From positions 29,327 to 93,326 of the forward strand of contig JAFDYD010000019.1 in NCBI GenBank assembly GCA_018267615.1: DNA of 64,000 nt, read 5' to 3'. This stretch comes from Bacteroidota bacterium (lineage in GTDB: Bacteria; Bacteroidota; Bacteroidia; Chitinophagales; Chitinophagaceae). This document shows, in pieces, positions 1-64,000 of this stretch (its first letter is position 1; every line of letters starts with the position of its first letter). Both the position numbers and the translations under genes were made by a program. Under the pieces are notes generated by a model. That model was not told where the DNA came from, made no database searches, and saw only the letters and a program-made list of their open reading frames with translations.

Positions 1-21
1 ACTTCCACATTTTCATATTAA

Positions 22-576
22 TTATTTGCCGGCTGCCTTACCTGCCTTCTTACGAACCACCTCACCCACATAGCGAACACCTTTTCCTTTGTATGGTTCG
101 GGTTTGCGAAGGCCACGAATTTTTGCTGCTACCTGTCCGATCAATTGCTTGTCGGTTCCTTCCAATGTAATTTTTGGATTCTCTCCTTTTTCCTGTCCCG
201 TTGTTACCTTTAATTCCTTAGGTATTTCAAAAATGATATTATGTGAATATCCCAATGCGAGATCCAATAAATTTCCTTGGCTAGAAGCTTTGAAACCTAC
301 TCCGATCAATTCCAATTGTCTCTTATATCCTTCGGCAACACCTTTCACCATATTGGCAAGCAATGCGCGGTATAAACCATGTAGCGCGCGATGACGGATC
401 TGATCAGTTGGACGCGTAAATACAATTGTGTTGTCCTTAACTTCTACCTTGATGTCTCTGTCGATCGTCTGTTTCAATTCGCCTTTTGGCCCTTTTACCG
501 TAATTACATTATCATTACTAACGGTAACCGTTATCCCACTAGCAACCGAAATCGGTTTGTTTCCTATACGTGACAT
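22..576 (-). CDS. rplF: 50S ribosomal protein L6
   Basis: MSRIGNKPI start, C-terminal RKPEPYKGKGVRY motif, position in spc block. Confidence 0.98.
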   Translation of the reverse strand: MSRIGNKPISVASGITVTVSNDNVITVKGPKGELKQTIDRDIKVEVKDNTIVFTRPTDQIRHRALHGLYRALLANMVKGVAEGYKRQLELIGVGFKASSQGNLLDLALGYSHNIIFEIPKELKVTTGQEKGENPKITLEGTDKQLIGQVAAKIRGLRKPEPYKGKGVRYVGEVVRKKAGKAAGK

Positions 577-672
577 AAAATTATTTTGTAGTGTTATTTA
601 TTATTTGTGATTTGCTGACCGGTCAGCCTCTATAGGAAGGGCTTAATGTATCAGGCAATTTTTTAATTCAAA

Positions 673-1071
673 TTAATAGATATGGCATAGCACTTCGCCG
701 CCAACATTCTGCACTTTCGCTTCTTTGTCGGTCATCACGCCTTTTGAGGTGGAGATGATTGCTATTCCAAGTCCGTTCTTCACACGTTTGAATTCAACCG
801 GGCTCGCATACTGACGCAAACCTGGGCGACTCACTCTTTCCATGTTTTTGATAGCGGGCTCTTTTGTATTCGGATCGTATTTCAAAGCGATTTTAATAAC
901 ACCTTGTTTACTATCGTCCTCAAACTTGTATTTCAAGATATACCCTTTGTCATACAATATCTCAGTCATGCGTTTCTTGAGGTTCGAAGCAGGTATTTCA
1001 ACAATACGATGATTCGCCATTTGCGCATTCCTGATTCTTGTCAGGAAATCTGCTATCGGATCTGTAACCAT
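673..1071 (-). CDS. rpsH: 30S ribosomal protein S8
   Basis: [14 protein letters not shown] and [14 protein letters not shown] motifs. Confidence 0.98.
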
Positions 1072-1134
1072 ATTTATAAAAAATTAACTCTGTTCAATAA
1101 TTTAATTAGGAATAGGCCAATGTTCATTGTTGCA

Positions 1135-1404
1135 TTACCAGCTTGCTTTACGCACTCCTGGAATTTTTCCCTGCAATGCCATATCCCGGAAAATGTTTCT
1201 TGAAACGCCGAAGTAGCGGATATAGCCTCTTGGACGTCCCGTAAGCTGGCAGCGATTTTTTAAACGCACCGGAGATGCATTTTTTGGTAGAAGGTCCAAC
1301 GCTTTGTAATCACCTGCTGCTTTTAAAGCTGCACGCTTTGAGGCGAACTTCGCTACCATTGCTTCTCTTTTTCTTTGCCTGGCTTTGACTGATTCTTTTG
1401 CCAT
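1135..1404 (-). CDS. rpsN: 30S ribosomal protein S14 (89-aa form lacking the four-Cys zinc site)
   Basis: [11 protein letters not shown]...[11 protein letters not shown]. Confidence 0.98.
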
Positions 1405-1417
1405 TTAAATTTATTTT

Positions 1418-1987
1418 TTAGTCTTTTTTCGCGTTTCTGAATGGCATACCAAGTTCTTTTAATAACTCGTACGCTTCTTCGTTGGTATTAGCAGTGGTCA
1501 CAAAAGTGATATCCATGCCTGTTATCTTATTTACCTTGTCGATATCAACTTCAGGGAAAATAATTTGTTCAGTAACACCCAATGTATAGTTCCCACGTCC
1601 GTCAAATGATTTATCATTTACTCCTCTGAAATCACGCACGCGTGGCAACGCCGCTGATATCAAACGGTCCAAGAATTCATACATTTTTTCACCACGCAAT
1701 GTTACTCTTGCGCCAATCGGAATGCCTTTACGCAATTTGAAATTCGATATATCTTTTTTAGACATCGTAGACACCGCTCTTTGTCCGGCGATGGTTGTCA
1801 GTTCTTCGATAGATACATCCACCAATTTTTTATCTGCAACGGCTCCATTGATACCGTGATTCAGGCAAATTTTTTCCAGCCTCGGAGCTTGCATGATGCT
1901 CGTGTAGCTGAACTTCTTCATTAAAGCAGGTACAACTTCTTTCTTGTACTTATCTGCGAGACGCGGAGTATATTTAACTGTACTCAT
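1418..1987 (-). CDS. rplE: 50S ribosomal protein L5
   Basis: [37 protein letters not shown]. Confidence 0.98.
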
Positions 1988-2325
1988 TATTTAATAACCT
2001 CCCCTGATTTTTTTGATATACGAACTAGTTTACCATTTTCACGCGTGCGTTTTACTTTAGCTGGTCCGCCTTCTTTTGCATCCCACAAAAGCACGTTTGA
2101 AATATGAACCGATGCTTCAATTTTCACGATACCACCTTTGGTGTTTTTCGCTGAAGGCTTTGTGTGTTTTGTAACAATGTTCACTCCTTCCACCAACACC
2201 CTCGCTTTGTCGGGATACACCTCCAATACCTTGCGTGGTTTCTTCAGATCCTTATCGTCACCTGCAATCACGACAACACTGTCTCCTTTTTTAATATTAA
2301 ACTTCGGTTTAAATCTGTTGCTCAT
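1987..2325 (-). CDS. rplX: 50S ribosomal protein L24
   Basis: [18 protein letters not shown] motif, [19 protein letters not shown]. Confidence 0.97.
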
Positions 2326-2346
2326 TTTTTTTGCTTTATGCTTTAT

Positions 2347-2433
2347 GCTGAACGCGAAACGCCAAATGCATAACGCTGTTCTAATTTTTTCTTTGTGGCT
2401 TCTGCGTTCCGCGTTTTGCGTTTTGCGTTCAGC
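2347..2433. repeat. Intergenic imperfect inverted repeat of 7-bp units (aaacgca-type) in rplN-rplX spacer
   Basis: gctgaacgcgaaacgccaaatgcataacgc (2347-2376) vs gcgttccgcgttttgcgttttgcgttcagc (2404-2433); 30-bp arms, 5 mismatches. Confidence 0.85.
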
Positions 2434-2454
2434 GTTTAGCCCTATTCGTTAGTC

Positions 2455-2823
2455 CTATAGTACTTCAGGCGCCAACGAAATAATCTTCATATATCCCTTG
2501 TCACGCAATTCTCTCGCAACTGGCCCGAAAATACGGGTACCACGTGGCTCATCAGAAGGATTTAATAATACCACCGCATTGTCATCGAAGCGGATATAAG
2601 AACCGTCTTTACGGCGCAATTTATTTTTTGTACGTACGATCACCGCTTTGGTAACCGTTCCTTTTTTAATACCGCCGGAGGGCAATGCATCTTTTACTGT
2701 CACAACAATTTTATCGCCGATCTTCGCATAATCCTGTCCGCTATTTCCCAACACACGAATACATAACACTTCTTTGGCGCCACTGTTGTCAGCTACATTT
2801 AATCTGCTTTCCTGCTGAATCAT
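2455..2823 (-). CDS. rplN: 50S ribosomal protein L14
   Basis: [37 protein letters not shown]. Confidence 0.98.
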
Positions 2824-2906
2824 TTTATTTAGGTTTTAGTCTCGCCTTAGGCGAGAATTTATTCTTTCAGTTTACCGTATCAGTTCCGTCAACGGCTTAC
2901 TGATTT

Positions 2907-3167
2907 TTATTTTGCCTTTTCTACAATTTCCACCAGGCGCCAGCGCTTGGTTTTACTAAGGGGACGGCTTTCCATGATCTTTACCACGTCGCCAATACTG
3001 CACTCGTTTTTTTCGTCGTGCGCATGAAACTTGGTAGTTTTTTTCAAGAACTTACCATAGATAGGGTGCTTAACTTTTCTTTCAACAGCAACGGTAATCG
3101 TCTTACTCATTTTATTGCTGCTTACAATCCCTATCCTGATTTTCCGTAAATTTCTATCTTCAGCCAT
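2907..3167 (-). CDS. rpsQ: 30S ribosomal protein S17
   Basis: [31 protein letters not shown]. Confidence 0.98.
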
Positions 3168-3173
3168 GTTTTT

Positions 3174-3238
3174 AATTTGAGAATGTGAAAAAGTGAAAAT
3201 GTGATTTGGTTATCCTTACATCCACACGATTGCACATT
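3174..3238. repeat. Degenerate aatgtgaa-unit intergenic repeat (rpmC-rpsQ spacer)
   Basis: gaatgtgaaaaagtgaaaatgtga with a short complementary gcacatt; same unit as 5589-5704 and 40998-41093. Confidence 0.6.
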
Positions 3239-3241
3239 TAT

Positions 3242-3451
3242 TTATGCGTTTATTTTTCTTTTCGTCAACTCTGTTTTTAAACGAGCCACATCCTGTCTTA
3301 AAGAACGAATGCTCATCGGATTTTCCAGCGGAGAAATAGCATGCGCAAATTCAAGCTTCTTCAAGCGCAATTCATCTTCTGAAATACGCGCCTTCAGATC
3401 TACATCTGTCATTTCCTTCAGACTTTTTACGAAATCAATTCTCTTTGACAT
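3242..3451 (-). CDS. rpmC: 50S ribosomal protein L29
   Basis: LENPMSIRSLRQDVARLKT; start moved to MSKRIDF (3451) because the longer ORF start gives an atypical N-terminus. Confidence 0.95.
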   Translation of the reverse strand: MSKRIDFVKSLKEMTDVDLKARISEDELRLKKLEFAHAISPLENPMSIRSLRQDVARLKTELTKRKINA

Positions 3452-3502
3452 TTTATTATTTTTTTCTTTCTGCGATAATCGCAGAGAATGAATCATATTG
3501 TT

Positions 3503-3985
3503 TTATTCCGCCGCTTCCTGTGCTTCTGCCGAGTCCGCTGCTACCTGTGCTTTTACTGCCACCGCCGCTGCTGAACTATCGTGCCTCACAATGAATTTTG
3601 TTTTGATCGGAAGTTTTTGTGCTGCAAGCAACAATGCTTCCTTAGCAACTTGTTCTGAAACGCCATCTGCTTCGAACAGGATACGACCTGGTTCAACTAC
3701 AGCCGCCCAGTACTCCGGGTTACCTTTACCTTTACCCATTCTCACTTCAAGTGGTTTCTTGGTAATCGGCTTGTCGGGGAACACGCGTATCCACACATTT
3801 CCTTCACGTTTCATGTGACGAGTCAACGCCTGACGTGCAGCTTCGAGCTGGCGATTCGTTAACCAGATTGCTTCCAAAGCCTTTAATCCAAAAGAACCAA
3901 AAGCTACCGTGCTTCCTCTCTTCGCTACTTCACGAATACGACCTTTTTGCGCCTTTCTATGTTTCGATCTCTTAGGTTGTAACAT
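3503..3985 (-). CDS. rplP: 50S ribosomal protein L16 with Ala/acidic C-terminal extension
   Basis: [30 protein letters not shown]. Confidence 0.98.
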
Positions 3986-4044
3986 CGTATTATTTTTGAA
4001 AAATGATTATCGCATCCGTCCTTTCAAAGGCGGAAAATTTTGTT

Positions 4045-4872
4045 TTAGTTTCTTCTATCACCACCTCTTCTGTCACCGCCGCCTCTCTGGCCGCCACCGC
4101 CTCTTCTATCGCCGCCTCCGCCGCCACCTCTTCTGTCTCCTCCTCTTCTATCATCATTGCGATCACGTTCGCCACCATGTCTTTCCCTCCTGTCACTCAC
4201 ATCACTCTTACCACCTACGAAATTTGGATTCAAATCTCTTTTTGTCAAAACTTCGCCTTTACATATCCAAACTTTCACACCAATTTTTCCATATACCGTC
4301 AATGCATATACGCCGGCATAATCGATATCCATACGCAACGTATGCAATGGTGTACGACCCTGTTTAATTTCTTCCGTACGCGCAATTTCAGCACCACCCA
4401 AACGTCCACTCACCTTCACTTTAATTCCTTCTGCACCCATGCGCAACGCAGATGCGATTGCCATTTTGATTGCACGTTTGTAGTTGATACGGTTCTCGAT
4501 CTGGCGAGCAATCGTATCGCCCACGATATTTGCGTCCAGTTCCGGGCGACGGATCTCAAGAATATTGATCTGCACGTCATCTTTCCCTGTCAATTTTTTC
4601 AATTCTTCTTTGATACGATCAACTTCACCACCACCTTTACCGATAATGATACCAGGCTTAGATGTATGGATCGTAACAATCAATTTATTTAATGTACGCT
4701 CGATAACAATCTTTGCAATGCCACCCTTATTGATACGCGCATTCAGGTATGTCCTGATCTTATTATCCTCGATCAACTTGGTAGCATAATCTTTTTTGCT
4801 TCCGTACCAGTTAGATTCCCACCCGCGAATAATCCCTAATCTCGCTCCAATAGGATTTGTTTTTTGACCCAT
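4045..4872 (-). CDS. rpsC: 30S ribosomal protein S3 with Arg/Gly/Asp-rich tail
   Basis: [16 protein letters not shown] domain [18 protein letters not shown]. Confidence 0.98.
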
Positions 4873-4897
4873 ATTATGGTTTAAAAAGTTTTATCAA

Positions 4898-5242
4898 TTA
4901 ATTTTTAGCGTCAACGATTAGTGTCACATGATTGCTGCGCTTACGTACTCTGTAACCGCGGCCCTGTGGAGCAGGACGCATACGTTTCAATACACGCGCA
5001 CCATCAACGAAAATTGTTTTCACTACCAGGCTCGCATCTGCTGCACTTTTCCCTTCATTCTTTTGCTCCCAGTTTTTTACGGCAGACCATAACAGTTTAT
5101 GCAATGGTGTAGATGAATGTTGCGGGTGATGCTCCAACAATGCCAATGCTTTTTCTACATGCAACCCGCGAATTTCATCAGCCAGTAAACGCATTTTACG
5201 TGGCGAAGTCGGATAATTTCTCAGTTTAGCTACTGCTTCCAT
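4898..5242 (-). CDS. rplV: 50S ribosomal protein L22
   Basis: [31 protein letters not shown]. Confidence 0.98.
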
Positions 5243-5297
5243 TTTTAATTTCCAATTTATAGTTTACAGTTCTGTTCCTATTATCAAACAAAAACCG

Positions 5298-5579
5298 TTA
5301 AGCTCCTTCAGCAATTTTTTTACTTGAGTGTCCTTTGAAGTTGCGTGTCGGCGCAAATTCACCTAATTTATGTCCAACCATAAATTCTGTTACATATACA
5401 GGGATAAACTTGTTACCGTTATGTACGGCGAAAGTATGTCCCACGAAATCCGGTGTAATGGTTGAACGACGGCTCCAGGTTTTAATAACTCCTTTCTTGC
5501 CTTTGCCTTCGTTAATAGTCAATACTTTTTTCTCGACTTTCGCGTCTACGTAAGGACCTTTTTTAATTGAACGACCCAT
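5298..5579 (-). CDS. rpsS: 30S ribosomal protein S19
   Basis: [31 protein letters not shown]. Confidence 0.98.
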
Positions 5580-5588
5580 GTTAATTTG

Positions 5589-5704
5589 AAAATGTGATAA
5601 TTTGAAAATGTGAAAATGGTTCTCAAATTATCTGTTCAAAATTTTTTTTGTTCGCAAATATGAAAAGCATTTTCACATTTTCACATTTGCATTTTTCTCA
5701 CATT
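5589..5704. repeat. Intergenic inverted repeat of 8-bp units (aaatgtga) in rplB-rpsS spacer
   Basis: aaaatgtgaaaatg (5605-5618) is the exact reverse complement of cattttcacatttt (5668-5681); further degenerate units flank both arms. Confidence 0.85.
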
Positions 5705-5705
5705 G

Positions 5706-6545
5706 TTACTGCGATATTTTCTTTCCGCTTTTTCTCTGGATAATCATCTTATCACTTCCTTTCCCTTTCGTTCTTGTCTTCAACCCTCTTGAATATTGTC
5801 CATTTCTAGAACGAGGCTGACCACCTGAAGCTTTTCCTTCGCCACCACCCATCGGATGATCAACTGGATTCATCGCTACGCCACGGTTTCTTGGACGAAT
5901 ACCTCTCCAACGATTGCGGCCTGCTTTACCCATGCTCTGCAAACTGTGATCACTATTTGAAACAACACCCACAGTTGCATAACAATTGATCAACACTTTT
6001 CTCAATTCGCCTGAAGGCATTTTCAATACTGCATATTTTTCTTCTTTGTTCGTCAACTGCGCAGAAGCACCCGCGCTGCGAACCAATTTGCCACCCTGTC
6101 CAGGTTGCATTTCGATATTATGAATATTTGTACCGAGTGGGATATGTTTCATCTGCAAAGCATTTCCTACTTCAGGAGCAACATCATCACCAGCCAACAC
6201 TGTTGCACCAACTTGCAAACCTTGCGGTGCTATGATATATCTTTTGTCGCCATCATTGTAATTCAACAACGCAATGAAAGCGGTTCGATTAGGATCATAT
6301 TCAATCGACGCAACTGTAGCCGGAATATTTTTCTTGCTTCTTTTGAAATCGATGACACGATACATTTTTTTATGCCCGCCACCGATATAGCGCATCGCTC
6401 TTCTACCCTGGGCATTTCTACCGCCGGTTGATTGCACTTTTTCAAGAAGTGATTTTTCCGGTTGATCCGTTGTTACTTCGGCATAAGCATTACCAATTCT
6501 CCATCTTGTTCCTGCTGTTACCGGTTTATATTTTTTTAGTGCCAT
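5706..6545 (-). CDS. rplB: 50S ribosomal protein L2
   Basis: [29 protein letters not shown]. Confidence 0.98.
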
Positions 6546-6620
6546 ATACCATTTAAAAAGGTTAACTAATATGCTTTCAACTTTTGCGGTAGTTGACTAC
6601 CATTCGTTTTATTAGTGGAC

Positions 6621-6920
6621 TTAAATGTTCGCGTATAAGTCGATCGATTCTCCTTCTGCTACTGTTACCAATGCTTTTTTATAAGCTGGTTTGCGTCCCT
6701 GTACCATTCCGGCTTTTGTGGAACGAACTTTTGTTTTTGCAGGAACTACTGTCGTATTTACATCGATAACACTAACACCATAAAAACCTTCTACAGCTTT
6801 TTTAATTTCCAGCTTGTTTGCTTTTCTGCTTACTTTAAAAGCATAGCGTCTCAATTTTTCCTGCTGCGCATTTGCTTTTTCAGTCAATATCGGTTTAATC
6901 AAAACATCAGAAAATCTCAT
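6621..6920 (-). CDS. rplW: 50S ribosomal protein L23
   Basis: IKPILTEKA, NKLEIKKAVE, YKKALVT. Confidence 0.97.
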   Translation of the reverse strand: MRFSDVLIKPILTEKANAQQEKLRRYAFKVSRKANKLEIKKAVEGFYGVSVIDVNTTVVPAKTKVRSTKAGMVQGRKPAYKKALVTVAEGESIDLYANI

Positions 6921-6967
6921 CGTATCAAATTTTTATGCCCGCTATAAACGAGACTGTGAAATATTAT

Positions 6968-7606
6968 TTATGCTTCTGCTGTTACTTCTTCTTCAGAAAA
7001 TAATTTTGCTGCTGTTTCGGAAAGAACCAACACATCTGCATTCACGATATCATAAGTGTTGATATCTGCCAGTAATGAACCTTCAACATGAGGTATATTA
7101 CGAAGACTCAGATGCAGGTTATCATCATACTCCGGAACTACAAACAGTGATTTTTTATTTTCGATCTTCAATCCTTTCAGAATATCTGCGAATTCTTTTG
7201 TTTTAGGCGCATCCAGTTTAATATCTTCAATAACCACGATCGCATTATTCTTCGCTTTGTGTGCAAGAGCAGACATTTTTGCAAGGTCTTTCACTTTGCG
7301 GTTCAATTTGAAATCATAATCGCGCGGCTTTGGTCCGAAGATCGTACCACCACCTTTGTAAAGCGGGTTGCGGATATTTCCTTTACGTGAACCACCGGTT
7401 CCTTTTTGTTTGTGCAATTTTTTGGAAGAACCTTTTACTTCCAAACGGGTTTTCACTTTATGTGTTCCTTGGCGTTGCGCAGCGAGATATTGCTTCACAG
7501 CAAGATAAATTACATGATCATTCGGCTCGATACCAAAAATATCATCAGGCAATTCAACAGTCTTGCTGGTTTTTTTTCCTTTTATGCTGACTACATTTAT
7601 TTGCAT
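6968..7606 (-). CDS. rplD: 50S ribosomal protein L4
   Basis: QRQGTHKVK, KQKGTGGSRKG, KGGGTIFGPKPR; start moved to MQINVV (7606). Confidence 0.96.
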   Translation of the reverse strand: MQINVVSIKGKKTSKTVELPDDIFGIEPNDHVIYLAVKQYLAAQRQGTHKVKTRLEVKGSSKKLHKQKGTGGSRKGNIRNPLYKGGGTIFGPKPRDYDFKLNRKVKDLAKMSALAHKAKNNAIVVIEDIKLDAPKTKEFADILKGLKIENKKSLFVVPEYDDNLHLSLRNIPHVEGSLLADINTYDIVNADVLVLSETAAKLFSEEEVTAEA

Positions 7607-7622
7607 TGTACTCTTATTATTA

Positions 7623-8240
7623 TTACTTCTGAACAAAAACAATTGATCCGTTATGACCCGGAACAGATCCGCTTACCAATATGTAATTCTTATCAGGGAA
7701 AATTTTTACGACTTTCAAACTTTTTAATTTCACACGATCCCCGCCCATGCGGCCGGCCATGCGTACACCCTTCATTACTCTTGATGCGTCAGAAGAGTTA
7801 CCGAGTGAGCCCGGAGCTCTGCTACGATCATGCTGACCGTGACTTGCCCCACCCACACCACTGAATCCATGACGTTTTACAACACCCTGGAATCCCTTTC
7901 CCTTAGATGTGCCAACAACATCAACATTTTCACCTTCTGCGAAGATGTCGACTGTAATTGTTTCACCTAAATTTTTTTCTATGGAGAAGTTGCGGAATTC
8001 TTTTACAAATTTTTTGGGAGAAGTATTTGACTTGGCGAAGTGATTTTTTTCTGCAGCGATTGAGTGTTTTTCATTCTTGTCGCCAAACGCGAGTTGGAGA
8101 GAGCTATATCCATCAGTTTCCTGTGTCTTAACCTGGGTTACTACACAGGGGCCTGCCTCGATGATGGTGCAGGCAACCTGTTTACCATCGGGGGAGAATA
8201 CGCTGGTCATTCCAATTTTCTTTCCAATAATTCCTTTCAT
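7623..8240 (-). CDS. rplC: 50S ribosomal protein L3
   Basis: [12 protein letters not shown] start (8240), [23 protein letters not shown]. Confidence 0.97.
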
Positions 8241-8423
8241 TTTTTTTACTTTTTTGCCTGGAGTATAAGGACATTCGATAATCTGTTTTGCTTGGTGCAA
8301 AACTGACCATGATTTCAATCCCCCCGTTTGCAACCGACCTTTTCTGTTTATGCCAGCTTAAAAATTTCAGCAGACAATAGAAGTACCGGTAGTAAACAAA
8401 CCCCGAACGGCTTGTTCATATGT

Positions 8424-8662
8424 AATCGCGGATTTTAGGATTAAGAGAGATTTCGCGGATAGCGGTTTCTCTTATTCTCAAACCCACATTTATTTTCGAT
8501 TAAAGATTCGAAGGACTTCACCAACCGTGTTATCGCTTCGTTTCTTTATCCCAGCGCTCTTTTTTCTTCCGCCTCGGGCGAAAAATTGAGAGATGAGTAA
8601 CACCAAATCACTTTATTCTAAGAACTAAATCTGTGAAATCCACATAATCATATAATCCGCGA
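8424..8662. repeat. Long imperfect inverted repeat bracketing ~165 bp in rpsJ-rplC spacer
   Basis: atcgcggattttaggattaagagagatttcgcggat (8424-8460) aligns with the reverse complement of atctgtgaaatccacataatcatataatccgcgat (8629-8662). Confidence 0.75.
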
Positions 8663-8968
8663 TCATGCTTTGATTTCAACATCCACACCGGATGGCAAAT
8701 CGAGCTTCGACAATGCATCTACAGTTCTAGAGGTAGACGTGTAGATATCCAACAAACGCTTATGCGTATGCAATTGGAACTGCTCGCGCGCTTTTTTGTT
8801 TACGTGTGGTGAACGCAAAACAGTAAAAATTTTCTTCTTAGTGGGTAACGGAATAGGACCTGTTACCACTGCACCTGTACTGCGTACTGTTTTTACGATC
8901 TTTTCGGCAGATTTATCTACCAGGTTGTGATCGTATGATTGTAATTTGATCCTGATTCGTTGAGACAT
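8663..8968 (-). CDS. rpsJ: 30S ribosomal protein S10
   Basis: [31 protein letters not shown]. Confidence 0.98.
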
Positions 8969-8998
8969 AAGTCAAACCCCATTTTTCGAACGGGGATG

Positions 8999-9030
8999 CA
9001 AAGGTATGGACAAACTTTTAAACGATCAAA
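8999..9030 (-). promoter_or_regulatory. Bacteroidetes primary-sigma promoter for rpsJ/S10 operon
   Basis: Minus strand TTTG (9030-9027), 20-nt spacer, TACCTTTG (9006-8999); matches the TTTG/TAnnTTTG consensus; a CCCCGTT-CGAAA-AATGGGG hairpin follows (8977-8995). Confidence 0.85.
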
Positions 9031-9057
9031 GATTTGCAGATTTTTTTTGAACCGAAA

Positions 9058-11268
9058 TCATTTTGGTCCACCGGGACAATGTTCGTTTAAATAACTGGTA
9101 TATAACGTTGCCAGGTGCAAGGCGGTTCCAGGCCCCTCGGACATTGCGTGGGTGCGGTTCGGGTATGACATAAAGCGAAACTGTTTATTATATTTTACGA
9201 GTTCGTTGATCAACATTTCCGCATTATTATAATGAACATTGTCGTCGCCTGTTCCATGCATATATAGCAGGTTGCCTTTTAAATTCTTCGCATAAGTGAT
9301 CGGCGACCCTTTGATATAATCCTTTCTGTCTTCAACCGGCAGCCCCATATATCTTTCCTCGTACACGTTGTCGTAAGTCAACAGATTGGTTACGGCAGAT
9401 ACCGCTAAACCCGTGCTGTAAATGTCCGGATATTGAAACATAAGATTAAGTGTCGCCGACGCCCCACCACTCCAGCCCCAAACCGCAATACGTGCAGGAT
9501 CTACAAACTTCCATTTCAAAATTTCTTTTGCAGCCATCGCCTGGTCGCGGATATTGACAACACCCACGTTCCGATGAATTGCTTTACGCCATGCATTGCC
9601 CTTCGGCACCGGCGAACCCCTATTGTCGAGCGACATATAAATGTATCCGTCTGCTGCCATGTCGCCCATATAAACCGGGTTGTACTGAACTCCATAAATA
9701 TCTTTCGCTGTTTGTTGCGCCGCCTCAGTATATACAAAAAACAATACAGGATATTTTTTCGTAGAATCGAAATTAAGTGGCTTCGACATCCATCCATCCA
9801 TATCAATTCCATCCACTGTTCTCACCTTGAAAAACTCCACATTGGATTTCGATTTATCTGCTTTCGTAACAGCATCATACACGTTGTGCCGGTGATCAGC
9901 CACGTTGTGATCCGGTAACGTGATCCATTCTTCCGCTTCAGGAGTATAGTGGTTGGAGAATTTATGATTCGCATATTTTGCGGTTGGAGAAATTTCATAT
10001 TCGTGCGTACCTATTTGGTTTGTTGGTGACACCAGTTCTGCTTTGCCCTTCCCATCAAGCCTGCTTCGATATAAATATTGCTGCGTTGCATTTGTGGGCG
10101 ATGCCAGGTAATAAACATAATTCGACTTTTCATCGACACGGCTAATCGCGATGACATCGTAATTACCAACGGTTATCAATACTTCCTTTTTACCATCGCG
10201 ACTTATTTTATATAAATGCCGCCAGCCATCTTTGTCGCTTGCCCATAAAAAATCTTTCCCATTGTTCAGCCAATCCCATCCACCCATTCTATAATCTCCA
10301 TCCCATGAAGACAAAATATCGATCCACGCGGTATCCTTTTCTGAATAGATCGTTTGAGCCGCCCCTGAATTAACATCACACATCATCAAATCACTTTCAT
10401 TCTGCCTGCGATTGAGATGTTGAACGATGAGTTGATTGCTATTCGCTGCCCACTCCATTCTGGTTAAATAGCTGCCGTATTCAGGATCGGTAGGAATATT
10501 CATCCATTTCGTTTGTGCATTGCCGATATCAGCCACGCCGATTTTAAAAAGAGACGGCACTTGTCCGGTAACAGGATATTCGACTGGTATTACTTTCGAA
10601 TAAACAGAATCTGTTGTATTAAGCATGAGATAGTTTCTCACAGTATTGTCGTTGATTTGCCAGAAAGCTATTTGTTTGCTATCCGGGCTCCAGCGAAAAC
10701 CGTCGCGACAATCAAATTCTTCTTCATACACCCAATCAAACGTACCATTAATAATTGCAGCTGTTCCGTCAAAAGTGAGTTGTTTAATATCACCCGTGGC
10801 GATATTCTCCACAAACAAATTATGACCACTCACATAAGCTACCTTTTGATTATCCGGCGAAAATTTTGCAAACATGAGGGATGAAGCAGGCAATGATTTA
10901 CCAAGTTGTTTTAATGAATTGTCTTTGAGATCATACACCCAATAATCGCCACGCGTATCATAGCGCCACACGATAGCAGTATTGGTATAAATAAGTATTT
11001 TATGATTATCGTTTGAAAAATAAAATTGGCGAACGCGCAGCGGCCGTGTGTGACCCTTGGGTATCATGTTCTCGTTGGTAACGAGAACCGTTGGTTTATT
11101 ATCTGGTAAAGAAAATTGAACAATTTCGTTGGCGATTAATTTGTAATAAGAATTCCCGTCATTGCTCCAGGTAAATTCTTTTTCGAATTGTGCCCTGGAT
11201 ACCATCGACACAAACAGCAATAAGACCGCAAAAAAAGAAATGAGCGTTTTTCTGCCAATTACCCGCAT
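9058..11268 (-). CDS. S9B-type (DPP IV-like) dipeptidyl peptidase with signal peptide
   Basis: N-terminal propeller with DWVYEEEF; catalytic GWSGG, GTGDDNVH, NRTH. Confidence 0.9.
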   Translation of the reverse strand: MRVIGRKTLISFFAVLLLFVSMVSRAQFEKEFTWSNDGNSYYKLIANEIVQFSLPDNKPTVLVTNENMIPKGHTRPLRVRQFYFSNDNHKILIYTNTAIVWRYDTRGDYWVYDLKDNSLKQLGKSLPASSLMFAKFSPDNQKVAYVSGHNLFVENIATGDIKQLTFDGTAAIINGTFDWVYEEEFDCRDGFRWSPDSKQIAFWQINDNTVRNYLMLNTTDSVYSKVIPVEYPVTGQVPSLFKIGVADIGNAQTKWMNIPTDPEYGSYLTRMEWAANSNQLIVQHLNRRQNESDLMMCDVNSGAAQTIYSEKDTAWIDILSSWDGDYRMGGWDWLNNGKDFLWASDKDGWRHLYKISRDGKKEVLITVGNYDVIAISRVDEKSNYVYYLASPTNATQQYLYRSRLDGKGKAELVSPTNQIGTHEYEISPTAKYANHKFSNHYTPEAEEWITLPDHNVADHRHNVYDAVTKADKSKSNVEFFKVRTVDGIDMDGWMSKPLNFDSTKKYPVLFFVYTEAAQQTAKDIYGVQYNPVYMGDMAADGYIYMSLDNRGSPVPKGNAWRKAIHRNVGVVNIRDQAMAAKEILKWKFVDPARIAVWGWSGGASATLNLMFQYPDIYSTGLAVSAVTNLLTYDNVYEERYMGLPVEDRKDYIKGSPITYAKNLKGNLLYMHGTGDDNVHYNNAEMLINELVKYNKQFRFMSYPNRTHAMSEGPGTALHLATLYTSYLNEHCPGGPK

Positions 11269-11373
11269 AAGTTTTTTTATAAATAAAAATGGCGATTATA
11301 ATTGAATTATCATTCCCGTTCAACAAAAAAAATGATAAGTCCGCGGAATCACTATCCTCAAATTTGATTCAAA

Positions 11374-11409
11374 AAAATAAAACCCGGCAACAATGCCGGG
11401 TTTTATTTT
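11374..11409. terminator. Intrinsic terminator downstream of fusA (bidirectional-type hairpin)
   Basis: aaaataaaacccggca-acaa-tgccgggttttatttt, 16-bp perfect stem with A/T tails. Confidence 0.85.
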
Positions 11410-11427
11410 ATCAAAAAACATTTTTTG

Positions 11428-13575
11428 TTACGCACTCACTTTACCTTTTCCTTTCACCTTTGCAATCACTTCTTCAGCGATATTGTTTGGCGCAGGATTA
11501 TAATGCGAGAACTCCATAGTTGATGTTGCACGTCCGGAACTGAGCGAACGTAACTGCGTAACATAACCGAACATTTCACTCAATGGAACTTTTGCTTTGA
11601 TCACTTGTGCATTTCCTCTGCTATCCATTCCTTCCAGAATTCCACGACGACGGTTTAAATCACCTGTTACATCACCCATGTATTGATCCGGTGTGATCAC
11701 TTCTACTTTCATGATCGGCTCCAACAATACTGGTTTCGCTTTTCTTGCTGCTTCACGAAAACCTGCTTTCGCGCAAAGTTCGAATGACATGGAATCAGAG
11801 TCAACTGCGTGGAAACTTCCGTCGAAAATACGAACCTTCATATTCTCTACGGGGTAGTTTGCCAAAACACCAGTAGTCATCGAGCTCTCAAAACCTTTTT
11901 GAATTGCAGGAACAAATTCACGTGGAATAGATCCTCCGAAAATATCATTCACAAACTGGTAATGTCCTTTATCTTCTTTCAGGAATTCTTCATCAGCAGG
12001 TCCGAGTTCAAAAACAATATCTGCAAATTTACCGCGGCCACCTGTTTGTTTTTTCAAAACTTCCCTGTGTTCAACGGTAGTTTGGAAAGCTTCTTTATAG
12101 GCAACCTGCGGCGCACCTTGATTAATTTCCACTTTGAATTCGCGTTTCATACGATCCACGATAATTTCAAGATGCAATTCACCCATTCCGCTGAGAATAG
12201 TCTGTCCTGTTTCTTCATCTGTTTTTACACGCAGTGTCGGATCTTCTTCTACCAGTTTCGAAATCGCCAATCCCATTTTATCTACGTCAGCCTGCGTTTT
12301 TGGTTCAATCGCAATAGAGATAACCGGCTCAGGAAAATTGATACTCTCCAGAATGATCGGATGATCTTCATTACAAAGTGTATCTCCTGTTTTGATATCT
12401 TTAAAACCAACAGCCGCTCCAATATCACCCGCCTCGATAAAGTCAACAGGATTTTGTTTATTCGCATGCATCTGCATGATGCGGGATATGCGTTCATTTT
12501 TTCCCGTACGTGTATTCAATACATAAGAACCAGAATCCAAGTGACCACTGTATGCACGGAAGAAGGCTAAACGACCCACAAAAGGATCGGTCATGATCTT
12601 AAATGCCAATGCAGCAAACGGTGCTTTCGCATCCGGCTTGCGTTCGATTTCTTCTCCTGTATTTGGATCAGTTCCTTTGACTGCTTCAATATCCAGCGGA
12701 CCAGGAAGATAACGAACGATTGCATCCAATGCTGTTTGCACACCTTTATTTTTAAAAGATGAACCACACATCATCGGGATGATAGAAAGATCGATGGTAG
12801 CTTTACGAATAGCAGTATGCATTTCTTCTTCTGTGATACTATTTGGATCTTCAAAGAATTTTTCCAAAAGTTTGTCATCATATTCAGCAACTGCTTCAAC
12901 AAGATGTTGTCTCCATTCCTTTACATCGTCTTGCATATCATCCGGGATAGGAACTTCTTTATATGTCATTCCTTTGGTTTCATCATCCCAAATAATTCCT
13001 TTCATCTGGATAAGATCAACTACTCCCTTGAATGCATCTTCTGCACCAATTGGTAATTGAAGGGGAACTGCTTTTGCTCCCAACATTTCTTTTACCTGTT
13101 TTACCACATTGAGGAAATCAGCTCCTGCACGATCCATCTTGTTGACGAATCCGATACGCGGAACTTTATAACGATTGGCCTGACGCCAAACTGTTTCCGA
13201 CTGAGGTTCTACACCAGATACCGCGCAAAAAAGTGCCAATAAACCGTCGAGTACACGCAATGAACGTTCTACTTCAACAGTAAAATCCACGTGACCCGGA
13301 GTATCAATGATGTTGAATTTATATTGTTTTGTATCGGCAATTTTTTGTCCCTGGTTGGTTGGAAAATTCCAGAAGCAGGTTGTAGCTGCAGAAGTAATGG
13401 TGATACCTCTTTCTTTTTCCTGTTCCATCCAGTCCATAGTGGCCGCGCCATCATGCACTTCGCCGATTTTATGCGATACGCCTGTATAATACAGAATGCG
13501 TTCTGTTGTTGTCGTTTTGCCGGCATCGATATGTGCCGCAATTCCGAAATTTCTTTGAAATCTTAAGTCTGCCAT
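11428..13575 (-). CDS. fusA: Elongation factor G
   Basis: [31 protein letters not shown]-terminal [10 protein letters not shown]. Confidence 0.99.
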
Positions 13576-13719
13576 TGTTTTATATTAAAAGTTTCTATTT
13601 CCAATTTGTATAGCCCGTAACATTTTGAGCTTGCCATTCGCGTGAATGACAACCATTCTGTTTATCAATAACTTAATCTTATCTGTGGCATCGGGCTCTC
13701 CTCCTTTTATTTTGGTGTG

Positions 13720-13727
13720 CAAAGGTA
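13720..13727 (-). promoter_or_regulatory. -7 promoter element (TACCTTTG) upstream of fusA
   Basis: Exact TAnnTTTG match ~145 nt before the fusA ATG; -33 box not clear. Confidence 0.7.
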
Positions 13728-13787
13728 TGTCAAAAGTCGGATATTATGAAAACTGGGGAAAGGCGGCAGTGGTACAGGTTGATTTAA

Positions 13788-13911
13788 AAGGTAGAAGGTA
13801 TGGGGTGTAGGGTATGGAAGAGCTTGTTTCAATTCACGATTTTTATTTTTCATCCCAAGCAACACTATTGATTGGCTGCTTGCCGTACCTTACATCCTAT
13901 ACCTTACACCT
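13788..13911. repeat. Intergenic inverted repeat of 7-bp units (taaggta/tacctta family)
   Basis: aaggtagaaggtatggggtgtagggtatg (13788-13816) vs taccttacatcctataccttacacct (13886-13911); same family at 53691 and 58521. Confidence 0.75.
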
Positions 13912-13917
13912 CCAAAA

Positions 13918-14661
13918 TCAACCGATCAATTTGAGGAACTCATCTTTTTTCCTTCTGGCTAAATCCACAAAATTTCCATTCTGCATTTCAATTTGGCCGC
14001 CATCACCCCGGATGTAGCGTTTTATGTATTGGAGATTGATAATATGAGAATGATGTGCGCGGAAAAAAACTTCTGCCGGCAACAGATCTTCGAATTCTTT
14101 AAGCGTTCTGCTTGCAACCAGTTTTGGGTGATTGGTGAAATAGATGGCGGTGTAATTACTTTGAGCTTCGAGATGAATAATGTCGCCAATATTAAAAAAG
14201 AGCAGACCATCCAATGTCGGAATCGCCAGTTTGTTTAGGGCTAATCCGGGATGGAGATTTTCCTCTAACGCTTTCAGTTTTTGCGGTGTATTGTTTTGAG
14301 ATTGTTGTTTTATTTTTTCGACGCATGAGCGCAACTCTTCTATATCGACCGGTTTTAATAAATAATCGAACGCCGCAAACTTGATCGCCTTGATTGCATA
14401 TTGATCGTACGCTGTGGTAAAAATGATATGAAAATTTTTGTTTTCAATTCTCCGAAGCATTTCAAATCCATCCATGCGAGGCATTTCGATATCGAGGAAA
14501 ATAATATTTGGTTGAAATTTTTTTATTTGTTCGATGCCTTCTTCACCGCTGGTCGCCTCAGCAACGATGGACAGATCTTTGCAATAGTCAATTATTTTTT
14601 GTTTTAAGGCAAGCCTTCCTTTCAATTCGTCATCTATAATAATCGCCTTTAGCATGATCAT
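13918..14661 (-). CDS. LytR/AlgR-family response regulator (REC + LytTR)
   Basis: IIIDDE, FLDIEMPRMDGF, FTTAY, DYLLKP; C-terminal FFRAHHSHIIN; ATGA overlap with the kinase. Confidence 0.95.
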   Translation of the reverse strand: MIMLKAIIIDDELKGRLALKQKIIDYCKDLSIVAEATSGEEGIEQIKKFQPNIIFLDIEMPRMDGFEMLRRIENKNFHIIFTTAYDQYAIKAIKFAAFDYLLKPVDIEELRSCVEKIKQQSQNNTPQKLKALEENLHPGLALNKLAIPTLDGLLFFNIGDIIHLEAQSNYTAIYFTNHPKLVASRTLKEFEDLLPAEVFFRAHHSHIINLQYIKRYIRGDGGQIEMQNGNFVDLARRKKDEFLKLIG

Positions 14662-17600
14662 TGAATTTTTAGTATTACCTGCACACGAGTACCTGTGGGC
14701 ATTTGCTGTTCATGTAAATCTGTAATCGTAACAGAAGCTTTATTTTCTCTATTGAACAATCTTACCCTGTCGTTGCTCATTTCAATTCCATAAGATTGCT
14801 TGTCTTTTTTATCTGTATTTTTTATTGCCTGTCTCCCTACTCCGTTATCTTCCACAATATAAATCAGGTGACCATTTTCTTTCGTTACAGAAATAGAAAG
14901 TTTTCCTTTAGCATCCGACCGGTATCTCAATCCATGTAAAATTGCATTTTCAACGTAAGGTTGTATGACCAATGGAGGAACTTTATAATCGTCTTGCAAC
15001 AATGCAGCATCCGCATCAATCTCGCAGGAGAATTTGTTATCATTCCTAAATTGCTCGAGTTCGATATACAGTTGCAATGTTTCCAGATCCTTTGTCAATG
15101 TCACCGTATTTTGTTTTGAACTATCAAGAATATTCCGGATCAGTTTTGCAAATTTGTTGAGATAAACAGTCGCGAGATATTTATCATTGCTTTGAATCAA
15201 CGCATCGATGCTATTGATACAATTAAAGATAAAATGCGGGTTCATCTGTGCACGCAAAGCCATCATTTCTGTTTCAGCCACCTGTTGTTTCAACGCGGCT
15301 TCGCGGCGAACTATAATTATCCTTCTTTTGAACAACAAATAAATAAATGAAGCAATTAACAGTATTGCTCCAACCCTGAACCACCATGTTTGCCAAAATG
15401 GTGGATCGATAATGATTTTAAATGAAGTAATATTTTTCGTGTTCGCCTGGTCGTCAGTCGTCACTTCAAAATCATAATGACCCGGTGGCAGATTGGTGTA
15501 ATTCGCTTCACCGGAAAGATCGGCGGTTACCCAGTTGCGGTCGATATCATGTAACCGGTAATAATATTTTTTATTCTTTAATTGAGAAAAGTCGAGCGCG
15601 GCAAATTCAATGGTTAAAAAATTTTGGGCATAGCTCAAACGAAGTGGCTTACTTTCTAACGTCAACGAATCAACGAAAAATCGCTTGCCAAAAATTTTCA
15701 GCCCTGTTATTTCAACGGGCATCACAGCGTTCACGTTGATATCAAGTGAATCGGGAGAAAAACCAATTGCTTCAGTTGCCGTACTGGTCAACCATCGTCC
15801 ATCGCGCAGCACGTAAAAATTATCCATATCAAAAGACGAGGTCACAACACCGCGTTCGGTGTGATAACTGATCAATTTGTTTTCCTCGATATTATATCGA
15901 TACAAATTATAATCCGCCGTGAACCAGATATTTCCTTTCTTATCTTTTCCAATTGCCATCACTGACGCAGGGAGGATTTTCTTGTTGAAATCAGGAACTG
16001 TAAACTGTTTTGTGATCATATTAAAAAAACAGAAACCTCCATTCTCAAGTCCTACGATGAGGGTGGTGTCGTTTAATTCTTCAATTCCCATACAGCCACT
16101 TGCATAATTTTTTTGGGGGGAATAAGCAGCCGACAATGTTCTGCTTTGCCTGTCAAATACTTTTACACCACTATAGGTACTGATCCAGCACCTGTTTTTG
16201 CTATCGATATAAATGAACTGTATTCCGTTGTTGACAAAATCTGGTGACATGGTTCCTCCATAACTGATAAATTGATTTCTCTTGTCACTCCACTCGATAA
16301 TTTTTCCGTTGTGTAAGCCAAACAAAACATTTCCCCCCGAATCCGCTCGCATACACCGGATGGTTGAATTTTCAAAAATAGCAGGCTGAGTAGTTGTAAT
16401 TGAACCAGTCGATGGTTCATACACATGCAGGTACCCATGTTGGCATCCAACCCAGATTTTTCCATCATCTCTTTCAATTAAGTTCCATACCATATTGGAC
16501 TCAAAACTTTTACCAAAATTTATTTTTTTGATAAAGTTCCAATCTTTATCAAACACAGTTACACCGCCACCATAAATACCCACCATCAAATCTCCATTTC
16601 TTGTTTCCAGGAAAGAAGTGATGCCGCCCTTCGACAATGTTTTCTCATTATTATCATCATGCCTGATCGTTTTAAAATATTCGTGATATGGATTGAAAAT
16701 ATTAATGCCCTTATCTGTGCCTAACCAGATATTGTCATCGCGATCCTGGAAAATTGTTGATACTTCGTAATTGTACTGAAGTCCGTTGACATTGTTATTG
16801 TCGGAGCGGATGCTGGTGAAACTATCATTTTCCGGATGATACCGCAGTAATCCAACATTACATGTCGCAATCCACAAATGCTTTCGGTTATCTTCGAATA
16901 TGCAAGTCACATACATCGGGTCGTTGTTATTGCTGTCGTGATTCTTTGCTCGAATTTCGGGCAATGAATAAGTAACAATTTTTTTAGTCCCTGCAACACA
17001 CTTATAAAATTTGTGGTTCCAAGTATAGAACCAAATATTATCCTGACTGTCTACCATAACACCACGAAATCCCGAATTCTCCATCTCAAGGATCGGATGG
17101 CGGAGAACGTTATTTTTTTTCGTGTATACTTGGCCGGTACTATCGTCGAACATCAATACATAATCATAACTGACAGCCCATGTCTGGTGGTTTTTTTCAT
17201 CGTACGCTATGGAGAATGAGTTGCAGGTAAATTTTTTGATGGATGCATCATAATGATAAACATAATAGTATCCAAACATCCAGTAGTCGCCACCTACACC
17301 GCTATATCTTTTTTTCCCTACAGTATCCAACGCAATATCTGTGCTGTCAAAATCTGAAACTTTATTAGTGAGCAAATTAAATTTTTTATTGCCTGCAATG
17401 GATACCATGAACAACTGATGATCCTGAGAGGGTTTGATATTAACTACTGCAATCAAACTTTTATTCTTGTCATTCAATTCATCTCGGTAGGTGATGAAGC
17501 GTGTACCATCGTATCGCTGAAATCCATTGCGTGTGCCTATCCATATAAAACCTCGTTTATCCTGCGATATCGAATAAACTGCATCATTCGACAATCCATC

Positions 17601-17702
17601 GAGGTGACTGATATGCCTGAAAATATATTTCGACTGGCTTCGTCCGTCCACTGCAACAAAGAAAAAAACAAGACTCAATAAAATATAGATTACAGAGCGC
17701 AT
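14658..17702 (-). CDS. LytS/YehU-type sensor histidine kinase with periplasmic beta-propeller and Y_Y_Y domain
   Basis: Repeated D..G.IWIGT blades, ANYTNLPPGHYDFEV, TM after PPFWQTWWF, H-box ALRAQMNPHFIFN, QPYVENAILHG, EDNGVG. Confidence 0.93.
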   Translation of the reverse strand: MRSVIYILLSLVFFFVAVDGRSQSKYIFRHISHLDGLSNDAVYSISQDKRGFIWIGTRNGFQRYDGTRFITYRDELNDKNKSLIAVVNIKPSQDHQLFMVSIAGNKKFNLLTNKVSDFDSTDIALDTVGKKRYSGVGGDYWMFGYYYVYHYDASIKKFTCNSFSIAYDEKNHQTWAVSYDYVLMFDDSTGQVYTKKNNVLRHPILEMENSGFRGVMVDSQDNIWFYTWNHKFYKCVAGTKKIVTYSLPEIRAKNHDSNNNDPMYVTCIFEDNRKHLWIATCNVGLLRYHPENDSFTSIRSDNNNVNGLQYNYEVSTIFQDRDDNIWLGTDKGINIFNPYHEYFKTIRHDDNNEKTLSKGGITSFLETRNGDLMVGIYGGGVTVFDKDWNFIKKINFGKSFESNMVWNLIERDDGKIWVGCQHGYLHVYEPSTGSITTTQPAIFENSTIRCMRADSGGNVLFGLHNGKIIEWSDKRNQFISYGGTMSPDFVNNGIQFIYIDSKNRCWISTYSGVKVFDRQSRTLSAAYSPQKNYASGCMGIEELNDTTLIVGLENGGFCFFNMITKQFTVPDFNKKILPASVMAIGKDKKGNIWFTADYNLYRYNIEENKLISYHTERGVVTSSFDMDNFYVLRDGRWLTSTATEAIGFSPDSLDINVNAVMPVEITGLKIFGKRFFVDSLTLESKPLRLSYAQNFLTIEFAALDFSQLKNKKYYYRLHDIDRNWVTADLSGEANYTNLPPGHYDFEVTTDDQANTKNITSFKIIIDPPFWQTWWFRVGAILLIASFIYLLFKRRIIIVRREAALKQQVAETEMMALRAQMNPHFIFNCINSIDALIQSNDKYLATVYLNKFAKLIRNILDSSKQNTVTLTKDLETLQLYIELEQFRNDNKFSCEIDADAALLQDDYKVPPLVIQPYVENAILHGLRYRSDAKGKLSISVTKENGHLIYIVEDNGVGRQAIKNTDKKDKQSYGIEMSNDRVRLFNRENKASVTITDLHEQQMPTGTRVQVILKIQ

Positions 17703-17742
17703 CTCTTAAAGCTACACGAAAAAAATCACAAGCACTGCCATG

Positions 17743-20025
17743 TCAGTGCAATGTAAATATGTCGACCACCGAACTAACACTTCCACTAATCAGAGCCCCT
17801 CCACCAAACAACGCCTTATTACCGGATGATGCGGCAGCCAATCCTCTTCTTTTCGAACTCAACTGCGCTGTCGTCCATGTTCCGGTGTCGGTATCATAAA
17901 CGTCTACTGTTTGAGAATAAGATACACTGCCCTCATCACCTCCGCCAAAAAGAACTTTGTTGCCAATTGCTGTTGCAGCAAGCATTGTTCTTTTCGTACT
18001 CAGATGAGCAACCGACCAGGTATTGGCAGATACATCGTAAATATCTACCGTGCTTGAAAAATAATTACTGTTAATGATAGCGGAATTAGTTTGTCCGCCT
18101 GCAAAAAATATCTTCCCGCCTGCCGCGGTTGCGGTAAGATTATATCTGGCTTCACTCAACTGCGCAGTCTGCCATGAATCGGTGAGTACGTCGTAAATAT
18201 CTACCGTTGCGGTAGGCAAGGCATCCGGTGAAGCCGCCTTCAACCCGCCAGCAAAAACGATCTTATTACCCATCGCCGCGGCTGCAAGATATCCGCGGCG
18301 TTCGCTTAGCTGACTAGTTGTCCAAGTGCCCGATGTTGTATTGTATATATCCACCACATTGGAAAAAATATTTCCACTGTTCGAATAATAAATATCACCA
18401 CCTCCAAAAAGTATTTTATCACCTGCTCCAGCGCCTGCCAAAAAATCTCTCGCCTCACTCAATTGAGCACTGCTCCATGTTCCAGATAAAGCATTATAAA
18501 TATCCACTGTTTTGCTATACAGGCTACCACTGGCGCCGTTGTTGCGCCCTCCGGCAAATAGTATCATATTACCTGCGGCCGCACCTGCAAGATCCGATTT
18601 CTCCTCAGTGAGTTGATGGCTTGTCCAACTTCCCGTATTCACATCATAAATATCCGCCGTCTTTGAAAAAAAAGAACCTCCATTTACTAAACCACCGGCA
18701 AAAACAATTTTCCCTGCCGATGCCGCTGCAGCTAACGCTTCTTTAGATTCCGATATCGACGTACTGCCACTGAGGCCTACTGCACCGGCCGAGGCGCCAA
18801 GGTATTTTATTGTAGTGCCGCCACTTATCAGATTCCCCACCTGAACAAAAATCGAAACATCTGTATTCGAAGGAATCGAATATGGCGGCATTATAACAAC
18901 GATCTTTTGATTAGTCCAGGACAAGATTTGAGGATCTGCTTGCGTAACTCCTAAATATATCAATGCTATTGACGAGGGCAACGTCCTGTCGCCAAAGAAC
19001 AGACCGGTGAATGTAACAGTATCACTACCTCCGAAAGTGTAACCTCCTTTACTCGATTGAATATTGTCGACGCGTGGAATGATCTGCATACGATAAGGAT
19101 CACTCGGTACGTCATTCACGCGAACTACTACCTGTGCAAAATTAGAATCACGAGGAATATTCGTCTCAAACGTACTGTCTGTATTAATCAGTAACTGGTT
19201 ACCATCCGGTGTAAAAATGGAGTTTGGATAGGTAGAAATAATTCCGTCCCGCACGATATGATCTGGTTTTACAGATACGCCGTTAACATAGAGTTTAATG
19301 CTGCTGTCTTGCGGAGGAAAAGGTTCGAAATTGACAGAATAACCTCCCTCATTCCAACCGTGCCCAACTTTGGTGATTACCGGCTTTACCGATTTAGTAT
19401 AACTGAACTGAACGCCGTTCGAAGTTTTTCCACTAACCATCACCGTTACTACAACAGTAGCTTCGGCTTGATTAGTTGCATCTGGCGCTGAAACAATGAT
19501 CAGCGTATCGGAAAATTTTTTGATTGTAGCGGGCTTCGTTCCAAAATTGACTTTTACAGAATCCTGGTTCTGCCCGAAACCGACTCCTCGAATGGCTACG
19601 GTTGTATCGACCCATCCGAAGGAAGGAGAAATGCTATTAATGCTGATTGCTTTTTCATCATAAGTAAATAGCGGACCTTCCGCTTCTTGGTTGTTTACAG
19701 ATATGTGGACATGCCCTGTTCCTGTGTTAGAATTGATCGTAGCCAATACAACTGTGCTCGTAGAAGGGGAATCTATTTGTACCAGTACACCATTTACACT
19801 CACCTTATTCTGAAACGCATGATTGGAAAAGCCGGTTCCATATAGTCTTATCTGTGTTCCTGTTCGCCCAGTCGAGGGCGCAATGCTATCAATAACCGGA
19901 TTATCCGGCGGCTCCTGGAAAACATTCACCTTCGCACAGGTTGATATCAACACAGAAAAAAGAATTCCAACGACAACATTTCCGCACCATCGCAGCATGT
20001 TCTGATTGATATATGAATCATTCAT
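17743..20025 (-). CDS. Putative lipoprotein: IPT/TIG domains + seven kelch-like repeats
   Basis: Hydrophobic stretch ending VLISTC (near-lipobox); PVIDSIAP..GT.I..G.GF IPT units; 7 x (LAAAA.GNK..F.GG...VDIY...W) at 17743-18753; true start may be MLRWC (19998). Confidence 0.8.
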   Translation of the reverse strand: MNDSYINQNMLRWCGNVVVGILFSVLISTCAKVNVFQEPPDNPVIDSIAPSTGRTGTQIRLYGTGFSNHAFQNKVSVNGVLVQIDSPSTSTVVLATINSNTGTGHVHISVNNQEAEGPLFTYDEKAISINSISPSFGWVDTTVAIRGVGFGQNQDSVKVNFGTKPATIKKFSDTLIIVSAPDATNQAEATVVVTVMVSGKTSNGVQFSYTKSVKPVITKVGHGWNEGGYSVNFEPFPPQDSSIKLYVNGVSVKPDHIVRDGIISTYPNSIFTPDGNQLLINTDSTFETNIPRDSNFAQVVVRVNDVPSDPYRMQIIPRVDNIQSSKGGYTFGGSDTVTFTGLFFGDRTLPSSIALIYLGVTQADPQILSWTNQKIVVIMPPYSIPSNTDVSIFVQVGNLISGGTTIKYLGASAGAVGLSGSTSISESKEALAAAASAGKIVFAGGLVNGGSFFSKTADIYDVNTGSWTSHQLTEEKSDLAGAAAGNMILFAGGRNNGASGSLYSKTVDIYNALSGTWSSAQLSEARDFLAGAGAGDKILFGGGDIYYSNSGNIFSNVVDIYNTTSGTWTTSQLSERRGYLAAAAMGNKIVFAGGLKAASPDALPTATVDIYDVLTDSWQTAQLSEARYNLTATAAGGKIFFAGGQTNSAIINSNYFSSTVDIYDVSANTWSVAHLSTKRTMLAATAIGNKVLFGGGDEGSVSYSQTVDVYDTDTGTWTTAQLSSKRRGLAAASSGNKALFGGGALISGSVSSVVDIFTLH

Positions 20026-20079
20026 AAAAAAAATTTATCAGGCATTTGATTATTGGCATCTCCCTAATGAAACGCCACA

Positions 20080-22302
20080 CTATTTTCCAATAGCAACTCC
20101 TTTTCTTTCGTATTTGACAATTTGTGAATTCACCAAGACCGATGCGCCACCGTCGCTCGTTACTGCTTTAATTGCATATTGATAATTTCCTTCTCCAGGA
20201 AGAGTATTATCGATGAATTCATTTTTATCTGCTGCGACACTTCTGTACATCTCGAGTCCATTATTGTTGTAGTTCCTGTATACAATGAAGCGCATATGCG
20301 TTTTGTCCACCGAATTATATTTCCATGTCAAATGAATTTCACGATTGTCTGTTATGTCCACTTTGAGTTCATCCACAGCGGGTCGCTTACCACTGTCGTA
20401 TATACGTGCACGTAAGGGAAATGAACGTTCAGAAGACAAACCCGAAGAATCGACGGCAGTCAGAGAATAATCATATTCTTTCAATCGCACAATATTGCGA
20501 TCGACGTAAATTGAAGTATCTTTTTTCAAGGAATCCAGCGACTTCCAGACGCTATCATTTTTCTCTTTTCTCCAAATTACCTGCCTCGCGACATCCTCAC
20601 TACTGCTGCGCGCCCACTGCAATACCACGCTGCTATCCGTTATTAAAAAGTGATTGATAACAGGTGCTACAGGTGGAACGATATCAGGCTTTGTCAATTC
20701 AATAATTTTAGAATACGCGCTCGGGTTTCCTGCTTTATCGAATGCACATATCCGGTAATAAATATGACGGGTTAGTGTTTTGATGCTAATCGTATCCGTA
20801 AATAAAGTATCCGTGAGGAATTTACTGTTCAATATATAAAATGCATGTGTGGGATTGTTAGATGCATATACATTGTAACCTTGCAGATCCATTTCTTTGT
20901 TCCATCGCCAATGCAAACGAACGACTCCTGCAGTATCAATGCTTCCTGCTAAACCCACCGGCATTGCCGGCGCGATGCTATCCACAATCATCGCATACGC
21001 CGGCATGGAACGCGATGCATTTCCCGCTGTGTCGATCGCTGCAACGATGTAAAAATTTTTATCCCAGGTGACGGCAAAACGATCGACATAACTTTGTGCC
21101 GTGGCCGGAAGCAACACAGTATCGAGCGGAAAAAAAGGACCGTTGACGGAACTTCCACGTCCCACTAAAAATCCAGCGAGATCTTTTTCCTTTGCGGATT
21201 TTTGCCAGCTAATTTTCACTTCACTGCCTTTTGTATTTTCCGCTTTTACATTGAATGGACTTCCCGGACTCGTTTTATCTGCTCCTGCAATTTTTACGGG
21301 AGAAGAAGGGTTGCTGATTTCACCAAATGCAGTCACGCCTCTGACCCGATACACATACAACTTATAATTTTGTGGAATGCTGTCAGTGTAATGCATCCAA
21401 TCTCTTCTTTCCTTATCATTGCCTCCACCATCGATATATGGCAATGTATTTAAACGACGAAAAGATTTTCCATTATCATCCGAACGCTCGAGATAATAAC
21501 AAGTGAATTGATGAACAGCCGCAACCTTGTTCCAATACAACGTAATTGTCTTATCCCACGGCATCGCAAACACAGGCAGCATATCCGGAAGTTTATATGA
21601 TTGTTTGGTGGAAACCAAAACCGAAACAGTGTCCGCAGCCAATTGGCCGAGTGCAGGAGAAATAATTAAGTAGTAGTACAATTTATCTTTTTCAATCGTT
21701 TTATCTTCCCAACTCCACGCCATTCCTGTTGCGATTTCAGGATGCAGATCGGAATTGAGTAATGCAATCCCTAAACGATTTTCCATGTCCGCATACTTCG
21801 TATATGCTTCTCCCCAATTGAACTTTCCATTTTGCTTACCAGATGTTTCAAACTTCTTTCCATACAGTACTTCAGCAGCGATAGCCGCCGCAGTATCTTC
21901 TGGAGGAAATTGTTTTTTCCATTGATCGAGTGGAAATGGTTTTAATGGAGAGGTTGTCAACTGCGTTGAATGCGTAAGCGGATCGCTGCTTTTGGAATCC
22001 ACTTCAAATCGATACAATTGATAACCTGATTCATTGGTTTTATCCCACGCAGCAGCGTTCTTCGGAGCCCATCGTAGTATTACGGAAGAACCAAAATATT
22101 TTCCCATCGCGATCAACTTTTTCATATTGATAAGACTGTCTCTTCCGGAAACTACACTCGTTGTTTTCTCATTTTTTTCTTCTTTCGCTTTTTTCTTCCG
22201 CTGCGTGTTTCCATGCTGAATGAAACAAAAAAGAAAAATGATACAGGCAATCATCCTGCACAACCACATTTTTCTCAATATGAAAAGAGATATACGTTTC
22301 AT
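20080..22302 (-). CDS. Secreted protein with five fibronectin type III-like repeats
   Basis: Signal peptide; repeated P......V.L.W ... Y.Y.V.A..G..S units. Confidence 0.8.
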   Translation of the reverse strand: MKRISLFILRKMWLCRMIACIIFLFCFIQHGNTQRKKKAKEEKNEKTTSVVSGRDSLINMKKLIAMGKYFGSSVILRWAPKNAAAWDKTNESGYQLYRFEVDSKSSDPLTHSTQLTTSPLKPFPLDQWKKQFPPEDTAAAIAAEVLYGKKFETSGKQNGKFNWGEAYTKYADMENRLGIALLNSDLHPEIATGMAWSWEDKTIEKDKLYYYLIISPALGQLAADTVSVLVSTKQSYKLPDMLPVFAMPWDKTITLYWNKVAAVHQFTCYYLERSDDNGKSFRRLNTLPYIDGGGNDKERRDWMHYTDSIPQNYKLYVYRVRGVTAFGEISNPSSPVKIAGADKTSPGSPFNVKAENTKGSEVKISWQKSAKEKDLAGFLVGRGSSVNGPFFPLDTVLLPATAQSYVDRFAVTWDKNFYIVAAIDTAGNASRSMPAYAMIVDSIAPAMPVGLAGSIDTAGVVRLHWRWNKEMDLQGYNVYASNNPTHAFYILNSKFLTDTLFTDTISIKTLTRHIYYRICAFDKAGNPSAYSKIIELTKPDIVPPVAPVINHFLITDSSVVLQWARSSSEDVARQVIWRKEKNDSVWKSLDSLKKDTSIYVDRNIVRLKEYDYSLTAVDSSGLSSERSFPLRARIYDSGKRPAVDELKVDITDNREIHLTWKYNSVDKTHMRFIVYRNYNNNGLEMYRSVAADKNEFIDNTLPGEGNYQYAIKAVTSDGGASVLVNSQIVKYERKGVAIGK

Positions 22303-22312
22303 AATTTGGCAA

Positions 22313-22975
22313 TTAAAATTTCAACGGAACTTCGATATTAAAAGATGAAACCGTCGGTGTATATGCATTGAATTGAACAGCTGCGCCGTTGATGATTTGC
22401 AGCGGTGGAAAATGCACGGGCGTTTGATCATTCGCGCGCACAACCATCGTGGATCTTTTTGTACCATAATTTTGGAATTGGACAAAACTCGCGTCACTCT
22501 GGATATACGCAGAAGCTGCTATTGCCAGTGCGATATCGAGAGGCGTTCCTGACAGGTATAAACTCTGCGCAGCGGTTTTGTAATCGAAATAACCACTCCA
22601 CCATGCTAACGCCGACTGGTATGCGAAAGTCAGATTCTTGTCGTTTGGTGGTGGAAGTGTAATGATCGGACTACTCGCTTTTACAGGTGTTGTAATAGAT
22701 ATTGCCGGCGGCGGAATAGTAACCGCAGCGTAATTAATGGATGAAGTAGGTGCAGTGCTTGTTATAGCCGATCCATTTAGTGCAGCCATTGCGCCCGAGT
22801 TGGAAAGTTTGAACTGAGCAAAAGCAGGGACCACTTCAATCAAACAACATATAAGCAACAAACAAACGCACCTCCACATCGGATAATATTTTCGTGTGTA
22901 CGTTGCCGTTATTACCTGTTCTGAAAAATTCAGTTTACCAATATTCATCGTGATATGTTTTGAATATTTAATCAT
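22313..22975 (-). CDS. Hypothetical secreted protein with Ser/Thr/Pro-rich linker
   Basis: In-operon ORF, ATGA overlap with the 1881-aa gene; signal-like MWRCVCLLLICCLIEVVPAFA suggests a later start (about 22879). Confidence 0.65.
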   Translation of the reverse strand: MIKYSKHITMNIGKLNFSEQVITATYTRKYYPMWRCVCLLLICCLIEVVPAFAQFKLSNSGAMAALNGSAITSTAPTSSINYAAVTIPPPAISITTPVKASSPIITLPPPNDKNLTFAYQSALAWWSGYFDYKTAAQSLYLSGTPLDIALAIAASAYIQSDASFVQFQNYGTKRSTMVVRANDQTPVHFPPLQIINGAAVQFNAYTPTVSSFNIEVPLKF

Positions 22976-25900
22976 GGCTGGATTTTGACACTTGTTGCTG
23001 AAATTTTAACCGGAGACGACGGTTGCGTCGATGTTTTCACCGCACTGAGATTGGGCGTGGTCAGGATACTATGATTGCCCAACAATACATAAGGAATTTC
23101 ATTCGACTGCAATGGTGGATCATATCCTGTTACCATGAATGGTTCCCTTCCTCTCACATATGCACGATTCACCGTGAATGTATTGCTGGTGTTGCCGGAA
23201 GGACTGTTCAGTTCCCACAGACTATTGTAAGAAACCATCGGATCAAACTGACTCATTTGTTTGTAGTTTGTTACCAGCGGTGCGATGACGCCCAGCATCC
23301 ATGGGTTATCACCATATTTTTCGTCGAGATTTACAAGTGGCGGAATAATCCAGTCATTCGATCCATTCCCCGAACCATCATATGCACAACCGTTAGCATC
23401 ATACACATCCAAACCTTCAAGCATCGATACCTGGAAGAAAGGCATCAGCAGGTTCCAACTCACGCCGCCAGTTTGATAAGCGCCACCCATTTTATCTTGC
23501 AGTGTTTTAAACCGGCTCGTTCTGAAGAAATAATCGTAGATCTCAATATCATCGGGCTTACTGAGTGAAGCAGTAGCGTCTGCTGCAAAATTTTTCAGCA
23601 CCACATAATTCGTCTTAGCTCCGTTGGATGGATCATTCAAATATTGGTTGCGCGTAGTAACAAGCGGAGAATTCGCGCCCATTCTCAACTGATCGATATA
23701 TTGCGTGAGATCAGCACCTGTTTTTTTGTAAATAGGTCTTTTTACAATTCTCAATTTGTAAACCGTTGCAGGCGACAATTGCGGAATATCAAAATTGAGA
23801 TACTTGCCTTGCTGCGTAACAGGTTCTTCAAAATTATCTTTCGTCGAAATAAATTGTATAAACAAATCATAACCGGTTACTACAGTAGACTGAAACGCCG
23901 TTCTTAAATTGGAGCCCGTTGAAGCAGGAGGATCCTGCATGCATGGAATATCGCGCACTAACTGTATATATCCATGTGCACGCTGACCCGGCAAAAAATA
24001 ACGTTGATTGGTAAATGGATAATTCGCACATACAGCCGGGCCACCAATTGTGTGCCCGAGTATATCGAGCCCCATCGACACACTTTCATCCAATCGCGTA
24101 ATACAACCACCAGTCATAAATGAAACCGTTGTATCCTGTATGCGGGACTCAGTTACCTCTTGCCAATTTCCGTTGGCATCACGCTGAAATCCGTACACTG
24201 TTAATTTAACAAGATGTTTCGCCGATGGATCAAAAGCATTTTGCCATCCATACAACAACGCATTGTGATAAACTGCCTGGATGGAAGCGCCTCCTTCAGT
24301 ATATACCGATCCATCTTCGTTCATATAACCAGTATATGTATACGCTTTTCCACCCACTTCACTCACACTAAGTTTTTTCACGATAACCAGCAAAGTCTTC
24401 TGCACATTTTTACCGGTGTTGTCATCTTTTACTGTCACCGAAAATTCCTGGTTGACGGGGAAATTGAAAGCCACATTGATGTTGCTCATGATGCTGATAT
24501 TCGCAGCTCCATCTCCGGGGAAAATAGCGCTTACCAGCGGCAAACCACCAAATGGATTCGCACTGAGTTTACACCCGCCTTCATCCGCGCTTGAATATTT
24601 AACATGAAAGTTCATGTGTCCGCTGATCAATCCATCGAGCACGCTGTAATCTGATTCGAGCCATCCATCAAATACAAATGGATTTGGAAAACCGGCTTGC
24701 AGTGTTGCTTTGAAACCGACCTCCGCCACGCTGATTTTGCCTTTATAAAACCACACATCTACTACGAGGCCAAATGCAAATGAACCGCTCGCGTAGAGAT
24801 CTCCAAATGCATAATATCCATCAAGCCCAAGTAAATCTCCATTATCGCATTTGCGTGCGTCTTTGATCAATGCGAGATCAAATCCCAATCCTGCTTTTAG
24901 TTCCAGGTAAAATATAAGAAACTCAAGATTCAAATCTGCGGCAGCACTCGCTCCTAACAATACACCTGCAACAGTCGGAATTGTTTTTGTTTGTTGTGTG
25001 ACAGGATCCGTATATGAATCCGTACTCATAATTTTTCCGGTGACTTCGTCGTATATAGATTGCAGACTGGCAGGCAGTCGCAAAACATTTCCTACATTCT
25101 GATAAGTTTTGAAATCGAACTTGAGTAGACCTAAAGTTGACAACGTTAAATTAACGCGGTGGTCCGCGGGCTCGGGCTCTCCAATTTTAAAATACCAATC
25201 ACCCGTATTAAAATTGGTGAGTATGCCGAGCATCCCGTTTCCTTTTATAAAACCACCAGGTAGGTTGATATTCATATTAATTCCCGCAGTGAATTCGTTC
25301 TGCGAAAAATCATATTGAATAAATCCGTCGCCACGAACCATCGCTGATTCTATTTCGCCGAGTTTTGTGTACAAGCCTGCATCTATATTGATTGCAAGTT
25401 TATGCAAGGCCAAAGTCTGTTGATCTATCTCAACACTCAACGTCCCCATTCCTACAAAAACGTTTCCATCGGTTGTTCCCAAAGTGACGCTTCCTTTAAA
25501 TCCGGTTACACCTGCAGCAGGTTTATACATCGACATCGGATCTACAGACGTAATATATTTCGTTACCATCGGCTCCTGGTTTAGCGTCATGTTGTAATAT
25601 ACGCCGCCGCCAAATCCAAATATGCTCAATGGTACGATGCCGCCACCAATAGGAATTCCTGGCGGTGGTAAATTGAAACTTGCGCCGACAAAAAAATAAT
25701 TGAAACTTTTTTTACCAAAAAGTGCGCTTGCTTTCACAGAGAATCCAGGAGGAAAAGTGGCATCCTGCAACACACCATCCACGCCATTTCCCCATTGCGG
25801 ATTATCATCAAAAAATCTTACAAAACCATGAACATGCACAGGGCCAACCCATCCCTCCAAGCCAATTTCATCTACATGCACTTGAGGGAGGCGCGCTTTC

Positions 25901-28617
25901 AGTTTACCACCGACCAAATCAAAACCGCCTACTATAGAAAATGAAGTATGCGCTTTCGGAATGCTGGCAATGTCAGCGAGTGTAACATCTAATGAAAATA
26001 CAAGTCCGAGTTTGTCGGGACTTAATTTTGGTGACTCAGGAAATGATATTGGTAAGCCGTTGATAAATTTTTCTGGACTTGATTGACCGGTTACAAGTTG
26101 TCCGTCGCTGATATACGGCGCCGAAGAATTCAACGTAAGATTTTGAAAACTGATCGCTTTGATATCTACCTGTCCCAATCCTCCGGGCAATGTCGGATTC
26201 AAAGAAAGATTGCCGGTCAATTTTGCAGTGGCTTTGAATCCTACATCTCCGCCAACAGTTACACCGATATAAGAAGATTTGTCGATATTCATATGCACGA
26301 TCCACATCGGCACATTCAAATTATCCTTCGGCTGAATCACGAATTGAAATTGCAATCCATTATTGTTACTCAACGTGCAGGTATAATCCAATTCTGAATT
26401 AGGATCTGTTTCATCTGCTATCGGCAGTATTACCCGCCCTTTCATGTTGCCCTGCACGAAGGAATTTTTTTTGAAAACACCTTCTATTCGATCAACAGAA
26501 TATGCCCATGTATCAAGTGCGCCTTGATCTATCGGCAAAATATTATCGATGCCAAGTGTTCCGCTGAGACCCTGGTTGTCGATTATAAAACTTTGTGCAG
26601 ATCCAACCAATCTATTGTTGCCTGTAAATGATTTCAGCAATGCGGGCAATTCCACTTGCATGGAAGGAATTAAAAATCCGCGCCATGTTGGAACAAGTCC
26701 GTCTGTATAATCTGCCGGCATTCCAGCCGGATTTTGTTTATCCGAATGATCGTAAAAAGCACTACCGGGCGCAAAATTAAAATCTGTATTACCGGTGATA
26801 TGGAATGCATCAATACTTACAGATGCAATCCAATCAGCCCAGGATTTTGTGGATTCAACAGTGAGTAACGCTTTCACCGGCGTACCATCTTTTTTTTGCA
26901 ACAGTGCCGGAGAGAAACTGTATTCACCACGAATGCGCATGCTCTGAAATCCATCTGCGCCAAATTCAATATAAGTTCCCAGGTCGCCTGCGTCGGCGGC
27001 TTTCAATGCAATGCCTGTTGTAGCGAGATCAAAATCTTTTTCGAGATAGATAGTCGCTTGTCCACATAAAGTTTTTTCCTTCGAGAAGCAAATGCCTCTT
27101 CCACCCAATGCCACCGTCATGCCTTCTTCCGGAATTTCGAAGGCAGCGCCTGCATCAAAATAAGCCTGCTGCGGTGTGAAGACCATATTGGTAACAGCAA
27201 TGGTGATCTGGCTCGAACTCACATTACTGATTCCTAACGGTAAGCTGTAGCCGAACGCCTCCTGCGGATTCAAATTACTGGTAATGTAATTGGAAATGTA
27301 TTGCGGAAAATTTTGCGCTTGTGCAGGATCCAGTGTGATGTTCGGATTCGTTGGATCATAATCCGGTAACAGGCTTGCCGCATCGCTTCTGCGTTTAGCT
27401 ACTGCATTTCCTGAAATAACCTGGTTACTGTTATTGATTTTGATATTCTGAAAACTGACACTGACCGGTATCAATTTTAAAACAGGCACCTGGATTTTTC
27501 CTTCGCCGGTTAAAGCGCCGCCGTTGCTACTGGTAATTTTTGTGATCGTTAAATCGAATCCATCGATGGTGAGTTTGCTTCCTACCTGGATAGCAGATAA
27601 ATTACTCTTTGATTTTGAATCGATGATCTGCATTTTACAATCATCGCTACATGTCACGATGCCTTTTGAATCGATTGTCATGGCCATCATCGTTGTGGCC
27701 AACTGCCCATATTCAAATTCGATTACTTCACTGCTTCCGTTATTTCGAAAAGTTGCGCCGCCCGAAGGATCGTTGGCCGTTATTTTCATTGCATATGTGC
27801 GGCCCGCTAGCAATTGTGGATATAATGCAGAATATAAAAACATCGGCGTTCCAGTGACCGTTGTTTCGAAAAATGGAACACTGGTAGATTGCATAGCGTC
27901 GTTAGGATTTCTGCCACCAAAAATTTCCACCAGTCGAATGGTGTATTGTGTTGATGGAGGTGCGCCGGGTGGTGTTGTCCATCGGAAAATAATATTTTGT
28001 GCCAGGCCGGTAATCGCAATGGTGTCCTGATCCATCGGGCTTAGGATGGTCGGCGGCTCGAGTGTGGAAACCGAAAAAATATTGCTGCAACCAATAGGAT
28101 CTTCGTCAGACAACGGTTTGTGTGTGGCCGCATCAAAAGCGCGTACACATACCTGGTAGGTTCCTTCCGGCAAACCTTGTTCGCCAAAAACAGAAGGTTT
28201 GATGCTATTGCTGCCGGAAATATATACGAGGCTGTTCGGATCAAATAAACTGCCGGCTTCAATGTCGTTCAAAGTTTTTGTTTCAAAAGCTTTTAGGTTG
28301 ATGGATGCCGGCTGATATCCTTTGGCAGTAGTTACTGTCACCCCGTTATCCCCGGTTACTGTTCCATTCAAGTAAATCGTATAGGCATTACCGGTATGAT
28401 TTGTGATCATAACCATTACCAGTCCCGGTGTATTGCTGAACTGGTAGAGTTTAGTAGGATATGTTCCCTGCGGCAATCGGTTGATATGAACACTAATGCT
28501 GATTTCCTGTTGCGCCAAAACGGTGTGCGTACCGGATGTACATATGATCAGCAGAAGAAAGTAAAAATATTTTTTGAATCGAATCAACATATCGTGAACA
28601 TTTAAAGTCAAATTCAT
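22972..28617 (-). CDS. Very large secreted multi-domain hypothetical protein (TANFOR-like N-terminus, long beta-rich core, Ig-like and C-terminal domains)
   Basis: 5.6-kb open frame, signal peptide ending VLA-QQ; LPEGTYQVCVRAFD...LEPPTILSP N-terminal module recognised by eye; family name not verified by search. Confidence 0.75.
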   Translation of the reverse strand: MNLTLNVHDMLIRFKKYFYFLLLIICTSGTHTVLAQQEISISVHINRLPQGTYPTKLYQFSNTPGLVMVMITNHTGNAYTIYLNGTVTGDNGVTVTTAKGYQPASINLKAFETKTLNDIEAGSLFDPNSLVYISGSNSIKPSVFGEQGLPEGTYQVCVRAFDAATHKPLSDEDPIGCSNIFSVSTLEPPTILSPMDQDTIAITGLAQNIIFRWTTPPGAPPSTQYTIRLVEIFGGRNPNDAMQSTSVPFFETTVTGTPMFLYSALYPQLLAGRTYAMKITANDPSGGATFRNNGSSEVIEFEYGQLATTMMAMTIDSKGIVTCSDDCKMQIIDSKSKSNLSAIQVGSKLTIDGFDLTITKITSSNGGALTGEGKIQVPVLKLIPVSVSFQNIKINNSNQVISGNAVAKRRSDAASLLPDYDPTNPNITLDPAQAQNFPQYISNYITSNLNPQEAFGYSLPLGISNVSSSQITIAVTNMVFTPQQAYFDAGAAFEIPEEGMTVALGGRGICFSKEKTLCGQATIYLEKDFDLATTGIALKAADAGDLGTYIEFGADGFQSMRIRGEYSFSPALLQKKDGTPVKALLTVESTKSWADWIASVSIDAFHITGNTDFNFAPGSAFYDHSDKQNPAGMPADYTDGLVPTWRGFLIPSMQVELPALLKSFTGNNRLVGSAQSFIIDNQGLSGTLGIDNILPIDQGALDTWAYSVDRIEGVFKKNSFVQGNMKGRVILPIADETDPNSELDYTCTLSNNNGLQFQFVIQPKDNLNVPMWIVHMNIDKSSYIGVTVGGDVGFKATAKLTGNLSLNPTLPGGLGQVDIKAISFQNLTLNSSAPYISDGQLVTGQSSPEKFINGLPISFPESPKLSPDKLGLVFSLDVTLADIASIPKAHTSFSIVGGFDLVGGKLKARLPQVHVDEIGLEGWVGPVHVHGFVRFFDDNPQWGNGVDGVLQDATFPPGFSVKASALFGKKSFNYFFVGASFNLPPPGIPIGGGIVPLSIFGFGGGVYYNMTLNQEPMVTKYITSVDPMSMYKPAAGVTGFKGSVTLGTTDGNVFVGMGTLSVEIDQQTLALHKLAINIDAGLYTKLGEIESAMVRGDGFIQYDFSQNEFTAGINMNINLPGGFIKGNGMLGILTNFNTGDWYFKIGEPEPADHRVNLTLSTLGLLKFDFKTYQNVGNVLRLPASLQSIYDEVTGKIMSTDSYTDPVTQQTKTIPTVAGVLLGASAAADLNLEFLIFYLELKAGLGFDLALIKDARKCDNGDLLGLDGYYAFGDLYASGSFAFGLVVDVWFYKGKISVAEVGFKATLQAGFPNPFVFDGWLESDYSVLDGLISGHMNFHVKYSSADEGGCKLSANPFGGLPLVSAIFPGDGAANISIMSNINVAFNFPVNQEFSVTVKDDNTGKNVQKTLLVIVKKLSVSEVGGKAYTYTGYMNEDGSVYTEGGASIQAVYHNALLYGWQNAFDPSAKHLVKLTVYGFQRDANGNWQEVTESRIQDTTVSFMTGGCITRLDESVSMGLDILGHTIGGPAVCANYPFTNQRYFLPGQRAHGYIQLVRDIPCMQDPPASTGSNLRTAFQSTVVTGYDLFIQFISTKDNFEEPVTQQGKYLNFDIPQLSPATVYKLRIVKRPIYKKTGADLTQYIDQLRMGANSPLVTTRNQYLNDPSNGAKTNYVVLKNFAADATASLSKPDDIEIYDYFFRTSRFKTLQDKMGGAYQTGGVSWNLLMPFFQVSMLEGLDVYDANGCAYDGSGNGSNDWIIPPLVNLDEKYGDNPWMLGVIAPLVTNYKQMSQFDPMVSYNSLWELNSPSGNTSNTFTVNRAYVRGREPFMVTGYDPPLQSNEIPYVLLGNHSILTTPNLSAVKTSTQPSSPVKISATSVKIQP

Positions 28618-28651
28618 TTAATAGAGTCAACCCACGAGTATTTTCATTTCG

Positions 28652-30370
28652 TCAAAAAGAAAATCCATATCCGACTTCTACACGGCTCTCTGAATATTTC
28701 GGATAATATGATGTGGGTTGATCAGGCGTATTGCTCGTAAAATATGCGGTCAGATGTAGCGCATGTTTCTTATAAAAGTTGTACCTGCTCTGCAATGATG
28801 CTGTAATGATTTTTCCTTTTTCTTCGTTGCGTTTGCTCAAGAGATATCCGCCACTGGCCGAGATGGTGATCTTCCCTTTCTTCCAGGATTTAGATGCACC
28901 AACCGTGGCGCCCATGTTTTGATCGGTCAATTGATCGCCCTTCATGGCCGTCTGATTCAGTGAAATGAAAAAAGAAGTATTATGTTCAACCAGGTTCAAT
29001 TGATAATTCAAAACATAATTGGTGGTGTTGATGTCACCGCTGACGCTGTCAATTCTTGCCGGGTTCAGTTCCCTCGCCTGGTTGATATTGGCTGAAAAAA
29101 CAATTGAATGCGCGACGCTGGTGCCTGCAATTGTATAACGCGGCGTAATAGAAAACTGCCTGCTCGATTCCACCAATTTCAATGAATCGGCAAAGCGTAT
29201 AGTCTTCACCGTTTGATTGATGGAATAATTACTGAAACTAAGATCGATCCCAAATTGCCGTGTGATTTCTGCAGACAGATTTGCGGACCCGATTATTTTT
29301 TTTGATCGGGCTCTTTTTGACTTGGCAAGATCATCATGCTGAATGCCGAGACTACCACTAAAACGCAACCTGCTTTTGAATAAGGTAAATGAAGGAGCCA
29401 CCGTGTAACTTTCCAGGTCGTTGTTCAAAAAATAAGCTCCCATCGATTGATATCCCGGATCGATATGACGATATTGAAACCTGAGGGAAAAATTTCTTGT
29501 CTTGTAGCGGATAGCAGCTTCGATGGCACCGTATAATTCACTGCTCGTATTCACGCGAACAATACGGCTGATTTTTTTCACATCGTTATCAAACGAAGAA
29601 TCCTGCACGAGCGGAGAATTAATATCGTTTGTATATAGACTCATCGCGCCATCACTTTCAAAACTGAGATGCTGTTTCCAAATGCTCAAACGCATATTAT
29701 ATCCAACGACTGTGTTCTCCGCAGGTGTGATCCCCGATGAGTCGATAAAACCCTTACTCATTTTTATGCTCGAAGGATCATCTTTTGCTTTCAATGCGAT
29801 CAGATCGATAAAATTGTTTTGTGTTCCGTATCCAATTTTAATTGCACCGCCTGTCCGCCGATAAGAGAAGTTAGAGAAGTAAAGACTTTGTGCAGTATCC
29901 AATGAAGTTGCCTTGTTGAATTGACCGTACATCACAGCGAATCTGAATTTGCCTGGATTGAGTTCAACGCCTCCGCCAAGAAAAGTATGTCCGGCTAAAG
30001 TGAATGGTGAAAAATTAAGACTGCGATAGCCTGCGTGAACGGTTATCCATTTGTAAGTCGGACTCATTCCGAATTGATTGAATGGCTGCGAGAAACTATT
30101 CTGCTGTTTTCCGATAATAAATGAGAAAGGTATTCGCCATCCATATATAGAAATGACAGGAGAACCAGTAATCACATAATTAAAAGGGAGATAACGATTG
30201 GGAATGCCGTTGGCATTGTAGAAAATCGCGGTAGCGTCAACACTTCCTGATAAAACAAAAGGTTTTGCGTGAATCATTTGCTCCACCTGCTGCGCATGCA
30301 ATCTTTGCGCAATTGCAAATGAAGAAATCATCAAAATAAAAAATAATTTATTCCATGTAGGGGTGTTCAT
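28652..30370 (-). CDS. Putative outer-membrane beta-barrel protein of unknown function
   Basis: Signal peptide (..RLHA-QQ), alternating amphipathic strands throughout, C-terminal RVEVGYGFSF beta-signal. Confidence 0.8.
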   Translation of the reverse strand: MNTPTWNKLFFILMISSFAIAQRLHAQQVEQMIHAKPFVLSGSVDATAIFYNANGIPNRYLPFNYVITGSPVISIYGWRIPFSFIIGKQQNSFSQPFNQFGMSPTYKWITVHAGYRSLNFSPFTLAGHTFLGGGVELNPGKFRFAVMYGQFNKATSLDTAQSLYFSNFSYRRTGGAIKIGYGTQNNFIDLIALKAKDDPSSIKMSKGFIDSSGITPAENTVVGYNMRLSIWKQHLSFESDGAMSLYTNDINSPLVQDSSFDNDVKKISRIVRVNTSSELYGAIEAAIRYKTRNFSLRFQYRHIDPGYQSMGAYFLNNDLESYTVAPSFTLFKSRLRFSGSLGIQHDDLAKSKRARSKKIIGSANLSAEITRQFGIDLSFSNYSINQTVKTIRFADSLKLVESSRQFSITPRYTIAGTSVAHSIVFSANINQARELNPARIDSVSGDINTTNYVLNYQLNLVEHNTSFFISLNQTAMKGDQLTDQNMGATVGASKSWKKGKITISASGGYLLSKRNEEKGKIITASLQSRYNFYKKHALHLTAYFTSNTPDQPTSYYPKYSESRVEVGYGFSF

Positions 30371-30568
30371 CAGGTTAACGCTTTAGAAGATGGCAGGTTC
30401 AGGGAGGATATTGAAAAGTTTCGAGCTGTTCAGTGGCGTGCATTAGAAATAAATGGCGAAAAGTAAATATCAATTATTTGATTGCTGATAATTTTGCGAT
30501 TTAGCCGGTGGGGAGAACGACTGAGCATTTGGAGCAATAAGTCGAGATTAGAACCCTCAAAAAAAAGC

Positions 30569-30598
30569 AAAAAAAATCCGCAGTAGAATTACTGCGGA
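30569..30598 (-). terminator. Intrinsic terminator after rpsG
   Basis: tccgcagta-gaat-tactgcgga 9-bp stem followed by a U-run on the minus strand. Confidence 0.85.
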
Positions 30599-30622
30599 CT
30601 CATTTATAAAAAATTGGTTGAA

Positions 30623-31090
30623 CTAGATTCTGAAGTGAGCAAAAGCTTTATTTGCTTCTGCCATACGGTGTGTATCTTCTTTTTTCTTAAAAGCACCACC
30701 TTCACCTTTGCTTGCTGCCACGATTTCATTAGCAAGTTTTTCAGCCATGCTTTTTCCATTTCTTTCCCTACTATAACGGATAAGCCATTTCATGCTAAGG
30801 GAAATTTTTCTGTCTGCACGAACTTCTGCGGGAATTTGGAAAGTAGCACCACCAATACGGCGACTACGAACTTCTACAGCCGGAGTCACATTATTCAATG
30901 CTCTTTTCCAGATTTCGTAGCCATCTTCATTGGTCTGTTTTGCAACTTTGTCAATTGCATTGTAGAAAATTTCGAAGGCTGTATTTTTTTTACCCTGCCA
31001 CATCAGGTTATTGACGAAACGAGTAACCAGCTGGTCATTGTATCTTGCGTCTTTTGCGAGGGGTAATTTTTTTGCTTGCGTTTTCCTCAT
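30623..31090 (-). CDS. rpsG: 30S ribosomal protein S7
   Basis: [30 protein letters not shown]. Confidence 0.98.
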
Positions 31091-31143
31091 TGATTTATAA
31101 AATTATTTCAGGTTTCGCTTATTCTTATTAAAAATATTTCAGG

Positions 31144-31536
31144 TTATTTTTTTGCGCCTGCTTTTCCTTTTTCTCTTTTAGTTCCGTATTTAGAGCGGCT
31201 TTTTTTACGATCCTTCACACCGGCAGTATCCAGGCTTCCGCGAACGATATGGTAACGTACACCCGGTAAATCTTTAACGCGACCACCGCGTATCAACACG
31301 ATAGAGTGTTCCTGAAGATTGTGACCTTCACCAGGAATATACGCGATAACTTCAACCTTATTCGTCAAGCGAACCTTAGCCACTTTACGTAAAGCGGAGT
31401 TTGGCTTCTTTGGAGTTGTTGTATATACGCGGGTACAAACGCCACGACGCTGTGGACATGCATCCAAAGCCCTGGACTTGCTTTTTGCTCTGATGATCTC
31501 TCTTCCTTTTCGAACTAATTGCTGTATTGTAGGCAT
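31144..31536 (-). CDS. rpsL: 30S ribosomal protein S12
   Basis: [37 protein letters not shown]. Confidence 0.99.
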
Positions 31537-31560
31537 TTAACCTGTTTTATTTTGGGACGG

Positions 31561-31592
31561 CAAAGGTAAAGACCGAGGGATAAAAATCCAAA
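31561..31592 (-). promoter_or_regulatory. Bacteroidetes primary-sigma promoter for rpsL-rpsG
   Basis: TTTG (31592-31589), 20-nt spacer, TACCTTTG (31568-31561). Confidence 0.85.
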
Positions 31593-31674
31593 TTTAAATT
31601 GGAATGAATAGAAAAAACATAACCCGGAAAACGAGGCAAAGCAAGTCAACGCTTCAGCGCCTCCATCCGCTCGT

Positions 31675-32739
31675 TTATACTTTCACCATCCAACCATGTT
31701 TATCCTCTTTTCTTCCTTCGCGGATATCGGTCAGTAACTTTTTCAAAGTCGGCGAAATCTTCCATTTCTCCGTTTCGAATTGCATCACGAAATCTTTGTA
31801 ACGCAGCTCTTTAATAGGCGAAATGGTGGCGGCGGTACCGGTTCCAAATAGTTCCGACAAAGTACCTTTTTTATATCCGTCTATAACCTCGTCAATATTT
31901 ATTTTTCTTTCTTCTACGGTAAGTCCCATTTCTTTCAAAACAGTAATAGCACTATCCCGGGTAACACCTTCAAGGATGGTACCTTCTTCCAATGAAGGCG
32001 TAACAGCCTTATTTCCGAAAATAAAAAAAACGTTCATCGTCCCTACTTCCTGGAGCCATTTATGCTCGGTAGAGTCAGTCCATAAAACCTGGTCATATCC
32101 CCTTGCCTTAGCATCTGCGGCCGCTTTGAGGCTTCCACCGTAATTGCCAGCATTTTTTGCAAACCCAACACCACCAGGTGCAGCACGCGTATATTTTTCT
32201 TCGACATAAATTCTCATGGGCGCCGCATAATAAGGACCCGTTGGACTCAACAAAATAATAAACTTGTAAGTATCAGATGGTTTAACGCCTATCGAAGTAT
32301 CAGTGGCAAACATAATCGGACGGATATACAATGAGTAATCTTCTTTATTCGGCATCCAATTTTTATCTACCTGGATCAATCTGCGCAAACCCTCAATAAA
32401 GATCTCTTCTGGAACCGCAGGCATTTGCATACGTTCCGCAGAAATATTAAATCTTTTGAAATTATCGTAAGGCCTGAAAATATAAGCGTGCCCGTCTTTA
32501 TTTCTATAAGCCTTAATTCCCTCAAAAATGGCTTGCCCGTAGTGAAGAGCAGCCAATGAAGGCTCGAGCAGCAAAGGTTGATAAGGTTTGATTTCTGCAG
32601 TCTTCCACTCACCATCAGCATAATCCACCTCAAGCATATGGTCTGTAAAATATCTCCCGAAAGGAAGATTATTAAAATCCACTTCATTTATCTTACTTCT
32701 TTCAACTTTTGTAATTTGTATATCCATCGCATCGATCAT
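31675..32739 (-). CDS. ilvE: Branched-chain amino acid aminotransferase
   Basis: LHYGQAIFEGIKAY, YIRP, AKNAGNY (PLP Lys), EVGTMNVF, ILEGVTR, FGTGTAA. Confidence 0.95.
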   Translation of the reverse strand: MIDAMDIQITKVERSKINEVDFNNLPFGRYFTDHMLEVDYADGEWKTAEIKPYQPLLLEPSLAALHYGQAIFEGIKAYRNKDGHAYIFRPYDNFKRFNISAERMQMPAVPEEIFIEGLRRLIQVDKNWMPNKEDYSLYIRPIMFATDTSIGVKPSDTYKFIILLSPTGPYYAAPMRIYVEEKYTRAAPGGVGFAKNAGNYGGSLKAAADAKARGYDQVLWTDSTEHKWLQEVGTMNVFFIFGNKAVTPSLEEGTILEGVTRDSAITVLKEMGLTVEERKINIDEVIDGYKKGTLSELFGTGTAATISPIKELRYKDFVMQFETEKWKISPTLKKLLTDIREGRKEDKHGWMVKV

Positions 32740-32799
32740 AAAATGTTATTTTTGTTGTGACAAAGAAACAAAACAATCCTCCTGCATCAAAAAAGAGGA

Positions 32800-32824
32800 C
32801 AAATATACTAACAAATGTTAGTAT
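32800..32824. promoter_or_regulatory. ilvE -7 box (TATATTTG, minus strand) overlapped by a perfect 9-2-9 palindrome
   Basis: CAAATATA at 32800-32807; ATACTAACA-AA-TGTTAGTAT at 32805-32824. Confidence 0.65.
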
Positions 32825-32918
32825 GACTGTGATACGACCCGTAAAAAGCAAAATAGTCATCTAAAACCGGAATCTTGTATCCTAATGCTGTTTATTGGGT
32901 AAATAATTAATTCTTATT

Positions 32919-33434
32919 ATGAGTTTAAACAAAATGCAACTCCCCGTATCTGTTATCGCAGGACTGTTCAAACATGCGCTGGTACTATCAGATAAAAAAA
33001 ATACAGAAATAGAAGATCGGACAGGAACAAAGCCTGCCTTTAACTTTCTGGGAAATAATTTAAAAAACATCAGCCTGATTGTAAATTCAACGCGTCCTTT
33101 TTTTCTCGAAGATCAATACCTGGTTTTTTTTACAAAAATGCTGGATGCATGCAAACTCGGGATTAACGACGTTGCTATCATCAATCACAATATAAATCCC
33201 GTCAATGTTGTTGAACTGAACGAAGAATTGAATCCAAAAATCGTTTTACTTTTTGGATTGGAACCAACGGCAATTAAACTTCCATTCAATAGCCCGGCTT
33301 TTAAAATACAGGAATACAATAATCGCCAGTATCTGTATGTTCCCAGCCTGGAAGAACTCAGCAAGGACACTGAAGAAAGTAAAGTCTTAAAAAGTAAACT
33401 ATGGGTTTGCCTGCGGAAGTTGTTCGAAATATAG
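32919..33434 (+). CDS. Conserved hypothetical protein, possibly degenerate UDG-like fold
   Basis: FLGNNLKNI, KMLDACKL..DVAIIN, PKIVLLFG, YVPSL; co-oriented with rdgB. Confidence 0.7.
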   Translation: MSLNKMQLPVSVIAGLFKHALVLSDKKNTEIEDRTGTKPAFNFLGNNLKNISLIVNSTRPFFLEDQYLVFFTKMLDACKLGINDVAIINHNINPVNVVELNEELNPKIVLLFGLEPTAIKLPFNSPAFKIQEYNNRQYLYVPSLEELSKDTEESKVLKSKLWVCLRKLFEI

Positions 33435-33490
33435 ACGGCACGTTTTTAAAAGATTCAACCTTCTTAAATCATAAAATTTTTCTCGTCTGA

Positions 33491-34075
33491 ATGAAACTGA
33501 TTTTTGCAACGAACAACCAACATAAAGTTGAGGAGATACAATCAGTCATTAACCATAAATTTGAAGTAGTCAGTTTGAAGGGCGCAGGTATTCACATCGA
33601 TATTCCTGAACCGCACGACACGTTGGAAGCAAATGCATCTGAAAAATCGAGAACCATCCACGAAATGACCCAAGCCAATTGTTTCAGTGAGGATACTGGT
33701 TTGGAAGTTGAATCGCTCGGTGGAGAGCCCGGGATAAAAAGCGCCAGGTATTCTGGTGAAAATAGATCTTTCGATGACAATATCAAAAAGCTTTTGGAAA
33801 AATTGCGAGATCAATCAAATCGCAAGGCCAGATTCCGGACTGTTATTTCTTTGATCTGGGAAAACAAAGAATATTTGTTTGAAGGTATCTGTCCGGGAAA
33901 AATCAGTGAGGAAAGACAAGGCAAGAGTGGGTTTGGGTATGATCCGATTTTTATTCCCGATGGAAGCTCATCCAGTTTTGCAGAAATGACGCTTGCTGAA
34001 AAAAATCAATTCAGTCATCGTAAAAAAGCTACTGATAAACTAATCGCTTTTTTAAGGCAGCAGCAAGAATTCTGA
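33491..34075 (+). CDS. rdgB: Non-canonical purine NTP pyrophosphatase (Ham1 family)
   Basis: FATNNQHKVEE, SEDTGL, PGIKSARYSG, GFGYDPIF, SHRKKA. Confidence 0.95.
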   Translation: MKLIFATNNQHKVEEIQSVINHKFEVVSLKGAGIHIDIPEPHDTLEANASEKSRTIHEMTQANCFSEDTGLEVESLGGEPGIKSARYSGENRSFDDNIKKLLEKLRDQSNRKARFRTVISLIWENKEYLFEGICPGKISEERQGKSGFGYDPIFIPDGSSSSFAEMTLAEKNQFSHRKKATDKLIAFLRQQQEF

Positions 34076-34099
34076 TTCACAATTTTGAAATGTTGATAT

Positions 34100-34537
34100 A
34101 TGGCGAGAGTTAAAATTGATTTACCCGACGCGTTCCCTTTTATAACGCAAATACCTATACGAATTACGGATTTAAATTATGGAGGGCATGTCGGCAATGA
34201 CAATATTTTGTCGATCATGCATGAAGCCCGTGTGCAGTTTTTGAAAAGCGTTGGATATACTGAAATGAATGTTGAAGGCGCCGGACTTATCATGAGTGCT
34301 GTTGCTATTGAATTCAAAAACGAATTATTTTATGAAGATGTAATTCACGCATCGGTAGCGGCCGGAGAATTTACAAGAATTGGTTTTGATATTTTTTACA
34401 AACTTGAAAGGCAAATGAATGGGAAAAATATATCCGTCGTCGTAGCTAAAACGGCAATGGTTTGCTATAATTATGATTTGAAGAAGATCGTGTCGCTGTC
34501 TGAAAAAGCAAAAAATAAATTGTCCGAAAATAAATAA
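34100..34537 (+). CDS. Acyl-CoA thioesterase (4HBT/YbgC-like hot-dog fold)
   Basis: IRITDLNYGGHVGND...EARVQF. Confidence 0.88.
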   Translation: MARVKIDLPDAFPFITQIPIRITDLNYGGHVGNDNILSIMHEARVQFLKSVGYTEMNVEGAGLIMSAVAIEFKNELFYEDVIHASVAAGEFTRIGFDIFYKLERQMNGKNISVVVAKTAMVCYNYDLKKIVSLSEKAKNKLSENK

Positions 34538-34559
34538 AAGAGATTCTTAAGTTGGACGG

Positions 34560-35309
34560 CTAGCTATTAACCTCGTTCCATATTTTCCAACTTTCTTCCG
34601 CCTGGACTACCAGCATTTGAGCACCGTTCTGAATCACTGCTCCCTTCTCCGCTCCTTTTCGCAGGAATAATGTTTTATCAGGGTTATAAATCAAATCAAA
34701 TAAATAATGCCGCGGAGATAAAGAGTCATAGGGCAAAGGCGGACATTGCTCAACATTGGGATACATACCAAGCGGCGTTGTATTAATAATCAAATAATAC
34801 TCGTTGATTAGCGAAGGCGAAACCTGATCGTATCCAATATGTTTTTTGGAATGAACCAAAGGATTGCGCGAAACAATTTTATAACTGATGCCATTTTTTT
34901 CCAAAACGTATTCAACGGCTTTTGCAGCGCCGCCGGTGCCGAGGATCAATGCTTTTGTATGGTATGGCTGCAGATTTTTTTTTAACGATTGTTCAAATCC
35001 AAATACATCCGTATTGTATCCGAATAATTTTCCGTTGCGGATATGTATGCAATTGCATGCAGCAATTCTCTGCACCACATCATTGCTGTAATCCAGAAAA
35101 GGAATTACCTGTTGTTTATAAGGGATAGTAACATTTAGACCTACCAAATCCGGCTGGGAAGAAATCAAACCAGGTAGCACATCGATTGATGGGAATGAGA
35201 AATTCTCATATACACAATCGGTGATATTTTCCTTCCTGAATTTCTCTGAAAAATATTTTTGGGAAAAAGAATGGCTCAAAGGATATCCAATCAAGCCGAA
35301 TTTTCTCAT
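34560..35309 (-). CDS. aroE: Shikimate dehydrogenase
   Basis: GYPLSHSFS, GLNVTIPYK, GYNTD, LGTGGAA, INTTPLGM. Confidence 0.93.
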   Translation of the reverse strand: MRKFGLIGYPLSHSFSQKYFSEKFRKENITDCVYENFSFPSIDVLPGLISSQPDLVGLNVTIPYKQQVIPFLDYSNDVVQRIAACNCIHIRNGKLFGYNTDVFGFEQSLKKNLQPYHTKALILGTGGAAKAVEYVLEKNGISYKIVSRNPLVHSKKHIGYDQVSPSLINEYYLIINTTPLGMYPNVEQCPPLPYDSLSPRHYLFDLIYNPDKTLFLRKGAEKGAVIQNGAQMLVVQAEESWKIWNEVNS

Positions 35310-36079
35310 TTAGCAAAAGTTTTGTCGAGGAACAAATGAAAAGTATCTCCCCTTAACCCAACGCGCATCGCTTCCAATGCAATCATTTCATTTGGGGCAA
35401 TATTGCCGAGGTTTACATTACAGCCGAGCAATTCGATAAAATATAATTGCTGTGCTTTTTGAGGAGCTTCCCACAATATTTTTTCCTGTGGAATTTGAGT
35501 TAATATTTCCTGCACCAAACCTTCTCTTACTTCGCCGGTGCCGCGATAGATTCCTACATTACCCGCTTCGCGCGCTTCCGCAATTACATATGATGCGCCT
35601 GCGTTTAATTCAGCACGCATAAGTTCGATCCATATATAAGGAGGAATAATATGTTCTGCGTCTTTACTTCCAACCTCACTCAACACAGTTCCTATTTTGG
35701 TCAGCTTTTCAATATAACCACATTTTTCCGCATGCGGAATGGTGATAGAACCATCACTAACTTCCATATAACTAATTCCAAATTCTTTGCAAATTGAAAT
35801 ATAGTCTTCGAATTGATTCCGGATCAGAAATGCTTCAAACAGCGTGCCTCCAAAATATACCGGGATATTGTACGATCTGTACACTTCAATTTTTTCAGCA
35901 AGATTTGGTGTGACAAACGATGTTCCGAATCCTAATTTTACGATATCAACGTGAGGGTGTGAAACGCTTAAAAAATTTTTTGCTTCCTCAATGCTAAGGC
36001 CCTTGTCCATTACCATTGTAATGCCCTTTTTTCTCGGCTTCTGATCTCTTTCTGGAATCTGCGTTAGTTTAAAATTCAT
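35306..36079 (-). CDS. Phosphosulfolactate synthase (ComA)-like protein
   Basis: GITMVMDKGL, DIVKLGFGTS, GGTLFE, EVSDGSI, LSEVGSK, IAEAREAG, WEAPQK, NVNLGNI; start set at MNFKL. Confidence 0.85.
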   Translation of the reverse strand: MNFKLTQIPERDQKPRKKGITMVMDKGLSIEEAKNFLSVSHPHVDIVKLGFGTSFVTPNLAEKIEVYRSYNIPVYFGGTLFEAFLIRNQFEDYISICKEFGISYMEVSDGSITIPHAEKCGYIEKLTKIGTVLSEVGSKDAEHIIPPYIWIELMRAELNAGASYVIAEAREAGNVGIYRGTGEVREGLVQEILTQIPQEKILWEAPQKAQQLYFIELLGCNVNLGNIAPNEMIALEAMRVGLRGDTFHLFLDKTFAK

Positions 36080-36115
36080 CCTATAAACATTTCTTATTAA
36101 AAAAAAGGTTAGGCG

Positions 36116-36123
36116 CAAAAATA
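36116..36123 (-). promoter_or_regulatory. -7 element TATTTTTG upstream of the comA-like gene
   Basis: TAnnTTTG match ~37 nt before the ATG at 36079. Confidence 0.55.
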
Positions 36124-36184
36124 GGAAACTATATCAAATGTATTTCGGAAAGAAGTAATTGGACTGGTAACCTACCGGAAAAGG

Positions 36185-37606
36185 CTAAAAGAATTTATTC
36201 TTCTTGAATCGTGCGATGACATCCACCACAGGTTGATATTGTAAAATAGAAGGATTAAGTTCTATCAATTTTTTTAAAAGTTTGGGCGCTTTTGTCATCG
36301 CTTTTTCAAGCTGAATTAATCCTTCCTTGGATTTTCCCAACGCAAAAAATACAGCGCTAAGATAAAATATAAATATAGGCTTGCCACCGGTAATACGTAT
36401 TGCTGCCTGTACCTGTTCAAGGGCTTCCTTATAAAAAGCAGCATTGTAGAGGCATCGGATCAACGCTTCCCAGCTTGAAATATTTTTTGGACGCATGCGC
36501 ACCACATTCGAAAAATATTGTATCGCTTCTTTGTAATCGCCCAGCTGCATTTTGCATTCACCCATTGCGAGATTATATTCCGGTTGCTTACCGTGAATAT
36601 GAATAGCGGTTTCAAGCTGCTTTACGGCATTTGACCATTGACCTTCGTTGAGATAAGTGCAGGCAATTTTATAATAAAGTTTGCTATCATGCTGATTCAA
36701 GTGTGAAGCTTTGCGATAATAAAATCTGGCCTGCGCGTAGTTGCTCAACTTATCATAGCAATGTCCAATTGCCTCGTATATTACATCCTCTGGCTTTGAC
36801 AATTCTAAAACTTTTTCCAGAGATTCAATAGCATCTCGAAATTTTCTGAGTCTGATATATGCATCTCCCATATTGCGATAAGCGTAATCAAATTTTTCAT
36901 CGATCGCTACCGCATATTTATAAGCGTCAATCGCTTTTTCGTACAACTTCAATCCCTGATAGGCAGCAGCCAGGTTGAACCACGCCAATTCACTGTAGGG
37001 GTTATTGTCGATTATTATCTGGTGAAGACGAATGCTTTCCTCATTTCGGCCCGTAAAGTCAGTCCAGAAACAAATTTTGTACAAAGCCTCTTCGTTATCC
37101 GGCTCCTGTTCTAAAATTAGTTTGAGACAATCAAATATTTTGTCGAATTCTTCATAGTCGTCATAAACATCGGCCAGTTCAAACAGTAACTCGATCCGTT
37201 CCTGTCCCTCAAAATGCTGGAGCGCATCTTCTAATAGCGTAACTGCTTTCTCCTGCTGATCTAGTGCGAGGTAAGCATCTGTTTTTAATATAAAAAGATT
37301 TATGTCAGTGGAGTCTAGCAACTCCGCCTGTTCAAGAATTTTTAAAGCTTCGTTATAATGTCGCGAGGCAATCATTAAATCCGCCTTCCTAATCAATAAA
37401 GAAGACGAATATGGGTATTGCTCAATGGCAATATCAGCGGCTTCAGTTGCCTGCTGCATATCTTCTTTGTCATCAAAATAATCGATAATTTTTTCGAAGG
37501 ATTCTTCGTCGAGAAATGAGTGACTTCGGCCGTTTCTCAAATTCTGAAATTGCTTCAGAAGCTCTTTTAGATCTTCGTGTTCTTGATGGTATGGATTTTC
37601 TTTCAT
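36185..37606 (-). CDS. Tetratricopeptide-repeat protein
   Basis: Repeated AWFNLAAAY...YEKAI...A, YAYRNMGDAY, helical TPR pattern across the length. Confidence 0.88.
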   Translation of the reverse strand: MKENPYHQEHEDLKELLKQFQNLRNGRSHSFLDEESFEKIIDYFDDKEDMQQATEAADIAIEQYPYSSSLLIRKADLMIASRHYNEALKILEQAELLDSTDINLFILKTDAYLALDQQEKAVTLLEDALQHFEGQERIELLFELADVYDDYEEFDKIFDCLKLILEQEPDNEEALYKICFWTDFTGRNEESIRLHQIIIDNNPYSELAWFNLAAAYQGLKLYEKAIDAYKYAVAIDEKFDYAYRNMGDAYIRLRKFRDAIESLEKVLELSKPEDVIYEAIGHCYDKLSNYAQARFYYRKASHLNQHDSKLYYKIACTYLNEGQWSNAVKQLETAIHIHGKQPEYNLAMGECKMQLGDYKEAIQYFSNVVRMRPKNISSWEALIRCLYNAAFYKEALEQVQAAIRITGGKPIFIFYLSAVFFALGKSKEGLIQLEKAMTKAPKLLKKLIELNPSILQYQPVVDVIARFKKNKFF

Positions 37607-37822
37607 TTAGTAGAGGTTATACTAAATTAAAGTATTCATTAGGTTTCACAAATTTTTTGTCTGATTAACAACTCTTTTAACAGAAGCCGCGTATCGATTA
37701 TTGGGAAGAAACCTTAATGTCGCCAATATTCACCGACAAAAGAGGCTGATTCTCACCATCTCAATCGTTAAAAAAGAGTAAAATAAATGATGGATGGTTA
37801 AAAAATACCCAAAATTTATTAC

Positions 37823-37830
37823 TATCTTTG
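37823..37830 (+). promoter_or_regulatory. -7 element TATCTTTG
   Basis: TAnnTTTG match; implies the ORF starts at ATG 37861 rather than the TTG at 37828. Confidence 0.65.
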
Positions 37831-37860
37831 CCTCGTATGTTATCAATAACTAACCATCAG

Positions 37861-38229
37861 ATGAAAAAATTGACTCGGCAGATTACGATCTGTGCAGTCC
37901 TTGTTGCGATGGTTGTTTTAACCTTTGCCAGCAAAGGCGGCGGCGGCGATAAGAAATACAACAACGCTTTCAGGAATAATTTTACTCCTATTCGCACCCT
38001 GAACAGCTTTACGCTCAGAACATCTCCCTCGTATAATGGTGGAAGTTATCTTTTAACTCCAGGAAAAGATAATAACAAGATATCTCTGAATACCATGATC
38101 ACTTATGAGAAAGGTAACACTACTTATATCCTTCCTTATAAGTATAAAGTGAATATTTCTTCGTTGAATAATGGCGGCCAAAAAACAAACTTGCAGTTCC
38201 TTGGCGTCAAGATTAAAATGCCTAAATAA
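37861..38229 (+). CDS. Small secreted hypothetical protein
   Basis: Signal peptide MKKLTRQITICAVLVAMVVLTFA; upstream promoter. Confidence 0.7.
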   Translation: MKKLTRQITICAVLVAMVVLTFASKGGGGDKKYNNAFRNNFTPIRTLNSFTLRTSPSYNGGSYLLTPGKDNNKISLNTMITYEKGNTTYILPYKYKVNISSLNNGGQKTNLQFLGVKIKMPK

Positions 38230-38335
38230 TCTCCAGTTTTTTTCTAGAAATCAACGCTACAATAAATAAGAGTTTGAGATTTTTTTTTATTCTAACACAC
38301 TTATAAATTCATTTTACACACCTACAACCGTCAAC

Positions 38336-39022
38336 TTATCTTTCAATATTTAGTTTTTTACTTTCGTCATAACTCATTTCACGATATCCACTTTTCGGAG
38401 TATCAAACTTTGATGCAGGAACAGGATTCAAATTAATAGAAGACAATGTATATTTTATAGTCGTCGTTCCTTTTGCAAATTCATATTCAAGTGGCAACCC
38501 ATCAAGATTCTTGAACTGCGGATCATAATCCTTGTTTTCAGGGATTAATTCTTTCGTATAATAAACTGTTATCAAAAACCCATCTGCGGTTGTTGCTGTT
38601 GCTTTCTCACATTTATATCCTGCAATCACTTTAGACTCTGCCGTCGGTGCAAAAGCCAGATTCTGATAACGCCTGTTTTTGTCCCGCCAGTTTTCAGGAT
38701 TGAGTCGGATAAGAAGTTTTTGTCCATTCACTTCGCGAAGTACTACAGCAAAGCCGGTTTTCCCATCATATATTGTGCTGGAGGAGAACAAAGAACTTAC
38801 AGTCTCGGTTCGACTCATATTTCCTTTGATGTAAATGGTGTTCGTTGCGCTGAAGGAAGGTGCTCCTGGTTTAGCTGCAGCACTATTATTCAATGTATAG
38901 TTGTAAACAATAGTAAGCTCCGATATTTTCTTTTGTGACCATGCCGCACTGATCAATATAAAATTGACTAAAAAAAATAAAGTTATGTGAGGGCGTTTTT
39001 TCATTTTGTGGTTATCTTTCAT
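38336..39022 (-). CDS. Secreted GLPGLI/DUF4412-like protein
   Basis: Signal peptide; ESKVIAGYKCEKA, VYYTKEL, LDGLPLEY, VPASKFDTP. Confidence 0.72.
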   Translation of the reverse strand: MKDNHKMKKRPHITLFFLVNFILISAAWSQKKISELTIVYNYTLNNSAAAKPGAPSFSATNTIYIKGNMSRTETVSSLFSSSTIYDGKTGFAVVLREVNGQKLLIRLNPENWRDKNRRYQNLAFAPTAESKVIAGYKCEKATATTADGFLITVYYTKELIPENKDYDPQFKNLDGLPLEYEFAKGTTTIKYTLSSINLNPVPASKFDTPKSGYREMSYDESKKLNIER

Positions 39023-39132
39023 TAGATGTCAGTGCAAATTCAAAGTTTAACCAATATAGGAAACTCCTCCTGATTTAACAAGCTGATAAGAGGCGCAATA
39101 AGAATAAACAGCATTTAAATAAAAATTGGATA

Positions 39133-40962
39133 CTACTTATTCTTATTTTTTTGTTGTGATTGTTGTAATTTTTTCTGCGATTCCTGCATTTGCTCAAACC
39201 TTTCCTGCCATTTAGGTTTTGTCTTTGGCTTCGCTCTATTGGCTTTGAGCTTTTCAAGTATTTTATCGTGGTCGATGATATAGGTTTGTATAACCCATTG
39301 AAGAATTAAAGTGATTGCGTTAGATACAGTGTAATACCAAGTTAAAGCCGAGGGAAGTCTATTAAAAAATAGCAGCAGCATCACTGGCATGATGTATGGC
39401 ATGTACTTCATTGCCGGATTGCTTTGGTCCGGTGTCATACTCATTCCATAAAGAGAGATGAGAAAACTTGTAACAACAGCCAATAATGCAAAAAGGCTTA
39501 CGTGATTTCCATATGCCGGGATATTAAAACCAAAATTGATTACAGCATCATAGGCTGATAAGTCTTTCGACCACAAAAAATGTTGATTCCGCAACTCAAT
39601 ATTCGAATTAAAGAAACTATATAACGCAAAGAATATGGGAATCTGCAAGAGTGCAGGGATACAACCTCCGATTGGATTTACACCCGCTTCACGAAATAGT
39701 TTCATCTGCTCCATTCCTTCTTTCTGCTTATCATTCACCCGCTTCTTCATTTCTTCTATTTCTGGCCTTAACGCTTTCATTTTAGCGCCACTCAGATAAC
39801 TGCTATAAACCAGGGGTGAAGTAAGCAACCTGATAAAAATTGTCAACAGCATGATCACTATACCATAACTCGAAATAAATTTCTTGAAGAAATTAAAAAC
39901 TGGCATAATTATGTAAACATTCACCGGTCGCACAAAAGAATAAAAATCTCTTCCGAGATCTACAATACGATCCATTTCCGGAGCTGTATTCTTCAGAATA
40001 TAAAAGCTGTTAGGACCATAATACAGTTGGAATGAAAGTGCAGCGGCATTTGACGATGGTATCTTCGCCTGAAGATTTGTTTCAACAGTACCAATCGTTG
40101 TTGAAGTATCAACTACATCACGAGCCCAATGCAGATCACCTGAACCAAAACCGTTTTTTGCAATCAGGGTTGTATTGAAAAACTGTTGGGCTACAGAAAC
40201 CCATTGTACTGGTTTCTCGAATTTTCTTTCTGTTTTTGAAGAGATGTAATCAAAACTATTGTCTTCGGAAAAGCAAACTTTTGACAACTGCTTTTCATAA
40301 GCGAGATTTTTCTGTGTGCATACCATCTGAGCATGCCAATTCAAATTGAAATTATTTTGAGAAAATAATCTTTCGGAATTGTTTATCTGCACATCCCAAT
40401 CAAGCAGATAGCTGCCTGGGCGAATTATGAATTGATGCTCGATAGATTCACCTTGTGGTGTGGGCAATTTAAATCTTATCGATTGACTGCCATCCTGATT
40501 TTTCGTTACCTGTCCTTCATCAAAATATAAATCACCAACCTGGGAAGATCCAACACCCGTATTTATGGGATAGGAAATTTTGTTGTTTGCGGCCGGATCC
40601 AAAATCTTTACAAAGCTGCTGTCAAAGGATCTGAACGCTTTTAATTGGACTTCTTTTGGCTGACCACCTTTATTGGTGAATACTACTCTGATGAGATCGT
40701 TTTCTACAGTCAGAAATTTTTCAGTGCCTGATACTGCTTTGTTGAAACCAGTAGCGGTATCGGGAGCATTTGATTTGTTTTTTGAACTGTCCTGTAGCCT
40801 TGCTTGTGATTCCTGCAGCATCTTGACCTTGGCAACAGAATCATCATAGATCTGTCTTTGCCTCTGTAACTCGTGGCTATTTTTGGTTGAAATAAACAAA
40901 TAAGTAAAAAGCAAAACACCCAGCAACACAAAGCCGATAATTGTATTACGATCCATACCCAT
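39133..40962 (-). CDS. yidC: Membrane protein insertase YidC
   Basis: MDRNTIIGF, SYGIVIMLLTI, AGVNPIGGCIPALLQIPIFFAL, WSKDLSAYD. Confidence 0.96.
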   Translation of the reverse strand: MGMDRNTIIGFVLLGVLLFTYLFISTKNSHELQRQRQIYDDSVAKVKMLQESQARLQDSSKNKSNAPDTATGFNKAVSGTEKFLTVENDLIRVVFTNKGGQPKEVQLKAFRSFDSSFVKILDPAANNKISYPINTGVGSSQVGDLYFDEGQVTKNQDGSQSIRFKLPTPQGESIEHQFIIRPGSYLLDWDVQINNSERLFSQNNFNLNWHAQMVCTQKNLAYEKQLSKVCFSEDNSFDYISSKTERKFEKPVQWVSVAQQFFNTTLIAKNGFGSGDLHWARDVVDTSTTIGTVETNLQAKIPSSNAAALSFQLYYGPNSFYILKNTAPEMDRIVDLGRDFYSFVRPVNVYIIMPVFNFFKKFISSYGIVIMLLTIFIRLLTSPLVYSSYLSGAKMKALRPEIEEMKKRVNDKQKEGMEQMKLFREAGVNPIGGCIPALLQIPIFFALYSFFNSNIELRNQHFLWSKDLSAYDAVINFGFNIPAYGNHVSLFALLAVVTSFLISLYGMSMTPDQSNPAMKYMPYIMPVMLLLFFNRLPSALTWYYTVSNAITLILQWVIQTYIIDHDKILEKLKANRAKPKTKPKWQERFEQMQESQKKLQQSQQKNKNK

Positions 40963-40985
40963 TGACGAAAGAATTTAAAGAGGTG

Positions 40986-40993
40986 CAAAGATA
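40986..40993 (-). promoter_or_regulatory. -7 element TATCTTTG upstream of yidC
   Basis: TAnnTTTG match 24 nt upstream of the ATG. Confidence 0.6.
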
Positions 40994-40997
40994 GGGT

Positions 40998-41092
40998 AAT
41001 GTGAGGATGTCAAAATGTGAAAATGTGTGAAGCTGACATGCAGATCACCTGAATAACCCACAGGCTTGCTCATACCCAAATTCGCACATTTT

Positions 41093-41093
<1 letters not shown>
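40998..41093. repeat. aatgtgaa-unit intergenic repeat (pyrG-yidC spacer)
   Basis: aatgtgaggatgtcaaaatgtgaaaatgtg plus distal cacattttc. Confidence 0.6.
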
Positions 41094-42772
<1,679 letters not shown>

Positions 42773-43259
42773 TCAAATTAATTTTTCGTGGATAGGTAAT
42801 AAGGTTCAATACCAACTCAGCGACGCTATTTACAACGCCCTTTTCTTTTTTCAATAATTTCCTAGTTAGTGAACCTACCGCTGACCTGCGGAAAATAAAA
42901 AATGGAACAAATTCCTGAAGGTCATGCAAACCTACGGCAATTTTTCCAAACAAGAAAAATGCTTCATCCCGGATGTGGATAAATACCGGGTTATTTCATT
43001 GTTGCAACACCGAAAATAAAATCATGTTTGAGAATCCTTATCATTAATAACTTGAACTGAACAAATCGGCCGGTAAAGAAGATTGTTTTTAATGGAAGGT
43101 TTAGGGACTTTTCATTAATGGTTGTGGAAAAAATAACTATCGGAAAACCAAAAATGGTTGACAATCTGCGGCACAAAAGCACAGGCACAAAAATGCAATT
43201 CCACGAATTGCAAAATCTTGAAAAAATAATTCAGGTAGCAGGAAAACTAGCGACAAGCC

Positions 43260-43445
43260 TTATTTTACCATTTTGGCCAAGATATAAGATGATTTTATCT
43301 TTTGATCTGCATCCTGTGCTGAAGAATGAGCAGCGGCGACATTATATTGGCTGGTTTTTTCTGATTGTTTGATCTTAACAGCGTGGAGAATACTTATTGC
43401 AGCGATTTCAATCAATAACACTATCACACTCATGTTCTTTTTCAT
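43260..43445 (-). CDS. Small single-TM/secreted hypothetical protein (61 aa)
   Basis: MKK + hydrophobic N-terminus; AT-rich upstream region. Confidence 0.6.
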   Translation of the reverse strand: MKKNMSVIVLLIEIAAISILHAVKIKQSEKTSQYNVAAAHSSAQDADQKIKSSYILAKMVK

Positions 43446-43640
43446 AGTTTAGGATTTAAACTTCTCTTTTATTGGCTTTTAGGGGTATTCCTTTAATTAG
43501 TTTATTCAAAAACGCAAAAAGGAACTAATTATTTTATAACACGGTGCAAGGTACAATCTATTGCTGGCAATAACGAATGCCGGGGCTGACAATAAGTCGC
43601 CCTTTAAGGTCTTAATAATCAAATAGTAGTAGCAACAAAA

Positions 43641-44438
43641 TCATTCTTTCGCTATCTTATCATAGCTGGCAACGAGTCCTTTGATAAGAGACGAACTAAA
43701 ACCACGATGTTCCATTTCGTTGAGTCCCGCGATTGTGCAGCCTTTGGGTGTGGTGACTTTATCAATTTCTTGTTCAGGATGAGAGTCTTTCTTTAGTAAT
43801 AATTCAGCCGCGCCCTTTACAGTTTGTGCAGCGATAAGACTTGCAGTAGCCGCATCGAAGCCGATTTCGATTCCGCCCTGAATATTTGCCCTAATATACC
43901 GCATGGCAAATGCTGTACCACAGGCCCCCAAAACAGTTGCAGCATCCATAAGTTTTTCATCAATTTTTACGGCCTTCCCTAATTGGTTGAATATGTCTTG
44001 CACATACTGTAGTTGTTCTTCTGTTGTATTTTTTGCCGATAAGCATGTCATGCTCTCCTGTATTGCGATTGCAGTATTCGGCATTGCTCTTACGATTGGA
44101 ATCTTTTTGCCAAGGACACCGGAAATCTGCTCAATACTTATACCGGTTACCACAGATACTAACACATGTTTATCTTCCTTAAAATCCTTTTTTATTGCCG
44201 TAAGAACGTCGTTTACCTGAAAAGGTTTTACGGCAAGTATTACCAGATCTGCATAGTGAACCGCCTCTTCGTTTTTATCGCTCACCAAAACTCCTTTTCG
44301 TTCCAGTTCATGCAGATGCGCAATATTCCGCCTTGTTACAAGAATATGTTTAGGCATTACAAATCCACTTTGAATCAATCCTTCTGCGATTGCCATCCCC
44401 AAATTGCCTCCACCAATAATTGCTATTTTCTTATTCAT
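43641..44438 (-). CDS. proC: Pyrroline-5-carboxylate reductase
   Basis: IIGGGNLG, VRAMPNT, VTTPKGCTIAGL. Confidence 0.95.
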   Translation of the reverse strand: MNKKIAIIGGGNLGMAIAEGLIQSGFVMPKHILVTRRNIAHLHELERKGVLVSDKNEEAVHYADLVILAVKPFQVNDVLTAIKKDFKEDKHVLVSVVTGISIEQISGVLGKKIPIVRAMPNTAIAIQESMTCLSAKNTTEEQLQYVQDIFNQLGKAVKIDEKLMDAATVLGACGTAFAMRYIRANIQGGIEIGFDAATASLIAAQTVKGAAELLLKKDSHPEQEIDKVTTPKGCTIAGLNEMEHRGFSSSLIKGLVASYDKIAKE

Positions 44439-44524
44439 TCCATTAATGCTTTGGCTAAAATTAACAAAAAAGAAGTTAGGTGAAATGAGAGCGTGTTAAG
44501 ACAACACATGTATTCATTCAAACA

Positions 44525-45505
44525 TTAAAAATATTTACCGGTACTGAGATAATTTCTAACATAGTCATTAATCCCTTTTTCCAAAGTATAAAAACTGTCC
44601 ATGTACCCGATACCCCGGAGTTTGTCCATGTTCGCTTCTGTAAAATATTGATAAGTTTGCCGGAGATCTTCGGGCATATCAATATACTTGATGCTCGGTT
44701 CCATATCCAATCCTGCAAAGGTAGATTTTACAAGATCATTAAATGTCCTTGCTTTTCCGGTTCCAAGATTATAAATCCCCGATTTTGGCTGATGAAGCAT
44801 AAACCAGTAGCAGACCTTTAATACATCTTTTACATATACAAAATCACGTAGCTGTTCCCCATCAATGAAATCGGGTCGATGCGATTTAAATAATTTTACA
44901 AATCCATCTTTTTTTATTTGATTGAATGCATGAAAAATTACGCTCGCCATTCTGCCTTTGTGATACTCATTAGGACCATACACATTGAAAAATTTTAATC
45001 CGGCCCAAAAGGCCGGTTTGTTTTCCTGGTGCAGCACCCACTTGTCAAATTCGTTTTTCGAAACACCGTAAGGATTCAGGGGCTTTAAAATATTTACTAC
45101 TTCGTGATCATCGTTATATCCAAATTCTCCGAGACCGTAAGTGGCGGCGGAGGACGCATATACTAAAGGAATATTGTGCACCGTGCAATAGTGCCATATC
45201 TTTTTTGAATATTCTACATTCAAATGCTGATGTATTGAATAATTGAATTCCGTTGTATCCGTTCTTGCACCGATATGAAATACAAATTCAATTTTTGGTT
45301 TGTTATGAAAAAGCCATTCAAAAAAATGTTCGCGTTCAATTTTTTCAGAAAATTTTTTGCCTCGCAAATTGGGGATCTTATCATCGCGACCGAAATCATC
45401 CACTAATAACAGGTTCGTGTAGCCGCGATAGTTAAGATATTCTACCAAACAACTACCGATAAATCCTGCCGCGCCCGTAACAACTATAATCGATTTTTTG
45501 TCCAT
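44525..45505 (-). CDS. rfaD: ADP-glyceromanno-heptose 6-epimerase
   Basis: VTGAAGFIGS, YASSAATYG, PLNPYGVSK, FFNVYGPNEYHKGRMASV, YQYFTEA. Confidence 0.93.
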   Translation of the reverse strand: MDKKSIIVVTGAAGFIGSCLVEYLNYRGYTNLLLVDDFGRDDKIPNLRGKKFSEKIEREHFFEWLFHNKPKIEFVFHIGARTDTTEFNYSIHQHLNVEYSKKIWHYCTVHNIPLVYASSAATYGLGEFGYNDDHEVVNILKPLNPYGVSKNEFDKWVLHQENKPAFWAGLKFFNVYGPNEYHKGRMASVIFHAFNQIKKDGFVKLFKSHRPDFIDGEQLRDFVYVKDVLKVCYWFMLHQPKSGIYNLGTGKARTFNDLVKSTFAGLDMEPSIKYIDMPEDLRQTYQYFTEANMDKLRGIGYMDSFYTLEKGINDYVRNYLSTGKYF

Positions 45506-45582
45506 TCAAACATTAGTTGAAATAGTTTATAAAACTTGTATCACTTTTCAACGGCAATTATTTTTTGGGATAAACACAATCG

Positions 45583-47817
45583 TTATAAAGAGCTCAATGC
45601 ACTTTCAGTTTCTGAACCGGCAAGCAAGTGTTCTATGGCAGTATCATATTGTTCTTTCCATTTATTGATATTCCCCCAATTCATCCCGTCGATTTCAACA
45701 GAGCCATCGGTTACGATACCTAATTTTTCGTAGGGGTGATTTCCCAATATCTTTTTAAATTCATCGAGCTTCGCGGCTTTTACACTCACTACAACCCTGC
45801 TTTGCGATTCCCCAAACCAATACGCATCTTTACGAATATCACTCAGCGAGCTGGTTGCATTAAAACCCAGCTCATTTAAAAAAGATGATTCAAGCAACGT
45901 AATAAATAAACCTCCTTCACTTACGTCGTGTGCTGATTCAACAATGCCTTTTTGAATAAGCGTAGCAACTTTTTGTTGTAACTGAAATTCTTCTTCAATG
46001 TCAAAATGTGGAGCTGGGCTGTGTTCAACACCATGAACTTTATGCAGGTATTCTGAAGAACAAATATCATTATTGCTTTTACCAATCAAAAAAATCAAAT
46101 CCGCATCTTCCTTAAAATCCAAAGTCATTTTATCATTGACATTTTCCAGAAGGCCTACCATTCCGATTGTCGGCGTCGGGTATACAGCACCGTCAGGATG
46201 CTGATTATAAAAACTCACATTGCCGCCCGTGACAGGAGTATCAAATCTGCGACAAGCCTCGCCCATACCTTTAATGGCCTGAACAAACTGATAATACACT
46301 TCCGGATTATATGGATTGCCGAAATTCAGGCAATTGGTTACGCCTAACGGTTGTCCACCTGTACATACAATATTTCTTGCCGCTTCTGCTACTGCAATCA
46401 TGGCCCCTTTATATGGATCCGCAAATACATAACGGCTATTGCAATCCGTAGTCATAACAATCGCCTTGCGCGTTCCTTTCACCAGCACTGCGGCAGCATC
46501 TCCCGCTGCATTCGTAGACGCGTTTGCAGCGCCAACGGTGCTGTCGTATTGTCGACTGATCCATCTTTTAGAAGCAATTGAAGGAATTGAAACGATCTGC
46601 TCTCCAATTTTTTTCAGGTCGTCCGGAACCCCAATAGAATTCGGATCAAATTTTTTCACCTTCTCAAAATATTTTGGTTCCTGAAATTCACGATCGTATT
46701 GGGGTGCGCCTCCGCCGAGGACCAATTCATGCGCAGGAATCTCTGCTTCCAACTGTCCATGCATATAAAACCGAAGTAATCCATCCTCTGTCACTTCACC
46801 GATATCCGCACAGGGAAGATCCCATTTTTCAAATATTTCCAATACAGCTTTCTCATTTCCTTTTCTAACGACCATGAGCATGCGCTCCTGGCTTTCGCTC
46901 AATAATAGCTCCCAAGCTTTCATTCCAGGCTGCCTGGTTGGTACTTTGTCCAGATCGATGCGCATTCCCACTTCTCCTTTCGCACTCATTTCTGCAGTAG
47001 AACAAATAATGCCTGCCGCTCCCATATCCTGCATTCCTACCACTGCTCCAGTTTGAATAACTTCGAGACAAGCCTCCAATAATTTTTTTTCCTGGAAGGG
47101 ATCTCCTACCTGGACAGCTGGCAGTTCTTCAATACTTTCTTTGGTGATATTTGCGGATGCAAATGAAGCTCCGCCAATACCATCTTTGCCAGTTGCGCTG
47201 CCCACAAAAAATACCGGATTCCCATTCCCTGCCGCTGTTGCTGAAATCGTTTCACCTTTTTTTACAATACCCACACTCATCGCATTTACCAATGGATTGG
47301 TGTGATAACAATCTTCAAAATAAATTTCACCTCCTACAGTAGGCACGCCAAAGCAATTGCCGTAATGACCAATTCCATGTACAACTCCAGCGAGCAGGTG
47401 TTGCGTTTTTGATTCACGCAAATCACCGAAACGTAAGGAATTCAAAGACGCAATAGGTCTTGCACCCATGGTAAAAATATCGCGATGAATGCCACCCACA
47501 CCAGTAGCTGCGCCTTGAAAAGGCTCGATCGCTGAAGGATGATTATGAGATTCAATTTTGAATACCACACCCAAACCATCTCCAATATCCATTAACCCCG
47601 CATTTTCTTCACCTGCTTTTACAAGCATCTTTTTTCCCTCCCGAGGAAGCGTCTTGAGCCATTTAATTGAGTTTTTGTAACTGCAGTGCTCACTCCACAT
47701 CGCGCTGAAAGCGCACAACTCAGTGAAGTTGGGTAGTCGACCAAGTTTTTGTTTAATAAGTTCAAATTCTTCTGCTGTAAGCCGGAGTTGTTCGGCGGTT
47801 TTTACGGTTATATCCAT
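45583..47817 (-). CDS. purL: Phosphoribosylformylglycinamidine synthase subunit PurL (small type)
   Basis: MWSEHCSYK, KIESHNHPSAIEPFQGAATGVGG, QDMGAAG, ESQERM, HDVSEGG. Confidence 0.97.
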   Translation of the reverse strand: MDITVKTAEQLRLTAEEFELIKQKLGRLPNFTELCAFSAMWSEHCSYKNSIKWLKTLPREGKKMLVKAGEENAGLMDIGDGLGVVFKIESHNHPSAIEPFQGAATGVGGIHRDIFTMGARPIASLNSLRFGDLRESKTQHLLAGVVHGIGHYGNCFGVPTVGGEIYFEDCYHTNPLVNAMSVGIVKKGETISATAAGNGNPVFFVGSATGKDGIGGASFASANITKESIEELPAVQVGDPFQEKKLLEACLEVIQTGAVVGMQDMGAAGIICSTAEMSAKGEVGMRIDLDKVPTRQPGMKAWELLLSESQERMLMVVRKGNEKAVLEIFEKWDLPCADIGEVTEDGLLRFYMHGQLEAEIPAHELVLGGGAPQYDREFQEPKYFEKVKKFDPNSIGVPDDLKKIGEQIVSIPSIASKRWISRQYDSTVGAANASTNAAGDAAAVLVKGTRKAIVMTTDCNSRYVFADPYKGAMIAVAEAARNIVCTGGQPLGVTNCLNFGNPYNPEVYYQFVQAIKGMGEACRRFDTPVTGGNVSFYNQHPDGAVYPTPTIGMVGLLENVNDKMTLDFKEDADLIFLIGKSNNDICSSEYLHKVHGVEHSPAPHFDIEEEFQLQQKVATLIQKGIVESAHDVSEGGLFITLLESSFLNELGFNATSSLSDIRKDAYWFGESQSRVVVSVKAAKLDEFKKILGNHPYEKLGIVTDGSVEIDGMNWGNINKWKEQYDTAIEHLLAGSETESALSSL

Positions 47818-47834
47818 GGTAGCTCGGAAAACTG

Positions 47835-47842
47835 CAAAAGTA
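47835..47842 (-). promoter_or_regulatory. -7 element TACTTTTG upstream of purL
   Basis: TAnnTTTG match 18 nt upstream of the ATG. Confidence 0.6.
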
Positions 47843-47895
47843 CGAACGCAAGCCCAATCTTATGCATAATTTTATCACCAGCTAATTCATACATA

Positions 47896-48813
47896 ATGAA
47901 AATTGCATTTATCCATTCTCACAAATCATTCCTACCCGAGATTCAGGCATACCAAATTTTTTTTAGCAAGACGGGAATCAATATTGAAGTAATCGACTCA
48001 AAAAAAGATAAAGAAACAGACGCTGATGTAGAATGGTATTTTATGGGAACAAGCAATAAGAGAAAAAGAAAAAATTCCATTATTATCCACGAATATGCTT
48101 CGGCATCGACACCGCCATTTCAGAAAGGGAAAAATTTTATAAAACGATTTTATAATACACAACCAGACTATCGATTGTTTTTGAATGAATACGTGCAACA
48201 GTCTTTAGACTTTAAAGATGATGTCCCATATGGGATAAGAGATATGGGAATAGATGAGGTTTTTTTAAATAATCCAACAAATAAAACAAAAGACTACGAT
48301 TTCATTTACGTTGGCAATGTTGCTCCGGAACGGGAAATTGAAAAATTGCTTACGTGTTTTACAAGAAAAGATTTAGAAAAGCGCACAATACTAATATTAA
48401 GCAACGACTACGAGAAGCTGGCAAATAGATTCGTTGCTTTTTCCAATATTTATTTTAAAGGACCCGTCGCGCACGACCAGGTGCCCGGGTTTTTATCAAA
48501 AGCATTTTTTTGCATCAATTATATTCCCGACAAAGAGCCGTTCAATCAACAAACGCCCGTCAAATTTCTTGAGTATCTCGCTTTGGGATTACCAGTTATC
48601 AGCTCCCGGTATTCATGGATAGAAAATTTTCAGAAGTGCTATGGCGGTAATTATTTTTTCCTGGAAAAAGATCTTTCCAATTTTACCTGGGCGAAAGTGA
48701 ACGAGTTTGCTTATTCATGTCCTGATTTGCAAAACTGGACATGGGAAAAACAGATCAGAAGATCCGGAGTTTTAGAATTTCTACAATCCAAATTCGAGGA
48801 ATTACATTTTTAA
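47896..48813 (+). CDS. GT-B glycosyltransferase (family 4-like, short N-terminal domain)
   Basis: FIYVGNV..ER.IE.LL, KFLEYLALGLPVIS; start set at MKIAF (47896) because the longer ORF overlaps purL. Confidence 0.82.
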   Translation: MKIAFIHSHKSFLPEIQAYQIFFSKTGINIEVIDSKKDKETDADVEWYFMGTSNKRKRKNSIIIHEYASASTPPFQKGKNFIKRFYNTQPDYRLFLNEYVQQSLDFKDDVPYGIRDMGIDEVFLNNPTNKTKDYDFIYVGNVAPEREIEKLLTCFTRKDLEKRTILILSNDYEKLANRFVAFSNIYFKGPVAHDQVPGFLSKAFFCINYIPDKEPFNQQTPVKFLEYLALGLPVISSRYSWIENFQKCYGGNYFFLEKDLSNFTWAKVNEFAYSCPDLQNWTWEKQIRRSGVLEFLQSKFEELHF

Positions 48814-49943
48814 ATTTTTCTAAGCGTTCGCTGATATTCTTCAATTACTTTGGAAATATTAAACTTCTCAATCACAAGAGCTCGTCCGTTTTTACCCATT
48901 TTCACGCGCTCATCTTCGGACTGATTTATAATTTTCTCCATTTTATCCGCAAGATCAAATGCATCGTTTGGATTGCATAAATAACCGTTAGAGCCATTTA
49001 TTACCACTTCCTTACAGCCACGGTTAACCGAAGTTATAATTGGCAATTCCATGCTGGCAGCTTCCATCAAAGAGCGAGGCACTCCTTCATTGTAAAAAGA
49101 TGGAAAAACAAAACAATTTGCCTGTTCTAAAAAAACACGAACGTCCTTTGCAAAGCCCCGGTAAGTGATCAATCCTTCATGCTCCCATTTCTTTAGGTCT
49201 TCTTCCGATATCGAATCGGGATGATTTTTTTCAAAAAATCCAATCAATTCAAAATGCAGGTTGTAATTTCTTCTCTTAAGAATTCTTGCTGCATCCGCAT
49301 ATACGGCAATACCTTTGCTGCGCAGCAAACGTGAACTCATGAGAAAAGTGAACCCGTTATGATTAACAGGTTTAGTTGCAGCTAAAAAATGATCCGTATT
49401 GATTCCCTCACCGGGAAGAACTTTTGTTTTTTCAATACTTGTCATTTTCTCGCGTACAAAAATACCAGCATCTTCATTATTTAAAAACCAAACTTCCTCT
49501 GTGTGCTTAAGCGCTTTCTTATATAAAAAATGTACGATGGCGTAAAGCCAATTGTGTTTAGCAAATGAATACCCTAGTCCAGTTACTACCGCTACAGATT
49601 TTATAGAAAGGGACGCAGCCGCTAAAGACCCGTATATATTTGGTTTGATTACATAATGAAAAATCAGATCAGGGCGATTTGATTTGTAGATCTTTTTAAG
49701 TTGCCGATACAAATTAAAATCCTTCAAAGGATTTTCTGAACGATTATTAAAATCTACGCTGATGAACCTGCAACCTTCGCGACGCAGCAATTCGGAATAT
49801 TCATCATCAGGGGCAATCACGAGCACGTCATACTCCTTCATCAGGAAACGAACGATATCAAGGCGAAAATTGTATACGGACCATGCACTATTTGATACTA
49901 AAGCAATCAGTTTTTTATCAATGGTCTTTTCTTCCTTCATCAA
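48810..49943 (-). CDS. Glycosyltransferase family 4 (PglA-like)
   Basis: SAWSVYNFR, IKPNIYG, TGLGYSF, PGEGIN, SRLLRSKG, EGVPRSLMEAAS. Confidence 0.92.
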   Translation of the reverse strand: MMKEEKTIDKKLIALVSNSAWSVYNFRLDIVRFLMKEYDVLVIAPDDEYSELLRREGCRFISVDFNNRSENPLKDFNLYRQLKKIYKSNRPDLIFHYVIKPNIYGSLAAASLSIKSVAVVTGLGYSFAKHNWLYAIVHFLYKKALKHTEEVWFLNNEDAGIFVREKMTSIEKTKVLPGEGINTDHFLAATKPVNHNGFTFLMSSRLLRSKGIAVYADAARILKRRNYNLHFELIGFFEKNHPDSISEEDLKKWEHEGLITYRGFAKDVRVFLEQANCFVFPSFYNEGVPRSLMEAASMELPIITSVNRGCKEVVINGSNGYLCNPNDAFDLADKMEKIINQSEDERVKMGKNGRALVIEKFNISKVIEEYQRTLRKI

Positions 49944-50004
49944 CGTATATTAGATTCAAATTTATAGATTTGATGTATTAAATTCCTGTTTTGAAAATCA
50001 TTTT

Positions 50005-51255
50005 ATGTTTTCAATGGTTTTGTTTGTCTTTTATTTCGTCATTTTATTACTCGCAATATATAAAATCACTCAAAAAAGGATTTATAATTTCAGTTTTGGT
50101 GAAGTAAGTTCAATTTTCTCTTTCAAAATTTTGTTGGGATGCCTATATGGTTACATCTTTTTAAAATATTATCACGGTGACGATACCTGGAATTTTTTTA
50201 ATGATTCCTTATCTGAGTATAATAAACTTGTAAATCATCCACGCGTCTTTGTAGCAGACTTTCTCCCAGGTCCTGCTTTCAAAAACGTACAAAATTTCGG
50301 AGAGGGCCTTGGATTTTACATCAGCAATCTCGAATACTGGATAATGATCAAGTTGCTGGCAATTTTTAATATTTTTTCGAGGGGAAATTATTATATAGAT
50401 GTATTGTTTTTCAATTTTGCCACATGCTGGGGGCCGTTTCTGTTATTCAAATTATTGCTCCCAATTTTTCCCGATAAAAAAAATGTGCTTATTATCTCTA
50501 TTTTTTTTATTCCGTCAATTGGTTTTTGGTTAAGCGGCATCAGGGGTGATAGCCTCATTTTCTTATTTATGATGTTCATCATCTATTATTCCTCGAAATT
50601 CAACGAACAAAAAAAAAATATTTACATACTCTGGATATTGGCTGGCTCGATTGGAATACTAATATTCCGCACGCCATATTTATTTATCCTGCTGCCGGCC
50701 TATTTCTGCTGGATCATTTCGAAAAACAAAAAACGCGGAGCCATTTATTATTTCGCATTAATTTATTCTGTGTACTTACTGATTTTTATAGGAAGTATTA
50801 TAATCTCGCCGGGCAAAAATTTTTTGACACCATTGGTCAAACAACAAGCATCGTTTTTTTTACTCCACGGAAATACCAGGTTCGGGCTCGACACATTGAA
50901 ACCAACTGTTACAAGTTTCGTACAGGTTTTGCCGCAAGCCTTTGCAAATACTTTTGTGAGACCATTTTTTGGAGAAGCAAAAGGTTCACTGCAATGGATA
51001 GCCGCAATTGAAGTTGTGGCCATTTGGATATTGGTCGGATTGCTGGTTATAAGGCCGGAAAAAAAATCAATGAAGATTTTTGATGAACCTCTTTTATTAA
51101 TGCTACTCTTTTATAGTGTTAGCCAGATACTTATTATAGGATATATAGTTCCATTTCCAGGCGCCATCGTAAGATATAAGACCATTCCTGAATTATTCCT
51201 CCTGATTCTAATTTTCACATCAATCGATCTGAAAATAAATTACAAAAAAAAATAA
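50005..51255 (+). CDS. Polytopic membrane protein (Wzy- or GT-C-like)
   Basis: About 10-11 hydrophobic segments, HGDD loop motif, GAIVRYK near the C-terminus, next to two GTs. Confidence 0.7.
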   Translation: MFSMVLFVFYFVILLLAIYKITQKRIYNFSFGEVSSIFSFKILLGCLYGYIFLKYYHGDDTWNFFNDSLSEYNKLVNHPRVFVADFLPGPAFKNVQNFGEGLGFYISNLEYWIMIKLLAIFNIFSRGNYYIDVLFFNFATCWGPFLLFKLLLPIFPDKKNVLIISIFFIPSIGFWLSGIRGDSLIFLFMMFIIYYSSKFNEQKKNIYILWILAGSIGILIFRTPYLFILLPAYFCWIISKNKKRGAIYYFALIYSVYLLIFIGSIIISPGKNFLTPLVKQQASFFLLHGNTRFGLDTLKPTVTSFVQVLPQAFANTFVRPFFGEAKGSLQWIAAIEVVAIWILVGLLVIRPEKKSMKIFDEPLLLMLLFYSVSQILIIGYIVPFPGAIVRYKTIPELFLLILIFTSIDLKINYKKK

Positions 51256-51412
51256 TATAATATTTTTTTTACATAAAATCAATTATTAAATAATAAATTC
51301 AAAAATTTATTCAAAAAAACGTCCTTAATCATAAAAAAATTTGATTTTAGCTGATTTCTTTGGGCATTATGTTCAATTATCTTTTATTTGCATAATAAAA
51401 AAATTTAAAGCA

Positions 51413-53608
51413 ATGGAATCCCTAAGATTTAAAGCAATCAATGATCTTACTACTTCTACAAATGGGCAAGGCTTTGAAGGAGCAGGAAGAATTACTGCAA
51501 TTTTTGGAGAAAATGTTTTCACTTTAAAAACAGCCAGAGCATTTTTGAGCGATGAAGCCTATAAAAGCCTCAACGCTTCTGTAAAGAGCGGCAAAAAAAT
51601 TGACAGGACAGTAGCAAACCAAATTTCTGCAGGTTTGAGGCAATGGGCAGAAAGCAAAGGGGTAACACATTTTACGCACTGGTTTCAACCATTGACTGGC
51701 ACCACGGCAGAAAAACATGACTCATTTTTTACTATCAAAAGTGATGGCACTCCGATCGAGCAATTCGATGGAGATGCCTTGATACAACAGGAACCAGATG
51801 CATCTTCTTTCCCAAGCGGAGGCATTCGCGCTACATTTGAAGCAAGAGGTTACACTGCATGGGATCCTTCTTCCCCCATCTTTATAATGGATATCGGTAC
51901 TGGAAAGACGCTTTGTATCCCAACAATATTTGTTTCGTACACTGGTGAAACACTCGATTACAAAGCTCCATTATTAAAATCTCTCGAGGGTTTGAATAAA
52001 GCAGCGGTTGAAGTGTGCAGCTATTTCGATAAAAACGTTACTAAAGTGTATGCTACACTCGGATGGGAACAGGAATATTTTGTGGTTGATGAGGCGCTGG
52101 TGAATTCACGCCCGGATCTGGTGATGACTGGCAGAACTGTTTTCGGACACGCACCGGCAAAAGGTCAACAGCTCGAAGATCATTATTTCGGTTCTATCCC
52201 TGAAAGAGTATATGCTTTCATGAGAGATTATGAACAAGAAGCTTATAAATTAGGTATTCCATTAAGAACTCGCCACAACGAAGTTGCGCCTTCACAATTT
52301 GAAGCTGCTCCTATTTTTGAAGAAGTAAGCGTGGCGGTTGATCACAACTTATTATGCATGGATATCATGGATCGCGTTGCTCGCAGACACAAACTCAGAG
52401 CGTTGCTTCATGAAAAACCATTTGCCGGCATCAACGGTAATGGTAAACACAACAATTGGAGTATGGCAACTGATACCGGTGTAAATCTTCTTGCTCCCGG
52501 AAAAACTCCAAAAACCAATTTGATGTTCCTCACCTTTTTTGTGAACACCATCAAAGCGGTATATGACTACTCTGATATCCTGAGAGCATCAATCGCATCT
52601 GCGGGTAATGATCACCGTTTGGGTGCCAACGAAGCTCCTCCTGCAATCATATCAGTTTTCATCGGACAATATCTTACCAAGGTACTTGAAGATATCAAAC
52701 AGAGAGTTGGTGCAAAATTCGATGAACAGGATGAAGCGATACTTAAACTTGATCTGCATCGCAGCATTCCTGAACTGATGCTTGACAACACAGACCGTAA
52801 CCGTACTTCACCATTTGCATTTACAGGAAACAAATTTGAATTCAGAGCCGTTGGTTCTGCGGCAAACTGCGCAAACGCAATGACCGCGCTCAATACCATT
52901 ATTGCCGAAACGCTTAAAAAATTCAAGAAAGAAGTAGATGCGTTAGTTGACAAAGGCGAGAAAAAAGAAATCGCGATCATGCATGTGATCCGTGAATATA
53001 TCGTTAGCAGTGAAAAAGTTTTATTCGAAGGTGATGGCTATAGCGACGAATGGCAGAAAGAAGCCGAAAAAAGAGGATTGCCAAATGTAAAAACCACTCC
53101 GCTTGCTCTTGATGCGTTGGTAACAGACAAAGCAAAAAAATTGTTTGAAGAAAACAATGTCCTCAACCATGTCGAGCTGGAAGCGCGCCACGAAATTGAA
53201 CTGGAAAAATATATTAAGAAAGTGCAGATCGAAGCTCGTATTATGGGTGAGCTTTGCACAAGTCATATTCTTCCTTCTGCTGTTAAATATCAGAACAAGC
53301 TTATTGAAAATATCAAAGGCTTGAAAGAAATAGGTGTTAAGGAAAGTGGATATGCCAGTCAGAAGAAAATAGTTGAAAAAATTTCTGAGCATATTTCACA
53401 GATCAGCGAAATGGTAAGCAAAATGATCGAAGCAAGAAAAATCTGCAATGCCATGGATGATACCAGAACAAAAGCCATTGCTTATTGCAGCCAGGTAAAA
53501 GAACCATTCTTTGATGGCATTCGCTACCACGTTGATAAACTCGAGCTGCTTGTTGATGACAGCGAGTGGTTGTTACCAAAGTATAGAGAAATATTATTTC
53601 TGAGATAA
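51413..53608 (+). CDS. glnA: Glutamine synthetase type III
   Basis: HFTHWFQPLTG, QQEPDASSFPSGG, RHNEVAP, HRLGANEAPP, DRNRTSPFAFTGNKFEFR; start set at MESLRF. Confidence 0.96.
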   Translation: MESLRFKAINDLTTSTNGQGFEGAGRITAIFGENVFTLKTARAFLSDEAYKSLNASVKSGKKIDRTVANQISAGLRQWAESKGVTHFTHWFQPLTGTTAEKHDSFFTIKSDGTPIEQFDGDALIQQEPDASSFPSGGIRATFEARGYTAWDPSSPIFIMDIGTGKTLCIPTIFVSYTGETLDYKAPLLKSLEGLNKAAVEVCSYFDKNVTKVYATLGWEQEYFVVDEALVNSRPDLVMTGRTVFGHAPAKGQQLEDHYFGSIPERVYAFMRDYEQEAYKLGIPLRTRHNEVAPSQFEAAPIFEEVSVAVDHNLLCMDIMDRVARRHKLRALLHEKPFAGINGNGKHNNWSMATDTGVNLLAPGKTPKTNLMFLTFFVNTIKAVYDYSDILRASIASAGNDHRLGANEAPPAIISVFIGQYLTKVLEDIKQRVGAKFDEQDEAILKLDLHRSIPELMLDNTDRNRTSPFAFTGNKFEFRAVGSAANCANAMTALNTIIAETLKKFKKEVDALVDKGEKKEIAIMHVIREYIVSSEKVLFEGDGYSDEWQKEAEKRGLPNVKTTPLALDALVTDKAKKLFEENNVLNHVELEARHEIELEKYIKKVQIEARIMGELCTSHILPSAVKYQNKLIENIKGLKEIGVKESGYASQKKIVEKISEHISQISEMVSKMIEARKICNAMDDTRTKAIAYCSQVKEPFFDGIRYHVDKLELLVDDSEWLLPKYREILFLR

Positions 53609-53634
53609 CCCCCTAACCAACATACAGTTTACAG

Positions 53635-53663
53635 AAAAAGCCCGTCGCGAGACGGGCTTTTTT
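53635..53663. terminator. Bidirectional intrinsic terminator between glnA and cmk
   Basis: aaaaagcccgtc-gcga-gacgggcttttt. Confidence 0.9.
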
Positions 53664-53690
53664 GTTTATTGTCGCCTGTTGGTAAGCAAT

Positions 53691-53747
53691 AAGGTGTAAG
53701 GTATAAGGTATGTCATACCTTATACCTTATACCTTACACCTTACACC
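53691..53747. repeat. Heptamer-unit hairpin (taaggta/tacctta family)
   Basis: aaggtgtaaggtataaggtatg then cataccttataccttataccttacaccttacacc. Confidence 0.85.
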
Positions 53748-53752
53748 CAATT

Positions 53753-54436
53753 CTACATTCTCTCCTTCACCCATTTCAAAGCAAGATTCAATTGTTCCTC
53801 AAGGCTGAGACTGGTATTATCGAGAACGACTGCATCACTTGCTTTTCTGAGTGGACTTACTTCACGGTGAGAATCGATATAGTCACGCATTTCGAGATTA
53901 TTCTTTACTTCATCGATCGTTATGTTCGGATTCTTTTCAAACAATTCCTTGAATCTTCGTTCAACCCGAATGGCATTGTCGGCGGTCATAAAAATTTTCA
54001 ATTCCGCTTTGGGAAATACAACTGTTCCGATATCTCTTCCATCCATAACAATTCCTTTTTGCTTTCCCATTTGCTGTTGCTGCCTGACAGCAAATTCCCT
54101 GACGGATTTGATGGCAGCAACATCACTCACTTTTTCAGCGATCACAAGATCGCGGATAAGATATTCCACATTCTCGCTGTTCATATATACTTCACTCTCC
54201 TTACTCTTTGGATTGTACACAAATTCTATGACGATACTTTTTAGCGCCTTCTCAACACTCGCCGGTTTCGTCCAGTCAATATGATTCCGCAAAAAATACA
54301 ATGTGATGGCACGATACATCGCACCGCTGTCAATATATTTATAGTTCAACTCTTTTGCCAATTGTTTAGCCAACGTACTTTTTCCGCAGGCGGACCAACC
54401 ATCTATTGTGATAATTATTTTCTTTTCCTTTGCCAT
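53753..54436 (-). CDS. cmk: Cytidylate kinase
   Basis: ITIDGWSACGKST, DSGAMYRA, VMDGRDIGTVVFP, RDYIDSHR..SPL. Confidence 0.96.
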   Translation of the reverse strand: MAKEKKIIITIDGWSACGKSTLAKQLAKELNYKYIDSGAMYRAITLYFLRNHIDWTKPASVEKALKSIVIEFVYNPKSKESEVYMNSENVEYLIRDLVIAEKVSDVAAIKSVREFAVRQQQQMGKQKGIVMDGRDIGTVVFPKAELKIFMTADNAIRVERRFKELFEKNPNITIDEVKNNLEMRDYIDSHREVSPLRKASDAVVLDNTSLSLEEQLNLALKWVKERM

Positions 54437-54470
54437 AATTTTCGCTCACAAAAATGCAAAATAAATTGAT

Positions 54471-54551
54471 AAGGTACAAGGTTCAAGGCCCAAGGCTCAA
54501 GAAAAAAGGCACAGGAGTTATTAACTCTTGTGCCTTTATTTCTTGTACCTT
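54471..54551. repeat. Heptamer (caaggt-type) array enclosing the clpC terminator hairpin
   Basis: aaggtacaaggttcaaggcccaaggctcaag ... cttgtacctt; inner stem aaaggcacaggagtt/aactcttgtgccttt (54505-54537). Confidence 0.7.
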
Positions 54552-54565
54552 CTAACTTTACTATA

Positions 54566-57091
54566 TTAAACTTCTGATTTCTCTTTTGTTCTTTCTTTCA
54601 ATGAGAATTTCAATTTTGAATTTTCTTTATCGAGATCAGCGATCATAATATCGCCAGCCTTAATACTCATATTCAAAATTTCTTCTGCCAGCGGATCTTC
54701 CAGGTATTTCTGGATGGCGCGATGCAAAGGACGAGCTCCGAATTGCTGGTCATATCCTTTTTCGGCAAGAAAATTCTTGGCTTCTTCAGTCAATTCTAAA
54801 GTGAATCCCAATTGAACAAGACGTTTCATTACACCCTTCATCAGGATATCGATGATTTCAAAGATATGTTCTTTGTTCAGCGAGTTGAATATAACGATAT
54901 CGTCTACACGATTGAGAAACTCCGGACTGAATGTACGCTTTAATGCTTTTTCAATAACCGCTTTATTATTCTCATCAGCATTAGCTGTACGGGAAGATGT
55001 TGCAAATCCTACTCCATCACCAAAATCCTTCAACTGGCGTGCACCAATGTTTGATGTCATGATGATCAGTGTATTCTTAAAATCAACTTTTCTACCCAAA
55101 CCATCAGTCAACTGTCCATCATCCAATACCTGCAAAAGAATATTGTAAATATCCGGATGCGCTTTTTCAATTTCATCCAGCAAAATCACTGAATATGGTT
55201 TTCTGCGCACTTTTTCAGTGAGCTGACCACCTTCTTCATAACCAACATATCCGGGAGGAGCACCAATCAAACGGCTCACGGTAAATTTCTCCATGTATTC
55301 ACTCATATCAATACGAACGAGTGAATCTTCAGAGTCGAACATGTATCTTGCAAGTGCTCTTGCCAATTCTGTTTTACCAACACCCGTTGGTCCCAGGAAT
55401 ATAAAAGTACCGATCGGCTTTTTAGGATCTTTCAATCCAACACGATTACGTTGAATGGCTTTAACCACTTTTTGTATCGCATCGGTCTGACCAACTACCA
55501 TTCCCGCCATATCAGTAGCCATGTTGCGTAACTTCTCACTCTCTGCCTGCACCATCCTTTTAACAGGTATGCCCGTCATCATACTCACCACTTCCGCAAT
55601 ATTTTCTTCGTCTATTGGATACCGTTTGTGCTTGCTTTCTTCTTCCCATTCAGCCTTCGCTTTTTCCAAATCTTCCTGCAAACGTTTTTCTGCATCGCGC
55701 AGAGAAGCTGCTTCCTCGAACTTCTGGCTCTTTACAACTTTATTCTTTTCATTCTTTACATCTTCTATTTTCTTCTCCAGATCAACGATATTCTGGGGAA
55801 CATTGATATTTTTAAGATGCACCCTCGCTCCTACTTCATCCAAAACGTCGATCGCTTTGTCCGGAAGCAAACGGTCAGTCATATAACGATCACTCAATTT
55901 TACGCAAGCCTCAATGGCATCGTTTGAATAAGTGACATTATGATAATCTTCGTATTTAGACTTGATATTATTCAATATCTGGATTGTTTCATCCACACTT
56001 GGCGGATCGATCATCACTTTTTGAAAACGTCTGTCCAACGCACCATCTTTTTCGATATACATTCTATATTCATCCAGAGTAGATGCCCCAATGCACTGGA
56101 GTTCACCTCTTGCAAGCGCCGGCTTGAATATATTCGAAGCATCAAGAGAACCACTGGCACCGCCAGCTCCAACGATGGTATGAATTTCGTCGATGAACAA
56201 TATCACATCGCGGTTCTTTTCAAGTTCATTCATGATCGCTTTCATCCTTTCTTCAAACTGTCCGCGATATTTTGTTCCTGCAACCAATGCTGCCAGGTCA
56301 AGAGATATCACTCTTTTATCAAACAACACACGCGAAACTTTTCGCTGAACAATGCGAAGCGCGAGACCTTCCACGATTGCGGTTTTACCCACTCCCGGTT
56401 CACCGATAAGTATCGGGTTGTTCTTCTTACGCCTCGAAAGAATTTGGGAAACTCTTTCAATTTCTTCTTCCCTGCCAACGATTGGATCGAGTGCATTCAT
56501 TTCGGCCAAGCGGGTAATATCCCTGCCGAAATTGTCGAGTACAGGAGTTTTGCTTTTAGCTGTACCGGTGCTGCGAACTTTTTGCTGAGAATATTTTTTC
56601 TCTTCATCAAAATCATCTTCGTTTTCCTCAGCATACTCGCTACGGGTATCGTTGCTTTTTACAACTCCTAGTTCATTTCTAAATAAGTCGTAATCCACGT
56701 CAAATTGATTTAAGATTTGTGTAGCAATGTTTTCTTTGTTTTTGAGAATAGAAAGCATCAGATGCTCTGTTTCTACAGTGGGACTCTTTAACGCCTTTGC
56801 CTCAAGTACCGTTACACGAATTACTTTCTCTGCCTGTTTAGTGAGGGGGAGACTGTTGATATTGGCAATATTCTTACCTGTTTTGTCTTTTACCGCCAGT
56901 TCAACTTCCTTTCTTAATTCATATAAATCTACATTAAAGCTTTTCAGGATGCGGATTGCTGTGTTATCGCCTTCACGAATCAAACCCAACAATAAGTGCT
57001 CCGTGCCGATAAAATCGTTACCCAACCGTAAGGCTTCTTCTCTACTGAACGAAATTATTTCCTTTACCTGGGCTGAAAAATTATTATCCAT
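54566..57091 (-). CDS. clpC: ATP-dependent Clp protease ATP-binding subunit (ClpC type)
   Basis: Clp-N repeats (GTEHLLLGL), [34 protein letters not shown]; start set at MDNNF. Confidence 0.95.
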
Positions 57092-57184
57092 TTTAAGTAA
57101 TTGAGCTTTATACAATAATAACGAATATTTTTGATTTCTGTTCCCGTCGAGTTATTAACGAACGTTAACAAATATTAAGTGTGT

Positions 57185-57559
57185 ATGAAGTTCAAAATTG
57201 ATACCAGAGAAAAATTCCATGCCATAACCATTCAGGAAATCAGTCTTGCTGCTAATATGACAGAAGAGCTGGACAAATGTTTACTATCACTACTCCAAAA
57301 TGACGTTAAGAACCTTGTGCTCGTATTAAAAGACATCGAAACAATCGATATTGCTGCGGCGGAACATTTGGTTGCAACTCAACAAACATTTTATGAAAAC
57401 AACGCGTCTTTCGTGATCTGTGAATTAAACAAATCGATCGAAAAAAAGTTGGATGATGAAGGCTTGTTGGAATTGATGAACATCACTCCAACCGAAAGCG
57501 AAGCCTACGATATTGTACAGATGGAGGAAATTGAAAGAGAATTGCTCGATGAAGAGTAA
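57185..57559 (+). CDS. STAS-domain protein
   Basis: KNLVLVLKDIETID...LV......ASFVICEL pattern; start at ATG 57185. Confidence 0.78.
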   Translation: MKFKIDTREKFHAITIQEISLAANMTEELDKCLLSLLQNDVKNLVLVLKDIETIDIAAAEHLVATQQTFYENNASFVICELNKSIEKKLDDEGLLELMNITPTESEAYDIVQMEEIERELLDEE

Positions 57560-57604
57560 GGCACTCGACATGCAAGTTTCGATTTTATTTACCAATCAAA
57601 ATTC

Positions 57605-58486
57605 ATGATCACACCGGAAGTTGAATCGGCGATAAGGTGCAACCTTTGTTCGCAACTGAACATTACCATCAATTCCTTTCGCGCATTTTCCGTTGGAGGC
57701 GGATCAATCAATGATACATACCGACTCCATATTAATGATAAACTGCAAGTGTTCTGTAAGATCAACTCTCTAAAAAAATATCCGTTGCTGTTTGAAAAAG
57801 AAAAGCGCGGCATGGAAATGATCCGCAACAAAAATGTGATCCGCGTTCCAAAAATCCTTTGCTGTTTCAATACAGATCAATACCAGGTGCTTATCATGGA
57901 ATGGATCGAGCAGGGTTTGAAAACGGAAAAATTCTGGAAGGTTTTTGGCGAACAACTAGCCCAATTACATTATGGCACCAATTCTTTTTTTGGGTTAGAA
58001 GAAGACAATTATATGGGCGCTTTGACTCAATCCAACAAAGCCCATGCTTCCTGGGTTGATTTTTTATTGGATGAAAGATTTATTCCGCAGGTCCGGCTTG
58101 CTCTTGAAAACAAGCTGCTCGAACCCGTGCAGGCGCGTAAGTTTGAGGATTTGTTCAAAGTATTACAAGATATATTCCCGGTTGAACAACCTTCATTTGT
58201 TCATGGCGATCTATGGAGCGGCAATTTCCTCGCAGATAAAAACGAAAATCCTGTTTTGATTGATCCCGCTGTTTACTGGGGAAATCGAAACATGGATCTT
58301 GGCATGACTACCTTATTCGGCGGTTTTGATAAGAGTTTTTATGAAGCATACCAACACCATATACTATTTCAAAAAAATTTCTACCAGCAATGGCAAATCT
58401 GCAATCTTTATCCATTGCTGATACATTTGAATCTTTTCGGGAAAACCTATCTCGCGGATATCGTTAACACAATAAAACAATATTAG
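57605..58486 (+). CDS. Fructosamine kinase family protein
   Basis: VGGGSIN, PSFVHGDLWSGN, IDPAVYWG.R.MDL. Confidence 0.9.
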   Translation: MITPEVESAIRCNLCSQLNITINSFRAFSVGGGSINDTYRLHINDKLQVFCKINSLKKYPLLFEKEKRGMEMIRNKNVIRVPKILCCFNTDQYQVLIMEWIEQGLKTEKFWKVFGEQLAQLHYGTNSFFGLEEDNYMGALTQSNKAHASWVDFLLDERFIPQVRLALENKLLEPVQARKFEDLFKVLQDIFPVEQPSFVHGDLWSGNFLADKNENPVLIDPAVYWGNRNMDLGMTTLFGGFDKSFYEAYQHHILFQKNFYQQWQICNLYPLLIHLNLFGKTYLADIVNTIKQY

Positions 58487-58520
58487 GTTGTAGCAATTGT
58501 AATTTTGTATTATTTTCATT

Positions 58521-58627
58521 TAAGGTATAGGATAAGGTAATTGGTGGAAGGTTTGAGAAAGATGATTGCTGCATGTTGCAATAAGAATTTCGGTTACGTC
58601 GTATAGTTATACCTTACACCTTGCACC
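58521..58627. repeat. Heptamer-unit inverted repeat (taaggta/tacctta family)
   Basis: taaggtataggataaggta (58521-58539) and tataccttacaccttgcacc (58608-58627). Confidence 0.65.
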
Positions 58628-58656
58628 AACAAATCGTATAACTTTAAAATCGAGCT

Positions 58657-59559
58657 GTGCTCTCTGTAACTATCTTAGGAAATAATTCTGCCTTACCGGC
58701 ATTTGATCGTCACCCCACTGCGCAGGTGATCACGATGGATGAACATTTGTTCCTCGTAGACTGCGGTGAAGGTACACAGTCGCAGATGGCCAAATACAAA
58801 ATCAGGCGAAGCAAGATCAATCATATTTTTATTTCACATCTTCACGGCGATCACTATTTCGGATTGATCGGTCTGATAACAAGCATGGGATTATTGGGGA
58901 GACAGCAGGATATACATCTTTACGCACCTTCTCCTTTGAAAGAAATTTTTGATATGCAACTAAAAGTAGCGGATACAAAACTTCCTTTTGAATTGAAGTT
59001 TCATCCACTACAGGAAGAAGGTATCATCGTCAAAGACAGCCGCTATGAAGTAAGCGCCTTCCGTGTTTTTCATCGCATAGAATGCTGGGGATTTAAATTC
59101 AGACAAATAAAACCTTTGCGCAAAGTAAATCCTGCAAAAGCTGTACAGCACCAGGTGCCTTCTTCATTTTTTGACCGGTTAAAATGGGGCGAAGACTATT
59201 TGACGAAAGATGGCCATCTTATAAAAAATGAATTGGTTACTGAAGCCGCGCCAAAAGCAAAATCTTATGCGTACTCTGCAGATACGGTATATAATGAATG
59301 CATCGCTGAAAAAATAAAAGGTGTTGATCTTTTATATCACGAAGCCACTTATCTAAAAGATCTTGAGGAAAGAGCTATCAAACGTTTTCATAGCACCACT
59401 GTCCAAGCAGCAACCATCGCGCAAAAAGCTGGCGTGAGCAGATTAATCATTGGACATTTCAGTTCCAAATACGAAAAGCTCGAGGAATTTGAAAAAGAAG
59501 CCAAAGAAATTTTTCCGAATACAGAGCTGGCACTGGAAGGAGTTACCTACCGGGTTTGA
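58657..59559 (+). CDS. rnz: Ribonuclease Z
   Basis: LVDCGEGTQ, ISHLHGDHYFG, AYSADT, LYHEAT, HST, IGHFSSKY; GTG start. Confidence 0.95.
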   Translation: MLSVTILGNNSALPAFDRHPTAQVITMDEHLFLVDCGEGTQSQMAKYKIRRSKINHIFISHLHGDHYFGLIGLITSMGLLGRQQDIHLYAPSPLKEIFDMQLKVADTKLPFELKFHPLQEEGIIVKDSRYEVSAFRVFHRIECWGFKFRQIKPLRKVNPAKAVQHQVPSSFFDRLKWGEDYLTKDGHLIKNELVTEAAPKAKSYAYSADTVYNECIAEKIKGVDLLYHEATYLKDLEERAIKRFHSTTVQAATIAQKAGVSRLIIGHFSSKYEKLEEFEKEAKEIFPNTELALEGVTYRV

Positions 59560-59572
59560 AAGGAATCGATAA

Positions 59573-59683
59573 AGAAATATTCAACAATCAATATTCAACA
59601 ATCAATGTTCAAGTGGAATTAAATAGCATGTTGCATTGCCTACTTGAACATTGATTGTTGAATATTGATTGTTGAATATTTCT
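59573..59683. repeat. Perfect 42-bp inverted repeat with 14-bp internal period, 27-nt loop
   Basis: agaaatattcaacaatcaatattcaacaatcaatgttcaagt (59573-59614) is the exact reverse complement of 59642-59683. Confidence 0.92.
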
Positions 59684-59695
59684 GTATCAATTTCC

Positions 59696-60172
59696 TCATT
59701 GGTCTCTCTTGTAGTAATAGTCTTCTTTTGAAAATTTGCCAGCCTGGTTCCCATCGATCCATGCATGCAAAGAATCTGTCGCCGTAAATTGATAAGCCAC
59801 TCTTTGTGGAAAATCATGATCAGGATTTTCAAAGACAAAAGTTTTATTGGAAGATGAAACTAATTTGAAAGAAACTTCCTGTCCCTGGTTTTGGTTTCTT
59901 ACCCTGGCGATATAATAAAGTTCATTATTGATATTTACGATCCTTGTCGCTTCAAAAACAATGGTGTCATTATTTTTGAGCATGTAAGACTTTCCGGACA
60001 ATTCATTATCGCTTATTTTTGTCCAACGCTCGTAAATTGTTTTGCCTTTTATTTCCGTTTTCCAAACTCCGCCCAATTGCTGAAGCTGATCGAATGAATT
60101 GTTTTGCTGACCGGAGCTTATAGAAATAATCATAAGATTCAAAGCAAAAACAAAAAATAGGAATTTAGTCAT
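59696..60172 (-). CDS. Secreted DUF6265-like protein
   Basis: Signal peptide, L.QLGGVWK, YERW, VFENPDHDFPQRVAY; start set at MTKFL to avoid overlap. Confidence 0.75.
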   Translation of the reverse strand: MTKFLFFVFALNLMIISISSGQQNNSFDQLQQLGGVWKTEIKGKTIYERWTKISDNELSGKSYMLKNNDTIVFEATRIVNINNELYYIARVRNQNQGQEVSFKLVSSSNKTFVFENPDHDFPQRVAYQFTATDSLHAWIDGNQAGKFSKEDYYYKRDQ

Positions 60173-60182
60173 AGTAGTTTTT

Positions 60183-61142
60183 TTAATTTGAGTATTGTTC
60201 AATAATCCATTGTTGAATTTTTCGATTCGCTACCGCGGCAATCTCCACCGGGAAATAATTGAATGCGTGAGGACATTCCGGATATACGGCAAGAAATGTT
60301 TTATTACCTGCAACTCTCCAGCGCGACTCCATGAAAAATGAATCGTCAATGACCGGGTCTGCTGTTCCTACGGTGAACAAAGCTGGTGGCAATCCTTTTA
60401 AATTCGCGTACAAGGGTGAATTTGCAGGATTTTGAAGTTGTTTTGTATCCAGCTTTCCAAAAACAAATTCAAATGTTGCATCAACATTTGTTTTTGAAAG
60501 AATGGGAGTACTATCCGTTGTTTGCCTGAGTGACGGCGTGCGTGAAATATCGAAACAACCATACATAAGATTAACGCCTTTCACTTTATCAATTGCGTGC
60601 AGTGAATCGCGCACATATAAAAGAGTTAAAGCCGATAAATGTGCCCCGGAGGATCCGCCTGAAATAAATATTTTTTCGGTGCCAAATTCTTTGAGTGCAT
60701 TTTCCACCAACCATTTTGCCGACGCTTTACAATCTTCCAGGCATGCAGGAAATGCAGCCTGAGAAGCCAACCGATAATCTACACTTACCACAGCAACGCT
60801 ACAAACCTTGGACAACAAATCATTATTAAAGTCATTGTCTGCCGCTGCACCGAAAGTCCATCCACCGCCGTGAATTTCGAGTACTACACCCCGGATATTA
60901 CCCGGTTTAAAAATCCGCAAAGGCAAATCTCCCCCGGGTCCTTTGATATTTTTTACAATGGGTTTCGAAAGTGGTTGTAGAATGGGCGGAGGTTCATTGG
61001 CCAACAATAATTTTTTATTCAGTGACTTGATCTCTGGTAAATACGAGGAAAAATCTTCCGAAAAATTCGACTGCTGCGCCACTATCTTGTTTTGAAAAAC
61101 AAATGACAGCGCAAGCATGCATGCAAAACATTTTTTGTACAT
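60183..61142 (-). CDS. Secreted alpha/beta hydrolase (HSL-family esterase/lipase)
   Basis: EIHGGGW, SVDYRLA, GGSSGAHL, GTADPVIDD, CPHAF. Confidence 0.9.
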   Translation of the reverse strand: MYKKCFACMLALSFVFQNKIVAQQSNFSEDFSSYLPEIKSLNKKLLLANEPPPILQPLSKPIVKNIKGPGGDLPLRIFKPGNIRGVVLEIHGGGWTFGAAADNDFNNDLLSKVCSVAVVSVDYRLASQAAFPACLEDCKASAKWLVENALKEFGTEKIFISGGSSGAHLSALTLLYVRDSLHAIDKVKGVNLMYGCFDISRTPSLRQTTDSTPILSKTNVDATFEFVFGKLDTKQLQNPANSPLYANLKGLPPALFTVGTADPVIDDSFFMESRWRVAGNKTFLAVYPECPHAFNYFPVEIAAVANRKIQQWIIEQYSN

Positions 61143-61305
61143 GGTTTTGGATTTAAAATTTCATAATCAGTATTTGGAGAAAAAGGAGTAACACTTGAAA
61201 TATACAACCAAGTACAATCACAATTCCAGCAGCTGATCGTTTACTAAATCAATCGACTTTAAAACCATGTACACGAGTCTGAAAATGGAAACAGTCGTCG
61301 CCGGC

Positions 61306-62202
61306 TTATAATTGCAGCGAAAAATTCTTTTTCAGGTAAGACTTCATACGCACATTCAATCCATCGCTCAGCGGCACCAAAGGAAGGCGAAGAAAATTAT
61401 TAATGAGTCCCATTTCAGCCATCGCAGCTTTTACACCAGCAGGATTGTTTTCAGCAAATAATAAATCATAAGCTTCCAACAACTGGTCATTGATCAGCTT
61501 TGCAGTTTTGAAATCTGATTTCAGTGCGGCACGAACCATATCAGCAAACCTGTCCGGGAAACTATTTGCAGCCACGCTGATCACGCCATCCATACCACAA
61601 GCAATCTGCGACATTGCCAATACATCGTCTCCGCTCACGATTAAAAAATCTTCGGGACGATCTCGCAGTATCTGCATGCATTGCACCATATCGCCACCCG
61701 CTTCTTTGATGCCGGCAATATTTTCCACTTCATTCGCGAGACGAATTATCGTGGATGCATTTACGTTACGACCGGTTCTTGCCGGAACATTATACAAAAT
61801 AATTGGTTTGGGAGATGCTTCAGCAAGCACTTTATAATGTGCAAAAAGTCCTTCCTGCGAAGGTTTGCTGTAATAAGGACTTGCACTCAATACAGCAATC
61901 GATTTATCCAAAGGAAATTTTTCAAGATCTTTTACCACTTCTTCCGTGTTGTTACCGCCGACACCCACCACAACAGGCACACGACCATTTACATGTTCAT
62001 ACGTAAAGTTGATCAATTCAATTTTTTCTTCTTTTGATAATGTAGGCGTTTCACCAGTAGTTCCCAATACTACCACATAATCAACGCCACCTTTGATTAC
62101 AAAATCGATTACTCTACCCATTGCATTAAAATCGATTTCCAGGTCAGCAGCAAAAGGTGTTATCAGCGCGACACCTGTTCCTTGCAAATTTTCTCTCAAC
62201 AT
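61306..62202 (-). CDS. dapA: 4-hydroxy-tetrahydrodipicolinate synthase
   Basis: GTGVALITPF, LGTTGET, PYYSKP, LYNVPART, GIKEA, NPAGVK. Confidence 0.96.
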   Translation of the reverse strand: MLRENLQGTGVALITPFAADLEIDFNAMGRVIDFVIKGGVDYVVVLGTTGETPTLSKEEKIELINFTYEHVNGRVPVVVGVGGNNTEEVVKDLEKFPLDKSIAVLSASPYYSKPSQEGLFAHYKVLAEASPKPIILYNVPARTGRNVNASTIIRLANEVENIAGIKEAGGDMVQCMQILRDRPEDFLIVSGDDVLAMSQIACGMDGVISVAANSFPDRFADMVRAALKSDFKTAKLINDQLLEAYDLLFAENNPAGVKAAMAEMGLINNFLRLPLVPLSDGLNVRMKSYLKKNFSLQL

Positions 62203-62235
62203 TTTTTTATTTTTAAAAAAGATTCTCAAAAAGTT

Positions 62236-63240
62236 TTATTCACCTTGTACAGTCTGCGCGGCGTTCACTTCTACTTCATTCCAAAATCCCATGCCGCTGA
62301 ATTTTTCGATCCGCTTCTCTATGCGGTATTCGGGTGAATATTGTTTCAGCTCACGAATGGTTTCTATCAATCTTGGTTTTAACAAAGCACCTGCTTCATT
62401 ATAATCCCAATGCGCCCCGCCCAATGGTTCCGGAATAATTCCATCGATCAAATGAAAATTATACATATTATCCGGGGTCAGCCTGAGTTCTTCCGCTGCT
62501 TTTTCTTTTTGATCCCAACTGCGCCAGAGAATGGAGCTGCAATTTTCAGGAGAGATAACCGTGTACCATGAATTTTCCAACATAAAAACCCTGTCGCCCA
62601 CTCCAATTCCAAGCGCGCCGCCGGATGCGCCTTCACCAATGATCACACATATAACAGGCACCTTTAACCGAATCATCTCATAAATATTTCTGGCGATGGC
62701 TTCACCCTGTCCCCTTTCTTCCGCTTCCATGCCGGGATAAGCGCCGGGTGTATCGATCAATGTAATAACAGGCTTGTCAAATTTTTCCGCCAGCTTCATC
62801 AGTCGTAAAGCTTTGCGGTATCCTTCGGGGTTAGCCATACCAAAATTGCGCATCTGGCGCATTTTTGTGTTGGTACCTTTTTGCTGCCCGATCATCATCA
62901 CTGTTTGTCCACCGAGTTGCGCAAAACCACCCACCATCGCTTTGTCATCCCGTACATTTCTGTCGCCGAACAATTCAATAAAATTGTCGCACATTTTTTC
63001 AATATACTTCAATGTATATGGACGATCCGGATGGCGGCTCAACTGAACTTTTTGCCAGCTCGTAAGATGCTGTGTGATCTCACGCCTTTTTTCAATAACC
63101 TGTTCCTGCAGTTTCCGAATGGGATCCGACAGATCGACTTTTGTTTTTTCGGCAGTCTGTTTTAATTTTTCTATTTCATCAAATAATTCCTTGATCGGTT
63201 TTTCGAAATCCAGGAACTGTCGATTTTTGTCAAGTGGCAT
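62236..63240 (-). CDS. accA: Acetyl-CoA carboxylase carboxyltransferase alpha subunit
   Basis: [51 protein letters not shown]. Confidence 0.97.
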
Positions 63241-63396
63241 AATCAGATTGTTGACTTAACATTTTTTGTAAGACGATAAACGGCAAACGTAAAATATTTT
63301 TTGATATTTCGATGAGTCGCACGATTTCAAGTCATTGTAAAATTAAGGTATGTAGGTTTTTTAGTAAAGTTTTATTGGAGAAAATCAAAATTCGCA

Positions 63397-63404
63397 TATC
63401 TTTG
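63397..63404 (+). promoter_or_regulatory. -7 element TATCTTTG upstream of tRNA-Asp
   Basis: TAnnTTTG match ~215 nt upstream of the tRNA. Confidence 0.6.
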
Positions 63405-63619
63405 CCACCCTTCAGAATCATGATGCATGGGATTGGGGAGGATTGTGGGGAAAAGATAAAATGATGTTCAAAAGTCTTGTTGTCAATATTCTCTGCAGTC
63501 ATAAATTCTCGACAGGAAATGTAGGAAAGAATATTTGAAATGACTGATTTAGACGTCGTGCTAAATTCCTAATAAGTGACGATAAATTTTTAAATAAGGA
63601 TTAGTCCTTATTATTTGAA

Positions 63620-63693
63620 GGATCGGTAGTTCAGTTGGTTAGAATGCTGCCCTGTCACGGCAGAGGTCGCGGGTTCGAGTCCCGTCCGGTCCG
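63620..63693 (+). tRNA. tRNA-Asp (GTC), CCA not encoded
   Basis: Acceptor GGATCGG/CCGGTCC, D-arm AGTTCAGTTGGTTAGAAT, anticodon arm CTGCC-CTGTCAC-GGCAG, T-loop GGTTCGAGT. Confidence 0.97.
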
Positions 63694-63700
63694 CGTTCAG

Positions 63701-63728
63701 AGGGTCACAATGATTGTGACCCTTTTTT
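63701..63728 (+). terminator. Intrinsic terminator after tRNA-Asp
   Basis: agggtcacaa-tga-ttgtgaccct followed by a T-run. Confidence 0.88.
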
Positions 63729-63772
63729 GTGTTCTTAAGCTTAATTCTCACCTGGACCTCTGCGGTTTCCCT

Positions 63773-64000
63773 CTACATAACAAAGGCGCGTTTAAGCCAC
63801 CGCTTCAATAAACTGGTCTTTTTGCCTTTGATTATGCCATAACGGATAAAGTTATCATGGCACCAAATGAAAATATTCCCGCCGAGTTTGCGCGTATGTG
63901 CATGACAGTTATAGTCGAAAATGGAATAGATCACATTTCCGTGATTGAACGGAAAATCTTGATACATCTCTTTTGAATGTCTATCATACATTGAGAAATT
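63773..64000 (-). CDS. Probable 3' end of a gene running off the window edge
   Basis: Frame stays open from 64000 to the stop at 63773; convergent on tRNA-Asp; product not recognised. Confidence 0.4.
   Translation of the reverse strand, partial: NFSMYDRHSKEMYQDFPFNHGNVIYSIFDYNCHAHTRKLGGNIFIWCHDNFIRYGIIKGKKTSLLKRWLKRAFVM

What the first reader, a model, noticed from the sequence alone, without database searches (positions are those of the whole stretch)
2347..59683. Recurrent intergenic inverted repeats built from 7-8 bp tandem units (at least four sequence families, nine sites)
Seen: aaacgca family at 2347-2433; aaatgtga family at 3174, 5589 and 40998; taaggta family at 13788, 53691, 58521 and the related 54471; aatattc/aacaatc family at 59573. 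The sequences differ but the architecture is shared: a short-period tandem array, a spacer, then the complementary array, always between genes and even inside ribosomal operons. These are not CRISPR arrays or ordinary terminators. Inference: a REP/MITE-like or STRR-like element class that forms long mRNA hairpins (stability, processing, stoichiometry), or empty sites left by small mobile cassettes. I recall four-helix-bundle and GxxExxY genes being flanked by similar arrays in Bacteroidetes, but cannot verify that here.
Basis: partly seen in the sequence, partly recalled or inferred. Interest (0 to 1): 0.62.

Follow-up and report, generated by a model that had tools for sequence, protein, structure and literature searches.

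The report
Genome-wide hairpin repeats with heptamer-built arms
The nine sites belong to about 700 dispersed DNA palindromes in this soil Chitinophagaceae genome, each arm a run of 7-8-base repeats; they behave like small selfish repeat elements and share their arms with rare cassettes that carry the small genes known from ribosomal-RNA "intervening sequences".

Summary
Sites 3174 and 40998 are decayed or one-armed arrays, and 58521 is weak.

**Scale**
- The genome (5.37 Mb, uncultured Chitinophagaceae) holds about 2,070 arrays of period 7-8, roughly 20 times a Markov expectation.
- 81% lie in the 14% of sequence that is non-coding.
- At least 691 are paired as hairpins (inverted versus direct partners 1104:39).

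**Evidence for discrete dispersed elements**
- There are 118 unit families, and 17 of the 20 large ones have one fixed polarity.
- 43% of hairpins have a full-length copy elsewhere, and the similarity stops at the arm ends.
- Orthologous sites in relatives are empty or hold a different family.
- The same families bloom patchily across the order.

**Link to cargo genes**
- About ten of twelve four-helix-bundle/GxxExxY genes sit between such arms.
- Eight of those use arms from dispersed families.

**Against an RNA role**
- Sense and antisense folding and G·U mismatches are symmetric.
- There is no excess of T-runs after the hairpins.

One low-copy hairpin in the ribosomal-protein operon (site 5578) has a conserved loop and may be a functional RNA.

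The mobility mechanism is inferred, not shown. No RNA data could be obtained.

The parts
2340..2440 (.). Site A: hairpin between rplN and rplX. Arms 2340-2376 and 2404-2440 are built of NNAACGC units, with a 27-nt loop.
   Evidence: I4, 78% complementary; -36.6 kcal/mol, z -5.75. The orthologous junction in relatives holds covarying AACGC, AAAGC, AAGGC or GAGGC hairpins, or is empty at 14-16 nt.
3174..3240 (.). Site B: decayed AAATGTGA-type array (3174-3204) with a residual partner (about 3222-3240), between rpmC and rpsQ.
   Evidence: z -2.16, 11 of 200 shuffles as good. L216 and L220 carry a full-length copy of the site-C element at this same junction.
5578..5704 (.). Site C: AAATGTGA hairpin between rplB and rpsS. 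Arms about 5583-5629 and 5657-5704. Loop core is TTTTGAACAGATAATTTGA on the transcribed (-) strand.
   Evidence: I2; z -3.98. The loop core is unique in this genome. The same element sits at other S10/spc junctions in relatives. A proximal stem is kept, mainly through G·U changes.
13777..13923 (.). Site E: AAGGTA/GGGTAT hairpin. Arms 13777-13817 and 13883-13923, with a 65-nt loop. It lies at the stop of a LytTR response-regulator gene, upstream of fusA.
   Evidence: I3; -50.6 kcal/mol, z -5.85.
40998..41093 (.). Site D: one-armed AATGTGAA array (40998-41027) between yidC and pyrG. A single complementary unit lies at 41083-41093.
   Evidence: z -0.56, not better than shuffles.
53682..53752 (.). 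Site F: TAAGGTA hairpin with a near-zero loop, between the cmk stop and a conserved bidirectional terminator (convergent cmk / glutamine-synthetase-like gene).
   Evidence: I5, I9, 22 nt at 100%; z -7.56. The site is empty in the nearest relative L131 and holds an unrelated GAAATTAG hairpin in L132.
54462..54560 (.). Site H: AAGGTAC/AAGGCAC hairpin after the clpB stop. Its apex (54502-54540) is a terminator-like stem followed by a T-run.
   Evidence: I20, I21; z -5.76. Relatives have a plain terminator here. L134 has the same unit family ending in a T-run. L131 has a terminator plus a CTTTGTG hairpin.
58521..58629 (.). Site G: weak TAAGGTA/TACCTTA hairpin upstream of rnz. Arms about 58521-58553 and 58607-58629.
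   Evidence: z -1.55, 14 of 200 shuffles as good. Absent from the relatives sampled.
59564..59692 (.). Site I: AATATTC/AACAATC hairpin (14-nt super-period) with 51-nt arms, 96% complementary, between the convergent rnz and the next gene.
   Evidence: I1; -73.2 kcal/mol, z -15.6. The family has 54 hairpins and 135 arrays in this genome. The same arms enclose the four-helix-bundle gene at C18:62738-63202.

Best explanation
**What the sites are.** They belong to a genome-wide population of small palindromic DNA repeat elements: at least 691 hairpins and about 2,070 arrays, 1.2% of the genome and about 9% of its non-coding DNA. Each element has two inverted arms of about 3-5 tandem units of 7 or 8 nt around a short loop (median 23 nt).

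**Shown here.**
- They fall into discrete sequence families that are copied to unrelated loci with sharp ends.
- They are gained and lost at orthologous sites.
- They accumulate just after stop codons.
- They share their arms with rare cassettes whose loop holds a four-helix-bundle (TIGR02436, the '23S rRNA IVS protein') or a GxxExxY (PD-(D/E)XK-fold) gene.

**Inferred.**
- They are selfish, MITE/REP-like elements that spread as DNA.
- Their palindromy is kept at the DNA level. This would happen because a hairpin or cruciform is needed for copying, and/or through slippage plus arm-to-arm template switching. It is not kept by selection for pairing in the sense mRNA.
- In transcripts they must still fold into very stable stems (median about -50 kcal/mol). 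That is probably a tolerated side effect, which insertion after stop codons makes least harmful.

**Not identified.** The enzyme or process that moves them. The cassette proteins are candidates only.
For: **Excess and location**
- Period-7/8 arrays are about 20 times the shuffle expectation.
- 81% lie in the 14% of sequence that is non-coding.
- Inverted partners number 1104 against 39 direct.

**Family behaviour**
- There are 118 families. In 17 of the 20 families with at least 8 members, one polarity accounts for at least 90% of copies.
- 295 of 691 hairpins have a full-length copy of at least 85% identity elsewhere. The similarity ends a median of 1 nt beyond the arms.
- Arms of one element are more complementary to each other (91.5%) than to arms of other copies in the family (84.5%, p=4e-34).

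**Position relative to genes**
- The median hairpin starts 18 nt after a stop codon.
- Density per kb of spacer is 1.8 in convergent, 0.9 in tandem and 0.5 in divergent spacers.

**Turnover at orthologous sites**
- rplN|rplX is filled with covarying units or empty at 14-16 nt.
- Site F is empty in L131 and holds another family in L132.
- rplV|rpsC is filled in L212 and empty in five others.

**Patchy distribution across the order**
- CTTTGCGN x3 gives 365 hits here, tens in a few genomes of other families in the order, and none in the one other genome of this genus sampled. The reversed-pattern control gives 0.
- AATATTC blooms only here and in G048.

**Cassettes**
- About 10 of 12 cargo genes are flanked by such arms.
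- In eight cassettes the arms, and only the arms, recur at 11 to about 150 other loci.
- trpB|trpA carries the four-helix-bundle cassette here and is empty in 12 of 12 informative relatives.
- Cassettes with at least 70% identical proteins share arms across taxonomic families.

**No RNA-strand signal**
- Sense versus antisense folding is 186:185, and G·U-compatible mismatches are 385:398.
Against: - No transposition event, transposase or target-site duplication was seen.
- The most abundant family (CTTTGCGN, about 150 hairpins) has no cargo-bearing copy in this assembly. One GxxExxY gene merely lies next to a hairpin of that family.
- 57 of the 118 families are singletons, which could have arisen in place.
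- At rplN|rplX the loops are homologous while the arms changed in concert. That is in-place evolution, not new insertion.
- The site-C element has a conserved loop and G·U-type substitutions, so at least one family looks like a selected RNA.
- Gene calls were crude (longest-ORF heuristic). The census required at least 75% ungapped arm complementarity, which biases the self-versus-cross comparison slightly.
- The closest relatives available are only about 80% identical in DNA.
- No transcript data were available.
Confidence: 0.55

Rival explanations
1. They are host-useful RNA elements. Long intercistronic or 3'-end stems would be cut by RNase III or would block exonucleases, setting mRNA stability and the stoichiometry of operon products. 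The cassettes would be a special case in which a gene rides in the loop, as in 23S rRNA intervening sequences.
For: - The stems are very stable (median about -50 kcal/mol; site I -73 kcal/mol).
- RNase III is encoded in this genome.
- IVS stems of 28 bp are cut by RNase III in Coxiella (PMC4990558).
- Hairpins sit right after stop codons, and 188 of 386 tandem-context hairpins lie in spacers of 200 nt or less.
- The ribosomal-operon element (site C) keeps its loop sequence and a proximal stem across species, with about 12 one-sided changes to G·U and only one to A·C.
Against: - There is no sense/antisense asymmetry in folding energy (186:185) or in G·U-compatible mismatches (385:398) over 374 co-directional contexts.
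- 100 hairpins lie between divergent genes.
- Orthologous sites are often empty or hold an unrelated family.
- Congeneric genomes lack hairpins altogether in the same operon.
- No Rfam family matches.
Confidence: 0.2
2. They arise and grow in place without transposition. Replication slippage with a 7-8-nt preference would make tandem arrays next to existing small hairpins. Quasi-palindrome template switching would copy one arm onto the other, so each locus evolves its own palindrome.
For: - 57 of the 118 families are singletons.
- At rplN|rplX, five species have homologous loops but arms changed in concert: AACGC/GCGTT, AAAGC/GCTTT, AAGGC/GCCTT, GAGGC/GCCTC.
- Self-complementarity exceeds cross-copy complementarity.
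- Stems often extend into unique flanking sequence: at least 8 of 10 flank bases are complementary in 26% of hairpins, against 2% in controls.
- An excess of heptamer repeats attributed to polymerase slippage is known (Mrazek 2007, as summarised in PMC4679880).
Against: - 43% of hairpins have near-full-length copies at unrelated loci, loops included, with sharp ends.
- Family polarity is fixed.
- Identical unit families bloom in distant taxa but not in a congener.
- Whole-element presence or absence occurs at orthologous junctions.
Confidence: 0.15
3. They are REP-type elements mobilised by a RAYT / IS200-like Y1 transposase.
For: - Three PF01797 (Y1 transposase) genes are present.
- One of them (C29:123160-123591) has an AGATTTTG hairpin just upstream.
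Against: - The two C50 copies are flanked by their own GC-rich, non-tandem palindromes. These are unlike the heptamer hairpins.
- The C29 gene has a hairpin on one side only.
- There are 118 unit families and no shared head motif.
Confidence: 0.05

Closest known systems
ORF-bearing intervening sequences (IVS) of 23S rRNA (Coxiella burnetii, Leptospira; S23p = PF05635/TIGR02436)
   Same: - A small four-helix-bundle gene sits in the loop of a long stem formed by terminal inverted repeats.
- The distribution is sporadic and horizontally transferred (PMC4990558).
- Six cassettes of this build are in this genome, and all or nearly all homologues sampled across the order have it.
   Different: - These lie between protein-coding genes, not in 23S helix 25 or 45.
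- The arms are tandem 7-8-mers.
- About 98% of the hairpins carry no gene at all.
- RNase III excision was not tested.
STRR / long simple-sequence heptamer repeats (cyanobacterial STRR; Mrazek 2007 LSSR; TAACTGA repeats of Beggiatoaceae, PMC4679880)
   Same: - Intergenic tandem heptamers occur in large lineage-specific excess.
- The distribution across taxa is patchy, and the function is unknown.
   Different: - Those are described as direct arrays, often upstream of start codons.
- Here the rule is an inverted pair forming a palindrome (1104 inverted against 39 direct).
- Here there are many unit families, and the arms are shared with gene cassettes.
REP/BIME elements and their RAYT transposases
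   Same: - Extragenic palindromes number in the hundreds per genome.
- They are enriched at gene 3' ends and between convergent genes.
- Nested arrangements occur.
   Different: - There is no conserved GTAG/CGTC-type head.
- The arms are internally tandem-repetitive and longer (median 28 nt).
- The RAYT-like genes of this genome have their own, different palindromes.
MITEs (e.g. Correia, Nezha, Porphyromonas MITEs)
   Same: - They are short, non-coding and bounded by terminal inverted repeats.
- They form dispersed families with sharp ends.
- One family has a conserved terminal inverted repeat of at least 34 nt.
   Different: - No target-site duplication was seen.
- No transposase-bearing parent was found.
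- Empty copies share only the arms with the gene-bearing copies and none of the interior.

Membership tests
23S rRNA intervening sequence (IVS) | Inserted in helix 25 or 45 of the 23S rRNA gene | tested here: not met
   All nine sites and the twelve cassettes lie between protein-coding ORFs, for example rplN|rplX, clpB|cmk and trpB|trpA.
23S rRNA intervening sequence (IVS) | Terminal inverted repeats forming a long stem that encloses the element | tested here: met
   The median arm is 28 nt.
23S rRNA intervening sequence (IVS) | S23p / four-helix-bundle ORF in the loop | tested here: not met
   None of the window's sites has an ORF in its loop. Only 6 four-helix-bundle and about 6 GxxExxY cassettes exist among at least 691 hairpins.
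23S rRNA intervening sequence (IVS) | Excision from the transcript by RNase III | not testable with these tools
The rnc gene is present.
REP/BIME (RAYT-associated) | Family-wide conserved head motif and a short 20-40-nt imperfect palindrome | tested here: not met
   There are 118 unit families with no shared motif. The arms are tandem 7-8-mers and elements span a median of 86 nt.
REP/BIME (RAYT-associated) | Cognate Y1 transposase gene flanked by the repeats | tested here: not met
   Three PF01797 genes were found. Two are flanked by unrelated GC-rich palindromes and one has a hairpin on one side only.
MITE | Terminal inverted repeats, and dispersed copies with defined ends | tested here: met
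   295 of 691 hairpins have copies of at least 85% identity over their full length. Similarity extends a median of 1 nt beyond the ends.
MITE | Target-site duplication and a transposase-encoding parent element | tested here: inconclusive
   No direct duplication is evident in the flanks, which tend to be inverted-complementary instead. The gene-bearing copies encode no known transposase and share only their arms with the empty copies.
STRR / LSSR heptamer repeats | Intergenic tandem repeats of a 7-nt unit in large excess | tested here: met
   Here 8-nt units are as common as 7-nt units (373 against 318 hairpins).
Intrinsic (Rho-independent) terminator | G+C-rich stem followed by a T-run on the sense strand | tested here: not met
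   A T-run follows 20 of 386 hairpins on the sense strand and 21 on the antisense, against a 6.4% background. Arm G+C is 41%. Site H is an exception, with a T-run inside it.
CRISPR array | Direct repeats of 25-40 nt separated by unique spacers | tested here: not met
   Units are 7-8 nt and contiguous, and the partner array is inverted.

The most novel reading that the evidence does not exclude
Heptamer/octamer-armed hairpins would be a transposase-free class of mobile DNA.
- The small cassette proteins would act in trans on arms of matching unit sequence. These are the GxxExxY PD-(D/E)XK-fold protein as a nuclease, and the Avd-like four-helix-bundle oligomer as a reader of repeated units. The gene-less hairpins would then be their non-autonomous passengers.
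- 23S rRNA intervening sequences and the long-unexplained bacterial heptamer repeats (STRR, LSSR) would be two faces of one system.
- A second strand of this reading is that some copies have been domesticated as RNA elements. The candidate is the conserved-loop hairpin that changes junction within the ribosomal-protein operon.
Probability: 0.15. Interest if true: 0.9.

Novelty: new variant of a known kind. Interest (0 to 1): 0.68.

Why it matters
- **An old puzzle.** Bacterial genomes have long been known to hold unexplained excesses of tandem heptamers, and 23S rRNA 'intervening sequences' have stayed an isolated curiosity.
- **What this genome adds.** Here the heptamer/octamer arrays are overwhelmingly the two arms of discrete, dispersed palindromes. 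The same arms enclose the IVS-type genes. That gives both puzzles a common, testable frame.
- **Practical consequences.** About 9% of the non-coding DNA, including spacers inside ribosomal-protein and respiratory operons, consists of elements that fold at about -50 kcal/mol. This matters for operon annotation, terminator prediction and assembly. N-runs lie within a few of the hairpins listed; their origin was not checked.
- **A guard against over-reading.** The negative strand-asymmetry result warns against treating every stable intergenic hairpin as a functional RNA.
- **Literature.** I found no paper describing this architecture. The search covers open-access text only.

Tried and rejected
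- **Rfam at gathering thresholds.** It returned only a tRNA at 63620-63693 and nothing at the hairpins.
- **RAYT/IS200 link.** Rejected.
- **Terminator reading.** Rejected because T-runs are at background frequency.
- **'Purine- or G-rich arm always first'.** Rejected. The overall split is only 429:248, the largest family is pyrimidine-first, and polarity is a family property.
- **Empty hairpins as internal-deletion derivatives of cassettes.** No support. Only the arms recur, never the cassette interior.
- **Elements insert into the apex of pre-existing hairpins.**
  - This holds for the GATTAAAGGATT element. 52% of its copies have at least 9 of 12 complementary flank bases against 11% in controls, usually TTGATAAG-type arms.
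  - It is not general. Site F lies between a stop codon and an intact terminator.
  - A composite element is not excluded.
- **Short-core element finder.** My finder for short cores such as CTTTGCG was too permissive (n=1501), and I discard those flank statistics.
- **Protein-unit co-evolution.**
  - The 6-mer Mantel test was null (r=0.005, p=0.47).
  - An alignment-based test was significant (r=0.32, p=0.001). However, arms are shared only when the proteins are at least 70% identical. That is co-inheritance, not proof of specificity.
- **Loop core of site C as a dispersed repeat.** It occurs once in this genome and about once per genome in the genus.

Full report
**1. The observation.**
- I read all nine sites and scanned the window for tandem and inverted repeats.
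- Seven sites are real inverted repeats whose arms are tandem 7-8-nt units:
  - A 2340-2440 (NNAACGC units)
  - C 5578-5704 (AAATGTGA)
  - E 13777-13923 (AAGGTA/GGGTAT)
  - F 53682-53752 (TAAGGTA)
  - G 58521-58629 (TAAGGTA, weak)
  - H 54462-54560 (AAGGTAC/AAGGCAC)
  - I 59564-59692 (AATATTC/AACAATC, 51-nt arms, 96% complementary)
- Against 200 dinucleotide shuffles, the folds of A, C, E, F, H and I have z from -4.0 to -15.6, and no shuffle folds as well. G (z -1.6), B (z -2.2) and D (z -0.6) do not stand out.
- B is a decayed copy and D is a one-armed array.
- All sites lie between ORFs. The neighbouring genes are ribosomal-protein genes, fusA, a LytTR regulator, yidC, pyrG, a glutamine-synthetase-like gene, cmk, clpB and rnz.
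- Rfam finds nothing at these sites.

**2. It is a genome-wide phenomenon.**
- The window is C10:29327-93326 of a 5.37-Mb, 39.5% G+C assembly. It is an uncultured Chitinophagaceae; the nearest named ClpB, at 94% identity, is from a Chitinophagaceae MAG.
- TRF over the genome gives 1041 and 1139 rows for periods 7 and 8, against 144 for period 6 and 212 for period 10. Merged, these make 2,067 arrays with 465 canonical units.
- With crude ORF calls (86% coding), 81% of the period-7/8 arrays lie in non-coding DNA. For periods 6 and 9-13 the figure is 17-47%.
- Intergenic DNA holds 840+913 such rows, against 42+39 in a third-order Markov shuffle.
- Of 1,665 intergenic arrays, 1,104 have an inverted partner within 400 nt at 75% identity or better. 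Only 39 have a direct partner.
- This gives 691 hairpins with loops of 150 nt or less:
  - median arm 28 nt, or 3.8 units
  - median loop 23 nt and median span 86 nt
  - 318 of period 7 and 373 of period 8
  - median fold about -50 kcal/mol
  - 1.2% of the genome and 8.6% of its non-coding DNA
- The census is conservative. It caught only two of the window's nine sites.

**3. They behave as discrete, dispersed elements.**
- The hairpins fall into 118 unit families. Ten families hold 52% of the copies, and 57 families are singletons.
- Each large family has one polarity. Examples are CTTTGCGN-first 91:2, AAGGTAC-first 35:0, CCTATGTG-first 31:2 and AACGCTG-first 29:0. In all, 17 of 20 families with at least 8 members are at least 90% uniform.
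- Polarity is not uniformly purine-first (429:248).
- 295 hairpins have at least one partner elsewhere that covers at least 90% of both elements at 85% identity or better. The alignments run a median of 1 nt (75th percentile 3-4 nt) into the flanks.
- One family (GATTAAAGGATT; 59-64 copies, depending on the search pattern) has a conserved terminal inverted repeat of at least 34 nt and variable loops. It usually sits in the centre of another hairpin family's arms.
- Within an element the two arms match each other better (91.5%) than they match the arms of other family members (84.5%; p=4e-34). Copy-specific variants are therefore mirrored across the two arms.

**4. Where they sit.**
- Hairpins start a median of 18 nt after the upstream stop codon and end a median of 78 nt before the next long-ORF ATG.
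- Per kb of spacer they are commonest between convergent genes (1.8), then tandem (0.9), then divergent (0.5).
- Half of the tandem-context hairpins lie in spacers of 200 nt or less, which probably places them inside operons.
- They are not terminators in the usual sense. A T-run follows 20 of 386 on the sense strand, 21 on the antisense, and 6.4% of random intergenic positions.
- Site H is the exception. Its apex is a stem plus T-run at the position where relatives have a plain clpB terminator.

**5. The test for RNA-level selection is negative.**
- If pairing were selected in the mRNA, mismatches should favour G·U on the sense strand, and the sense strand should fold better.
- Over 374 hairpins between co-directional genes, the sense strand folds better in 186 and the antisense in 185 (Wilcoxon p=0.89).
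- G·U-compatible mismatches number 385 on the sense strand and 398 on the antisense.
- Complementarity is therefore maintained symmetrically, which points to the DNA level.
RNase III is encoded, so cleavage of these stems in vivo remains possible.

**6. Relatives show turnover, covariation and patchy blooms.**
- Every relative compared at the DNA level is at most about 82% identical in these genes.
- At rplN|rplX, the window and five other species carry a hairpin whose units differ but whose arms covary: AACGC/GCGTT, AAAGC/GCTTT, AAGGC/GCCTT and GAGGC/GCCTC. Three of these have homologous loops. Four congeners have a 14-16-nt spacer, and other families of the order have short spacers.
- Site F is absent from the nearest relative (L131, Cmk 91% identical). 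There the cmk stop is followed after 8 nt by the same conserved terminator. L132 has an unrelated GAAATTAG hairpin at that position.
- Site H is shared with L134. In L131 it is replaced by a terminator plus a CTTTGTG hairpin.
- rplV|rpsC carries a full hairpin in L212/L214 and is a 27-30-nt empty spacer in the window, L211, L215, L216 and L220.
- The pattern CTTTGCGN x3 (up to 2 mismatches) gives 365 hits here. It gives 22-52 in six genomes from five other families of the order and none in the one other genome of this genus sampled. The reversed control gives none anywhere.
- The AATATTC pattern blooms only here (347 hits) and in G048 (117 hits).

**7. The link to four-helix-bundle and GxxExxY genes.**
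- The genome has six TIGR02436 and about six TIGR04256 genes.
- About ten of the twelve lie between inverted 7-8-nt arrays.
- In eight cassettes the arms belong to dispersed families, for example:
  - AATATTC for the four-helix-bundle (4HB) gene at C18
  - AACGCTG at C23
  - AAGGTAC at C59
  - ACATAGGC for the GxxExxY gene at C53
  - GATTAAAGGATT at C38
- Blast of whole cassettes against the genome finds 11 to about 150 other loci for the arms and none for the interior.
- The C18 cassette lies between trpB and trpA. In 12 of 12 informative congeners that junction is 0-99 nt with no cassette.
- Across 151 genomes of the order, 79 have a homologue of the C18 protein. In the 30 loci fetched, nearly all are flanked by inverted arrays.
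- Arms are shared when the proteins are at least 70% identical, even between taxonomic families (5 of 6 pairs). Below that they rarely are. The alignment-based Mantel test gives r=0.32, p=0.001, and the 6-mer version is null. The cassette is thus inherited and transferred as a unit, but unit-specific recognition by the protein is not shown.
- G048 is the one other genome with an AATATTC bloom, and it also has an AATATTC-armed homologue.
- The largest family here, CTTTGCGN, has no cargo-bearing copy.

**8. One family looks different.**
- Site C has a loop core, TTTTGAACAGATAATTTGA, that occurs once in this genome and about once per genome in the genus.
- Arms plus loop recur at different junctions of the same S10/spc operon in relatives that share an identical RplN:
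  - rplB|rpsS
  - rplV|rpsC
  - rpsC|rplP
  - rpmC|rpsQ
  - rpsH|rplF
- An alignment of ten copies gives a conserved proximal stem. It is kept through about 12 one-sided changes to G·U, one to A·C and one double change.
- This is weak evidence from few, related sequences. It goes against the bulk result of section 5 and suggests a selected RNA.
- Site B is the decayed remnant of such a copy.

**9. Interpretation.**
- **Shown:** a very large, non-random, intergenic population of palindromes with tandem-unit arms. It has family structure with fixed polarity, sharp-ended copies, presence/absence and family replacement at orthologous sites, and patchy blooms. The arms are shared with IVS-type gene cassettes that are themselves lineage-specific insertions. 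There is no strand-specific RNA signature.
- **Inferred:** these are selfish, DNA-level mobile or copy-prone palindromes, most harmlessly lodged after stop codons. Slippage and arm-to-arm template switching (quasi-palindrome correction, an established mutational mechanism) homogenise units and keep the arms complementary.
- **Unknown:** the moving agent. RAYT-like genes exist but have other palindromes.

**10. Known relatives and literature.**
- The closest described things are:
  - ORF-bearing 23S rRNA IVS (PMC4990558)
  - cyanobacterial and other heptamer repeats (PMC4679880; bioRxiv 10.1101/2022.06.06.494920)
  - REP/BIME elements
  - MITEs
- None combines tandem-unit inverted arms, many families and these cargo genes. 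Five full-text searches found no description of this architecture.
- Earlier notes of this scan report the cassette architecture in many other genomes. I treated them as leads.
  - My data agree on the cassette link and on the stop-codon anchoring.
  - They disagree with a universal G-rich-first polarity.
  - They weaken the claim that unit and protein co-evolve.

Noticed in passing
window 5578-5704 and 3174-3240; L211-L220 spacers: An AAATGTGA hairpin with a conserved loop core (TTTTGAACAGATAATTTGA) occupies different junctions of the S10/spc ribosomal-protein operon in different species. It is low-copy, and it keeps a proximal stem mostly through G·U changes. It may be a functional intercistronic RNA rather than selfish DNA.
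   Followed up: partly
L001, L003, L009, L010 (S10 operon spacers of congeners): Runs of TTTTCAAA/ATTTTCAA units lie directly upstream of the start codons of several ribosomal-protein genes, often without a complementary arm. This resembles the TAACTGA-before-start-codon pattern described for Beggiatoaceae.
   Followed up: no
window 4045-4872 (rpsC), repeats at 4064-4152: Ribosomal protein S3 has a C-terminal extension with 15-27-nt in-frame repeats that appear to encode a low-complexity Gly/Arg/Asp-rich tail. Relatives have similar tails of varying length.
   Followed up: no
G000 C50:53552-54112 and C50:59829-60389; C29:123160-123591: There are three Y1 (IS200/RAYT-like) transposase genes. 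The two C50 copies are flanked by their own GC-rich REP-like palindromes, which are unrelated to the heptamer hairpins.
   Followed up: partly
G000, e.g. C16:48447-48646, C20:41291-41492, C5:6901, C22:85061: A MITE-like element with a conserved terminal inverted repeat of at least 34 nt (TTTTGAACCATGATTAAAGGATTGAAGGATT...) is present in about 60 copies. It is nearly always nested in the centre of TTGATAAG-type octamer hairpins. It is either a hairpin-apex insertion or a composite element.
   Followed up: partly
G000 C10:18400-18474, C33:137708, C49:17867: Runs of N fall inside several hairpins. These may be assembly gaps caused by the palindromes, or masked stretches.
   Followed up: no
G000 C20:80689-81034: A GxxExxY gene is split by an in-frame TGA, probably a pseudogene. 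It is still flanked by GCGGATT-type inverted arrays.
   Followed up: no
G068 and G052 (control columns): The reversed control pattern (AACTTATAACT...) is itself abundant in two genomes of another family in the order (228 and 173 hits). Other unit families therefore bloom there.
   Followed up: no
G000 C16:126598-127914: AAATGTGA-type hairpins also separate consecutive genes of what is probably the NADH dehydrogenase (nuo) operon, identified by eye from the ORF translations. The same unit family thus recurs in two operons that are likely to be highly expressed.
   Followed up: no

Follow-up and report, generated by a model that had tools for sequence, protein, structure and literature searches.

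The question raised by positions 13918-30370 of a 64,000-nucleotide stretch of Bacteroidota DNA (GCA_018267615.1, JAFDYD010000019.1:29327-93326; hereafter, the window) is whether the genes for a large outer-membrane barrel, a giant 1881-aa protein and their neighbours constitute an envelope export or surface-assembly system and, if so, of which kind.

A seven-gene operon between rpsG and fusA

The original prediction, made from the sequence alone, described seven co-oriented genes with gaps of at most 55 nt and two ATGA overlaps, the first five encoding proteins with N-terminal export signals and the very first ending in a beta-signal, VGYGFSF. All of these features were confirmed: the predicted coordinates are exact, all ORFs lie on the minus strand, the distances from barrel to regulator are 34, -4, 10, 54, 40 and -4 nt, with the two ATGA overlaps (-4 nt) joining the giant to the small protein and the kinase to the LytTR regulator, and a strongly hydrophobic segment is found at the N-terminus of each of the five proteins, as well as that of the kinase. 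The inserted block and its edges comprise the following features:

30569..30599, minus strand: intrinsic-terminator-like hairpin TCCGCAGTA-ATTC-TACTGCGGA plus T-run, read from the sequence, just after rpsG
28652-30370, minus strand: barrel gene, 572 aa
22972-28617, minus strand: giant gene, 1881 aa
22313-22975, minus strand: gene for a small exported protein, 220-aa ORF, with the probable start Met33 at 22879
20080-22302, minus strand: gene for the FN3-repeat protein, 740 aa, which completes the constant trio described below
17743-20025, minus strand: gene for the IPT/TIG and kelch beta-propeller protein, 760 aa (Pfam TIG 2e-23, Kelch_1 2e-29)
14658-17702, minus strand: sensor histidine kinase gene, 1014 aa (Reg_prop/Y_Y_Y propeller, one transmembrane helix, His_kinase and HATPase in Pfam)
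13918-14661, minus strand: LytTR-type response regulator gene, 247 aa (Pfam Response_reg 3e-24, LytTR 7.5e-16)
13720..13727, minus strand: TACCTTTG, promoter-like motif of fusA

The seven genes form a real operon and, as had been proposed, a single gene unit: the identical seven-gene order recurs in a metagenome-assembled genome (L056) with other surroundings, and in the window the whole block has been inserted into the rpsG-fusA pair, whose members are adjacent in same-genus genomes. The hairpin marks its upstream edge and has an equivalent after rpsG in the same-genus genome G401, whereas the downstream edge is marked by the TACCTTTG motif, which is present together with its surrounding sequence in the rpsG-fusA spacer of G401. 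The block was probably acquired horizontally as one operon. Pfam domains recognized across it are IPT/TIG and kelch, weak fn3, Reg_prop, Y_Y_Y and His_kinase (PF06580), and Response_reg and LytTR.

Recurrence of barrel, TANFOR head and FN3 protein in Bacteroidota

The barrel protein carries a signal peptide and is modelled by AF2 (pLDDT 77) as an all-beta structure of ~26 strands lacking a periplasmic domain. Its sequence has no match in Pfam, NCBIfam or PDB and, judged by its at least 1381 homologs, nearly all labelled ‘hypothetical’ and one carrying a generic JGI label, it is a member of an unannotated family. The top Foldseek matches of the model are MtrB, followed by the PapC/FimD ushers and TonB-dependent transporter (TBDT) barrels, all with TMq of at most 0.47 and of a kind generic to large barrels.

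Three regions can be distinguished in the giant:

27697..28512, minus strand: TANFOR-type head, residues ~36-307 (TIGR02542, E 7.5e-4)
24418..27660, minus strand: class-specific all-beta core, residues ~320-1400
22972..24417, minus strand: C-terminal ~480 residues, variable between subfamilies of the class

The head consists of a TANFOR domain and an fn3-like domain with invariant Cys157 and Cys177. Although its own match to TIGR02542 (NCBIfam) reaches a mere 19 bits against a model cut-off of 67, the giant is, by transitive homology, a divergent member of the TANFOR class, because 23/24 of its close head homologs match the model (best 4.8e-35) and two homologs of its body are named TANFOR proteins in the JGI annotation. 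The head was found in 3164 representative clusters, almost always as the N-terminal part of proteins 1000-6400 aa long, and is the sole region common to all giants. The TANFOR class has been published as Bacteroidetes polymorphic toxins, recorded as exported by an unknown route, for which type IX secretion (T9SS) was proposed (Jana, Salomon & Bosis 2020, PMC7073777); enrichment of Fn3 near TANFOR genes was noted there, whereas a dedicated barrel and a constant FN3 partner were not reported. Thus, the cluster is not ‘undescribed’ in its entirety, as first suggested, since the giant falls in a published class, but the combination of barrel, head and FN3 protein fits no described machine.

The suggestion that clusters of barrel, TANFOR and FN3 genes recur across Bacteroidetes was borne out in a sample of 401 Bacteroidota genomes, in which near-perfect co-occurrence and adjacency tie the barrel to the giant; co-divergence of barrel and head and a natural fusion, described below, strengthen this tie. 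The barrel is present in 64 genomes and the head in 65, with 60 carrying both, four the barrel only and five the head only. A head lies within 10 kb of 67 of the 82 barrel genes, always on the same strand, and for 50/82 it is encoded no more than 2.5 kb downstream. Full-length relatives of the FN3 protein (E down to 1e-141, query residues ~63-730) occur in 55 of the 64 barrel-positive genomes; where coordinates were compared, the FN3 gene adjoins the barrel or the giant, in three different gene orders. The FN3 protein is 25% identical to the partner protein of locus L005. Of the five exported proteins first proposed as one system, the barrel, the giant and the FN3 protein are conserved phylum-wide, whereas the 220-aa protein and the IPT/kelch lipoprotein are lineage-restricted.

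Sequence comparison indicates that the identity of the barrel follows that of the head rather than the class of the body. Locus L004 resembles the one studied here in barrel (70% identity) and head (65%) but carries an unrelated body, whereas in L057 the body is of the same class, yet barrel and head are only 41% and 39% identical. The giant of C. niabensis shares 65% identity in the head and has an unrelated body. The two elements are also joined naturally in a protein (P0299) in which a TANFOR-type head at ~34-320 (BLAST 4e-9) is connected by a linker to a barrel at 420-811 (hhalign 98.7%, E 3e-16). This fusion is present in three genomes of one genus, and its locus also encodes other head-bearing proteins, so that recruitment of head to head fits as well as docking of the head in the barrel.

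On balance, these relationships incline us towards a model in which the TANFOR head docks at the barrel, which in this way exports or anchors the giant. The core would be a three-protein envelope device (barrel, giant and FN3 protein) operating throughout T9SS-bearing Bacteroidota. The giant would reach the periplasm via Sec, its ~270-residue head would engage the cognate barrel, by docking or threading, and the barrel would either pass the all-beta body to the surface or hold the giant there by its head, with the FN3 protein, a ~700-aa chain of FN3 domains, assisting as a rod or scaffold. Physical contact of head and barrel, the direction of transport and the parts assigned to the FN3 protein (scaffold or, as first proposed, chaperone), the kelch lipoprotein (ligand binding) and the kinase (regulation) are inferred from the gene unit, co-occurrence, adjacency, head-only conservation, co-divergence and fusion that were observed. 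The trio may, by extension, be the export or anchoring route of the published TANFOR giants and toxins.

Body of the giant and the lineage-restricted genes

The body behind the head would be exchangeable cargo, bearing a polymorphic toxin tip in some lineages, as published; in the window, it is an all-beta protein of 1570 residues, specific to its class and accompanied by a small exported protein of its own. Bodies fall into three unrelated classes among 40 representatives; the core region of this giant is common to 9/39 representative giants, followed by divergence, and its HMMs have no match in the other body classes. Modelled by AF2 (pLDDT 75), residues 311-1510 form long amphipathic antiparallel strands with no convincing relative in PDB, the nearest, weak matches being LptD and the lipid-binding sheet of ApoB100 at TM-scores of at most 0.16, which amounts to no real fold assignment. 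Such strands would equally befit a protein that associates with membrane or lipid and stays within the envelope. The giant could then be a large beta-sheet scaffold of the periplasm or outer membrane, for example lipid- or glycan-handling or forming an envelope-spanning bridge, with a small or polymeric substrate passing through the channel of the barrel and the propeller lipoprotein and HTCS-like sensor marking a nutrient-acquisition or envelope-maintenance locus. The type of the sensor agrees with this, as do genes next to the trio in other loci, for GH5 cellulases in L002 and L057 and for a fucosidase in L056. Nevertheless, we regard such an envelope-resident complex as quite improbable: beyond the negligible TM-scores, related TANFOR giants end in toxins (nuclease, TNT and others) that have to exit the cell, and bodies of unrelated classes replace one another behind a constant barrel and head, which fits cargo better than a fixed machine part.

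Could the giant itself be a polymorphic TANFOR toxin, with its C-terminal ~480 residues as an unrecognized toxin and the 220-aa protein as the periplasmic immunity protein? The class is published as such (PMC7073777), the sequence of head, conserved core and variable C-terminus is seen across the giant's class, with identity to distant members falling in the C-terminal region, and the small ORF overlaps the stop codon of the giant and evolves faster than it does. Like the known TANFOR toxins, the giant is a large, apparently Sec-exported protein with an N-terminal TANFOR head, a variable remainder and an Fn3 protein encoded nearby, and it belongs to a set confined to T9SS-bearing Bacteroidota; unlike them, it has a head too divergent for the model cut-off and lacks both a detectable adhesin or toxin domain and a recognized immunity gene, the 220-aa ORF being a possible partner. 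No toxin family was detected in the giant and 21 relatives, where Pfam yielded nothing except a weak Big_5. Its C-terminal region, devoid of a recognizable toxin or T9SS sorting domain, is matched in the closest subfamily only (nine matches) and was found on no other scaffold, and within that subfamily the giant is evenly conserved over its full length, without a sharp break. Moreover, the body is followed by the FN3 protein gene and regulators rather than by orphan toxin/immunity cassettes. A toxin reading of this particular giant is, hence, unlikely.

The 220-aa ORF probably starts at Met33, because its homolog aligns only from residue ~50, past the AFA|Q cleavage site. It shares 37% identity with its positional homolog in L056, where the giants are ~53% identical, and has no detectable similarity to the 171-191 aa ORFs that take its place in other class members; these comparisons mark it as a rapidly evolving companion, restricted to one subfamily of giants.

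The remaining genes are frequent but lineage-restricted and, to judge from the loci compared, replaceable, with NHL in place of kelch and GerE in place of LytTR. The IPT/kelch protein is a probable lipoprotein, because a Cys follows its h-region, and would serve as an additional subunit for binding, at the surface or in the periplasm; at the corresponding position, L002, L004, L056 and L057 encode TIG-NHL or TIG-only proteins. The LytS/LytTR label of the original prediction holds for the LytS-type catalytic core of the kinase (PF06580 at 2.4e-20) and for its LytTR regulator, but the sensor is a periplasmic Reg_prop/Y_Y_Y module rather than the 5TM-Lyt membrane domain of LytS. Reg_prop/Y_Y_Y modules of this kind are characteristic of glycan-sensing systems. 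In L004, L056 and L057, the trio is likewise followed by an equivalent kinase, and the response regulators are of the LytTR type in L005 and L056 and of the GerE type in L057. The two proteins would turn the operon on upon an extracytoplasmic cue.

Export route and comparison with known secretion systems

The T9SS could be the real exporter, since all 65 barrel-positive genomes also encode SprA. The SprA_N domain of this translocon compares at 65/65 in positive genomes with 79/101 in an even sample of the phylum, the one T9SS-less family also lacks the trio, and SprA is encoded in the genome studied here. The trio is bordered by Por_Secre_tail genes in L043 and on the P0139 contig, in line with the published enrichment of T9SS cargo genes near TANFOR genes and the presence of T9SS in >95% of TANFOR genomes (PMC7073777). 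The giant would then cross via SprA with a non-canonical signal, the barrel serving as a cargo-specific adaptor or anchor, in the way that PorP/SprF-like barrels serve cargo with a type B sorting domain such as SprB, and the FN3 protein as co-cargo or spacer. However, neither the type A (PF18962/TIGR04183) nor the type B (TIGR04131) sorting domain was detected in any of the five exported proteins, the giant, FN3 protein and barrel included, and the barrel has no PorP_SprF match in Pfam and is far larger, at ~26 strands. Furthermore, the correlation with SprA rests essentially on one T9SS-less family and may be purely phylogenetic. We thus give T9SS-dependent export a low probability.

Returning to the model of head docking, we tentatively extend it, in a form that we hold somewhat more likely to fail than to stand, to the proposal that barrel, TANFOR head and FN3 protein constitute an unrecognized, T9SS-independent outer-membrane secretion or display system in which the head is the docking signal and bodies are swapped. 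If true, the trio would be functionally analogous to two-partner secretion but made of unrelated components, with toxins, adhesins or enzymes exchanged behind the head.

The predicted lack of a T9SS C-terminal sorting domain, Plug/TonB elements and SusC/SusD, and of chaperone-usher, two-partner and curli signatures, agrees with the Pfam and NCBIfam searches, in which the barrel, the giant and the 220-aa protein also showed no POTRA, usher, TPS or autotransporter domain. A SusC/SusD or TonB-dependent uptake locus finds no counterpart here, with no Plug, TonB_dep_Rec or SusD match (Pfam, NCBIfam). The same applies to chaperone-usher pathways, given no match to an usher (PF00577), PapD-like chaperone or pilin in Pfam; the ushers are merely among the generic Foldseek matches.

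Two-partner secretion and CDI (TpsB/CdiB with TpsA/CdiA, type Vb) share with the locus a barrel gene beside one giant exoprotein gene, a conserved ~250-300-residue N-terminal domain followed by a variable body and, among relatives of the giant, polymorphic C-terminal toxins with immunity proteins. They differ in their 16-stranded Omp85 barrel, versus ~26 strands here, POTRA, TPS domain and FHA repeats, and in lacking the constant FN3 protein; neither barrel nor giant matched Omp85/POTRA or TPS (Haemagg_act) at E ≤0.01 in Pfam or NCBIfam. The SprB/SprF pair (a T9SS type-B cargo and a PorP/SprF-like barrel) likewise sets a giant surface protein beside a dedicated barrel needed for its display, but the recognition element proposed here is N-terminal rather than C-terminal, and the barrel, which is much larger, has no relation to PorP/SprF. 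In the MtrCAB porin-cytochrome complex, the 26-stranded MtrB, the best structural match of the barrel, sheathes a partner linking periplasm and surface; there is no sequence relation, cytochromes are absent from the locus, and the resemblance is one of barrel size and shape only (TMq 0.47). Finally, the fused P0299 recalls the classical autotransporters (type Va) in its succession of signal peptide, N-terminal extracytoplasmic module, linker and C-terminal barrel, but its barrel is more than twice as large and matches no autotransporter domain, and head and barrel are separate proteins in most genomes, including the one studied here.

The gene block and its position in the str operon

The seven co-oriented ORFs of the original prediction were recovered on the minus strand of the window at exactly the coordinates given for them (30370 to 13918) and encode, in order, an outer-membrane barrel (572 aa), a giant protein (1881 aa), a small protein (220 aa), an FN3 protein (740 aa), an IPT/kelch protein (760 aa), a kinase and a LytTR regulator. 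The intergenic distances are, in the same order, 34, -4, 10, 54, 40 and -4 nt, both overlaps being ATGA. The first five products, for which export signals had been claimed, have strongly hydrophobic N-termini, as does the kinase, and the 572-aa protein does terminate in the proposed beta-signal, VGYGFSF.

Searches against Pfam and NCBIfam identified IPT/TIG and kelch domains in the 760-aa protein, a weak fn3 match in the 740-aa protein, Reg_prop, Y_Y_Y and His_kinase (PF06580) in the kinase, and Response_reg and LytTR in the regulator. The barrel had no domain match, the 220-aa ORF nothing of note (a single sub-threshold match), and the sole match of the giant, also sub-threshold, was to TANFOR in NCBIfam (TIGR02542, E 7.5e-4, residues 52-171). 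These searches detected none of the T9SS sorting, Plug, SusD, POTRA, TPS, usher and autotransporter domains anywhere in the block, in agreement with the predicted lack of a T9SS-type sorting domain and of known-pathway signatures.

The block is bordered by rpsL and rpsG upstream and by fusA downstream (flanking regions 30623-31536 and 9058-13575 of the window), with the following feature at its upstream edge:

About 30569-30599: terminator-like hairpin with a T-run, 3' of the gene preceding the block

In G401 and G410, two genomes of the same genus, about 270 nt lie between rpsG and fusA, and the G401 spacer contains both the hairpin that follows rpsG in the window and the TACCTTTG-containing sequence located just upstream of the window fusA. 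Because this short spacer carries both edge sequences, the 16.5-kb block has been inserted there, within the str operon; its borders showed no flanking repeats longer than 10 nt. A gene for a DPP-IV/S9 peptidase (9058-11268) likewise lies between fusA and the rpsJ cluster.

A recurrent trio and its variable companions

The barrel and the N-terminal part of the giant (residues ~36-307, hereinafter the head) were surveyed in 401 genomes drawn evenly from the phylum. At a cut-off of E <= 5e-12, the barrel profile yielded 82 matches in 64 genomes, and the head was found in 65 (the window's own excluded); 60 genomes contained both, four the barrel alone and five the head alone. Of the 82 barrel genes, 50 are followed on their own strand by a head no more than 2.5 kb away, and 67 have one within 10 kb, in every case on the same strand; the second common layout places the giant upstream of the barrel. 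The 740-aa FN3 protein has its own family of full-length relatives (E down to 1e-141 over residues ~63-730), which is present in 55 of the 64 barrel-positive genomes and, among the cases checked by coordinates, is encoded beside the barrel and giant genes in three different orders. The named hosts, with at least 547 loci, include Pedobacter, Sphingobacterium, Mucilaginibacter, Dyadobacter, Hymenobacter, Arcicella, Chryseolinea, Puia, Petrimonas and Lentimicrobium. Neither barrel nor head is present in one genome of the same genus, and the system is therefore accessory.

Gene content around the trio at compared loci

L056 (metagenome-assembled genome, giant ~53% identical): all seven genes in the same order, unrelated flanking genes
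L057: upstream TIG-NHL gene, GerE regulator paired with a kinase
P0139 contig: barrel, giant, small ORF and FN3 protein only
L004 (Chitinophaga niabensis): TIG-NHL gene and Reg_prop/Y_Y_Y kinase
L005: upstream LytTR regulator and kinase

Because gene content varies across these loci, the small ORF, the IPT/kelch protein, the kinase and the regulator are frequent but lineage-restricted and replaceable additions outside the universal core. Hence, of the five exported proteins expected to co-occur, the barrel, the giant and the FN3 protein recur across the phylum, whereas the small ORF and the IPT/kelch protein are lineage-restricted. The small ORF is 37% identical to its L056 homolog, with the alignment starting at residue ~50, and no counterpart was detected by BLAST in L057; its origin as a split-off C-terminus of the giant was rejected, as it shows no similarity to longer giants. 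The annotated ORF has a 32-residue N-terminal extension ahead of the signal peptide (window 22879-22975), which is missing in the homolog; its true start is probably Met33, and this start would abolish the ATGA overlap with the giant. A GH5 cellulase gene is the immediate neighbour of the trio in L002:8731-9876 and L057:5568-6830, metagenomic loci unrelated to each other, and in L056 the trio is flanked by a fucosidase gene.

A conserved head, an exchangeable body and the barrel

The alignment of the giant with the C. niabensis protein encoded next to a 70%-identical barrel is restricted to residues 33-307, at 65% identity, the other 1570 residues being unrelated and the two bodies belonging to different classes. 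By comparison, the barrel and the head of L057 are 41% and 39% identical to those of the window, and its body, of the same class, 34%. In these comparisons barrel and head diverge together, the body having been exchanged behind the head. Whereas residues 320-1881 have about 30 relatives among 5.8 billion proteins, 3164 representative clusters contain the head at E <= 1e-3; it almost invariably occupies residues ~25-290 of proteins about 1000-6400 aa long and is sometimes repeated. Because 23 of 24 head homologs match TIGR02542 (best E 4.8e-35), the head consists of a divergent TANFOR domain and, C-terminal to it, an fn3-like domain.

The bodies of 40 representative giants sort into three classes (n = 20, 10 and 10). 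HMM segments of the window giant's body had no match in the other classes, and no domain shared across classes was found; earlier BLAST similarity between bodies was weak and centred around a GFGGG motif. Within its class, similarity extends to about residue 1400, the C-terminal ~480 residues varying between subfamilies, and in the closest subfamily conservation is even across the full length. A search of homologs placed the C-terminal region on no other scaffold, no toxin domain was detectable, and the giant profile had no match in the PDB. The AlphaFold2 model of residues 311-1510 is all-beta, with many antiparallel strands of 12-20 residues (pLDDT 75, pTM 0.42). The best PDB matches of this model in Foldseek (LptD, ApoB100, ushers and Rhs shells) have TM <= 0.16, so that none is a real relative and no fold was assigned; strand amphipathicity does not separate membrane from soluble beta structure.

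At least 1381 proteins of a large collection belong to the barrel family, nearly all named hypothetical and one carrying a generic JGI label, and none of the members listed bears a precomputed Pfam domain. Neither by sequence nor by profile was a match obtained in Pfam, NCBIfam, PADLOC or the PDB (the last searched with a profile of 38 members). The AlphaFold2 model built with the 38-member alignment is all-beta (pLDDT 77), with ~26 strands counted on the DSSP string; its top Foldseek match is MtrB (TMq 0.47), followed by the PapC/FimD ushers and TonB-dependent barrels, a set of matches that indicates a large barrel but no particular kind. The best-conserved motifs, QPFNQFG.SP.YKW, SMGAYF.NNDLE and RFADSL, are situated in or beside low-confidence, non-strand segments of the model, a placement that would suit partner-binding elements.

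Head and barrel are also found within a single polypeptide. P0299 (931 aa) consists of a signal peptide, a TANFOR-type head (~34-320, BLAST 4e-9), a Ser/Asn-rich linker and a barrel (420-811; hhalign probability 98.7%, E 3e-16), an order identical to that of a classical autotransporter. Such fusions, single ORFs of 931-1044 aa, occur in three genomes of one genus (L068:1831-4626, which is P0299, G181:C4 and G325:C31); among 24 mid-sized head-bearing proteins, P0299 was the only head-barrel fusion. Downstream of P0299, two further head-bearing proteins and the FN3 gene are encoded. The fusion argues for physical proximity of head and barrel, although the free head-bearing proteins of this locus also allow a model of head-to-head recruitment. 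Residues ~192-230, within an insert of the fused head, resemble a fragment of EF-Tu domain 2 (NCBIfam E 1e-7).

The most likely reading, to which we give slightly better than even chances, is that docking of the TANFOR head on the barrel serves the export or anchoring of an exchangeable giant, assisted by the FN3 protein as constant partner. The working logic would resemble that of two-partner secretion, but by every membership test the trio falls outside that class.

The export route of TANFOR proteins

A class of polymorphic toxins of Bacteroidetes has been defined by the TANFOR head, and one C-terminal domain found in it, BaCT, was demonstrated to be a DNase; the proteins carry Sec signals, and Fn3, SprB, PKD and T9SS-tail domains are enriched nearby (Jana, Salomon and Bosis 2020, PMC7073777). 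That article makes no mention of a barrel. The window giant belongs to the TANFOR class by its head and falls outside the toxin subset. The original prediction of an undescribed system accordingly holds for the partners and the export route, not for the class of the giant; its operon, the tie between barrel and giant and the missing signatures of known pathways stand, whereas the accessory genes are not part of the core. New from this window are the insertion in the str operon, the extended form with seven genes, the values for co-divergence, the division of bodies into three classes, the base rate of T9SS and the fusion of head and barrel.

Export through T9SS, on which the authors speculated (PMC7073777), is the main rival explanation. 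All 65 positive genomes have SprA_N, against a base rate of 79 of 101 in an evenly drawn sample, where the genomes without it come almost entirely from a single family in which the trio is likewise missing. The pattern agrees with a dependence on T9SS, but is equally well explained by simple phylogenetic distribution. TANFOR proteins are giant exported proteins and toxins of an ecologically dominant phylum, and a dedicated barrel and FN3 partner that recur constantly in hundreds of species, neither being represented in Pfam or NCBIfam, make their exit route directly testable. If the barrel is a conduit or anchor, it would constitute a new outer-membrane secretion or display route, and the head a portable tag for surface display in Bacteroidota.

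A barrel-adjacent giant of 2152 aa (L043:10044-16502) has a weak match to TNT (tuberculosis necrotizing toxin) at residues 1941-2025 and is followed by two small ORFs, an arrangement that fits the published TANFOR toxin subset. The barrel ORF of this locus (L043:16546-18993) and of its relatives G022, G047, G051, G239, G355, G391 and G243, from several related families but mainly one, is ~815-835 aa long, with an extension of ~250 residues, without Pfam match, beyond the position of the C-terminal beta-signal. Finally, many Bacteroidota genomes encode, mostly once per genome, ORFs of 790-908 aa (L058:1535-4189, L059:1424-3877, L060:1763-4135 and L061:2040-4766) weakly matched by positions ~160-355 of the barrel profile (E 1e-6 to 1e-13). 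They are neither LptD nor members of another annotated family, have no Pfam or NCBIfam family, and look like a second unannotated barrel-like family.

Follow-up and report, generated by a model that had tools for sequence, protein, structure and literature searches.

Genes at the locus

The window, i.e. the whole stretch of 64,000 nucleotides that was analysed, contains a 16.7-kb block (13918-30622) extending from the gene of a predicted outer-membrane barrel to that of a LytTR regulator. The block sits in the str operon between rpsG and fusA. The features needed for the analysis are the following:

30623-31536, minus strand: rpsL and rpsG (rpsG at 30623-31090), upstream flank of the block
30574-30601, minus strand: intrinsic terminator after rpsG, 12-bp stem plus T run
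28652-30370, minus strand: barrel gene; 572 aa, signal peptide, predicted 26-strand outer-membrane beta-barrel of an unannotated family
29918-30088, minus strand: most conserved barrel sector, codons 95-151 (end of loop L1 and strands b4-b7, including QPFNQFGMSPTYKW)
22972-28617, minus strand: giant gene; 1881 aa, Sec signal peptide, body class B
27706-28617, minus strand: head of the giant, codons 1-304; signal peptide, putative divergent TANFOR beta-sandwich, FN3-like beta-sandwich
22313-22975, minus strand: 220-aa signal-peptide protein of a fast-evolving family that is kept at this position in class B; its start overlaps the giant stop by 4 nt
20080-22302, minus strand: 740-aa FN3-repeat protein, the fourth class-B gene (14 of 16 loci)
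17743-20025, minus strand: 760-aa TIG/Kelch-propeller protein, a lineage-specific addition (Chitinophagaceae loci) that is not conserved across class B
14658-17702, minus strand: sensor kinase with Reg_prop propellers, Y_Y_Y and a LytS-type His_kinase domain
13918-14661, minus strand: LytTR response regulator
11428-13575, minus strand: fusA (EF-G), downstream flank of the block

It had been proposed from the sequence that the barrel gene heads an operon. Indeed, a strong terminator (30601-30574) parts the ribosomal genes from the barrel operon, and the genes downstream of the barrel follow at short distances (giant, +34 nt; 220-aa protein, -4; FN3 protein, +10; TIG/Kelch protein, +54; sensor kinase, +40; LytTR regulator, -4). 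An exact TAnnTTTG motif is absent upstream of the barrel on the coding strand, and sigma-70-type matches occur there at chance level. The LytS-type kinase and the LytTR protein are candidate regulators of the module; similar kinase/LytTR pairs occur at a distance of at most 10 kb from the barrel gene in about 35 of the 80 barrel loci, a count given without a background comparison. Inside the TIG/Kelch gene, DNA direct repeats of 54-55 nt with a spacing of about 150-300 nt (17857-18511) reflect very regular Kelch blades.

A genome of the same genus shows the empty site, which consists of rpsG, 268 nt and fusA (G158; see also locus L093). Moreover, a Puia metagenome-assembled genome (L068) carries a decayed copy at the same site, in which residues 1-251 of the barrel, 642-733 of the histidine kinase and 175-246 of the response regulator are left. 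Neither flanking direct repeats nor an integrase were found at the borders of the block. Four other loci, from Pedobacter and a Flavobacteriaceae genome, have the module a few kb downstream of fusA (L035, L041, L044, L063). The window also contains a gene for a 736-aa signal-peptide protein (9058-11268, minus strand) between fusA and rpsJ (8663-8968), which is a second break in the normally contiguous str-S10 ribosomal cluster.

The barrel and its family

The open reading frame at 28652-30370 (minus strand) starts with ATG and encodes 572 aa with the N-terminal signal peptide MNTPTWNKLFFILMISSFAIAQRLHAQQ; the protein ends with ...VGYGFSF, i.e. with a terminal Phe. The size of about 550 residues stated in the original prediction suits the mature protein (about 545 residues) rather than the precursor. 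The barrel character, the terminal Phe and the three quoted motifs could all be recovered in this reading frame, the motifs being QPFNQFGMSPTYKW (residues 95-108), HAGYRSLNFSPFTLAG (112-127) and FLGGGVELNPG (130-140). The motif region had been described as an N-terminal segment, but it is not separate from the barrel: it takes in strand b4 with its turn and the end of loop L1.

The AF2 model of the barrel, which was built from a 32-sequence alignment, is all-beta (pLDDT 78.7, pTM 0.65). Mean-field DCA on 328 family sequences, a modest depth (Meff 238), recovered the AF2 hairpins and resolved the N-terminus. Residues 38-54, 59-75, 78-88 and 97-107 (b1-b4) form consecutive ladders, and b1 (38-54) and b26 (559-571) are mutual best partners (z 4.7); some ladders are weak, including that between b4 and b5 (z 1.7). 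The mature protein has only about 11 residues in front of b1. Given the pairing of b1 with b26 and the consecutive ladders b1-b4, the model has no N-terminal plug, and the same pairings ruled out a barrel of 22 strands plus a hatch. AF2 and DCA agree in this respect, and the protein is predicted to be a closed, plug-less 26-strand wall with both termini in the periplasm. A Foldseek search returned only generic large barrels. The best match was MtrB (6r2q_B; E 6e-9, TMq 0.50, 11% identity). SlpA, the PapC usher (TMq about 0.4) and TonB-dependent transporters came next, and Occ-type and general porins were listed as well (TMq 0.25-0.31). At the level of the model, the barrel resembles MtrB only generically in its fold.

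The barrel protein matches no model in Pfam and none in NCBIfam, and a PDB sequence search gave no match. When 32 family members were compared with Pfam and NCBIfam at E values up to 10, only scattered noise was obtained, including a Porin_4 match in a single member (E 0.069). These searches gave no assignment to a known family. Thus, the original statement that POTRA, TonB plug and OmpA domains are lacking agrees with the profile searches as well as with AF2 and DCA, and the idea of a large barrel of its own class, which matches no porin or TonB-dependent family, has stood. Individual candidates were rejected for the following reasons. For a TonB-dependent transporter, matches to PF07715 and PF00593 are missing, residues 38-107 belong to the wall, and there are 26 rather than 22 strands. 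For an OmpA-like protein, PF00691 is missing and the protein ends with its last strand (...GYGFSF). For a general or Occ porin, only one of the 32 members gave a Porin_4 match, the TMq values are 0.25-0.31, and there are 26 instead of 16-18 strands. A literature search did not retrieve a paper describing the barrel family.

The family is very large. A word-indexed search uncovered more than 1381 relatives, nearly all of which are called 'hypothetical' and none of which has a Pfam domain. A barrel profile searched against 1.84 billion representatives detected 2889 clusters (50% identity) at E <= 1e-3, all of Bacteroidota type and with lengths of about 550-590 aa. The profile also produces weak matches (E 1e-5 to 1e-17, profile positions about 160-360) to single-copy proteins of 800-930 aa in many Bacteroidota (e.g. 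L083 2094-4499, L084 1925-4378, L085 1885-4641 and L086 2665-5412). These proteins have no Pfam or NCBIfam match, and their conserved operon encodes a protein of about 355 aa, sometimes a FecR-domain protein, and a CHASE2 adenylate/guanylate cyclase. They were considered as a distant known relative of the barrel and discarded, because they are likewise unannotated, belong to a different operon and provide no link to a known family. They may represent a second unannotated outer-membrane family that is tied to cyclic-nucleotide signalling.

The conservation of the barrel is unevenly distributed. It reaches 0.68-0.80 in strands b4-b7 and 0.6-0.8 in b4-b9, in comparison to 0.47 overall and 0.33-0.40 in the C-terminal third; the surface loops L2 (120-125) and L6 (304-318) have values of about 0.7. 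Residues Q95, P96, F97, N98, Q99, G101, S103, P104, Y106, K107, H112, G114 and Y115 are invariant in the 32 sequences. The conserved residues predicted to face the lumen (G101, S103, K107, H112, G114, R116, G132, G134, E136, R143, G149, R172 and K178) are mainly glycines and charged residues. This pattern would suit a partner-binding sector better than a diffusion pore.

Linkage of the barrel to giant proteins

Eighty barrel loci from Chitinophagales, Sphingobacteriales, Cytophagales, Bacteroidales and Flavobacteriales were inspected, 76 of which are informative because downstream sequence is available. A homolog of the giant, usually of 1.8-2.8 kaa, is the gene after the barrel in 72 of these 76 loci, and in about 70 of the 80 its reading frame starts -37 to +160 nt from the barrel stop. 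Only three Arcicella loci and one deletion remnant deviate from this pattern. The original prediction had tied the barrel to the 1881-aa family and the FN3 genes. The linkage to giants stands, but the partner is not the 1881-aa family as such, as the body of the window giant occurs in only 19 of 69 barrel-linked giants, and the FN3 protein of 740 aa is a partner only with body class B.

Furthermore, the co-occurrence of the barrel with the N-terminal head of the giants was determined in 301 genomes that were evenly drawn across the phylum. The barrel is present in 52 and the head in 50 genomes; both occur together in 50, and the head alone in none (Fisher p = 4e-55, phylogeny ignored). The head is encoded within 15 kb of 54 of the 63 barrels, and all 15 'orphan' heads belong to genomes with a barrel elsewhere. 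The barrel is a single-copy gene in about 17% of the sampled genomes, and the genome from which the window originates has one barrel and one head, which are adjacent.

A few loci differ from this arrangement. No giant or TANFOR head adjoins the barrels of three Arcicella species (L048, L057, L061), and in two genomes (G092, G035) a barrel homolog is present and a strong head is found nowhere in the genome. These barrels may be orphans, or their partners may be too divergent for detection. Locus L089 (family f5, genus g21) encodes a barrel homolog of about 820 aa (3405-5861, minus strand), in which about 250 extra residues come after the usual C-terminal strand; directly upstream lies a gene for an SprB-repeat protein with a T9SS C-terminal domain. 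In L090 (1686-6421) and L091 (924-5767), TANFOR-headed proteins of 934-960 aa have an RCC1-repeat propeller as their body, and the neighbouring barrels are divergent proteins of 644-693 aa that the main profile barely detects.

The TANFOR head as the co-inherited partner

The partner of the barrel is the TANFOR head, i.e. the first ~300 residues of the giant, and not the whole giant. The window giant was divided into seven segments, whose HMMs were compared with the sequences of 69 giants linked to a barrel. Segment 1-310 matched all 69, and each later segment matched only 17-19 of them. The bodies fall into three unrelated classes (A, n = 32; B, n = 20, including the window giant; C, n = 17). 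Bodies of classes A and C show only CarboxypepD_reg-type beta-sandwiches. In comparison to class-A giants of its own family, the window giant is 59-63% identical up to residue 304 and shows no similarity beyond this position.

The inheritance of the barrel follows the head and not the body. Barrel identity correlates with head identity (r 0.80) and is nearly independent of the body class (0.45 within versus 0.43 between classes). The barrel tree requires at least 19 body-class changes, the minimum possible number being 2, and several well-supported sister barrels are accompanied by different bodies. In 'bacterium A37T11', two loci share one 2.5-kb block of 79% nucleotide identity that extends from the barrel start to about 870 nt (about codon 290) into the giant gene and then ends. 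Three further sister pairs show the same pattern. As adjacent genes can be co-inherited with or without a contact between their products, the block demonstrates a selected unit and not a physical interaction.

In the head model, which is confident (pLDDT 85.2), the roughly 270 mature residues form two beta-sandwiches. The first is a putative divergent TANFOR domain at about 41-183, in which C157 and C177 are invariant; the second, at about 191-306, is FN3-like. In the PDB, the head matches only generic tandem FN3/Ig folds (TM 0.2-0.3), and the fold search ruled out that it is a TPS domain. The TANFOR model TIGR02542 recognises 41 of 43 barrel-linked giants at E <= 0.01 (best 2e-25). The window head reaches 19.4-22.8 bits (E 7.5e-4 to 6.7e-5), the cut-off being 67 bits. 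Because the score lies below the cut-off while 41 of 43 relatives match, the sequence of the window head points to a divergent TANFOR member. New contributions of this analysis are the boundary between head and body, the three body classes, the test on the barrel tree, the strand count from DCA and the map of conservation.

The tight association of barrel and head also bears on the alternative of a common nutrient channel or diffusion porin whose gene just happens to adjoin that of the giant. Apart from the porins listed by Foldseek and the Porin_4 match mentioned above, which would favour it, this explanation has to account for a near-perfect linkage and co-occurrence with the head, for the shared recombination block and for a barrel that is single-copy and accessory. 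Moreover, the conservation is concentrated in one lumen sector instead of a constriction loop, and 26 strands are far above the 16-18 strands of porins. We therefore regard a porin as very improbable.

Class B has a characteristic gene set of barrel, giant, a secreted protein of 175-220 aa and an FN3 protein of about 700 aa. The class-B body is conserved to about residue 1734 (15 sequences), with Cys residues and Gly-rich hydrophobic motifs. The window giant has no Pfam match and, as judged by Pfam and NCBIfam, neither a T9SS C-terminal domain nor a toxin domain; a profile of its body gave no match in the PDB and only stray FN3 and Big_5 matches in Pfam. The giant is not called a toxin because the class-B body is conserved and lacks a toxin domain. 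The possibility of a polymorphic toxin was also dismissed in view of the gene following the giant, which encodes a secreted 220-aa protein kept across class B and is not an immunity gene, and of a body that is conserved to the C-terminus.

In a further alternative, the giant would stay in the periplasm or span the envelope and the barrel would be its outer-membrane anchor, the two forming an envelope-biogenesis or transport machine such as TamA-TamB or LptD with the Lpt bridge. A full-length conserved, Gly-rich body without a toxin domain would be in line with such a machine, and so would the 26 strands, which is the strand number of LptD. This scenario is nevertheless improbable: bodies of three unrelated classes are swapped on nearly identical barrel-head units, and elsewhere the same head bears RCC1 propellers or published toxin domains (PMC7073777). 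Furthermore, the module is accessory, as a genome of the same genus lacks it and a close relative has only a decayed copy, and no TamB, AsmA or LptD model was matched.

Putative role of the barrel

A TANFOR protein was detected in outer membrane vesicles of T. forsythia (PMC10682907), and the export route exists in the literature only as a hypothesis, namely the T9SS (Jana, Salomon and Bosis 2020, PMC7073777). This proposal rests on neighbourhood enrichment and considers annotated domains only; the words 'barrel' and 'porin' do not occur in the paper.

We propose that TANFOR-headed proteins have the barrel as their dedicated translocon or anchor in the outer membrane, a reading to which we assign a probability of roughly 0.6. 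The barrel is the best candidate for the outer-membrane route of TANFOR proteins because it is inherited as a unit with the TANFOR head. The role of a secretion or assembly channel, which had already been suggested in the original prediction, is one that we infer from genomics and fold. In the proposed mechanism, barrel and giant would both reach the periplasm via Sec. The head of the giant would then dock on the barrel or in its interior, at the conserved b4-b9 sector of the wall, presumably by contacts to K107, H112, R116, E136, R143, R172 and K178 beside the lumen-facing glycines. The barrel would pass the variable body to the cell surface or hold it there, the outward direction of transport being the presumed one, and the head might stay in the barrel as a plug or anchor, like LptE in LptD or MtrA in MtrB. 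Barrels of 26 strands can enclose domains of 15-35 kDa, as in MtrAB and LptDE, and this lumen capacity makes a plug-and-anchor geometry plausible for the barrel and the head.

Alternatively, the T9SS could export the giant, with the barrel as an accessory that receives or anchors the substrate at the outer membrane, as PorP/SprF does for SprB-type adhesins, or that shuttles cargo like PorV. The T9SS may be involved because SprA is present in all 50 module genomes, as compared to 54 of 80 genomes without the module. Moreover, SprB-repeat proteins with a T9SS C-terminal domain are encoded beside some modules (L089; PMC7073777). However, the 26 genomes without SprA all come from one family, and the association thus counts as one phylogenetic event; since the baseline absence is confined to this family, the presence of SprA does not discriminate between the readings. 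C-terminal domains of type A (TIGR04183/PF18962) or type B (TIGR04131) were found in none of the proteins of the window operon, including the giant, the FN3 protein and the Kelch protein; as a positive control, PF18962 was detected in the neighbouring gene of L089. In addition, the co-inherited conserved signal is N-terminal, whereas T9SS signals are C-terminal, and the barrel lacks similarity to PorP/SprF or PorV models even at E values up to 10. Taken together, export of the giant by the T9SS seems unlikely to us.

The barrel and the TANFOR head might constitute a previously undescribed secretion or surface-display system of Bacteroidota that is independent of the T9SS, a step that we take only tentatively. 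With similar reserve, such a system could be envisaged as following a two-partner logic with non-homologous parts, in which a POTRA-less 26-strand barrel serves a docking module of two beta-sandwiches that is carried by interchangeable giant bodies, propellers or toxins.

Relation to known outer-membrane systems

The window giant shares several properties with the published TANFOR proteins (TIGR02542; PMC7073777). Its head would place it in the family, a Sec signal is present at the N-terminus, the conserved N-terminal domain is combined with variable bodies, and FN3 genes are enriched nearby, as reported previously (PMC7073777). In contrast to the TANFOR toxins of that study, the window giant has neither a toxin domain nor an immunity gene, and the conservation of its body extends to the C-terminus.

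Two-partner secretion of type Vb (FhaC-FHA, CdiB-CdiA) is a parallel in logic. In both cases, a dedicated barrel gene lies beside a giant cargo gene, an N-terminal recognition module of about 300 aa precedes variable bodies, and some cargo genes are 'orphans' whose barrel is encoded elsewhere in the genome. The components are not homologous: the barrel is predicted to have 26 and not 16 strands and has no POTRA domain, and the modelled head consists of two beta-sandwiches and not of a TPS beta-helix. Membership in Omp85/TpsB was not supported, as POTRA and Bac_surface_Ag/ShlB matches were absent from the 32 members at E values up to 10.

Other systems share the architecture in part. MtrB-MtrA includes the best structural match, a plug-less barrel of 26 strands whose gene lies beside that of the enclosed protein, but the identity is 11%, PF11854 is not matched and the operon encodes no multihaem or decahaem cytochrome. 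LptD-LptE likewise consists of a 26-strand barrel with a small beta-rich partner in the LptD lumen, and conserved Pro and Gly residues are found in early wall strands. Unlike LptD, the barrel has no LptD/OstA match and no N-terminal beta-jellyroll, and it is accessory (52 of 301 genomes) instead of essential. In the case of PorP/SprF with SprB-type adhesins, a Bacteroidota barrel is also encoded beside its cognate giant surface protein; the barrel described here is roughly twice that size, its cargo lacks a C-terminal T9SS domain, and none of the 32 members matches PF11751/TIGR03519 (PorP/SprF) or the PorV/PorQ models at E values up to 10. Finally, the PapC/FimD ushers, large 24-strand barrels that pass Ig-like subunits, are among the Foldseek matches. 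In contrast to these ushers, the barrel has no PF00577 match, no plug and no N- or C-terminal periplasmic domains, and there is no chaperone gene at the barrel.

Implications

The TANFOR proteins, a class known from the literature that comprises giant proteins and polymorphic toxins of Bacteroidota, are without a known outer-membrane route, the sole proposal being the T9SS (PMC7073777). A barrel family of this size that has neither a name nor a model in Pfam or NCBIfam and that is present in every sampled genome with a TANFOR head is therefore of interest. By analogy, the logic of barrel and head would be that of a partner-specific barrel as in two-partner secretion, with parts that are not homologous. 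Concrete experimental constructs follow from two results, namely the end of the unit near codon 300 of the giant and the conserved b4-b9 face of the barrel. If the barrel is a translocon, it would represent a new outer-membrane export route in a phylum that is important in soil, water and gut ecology, and it would offer a modular display scaffold.
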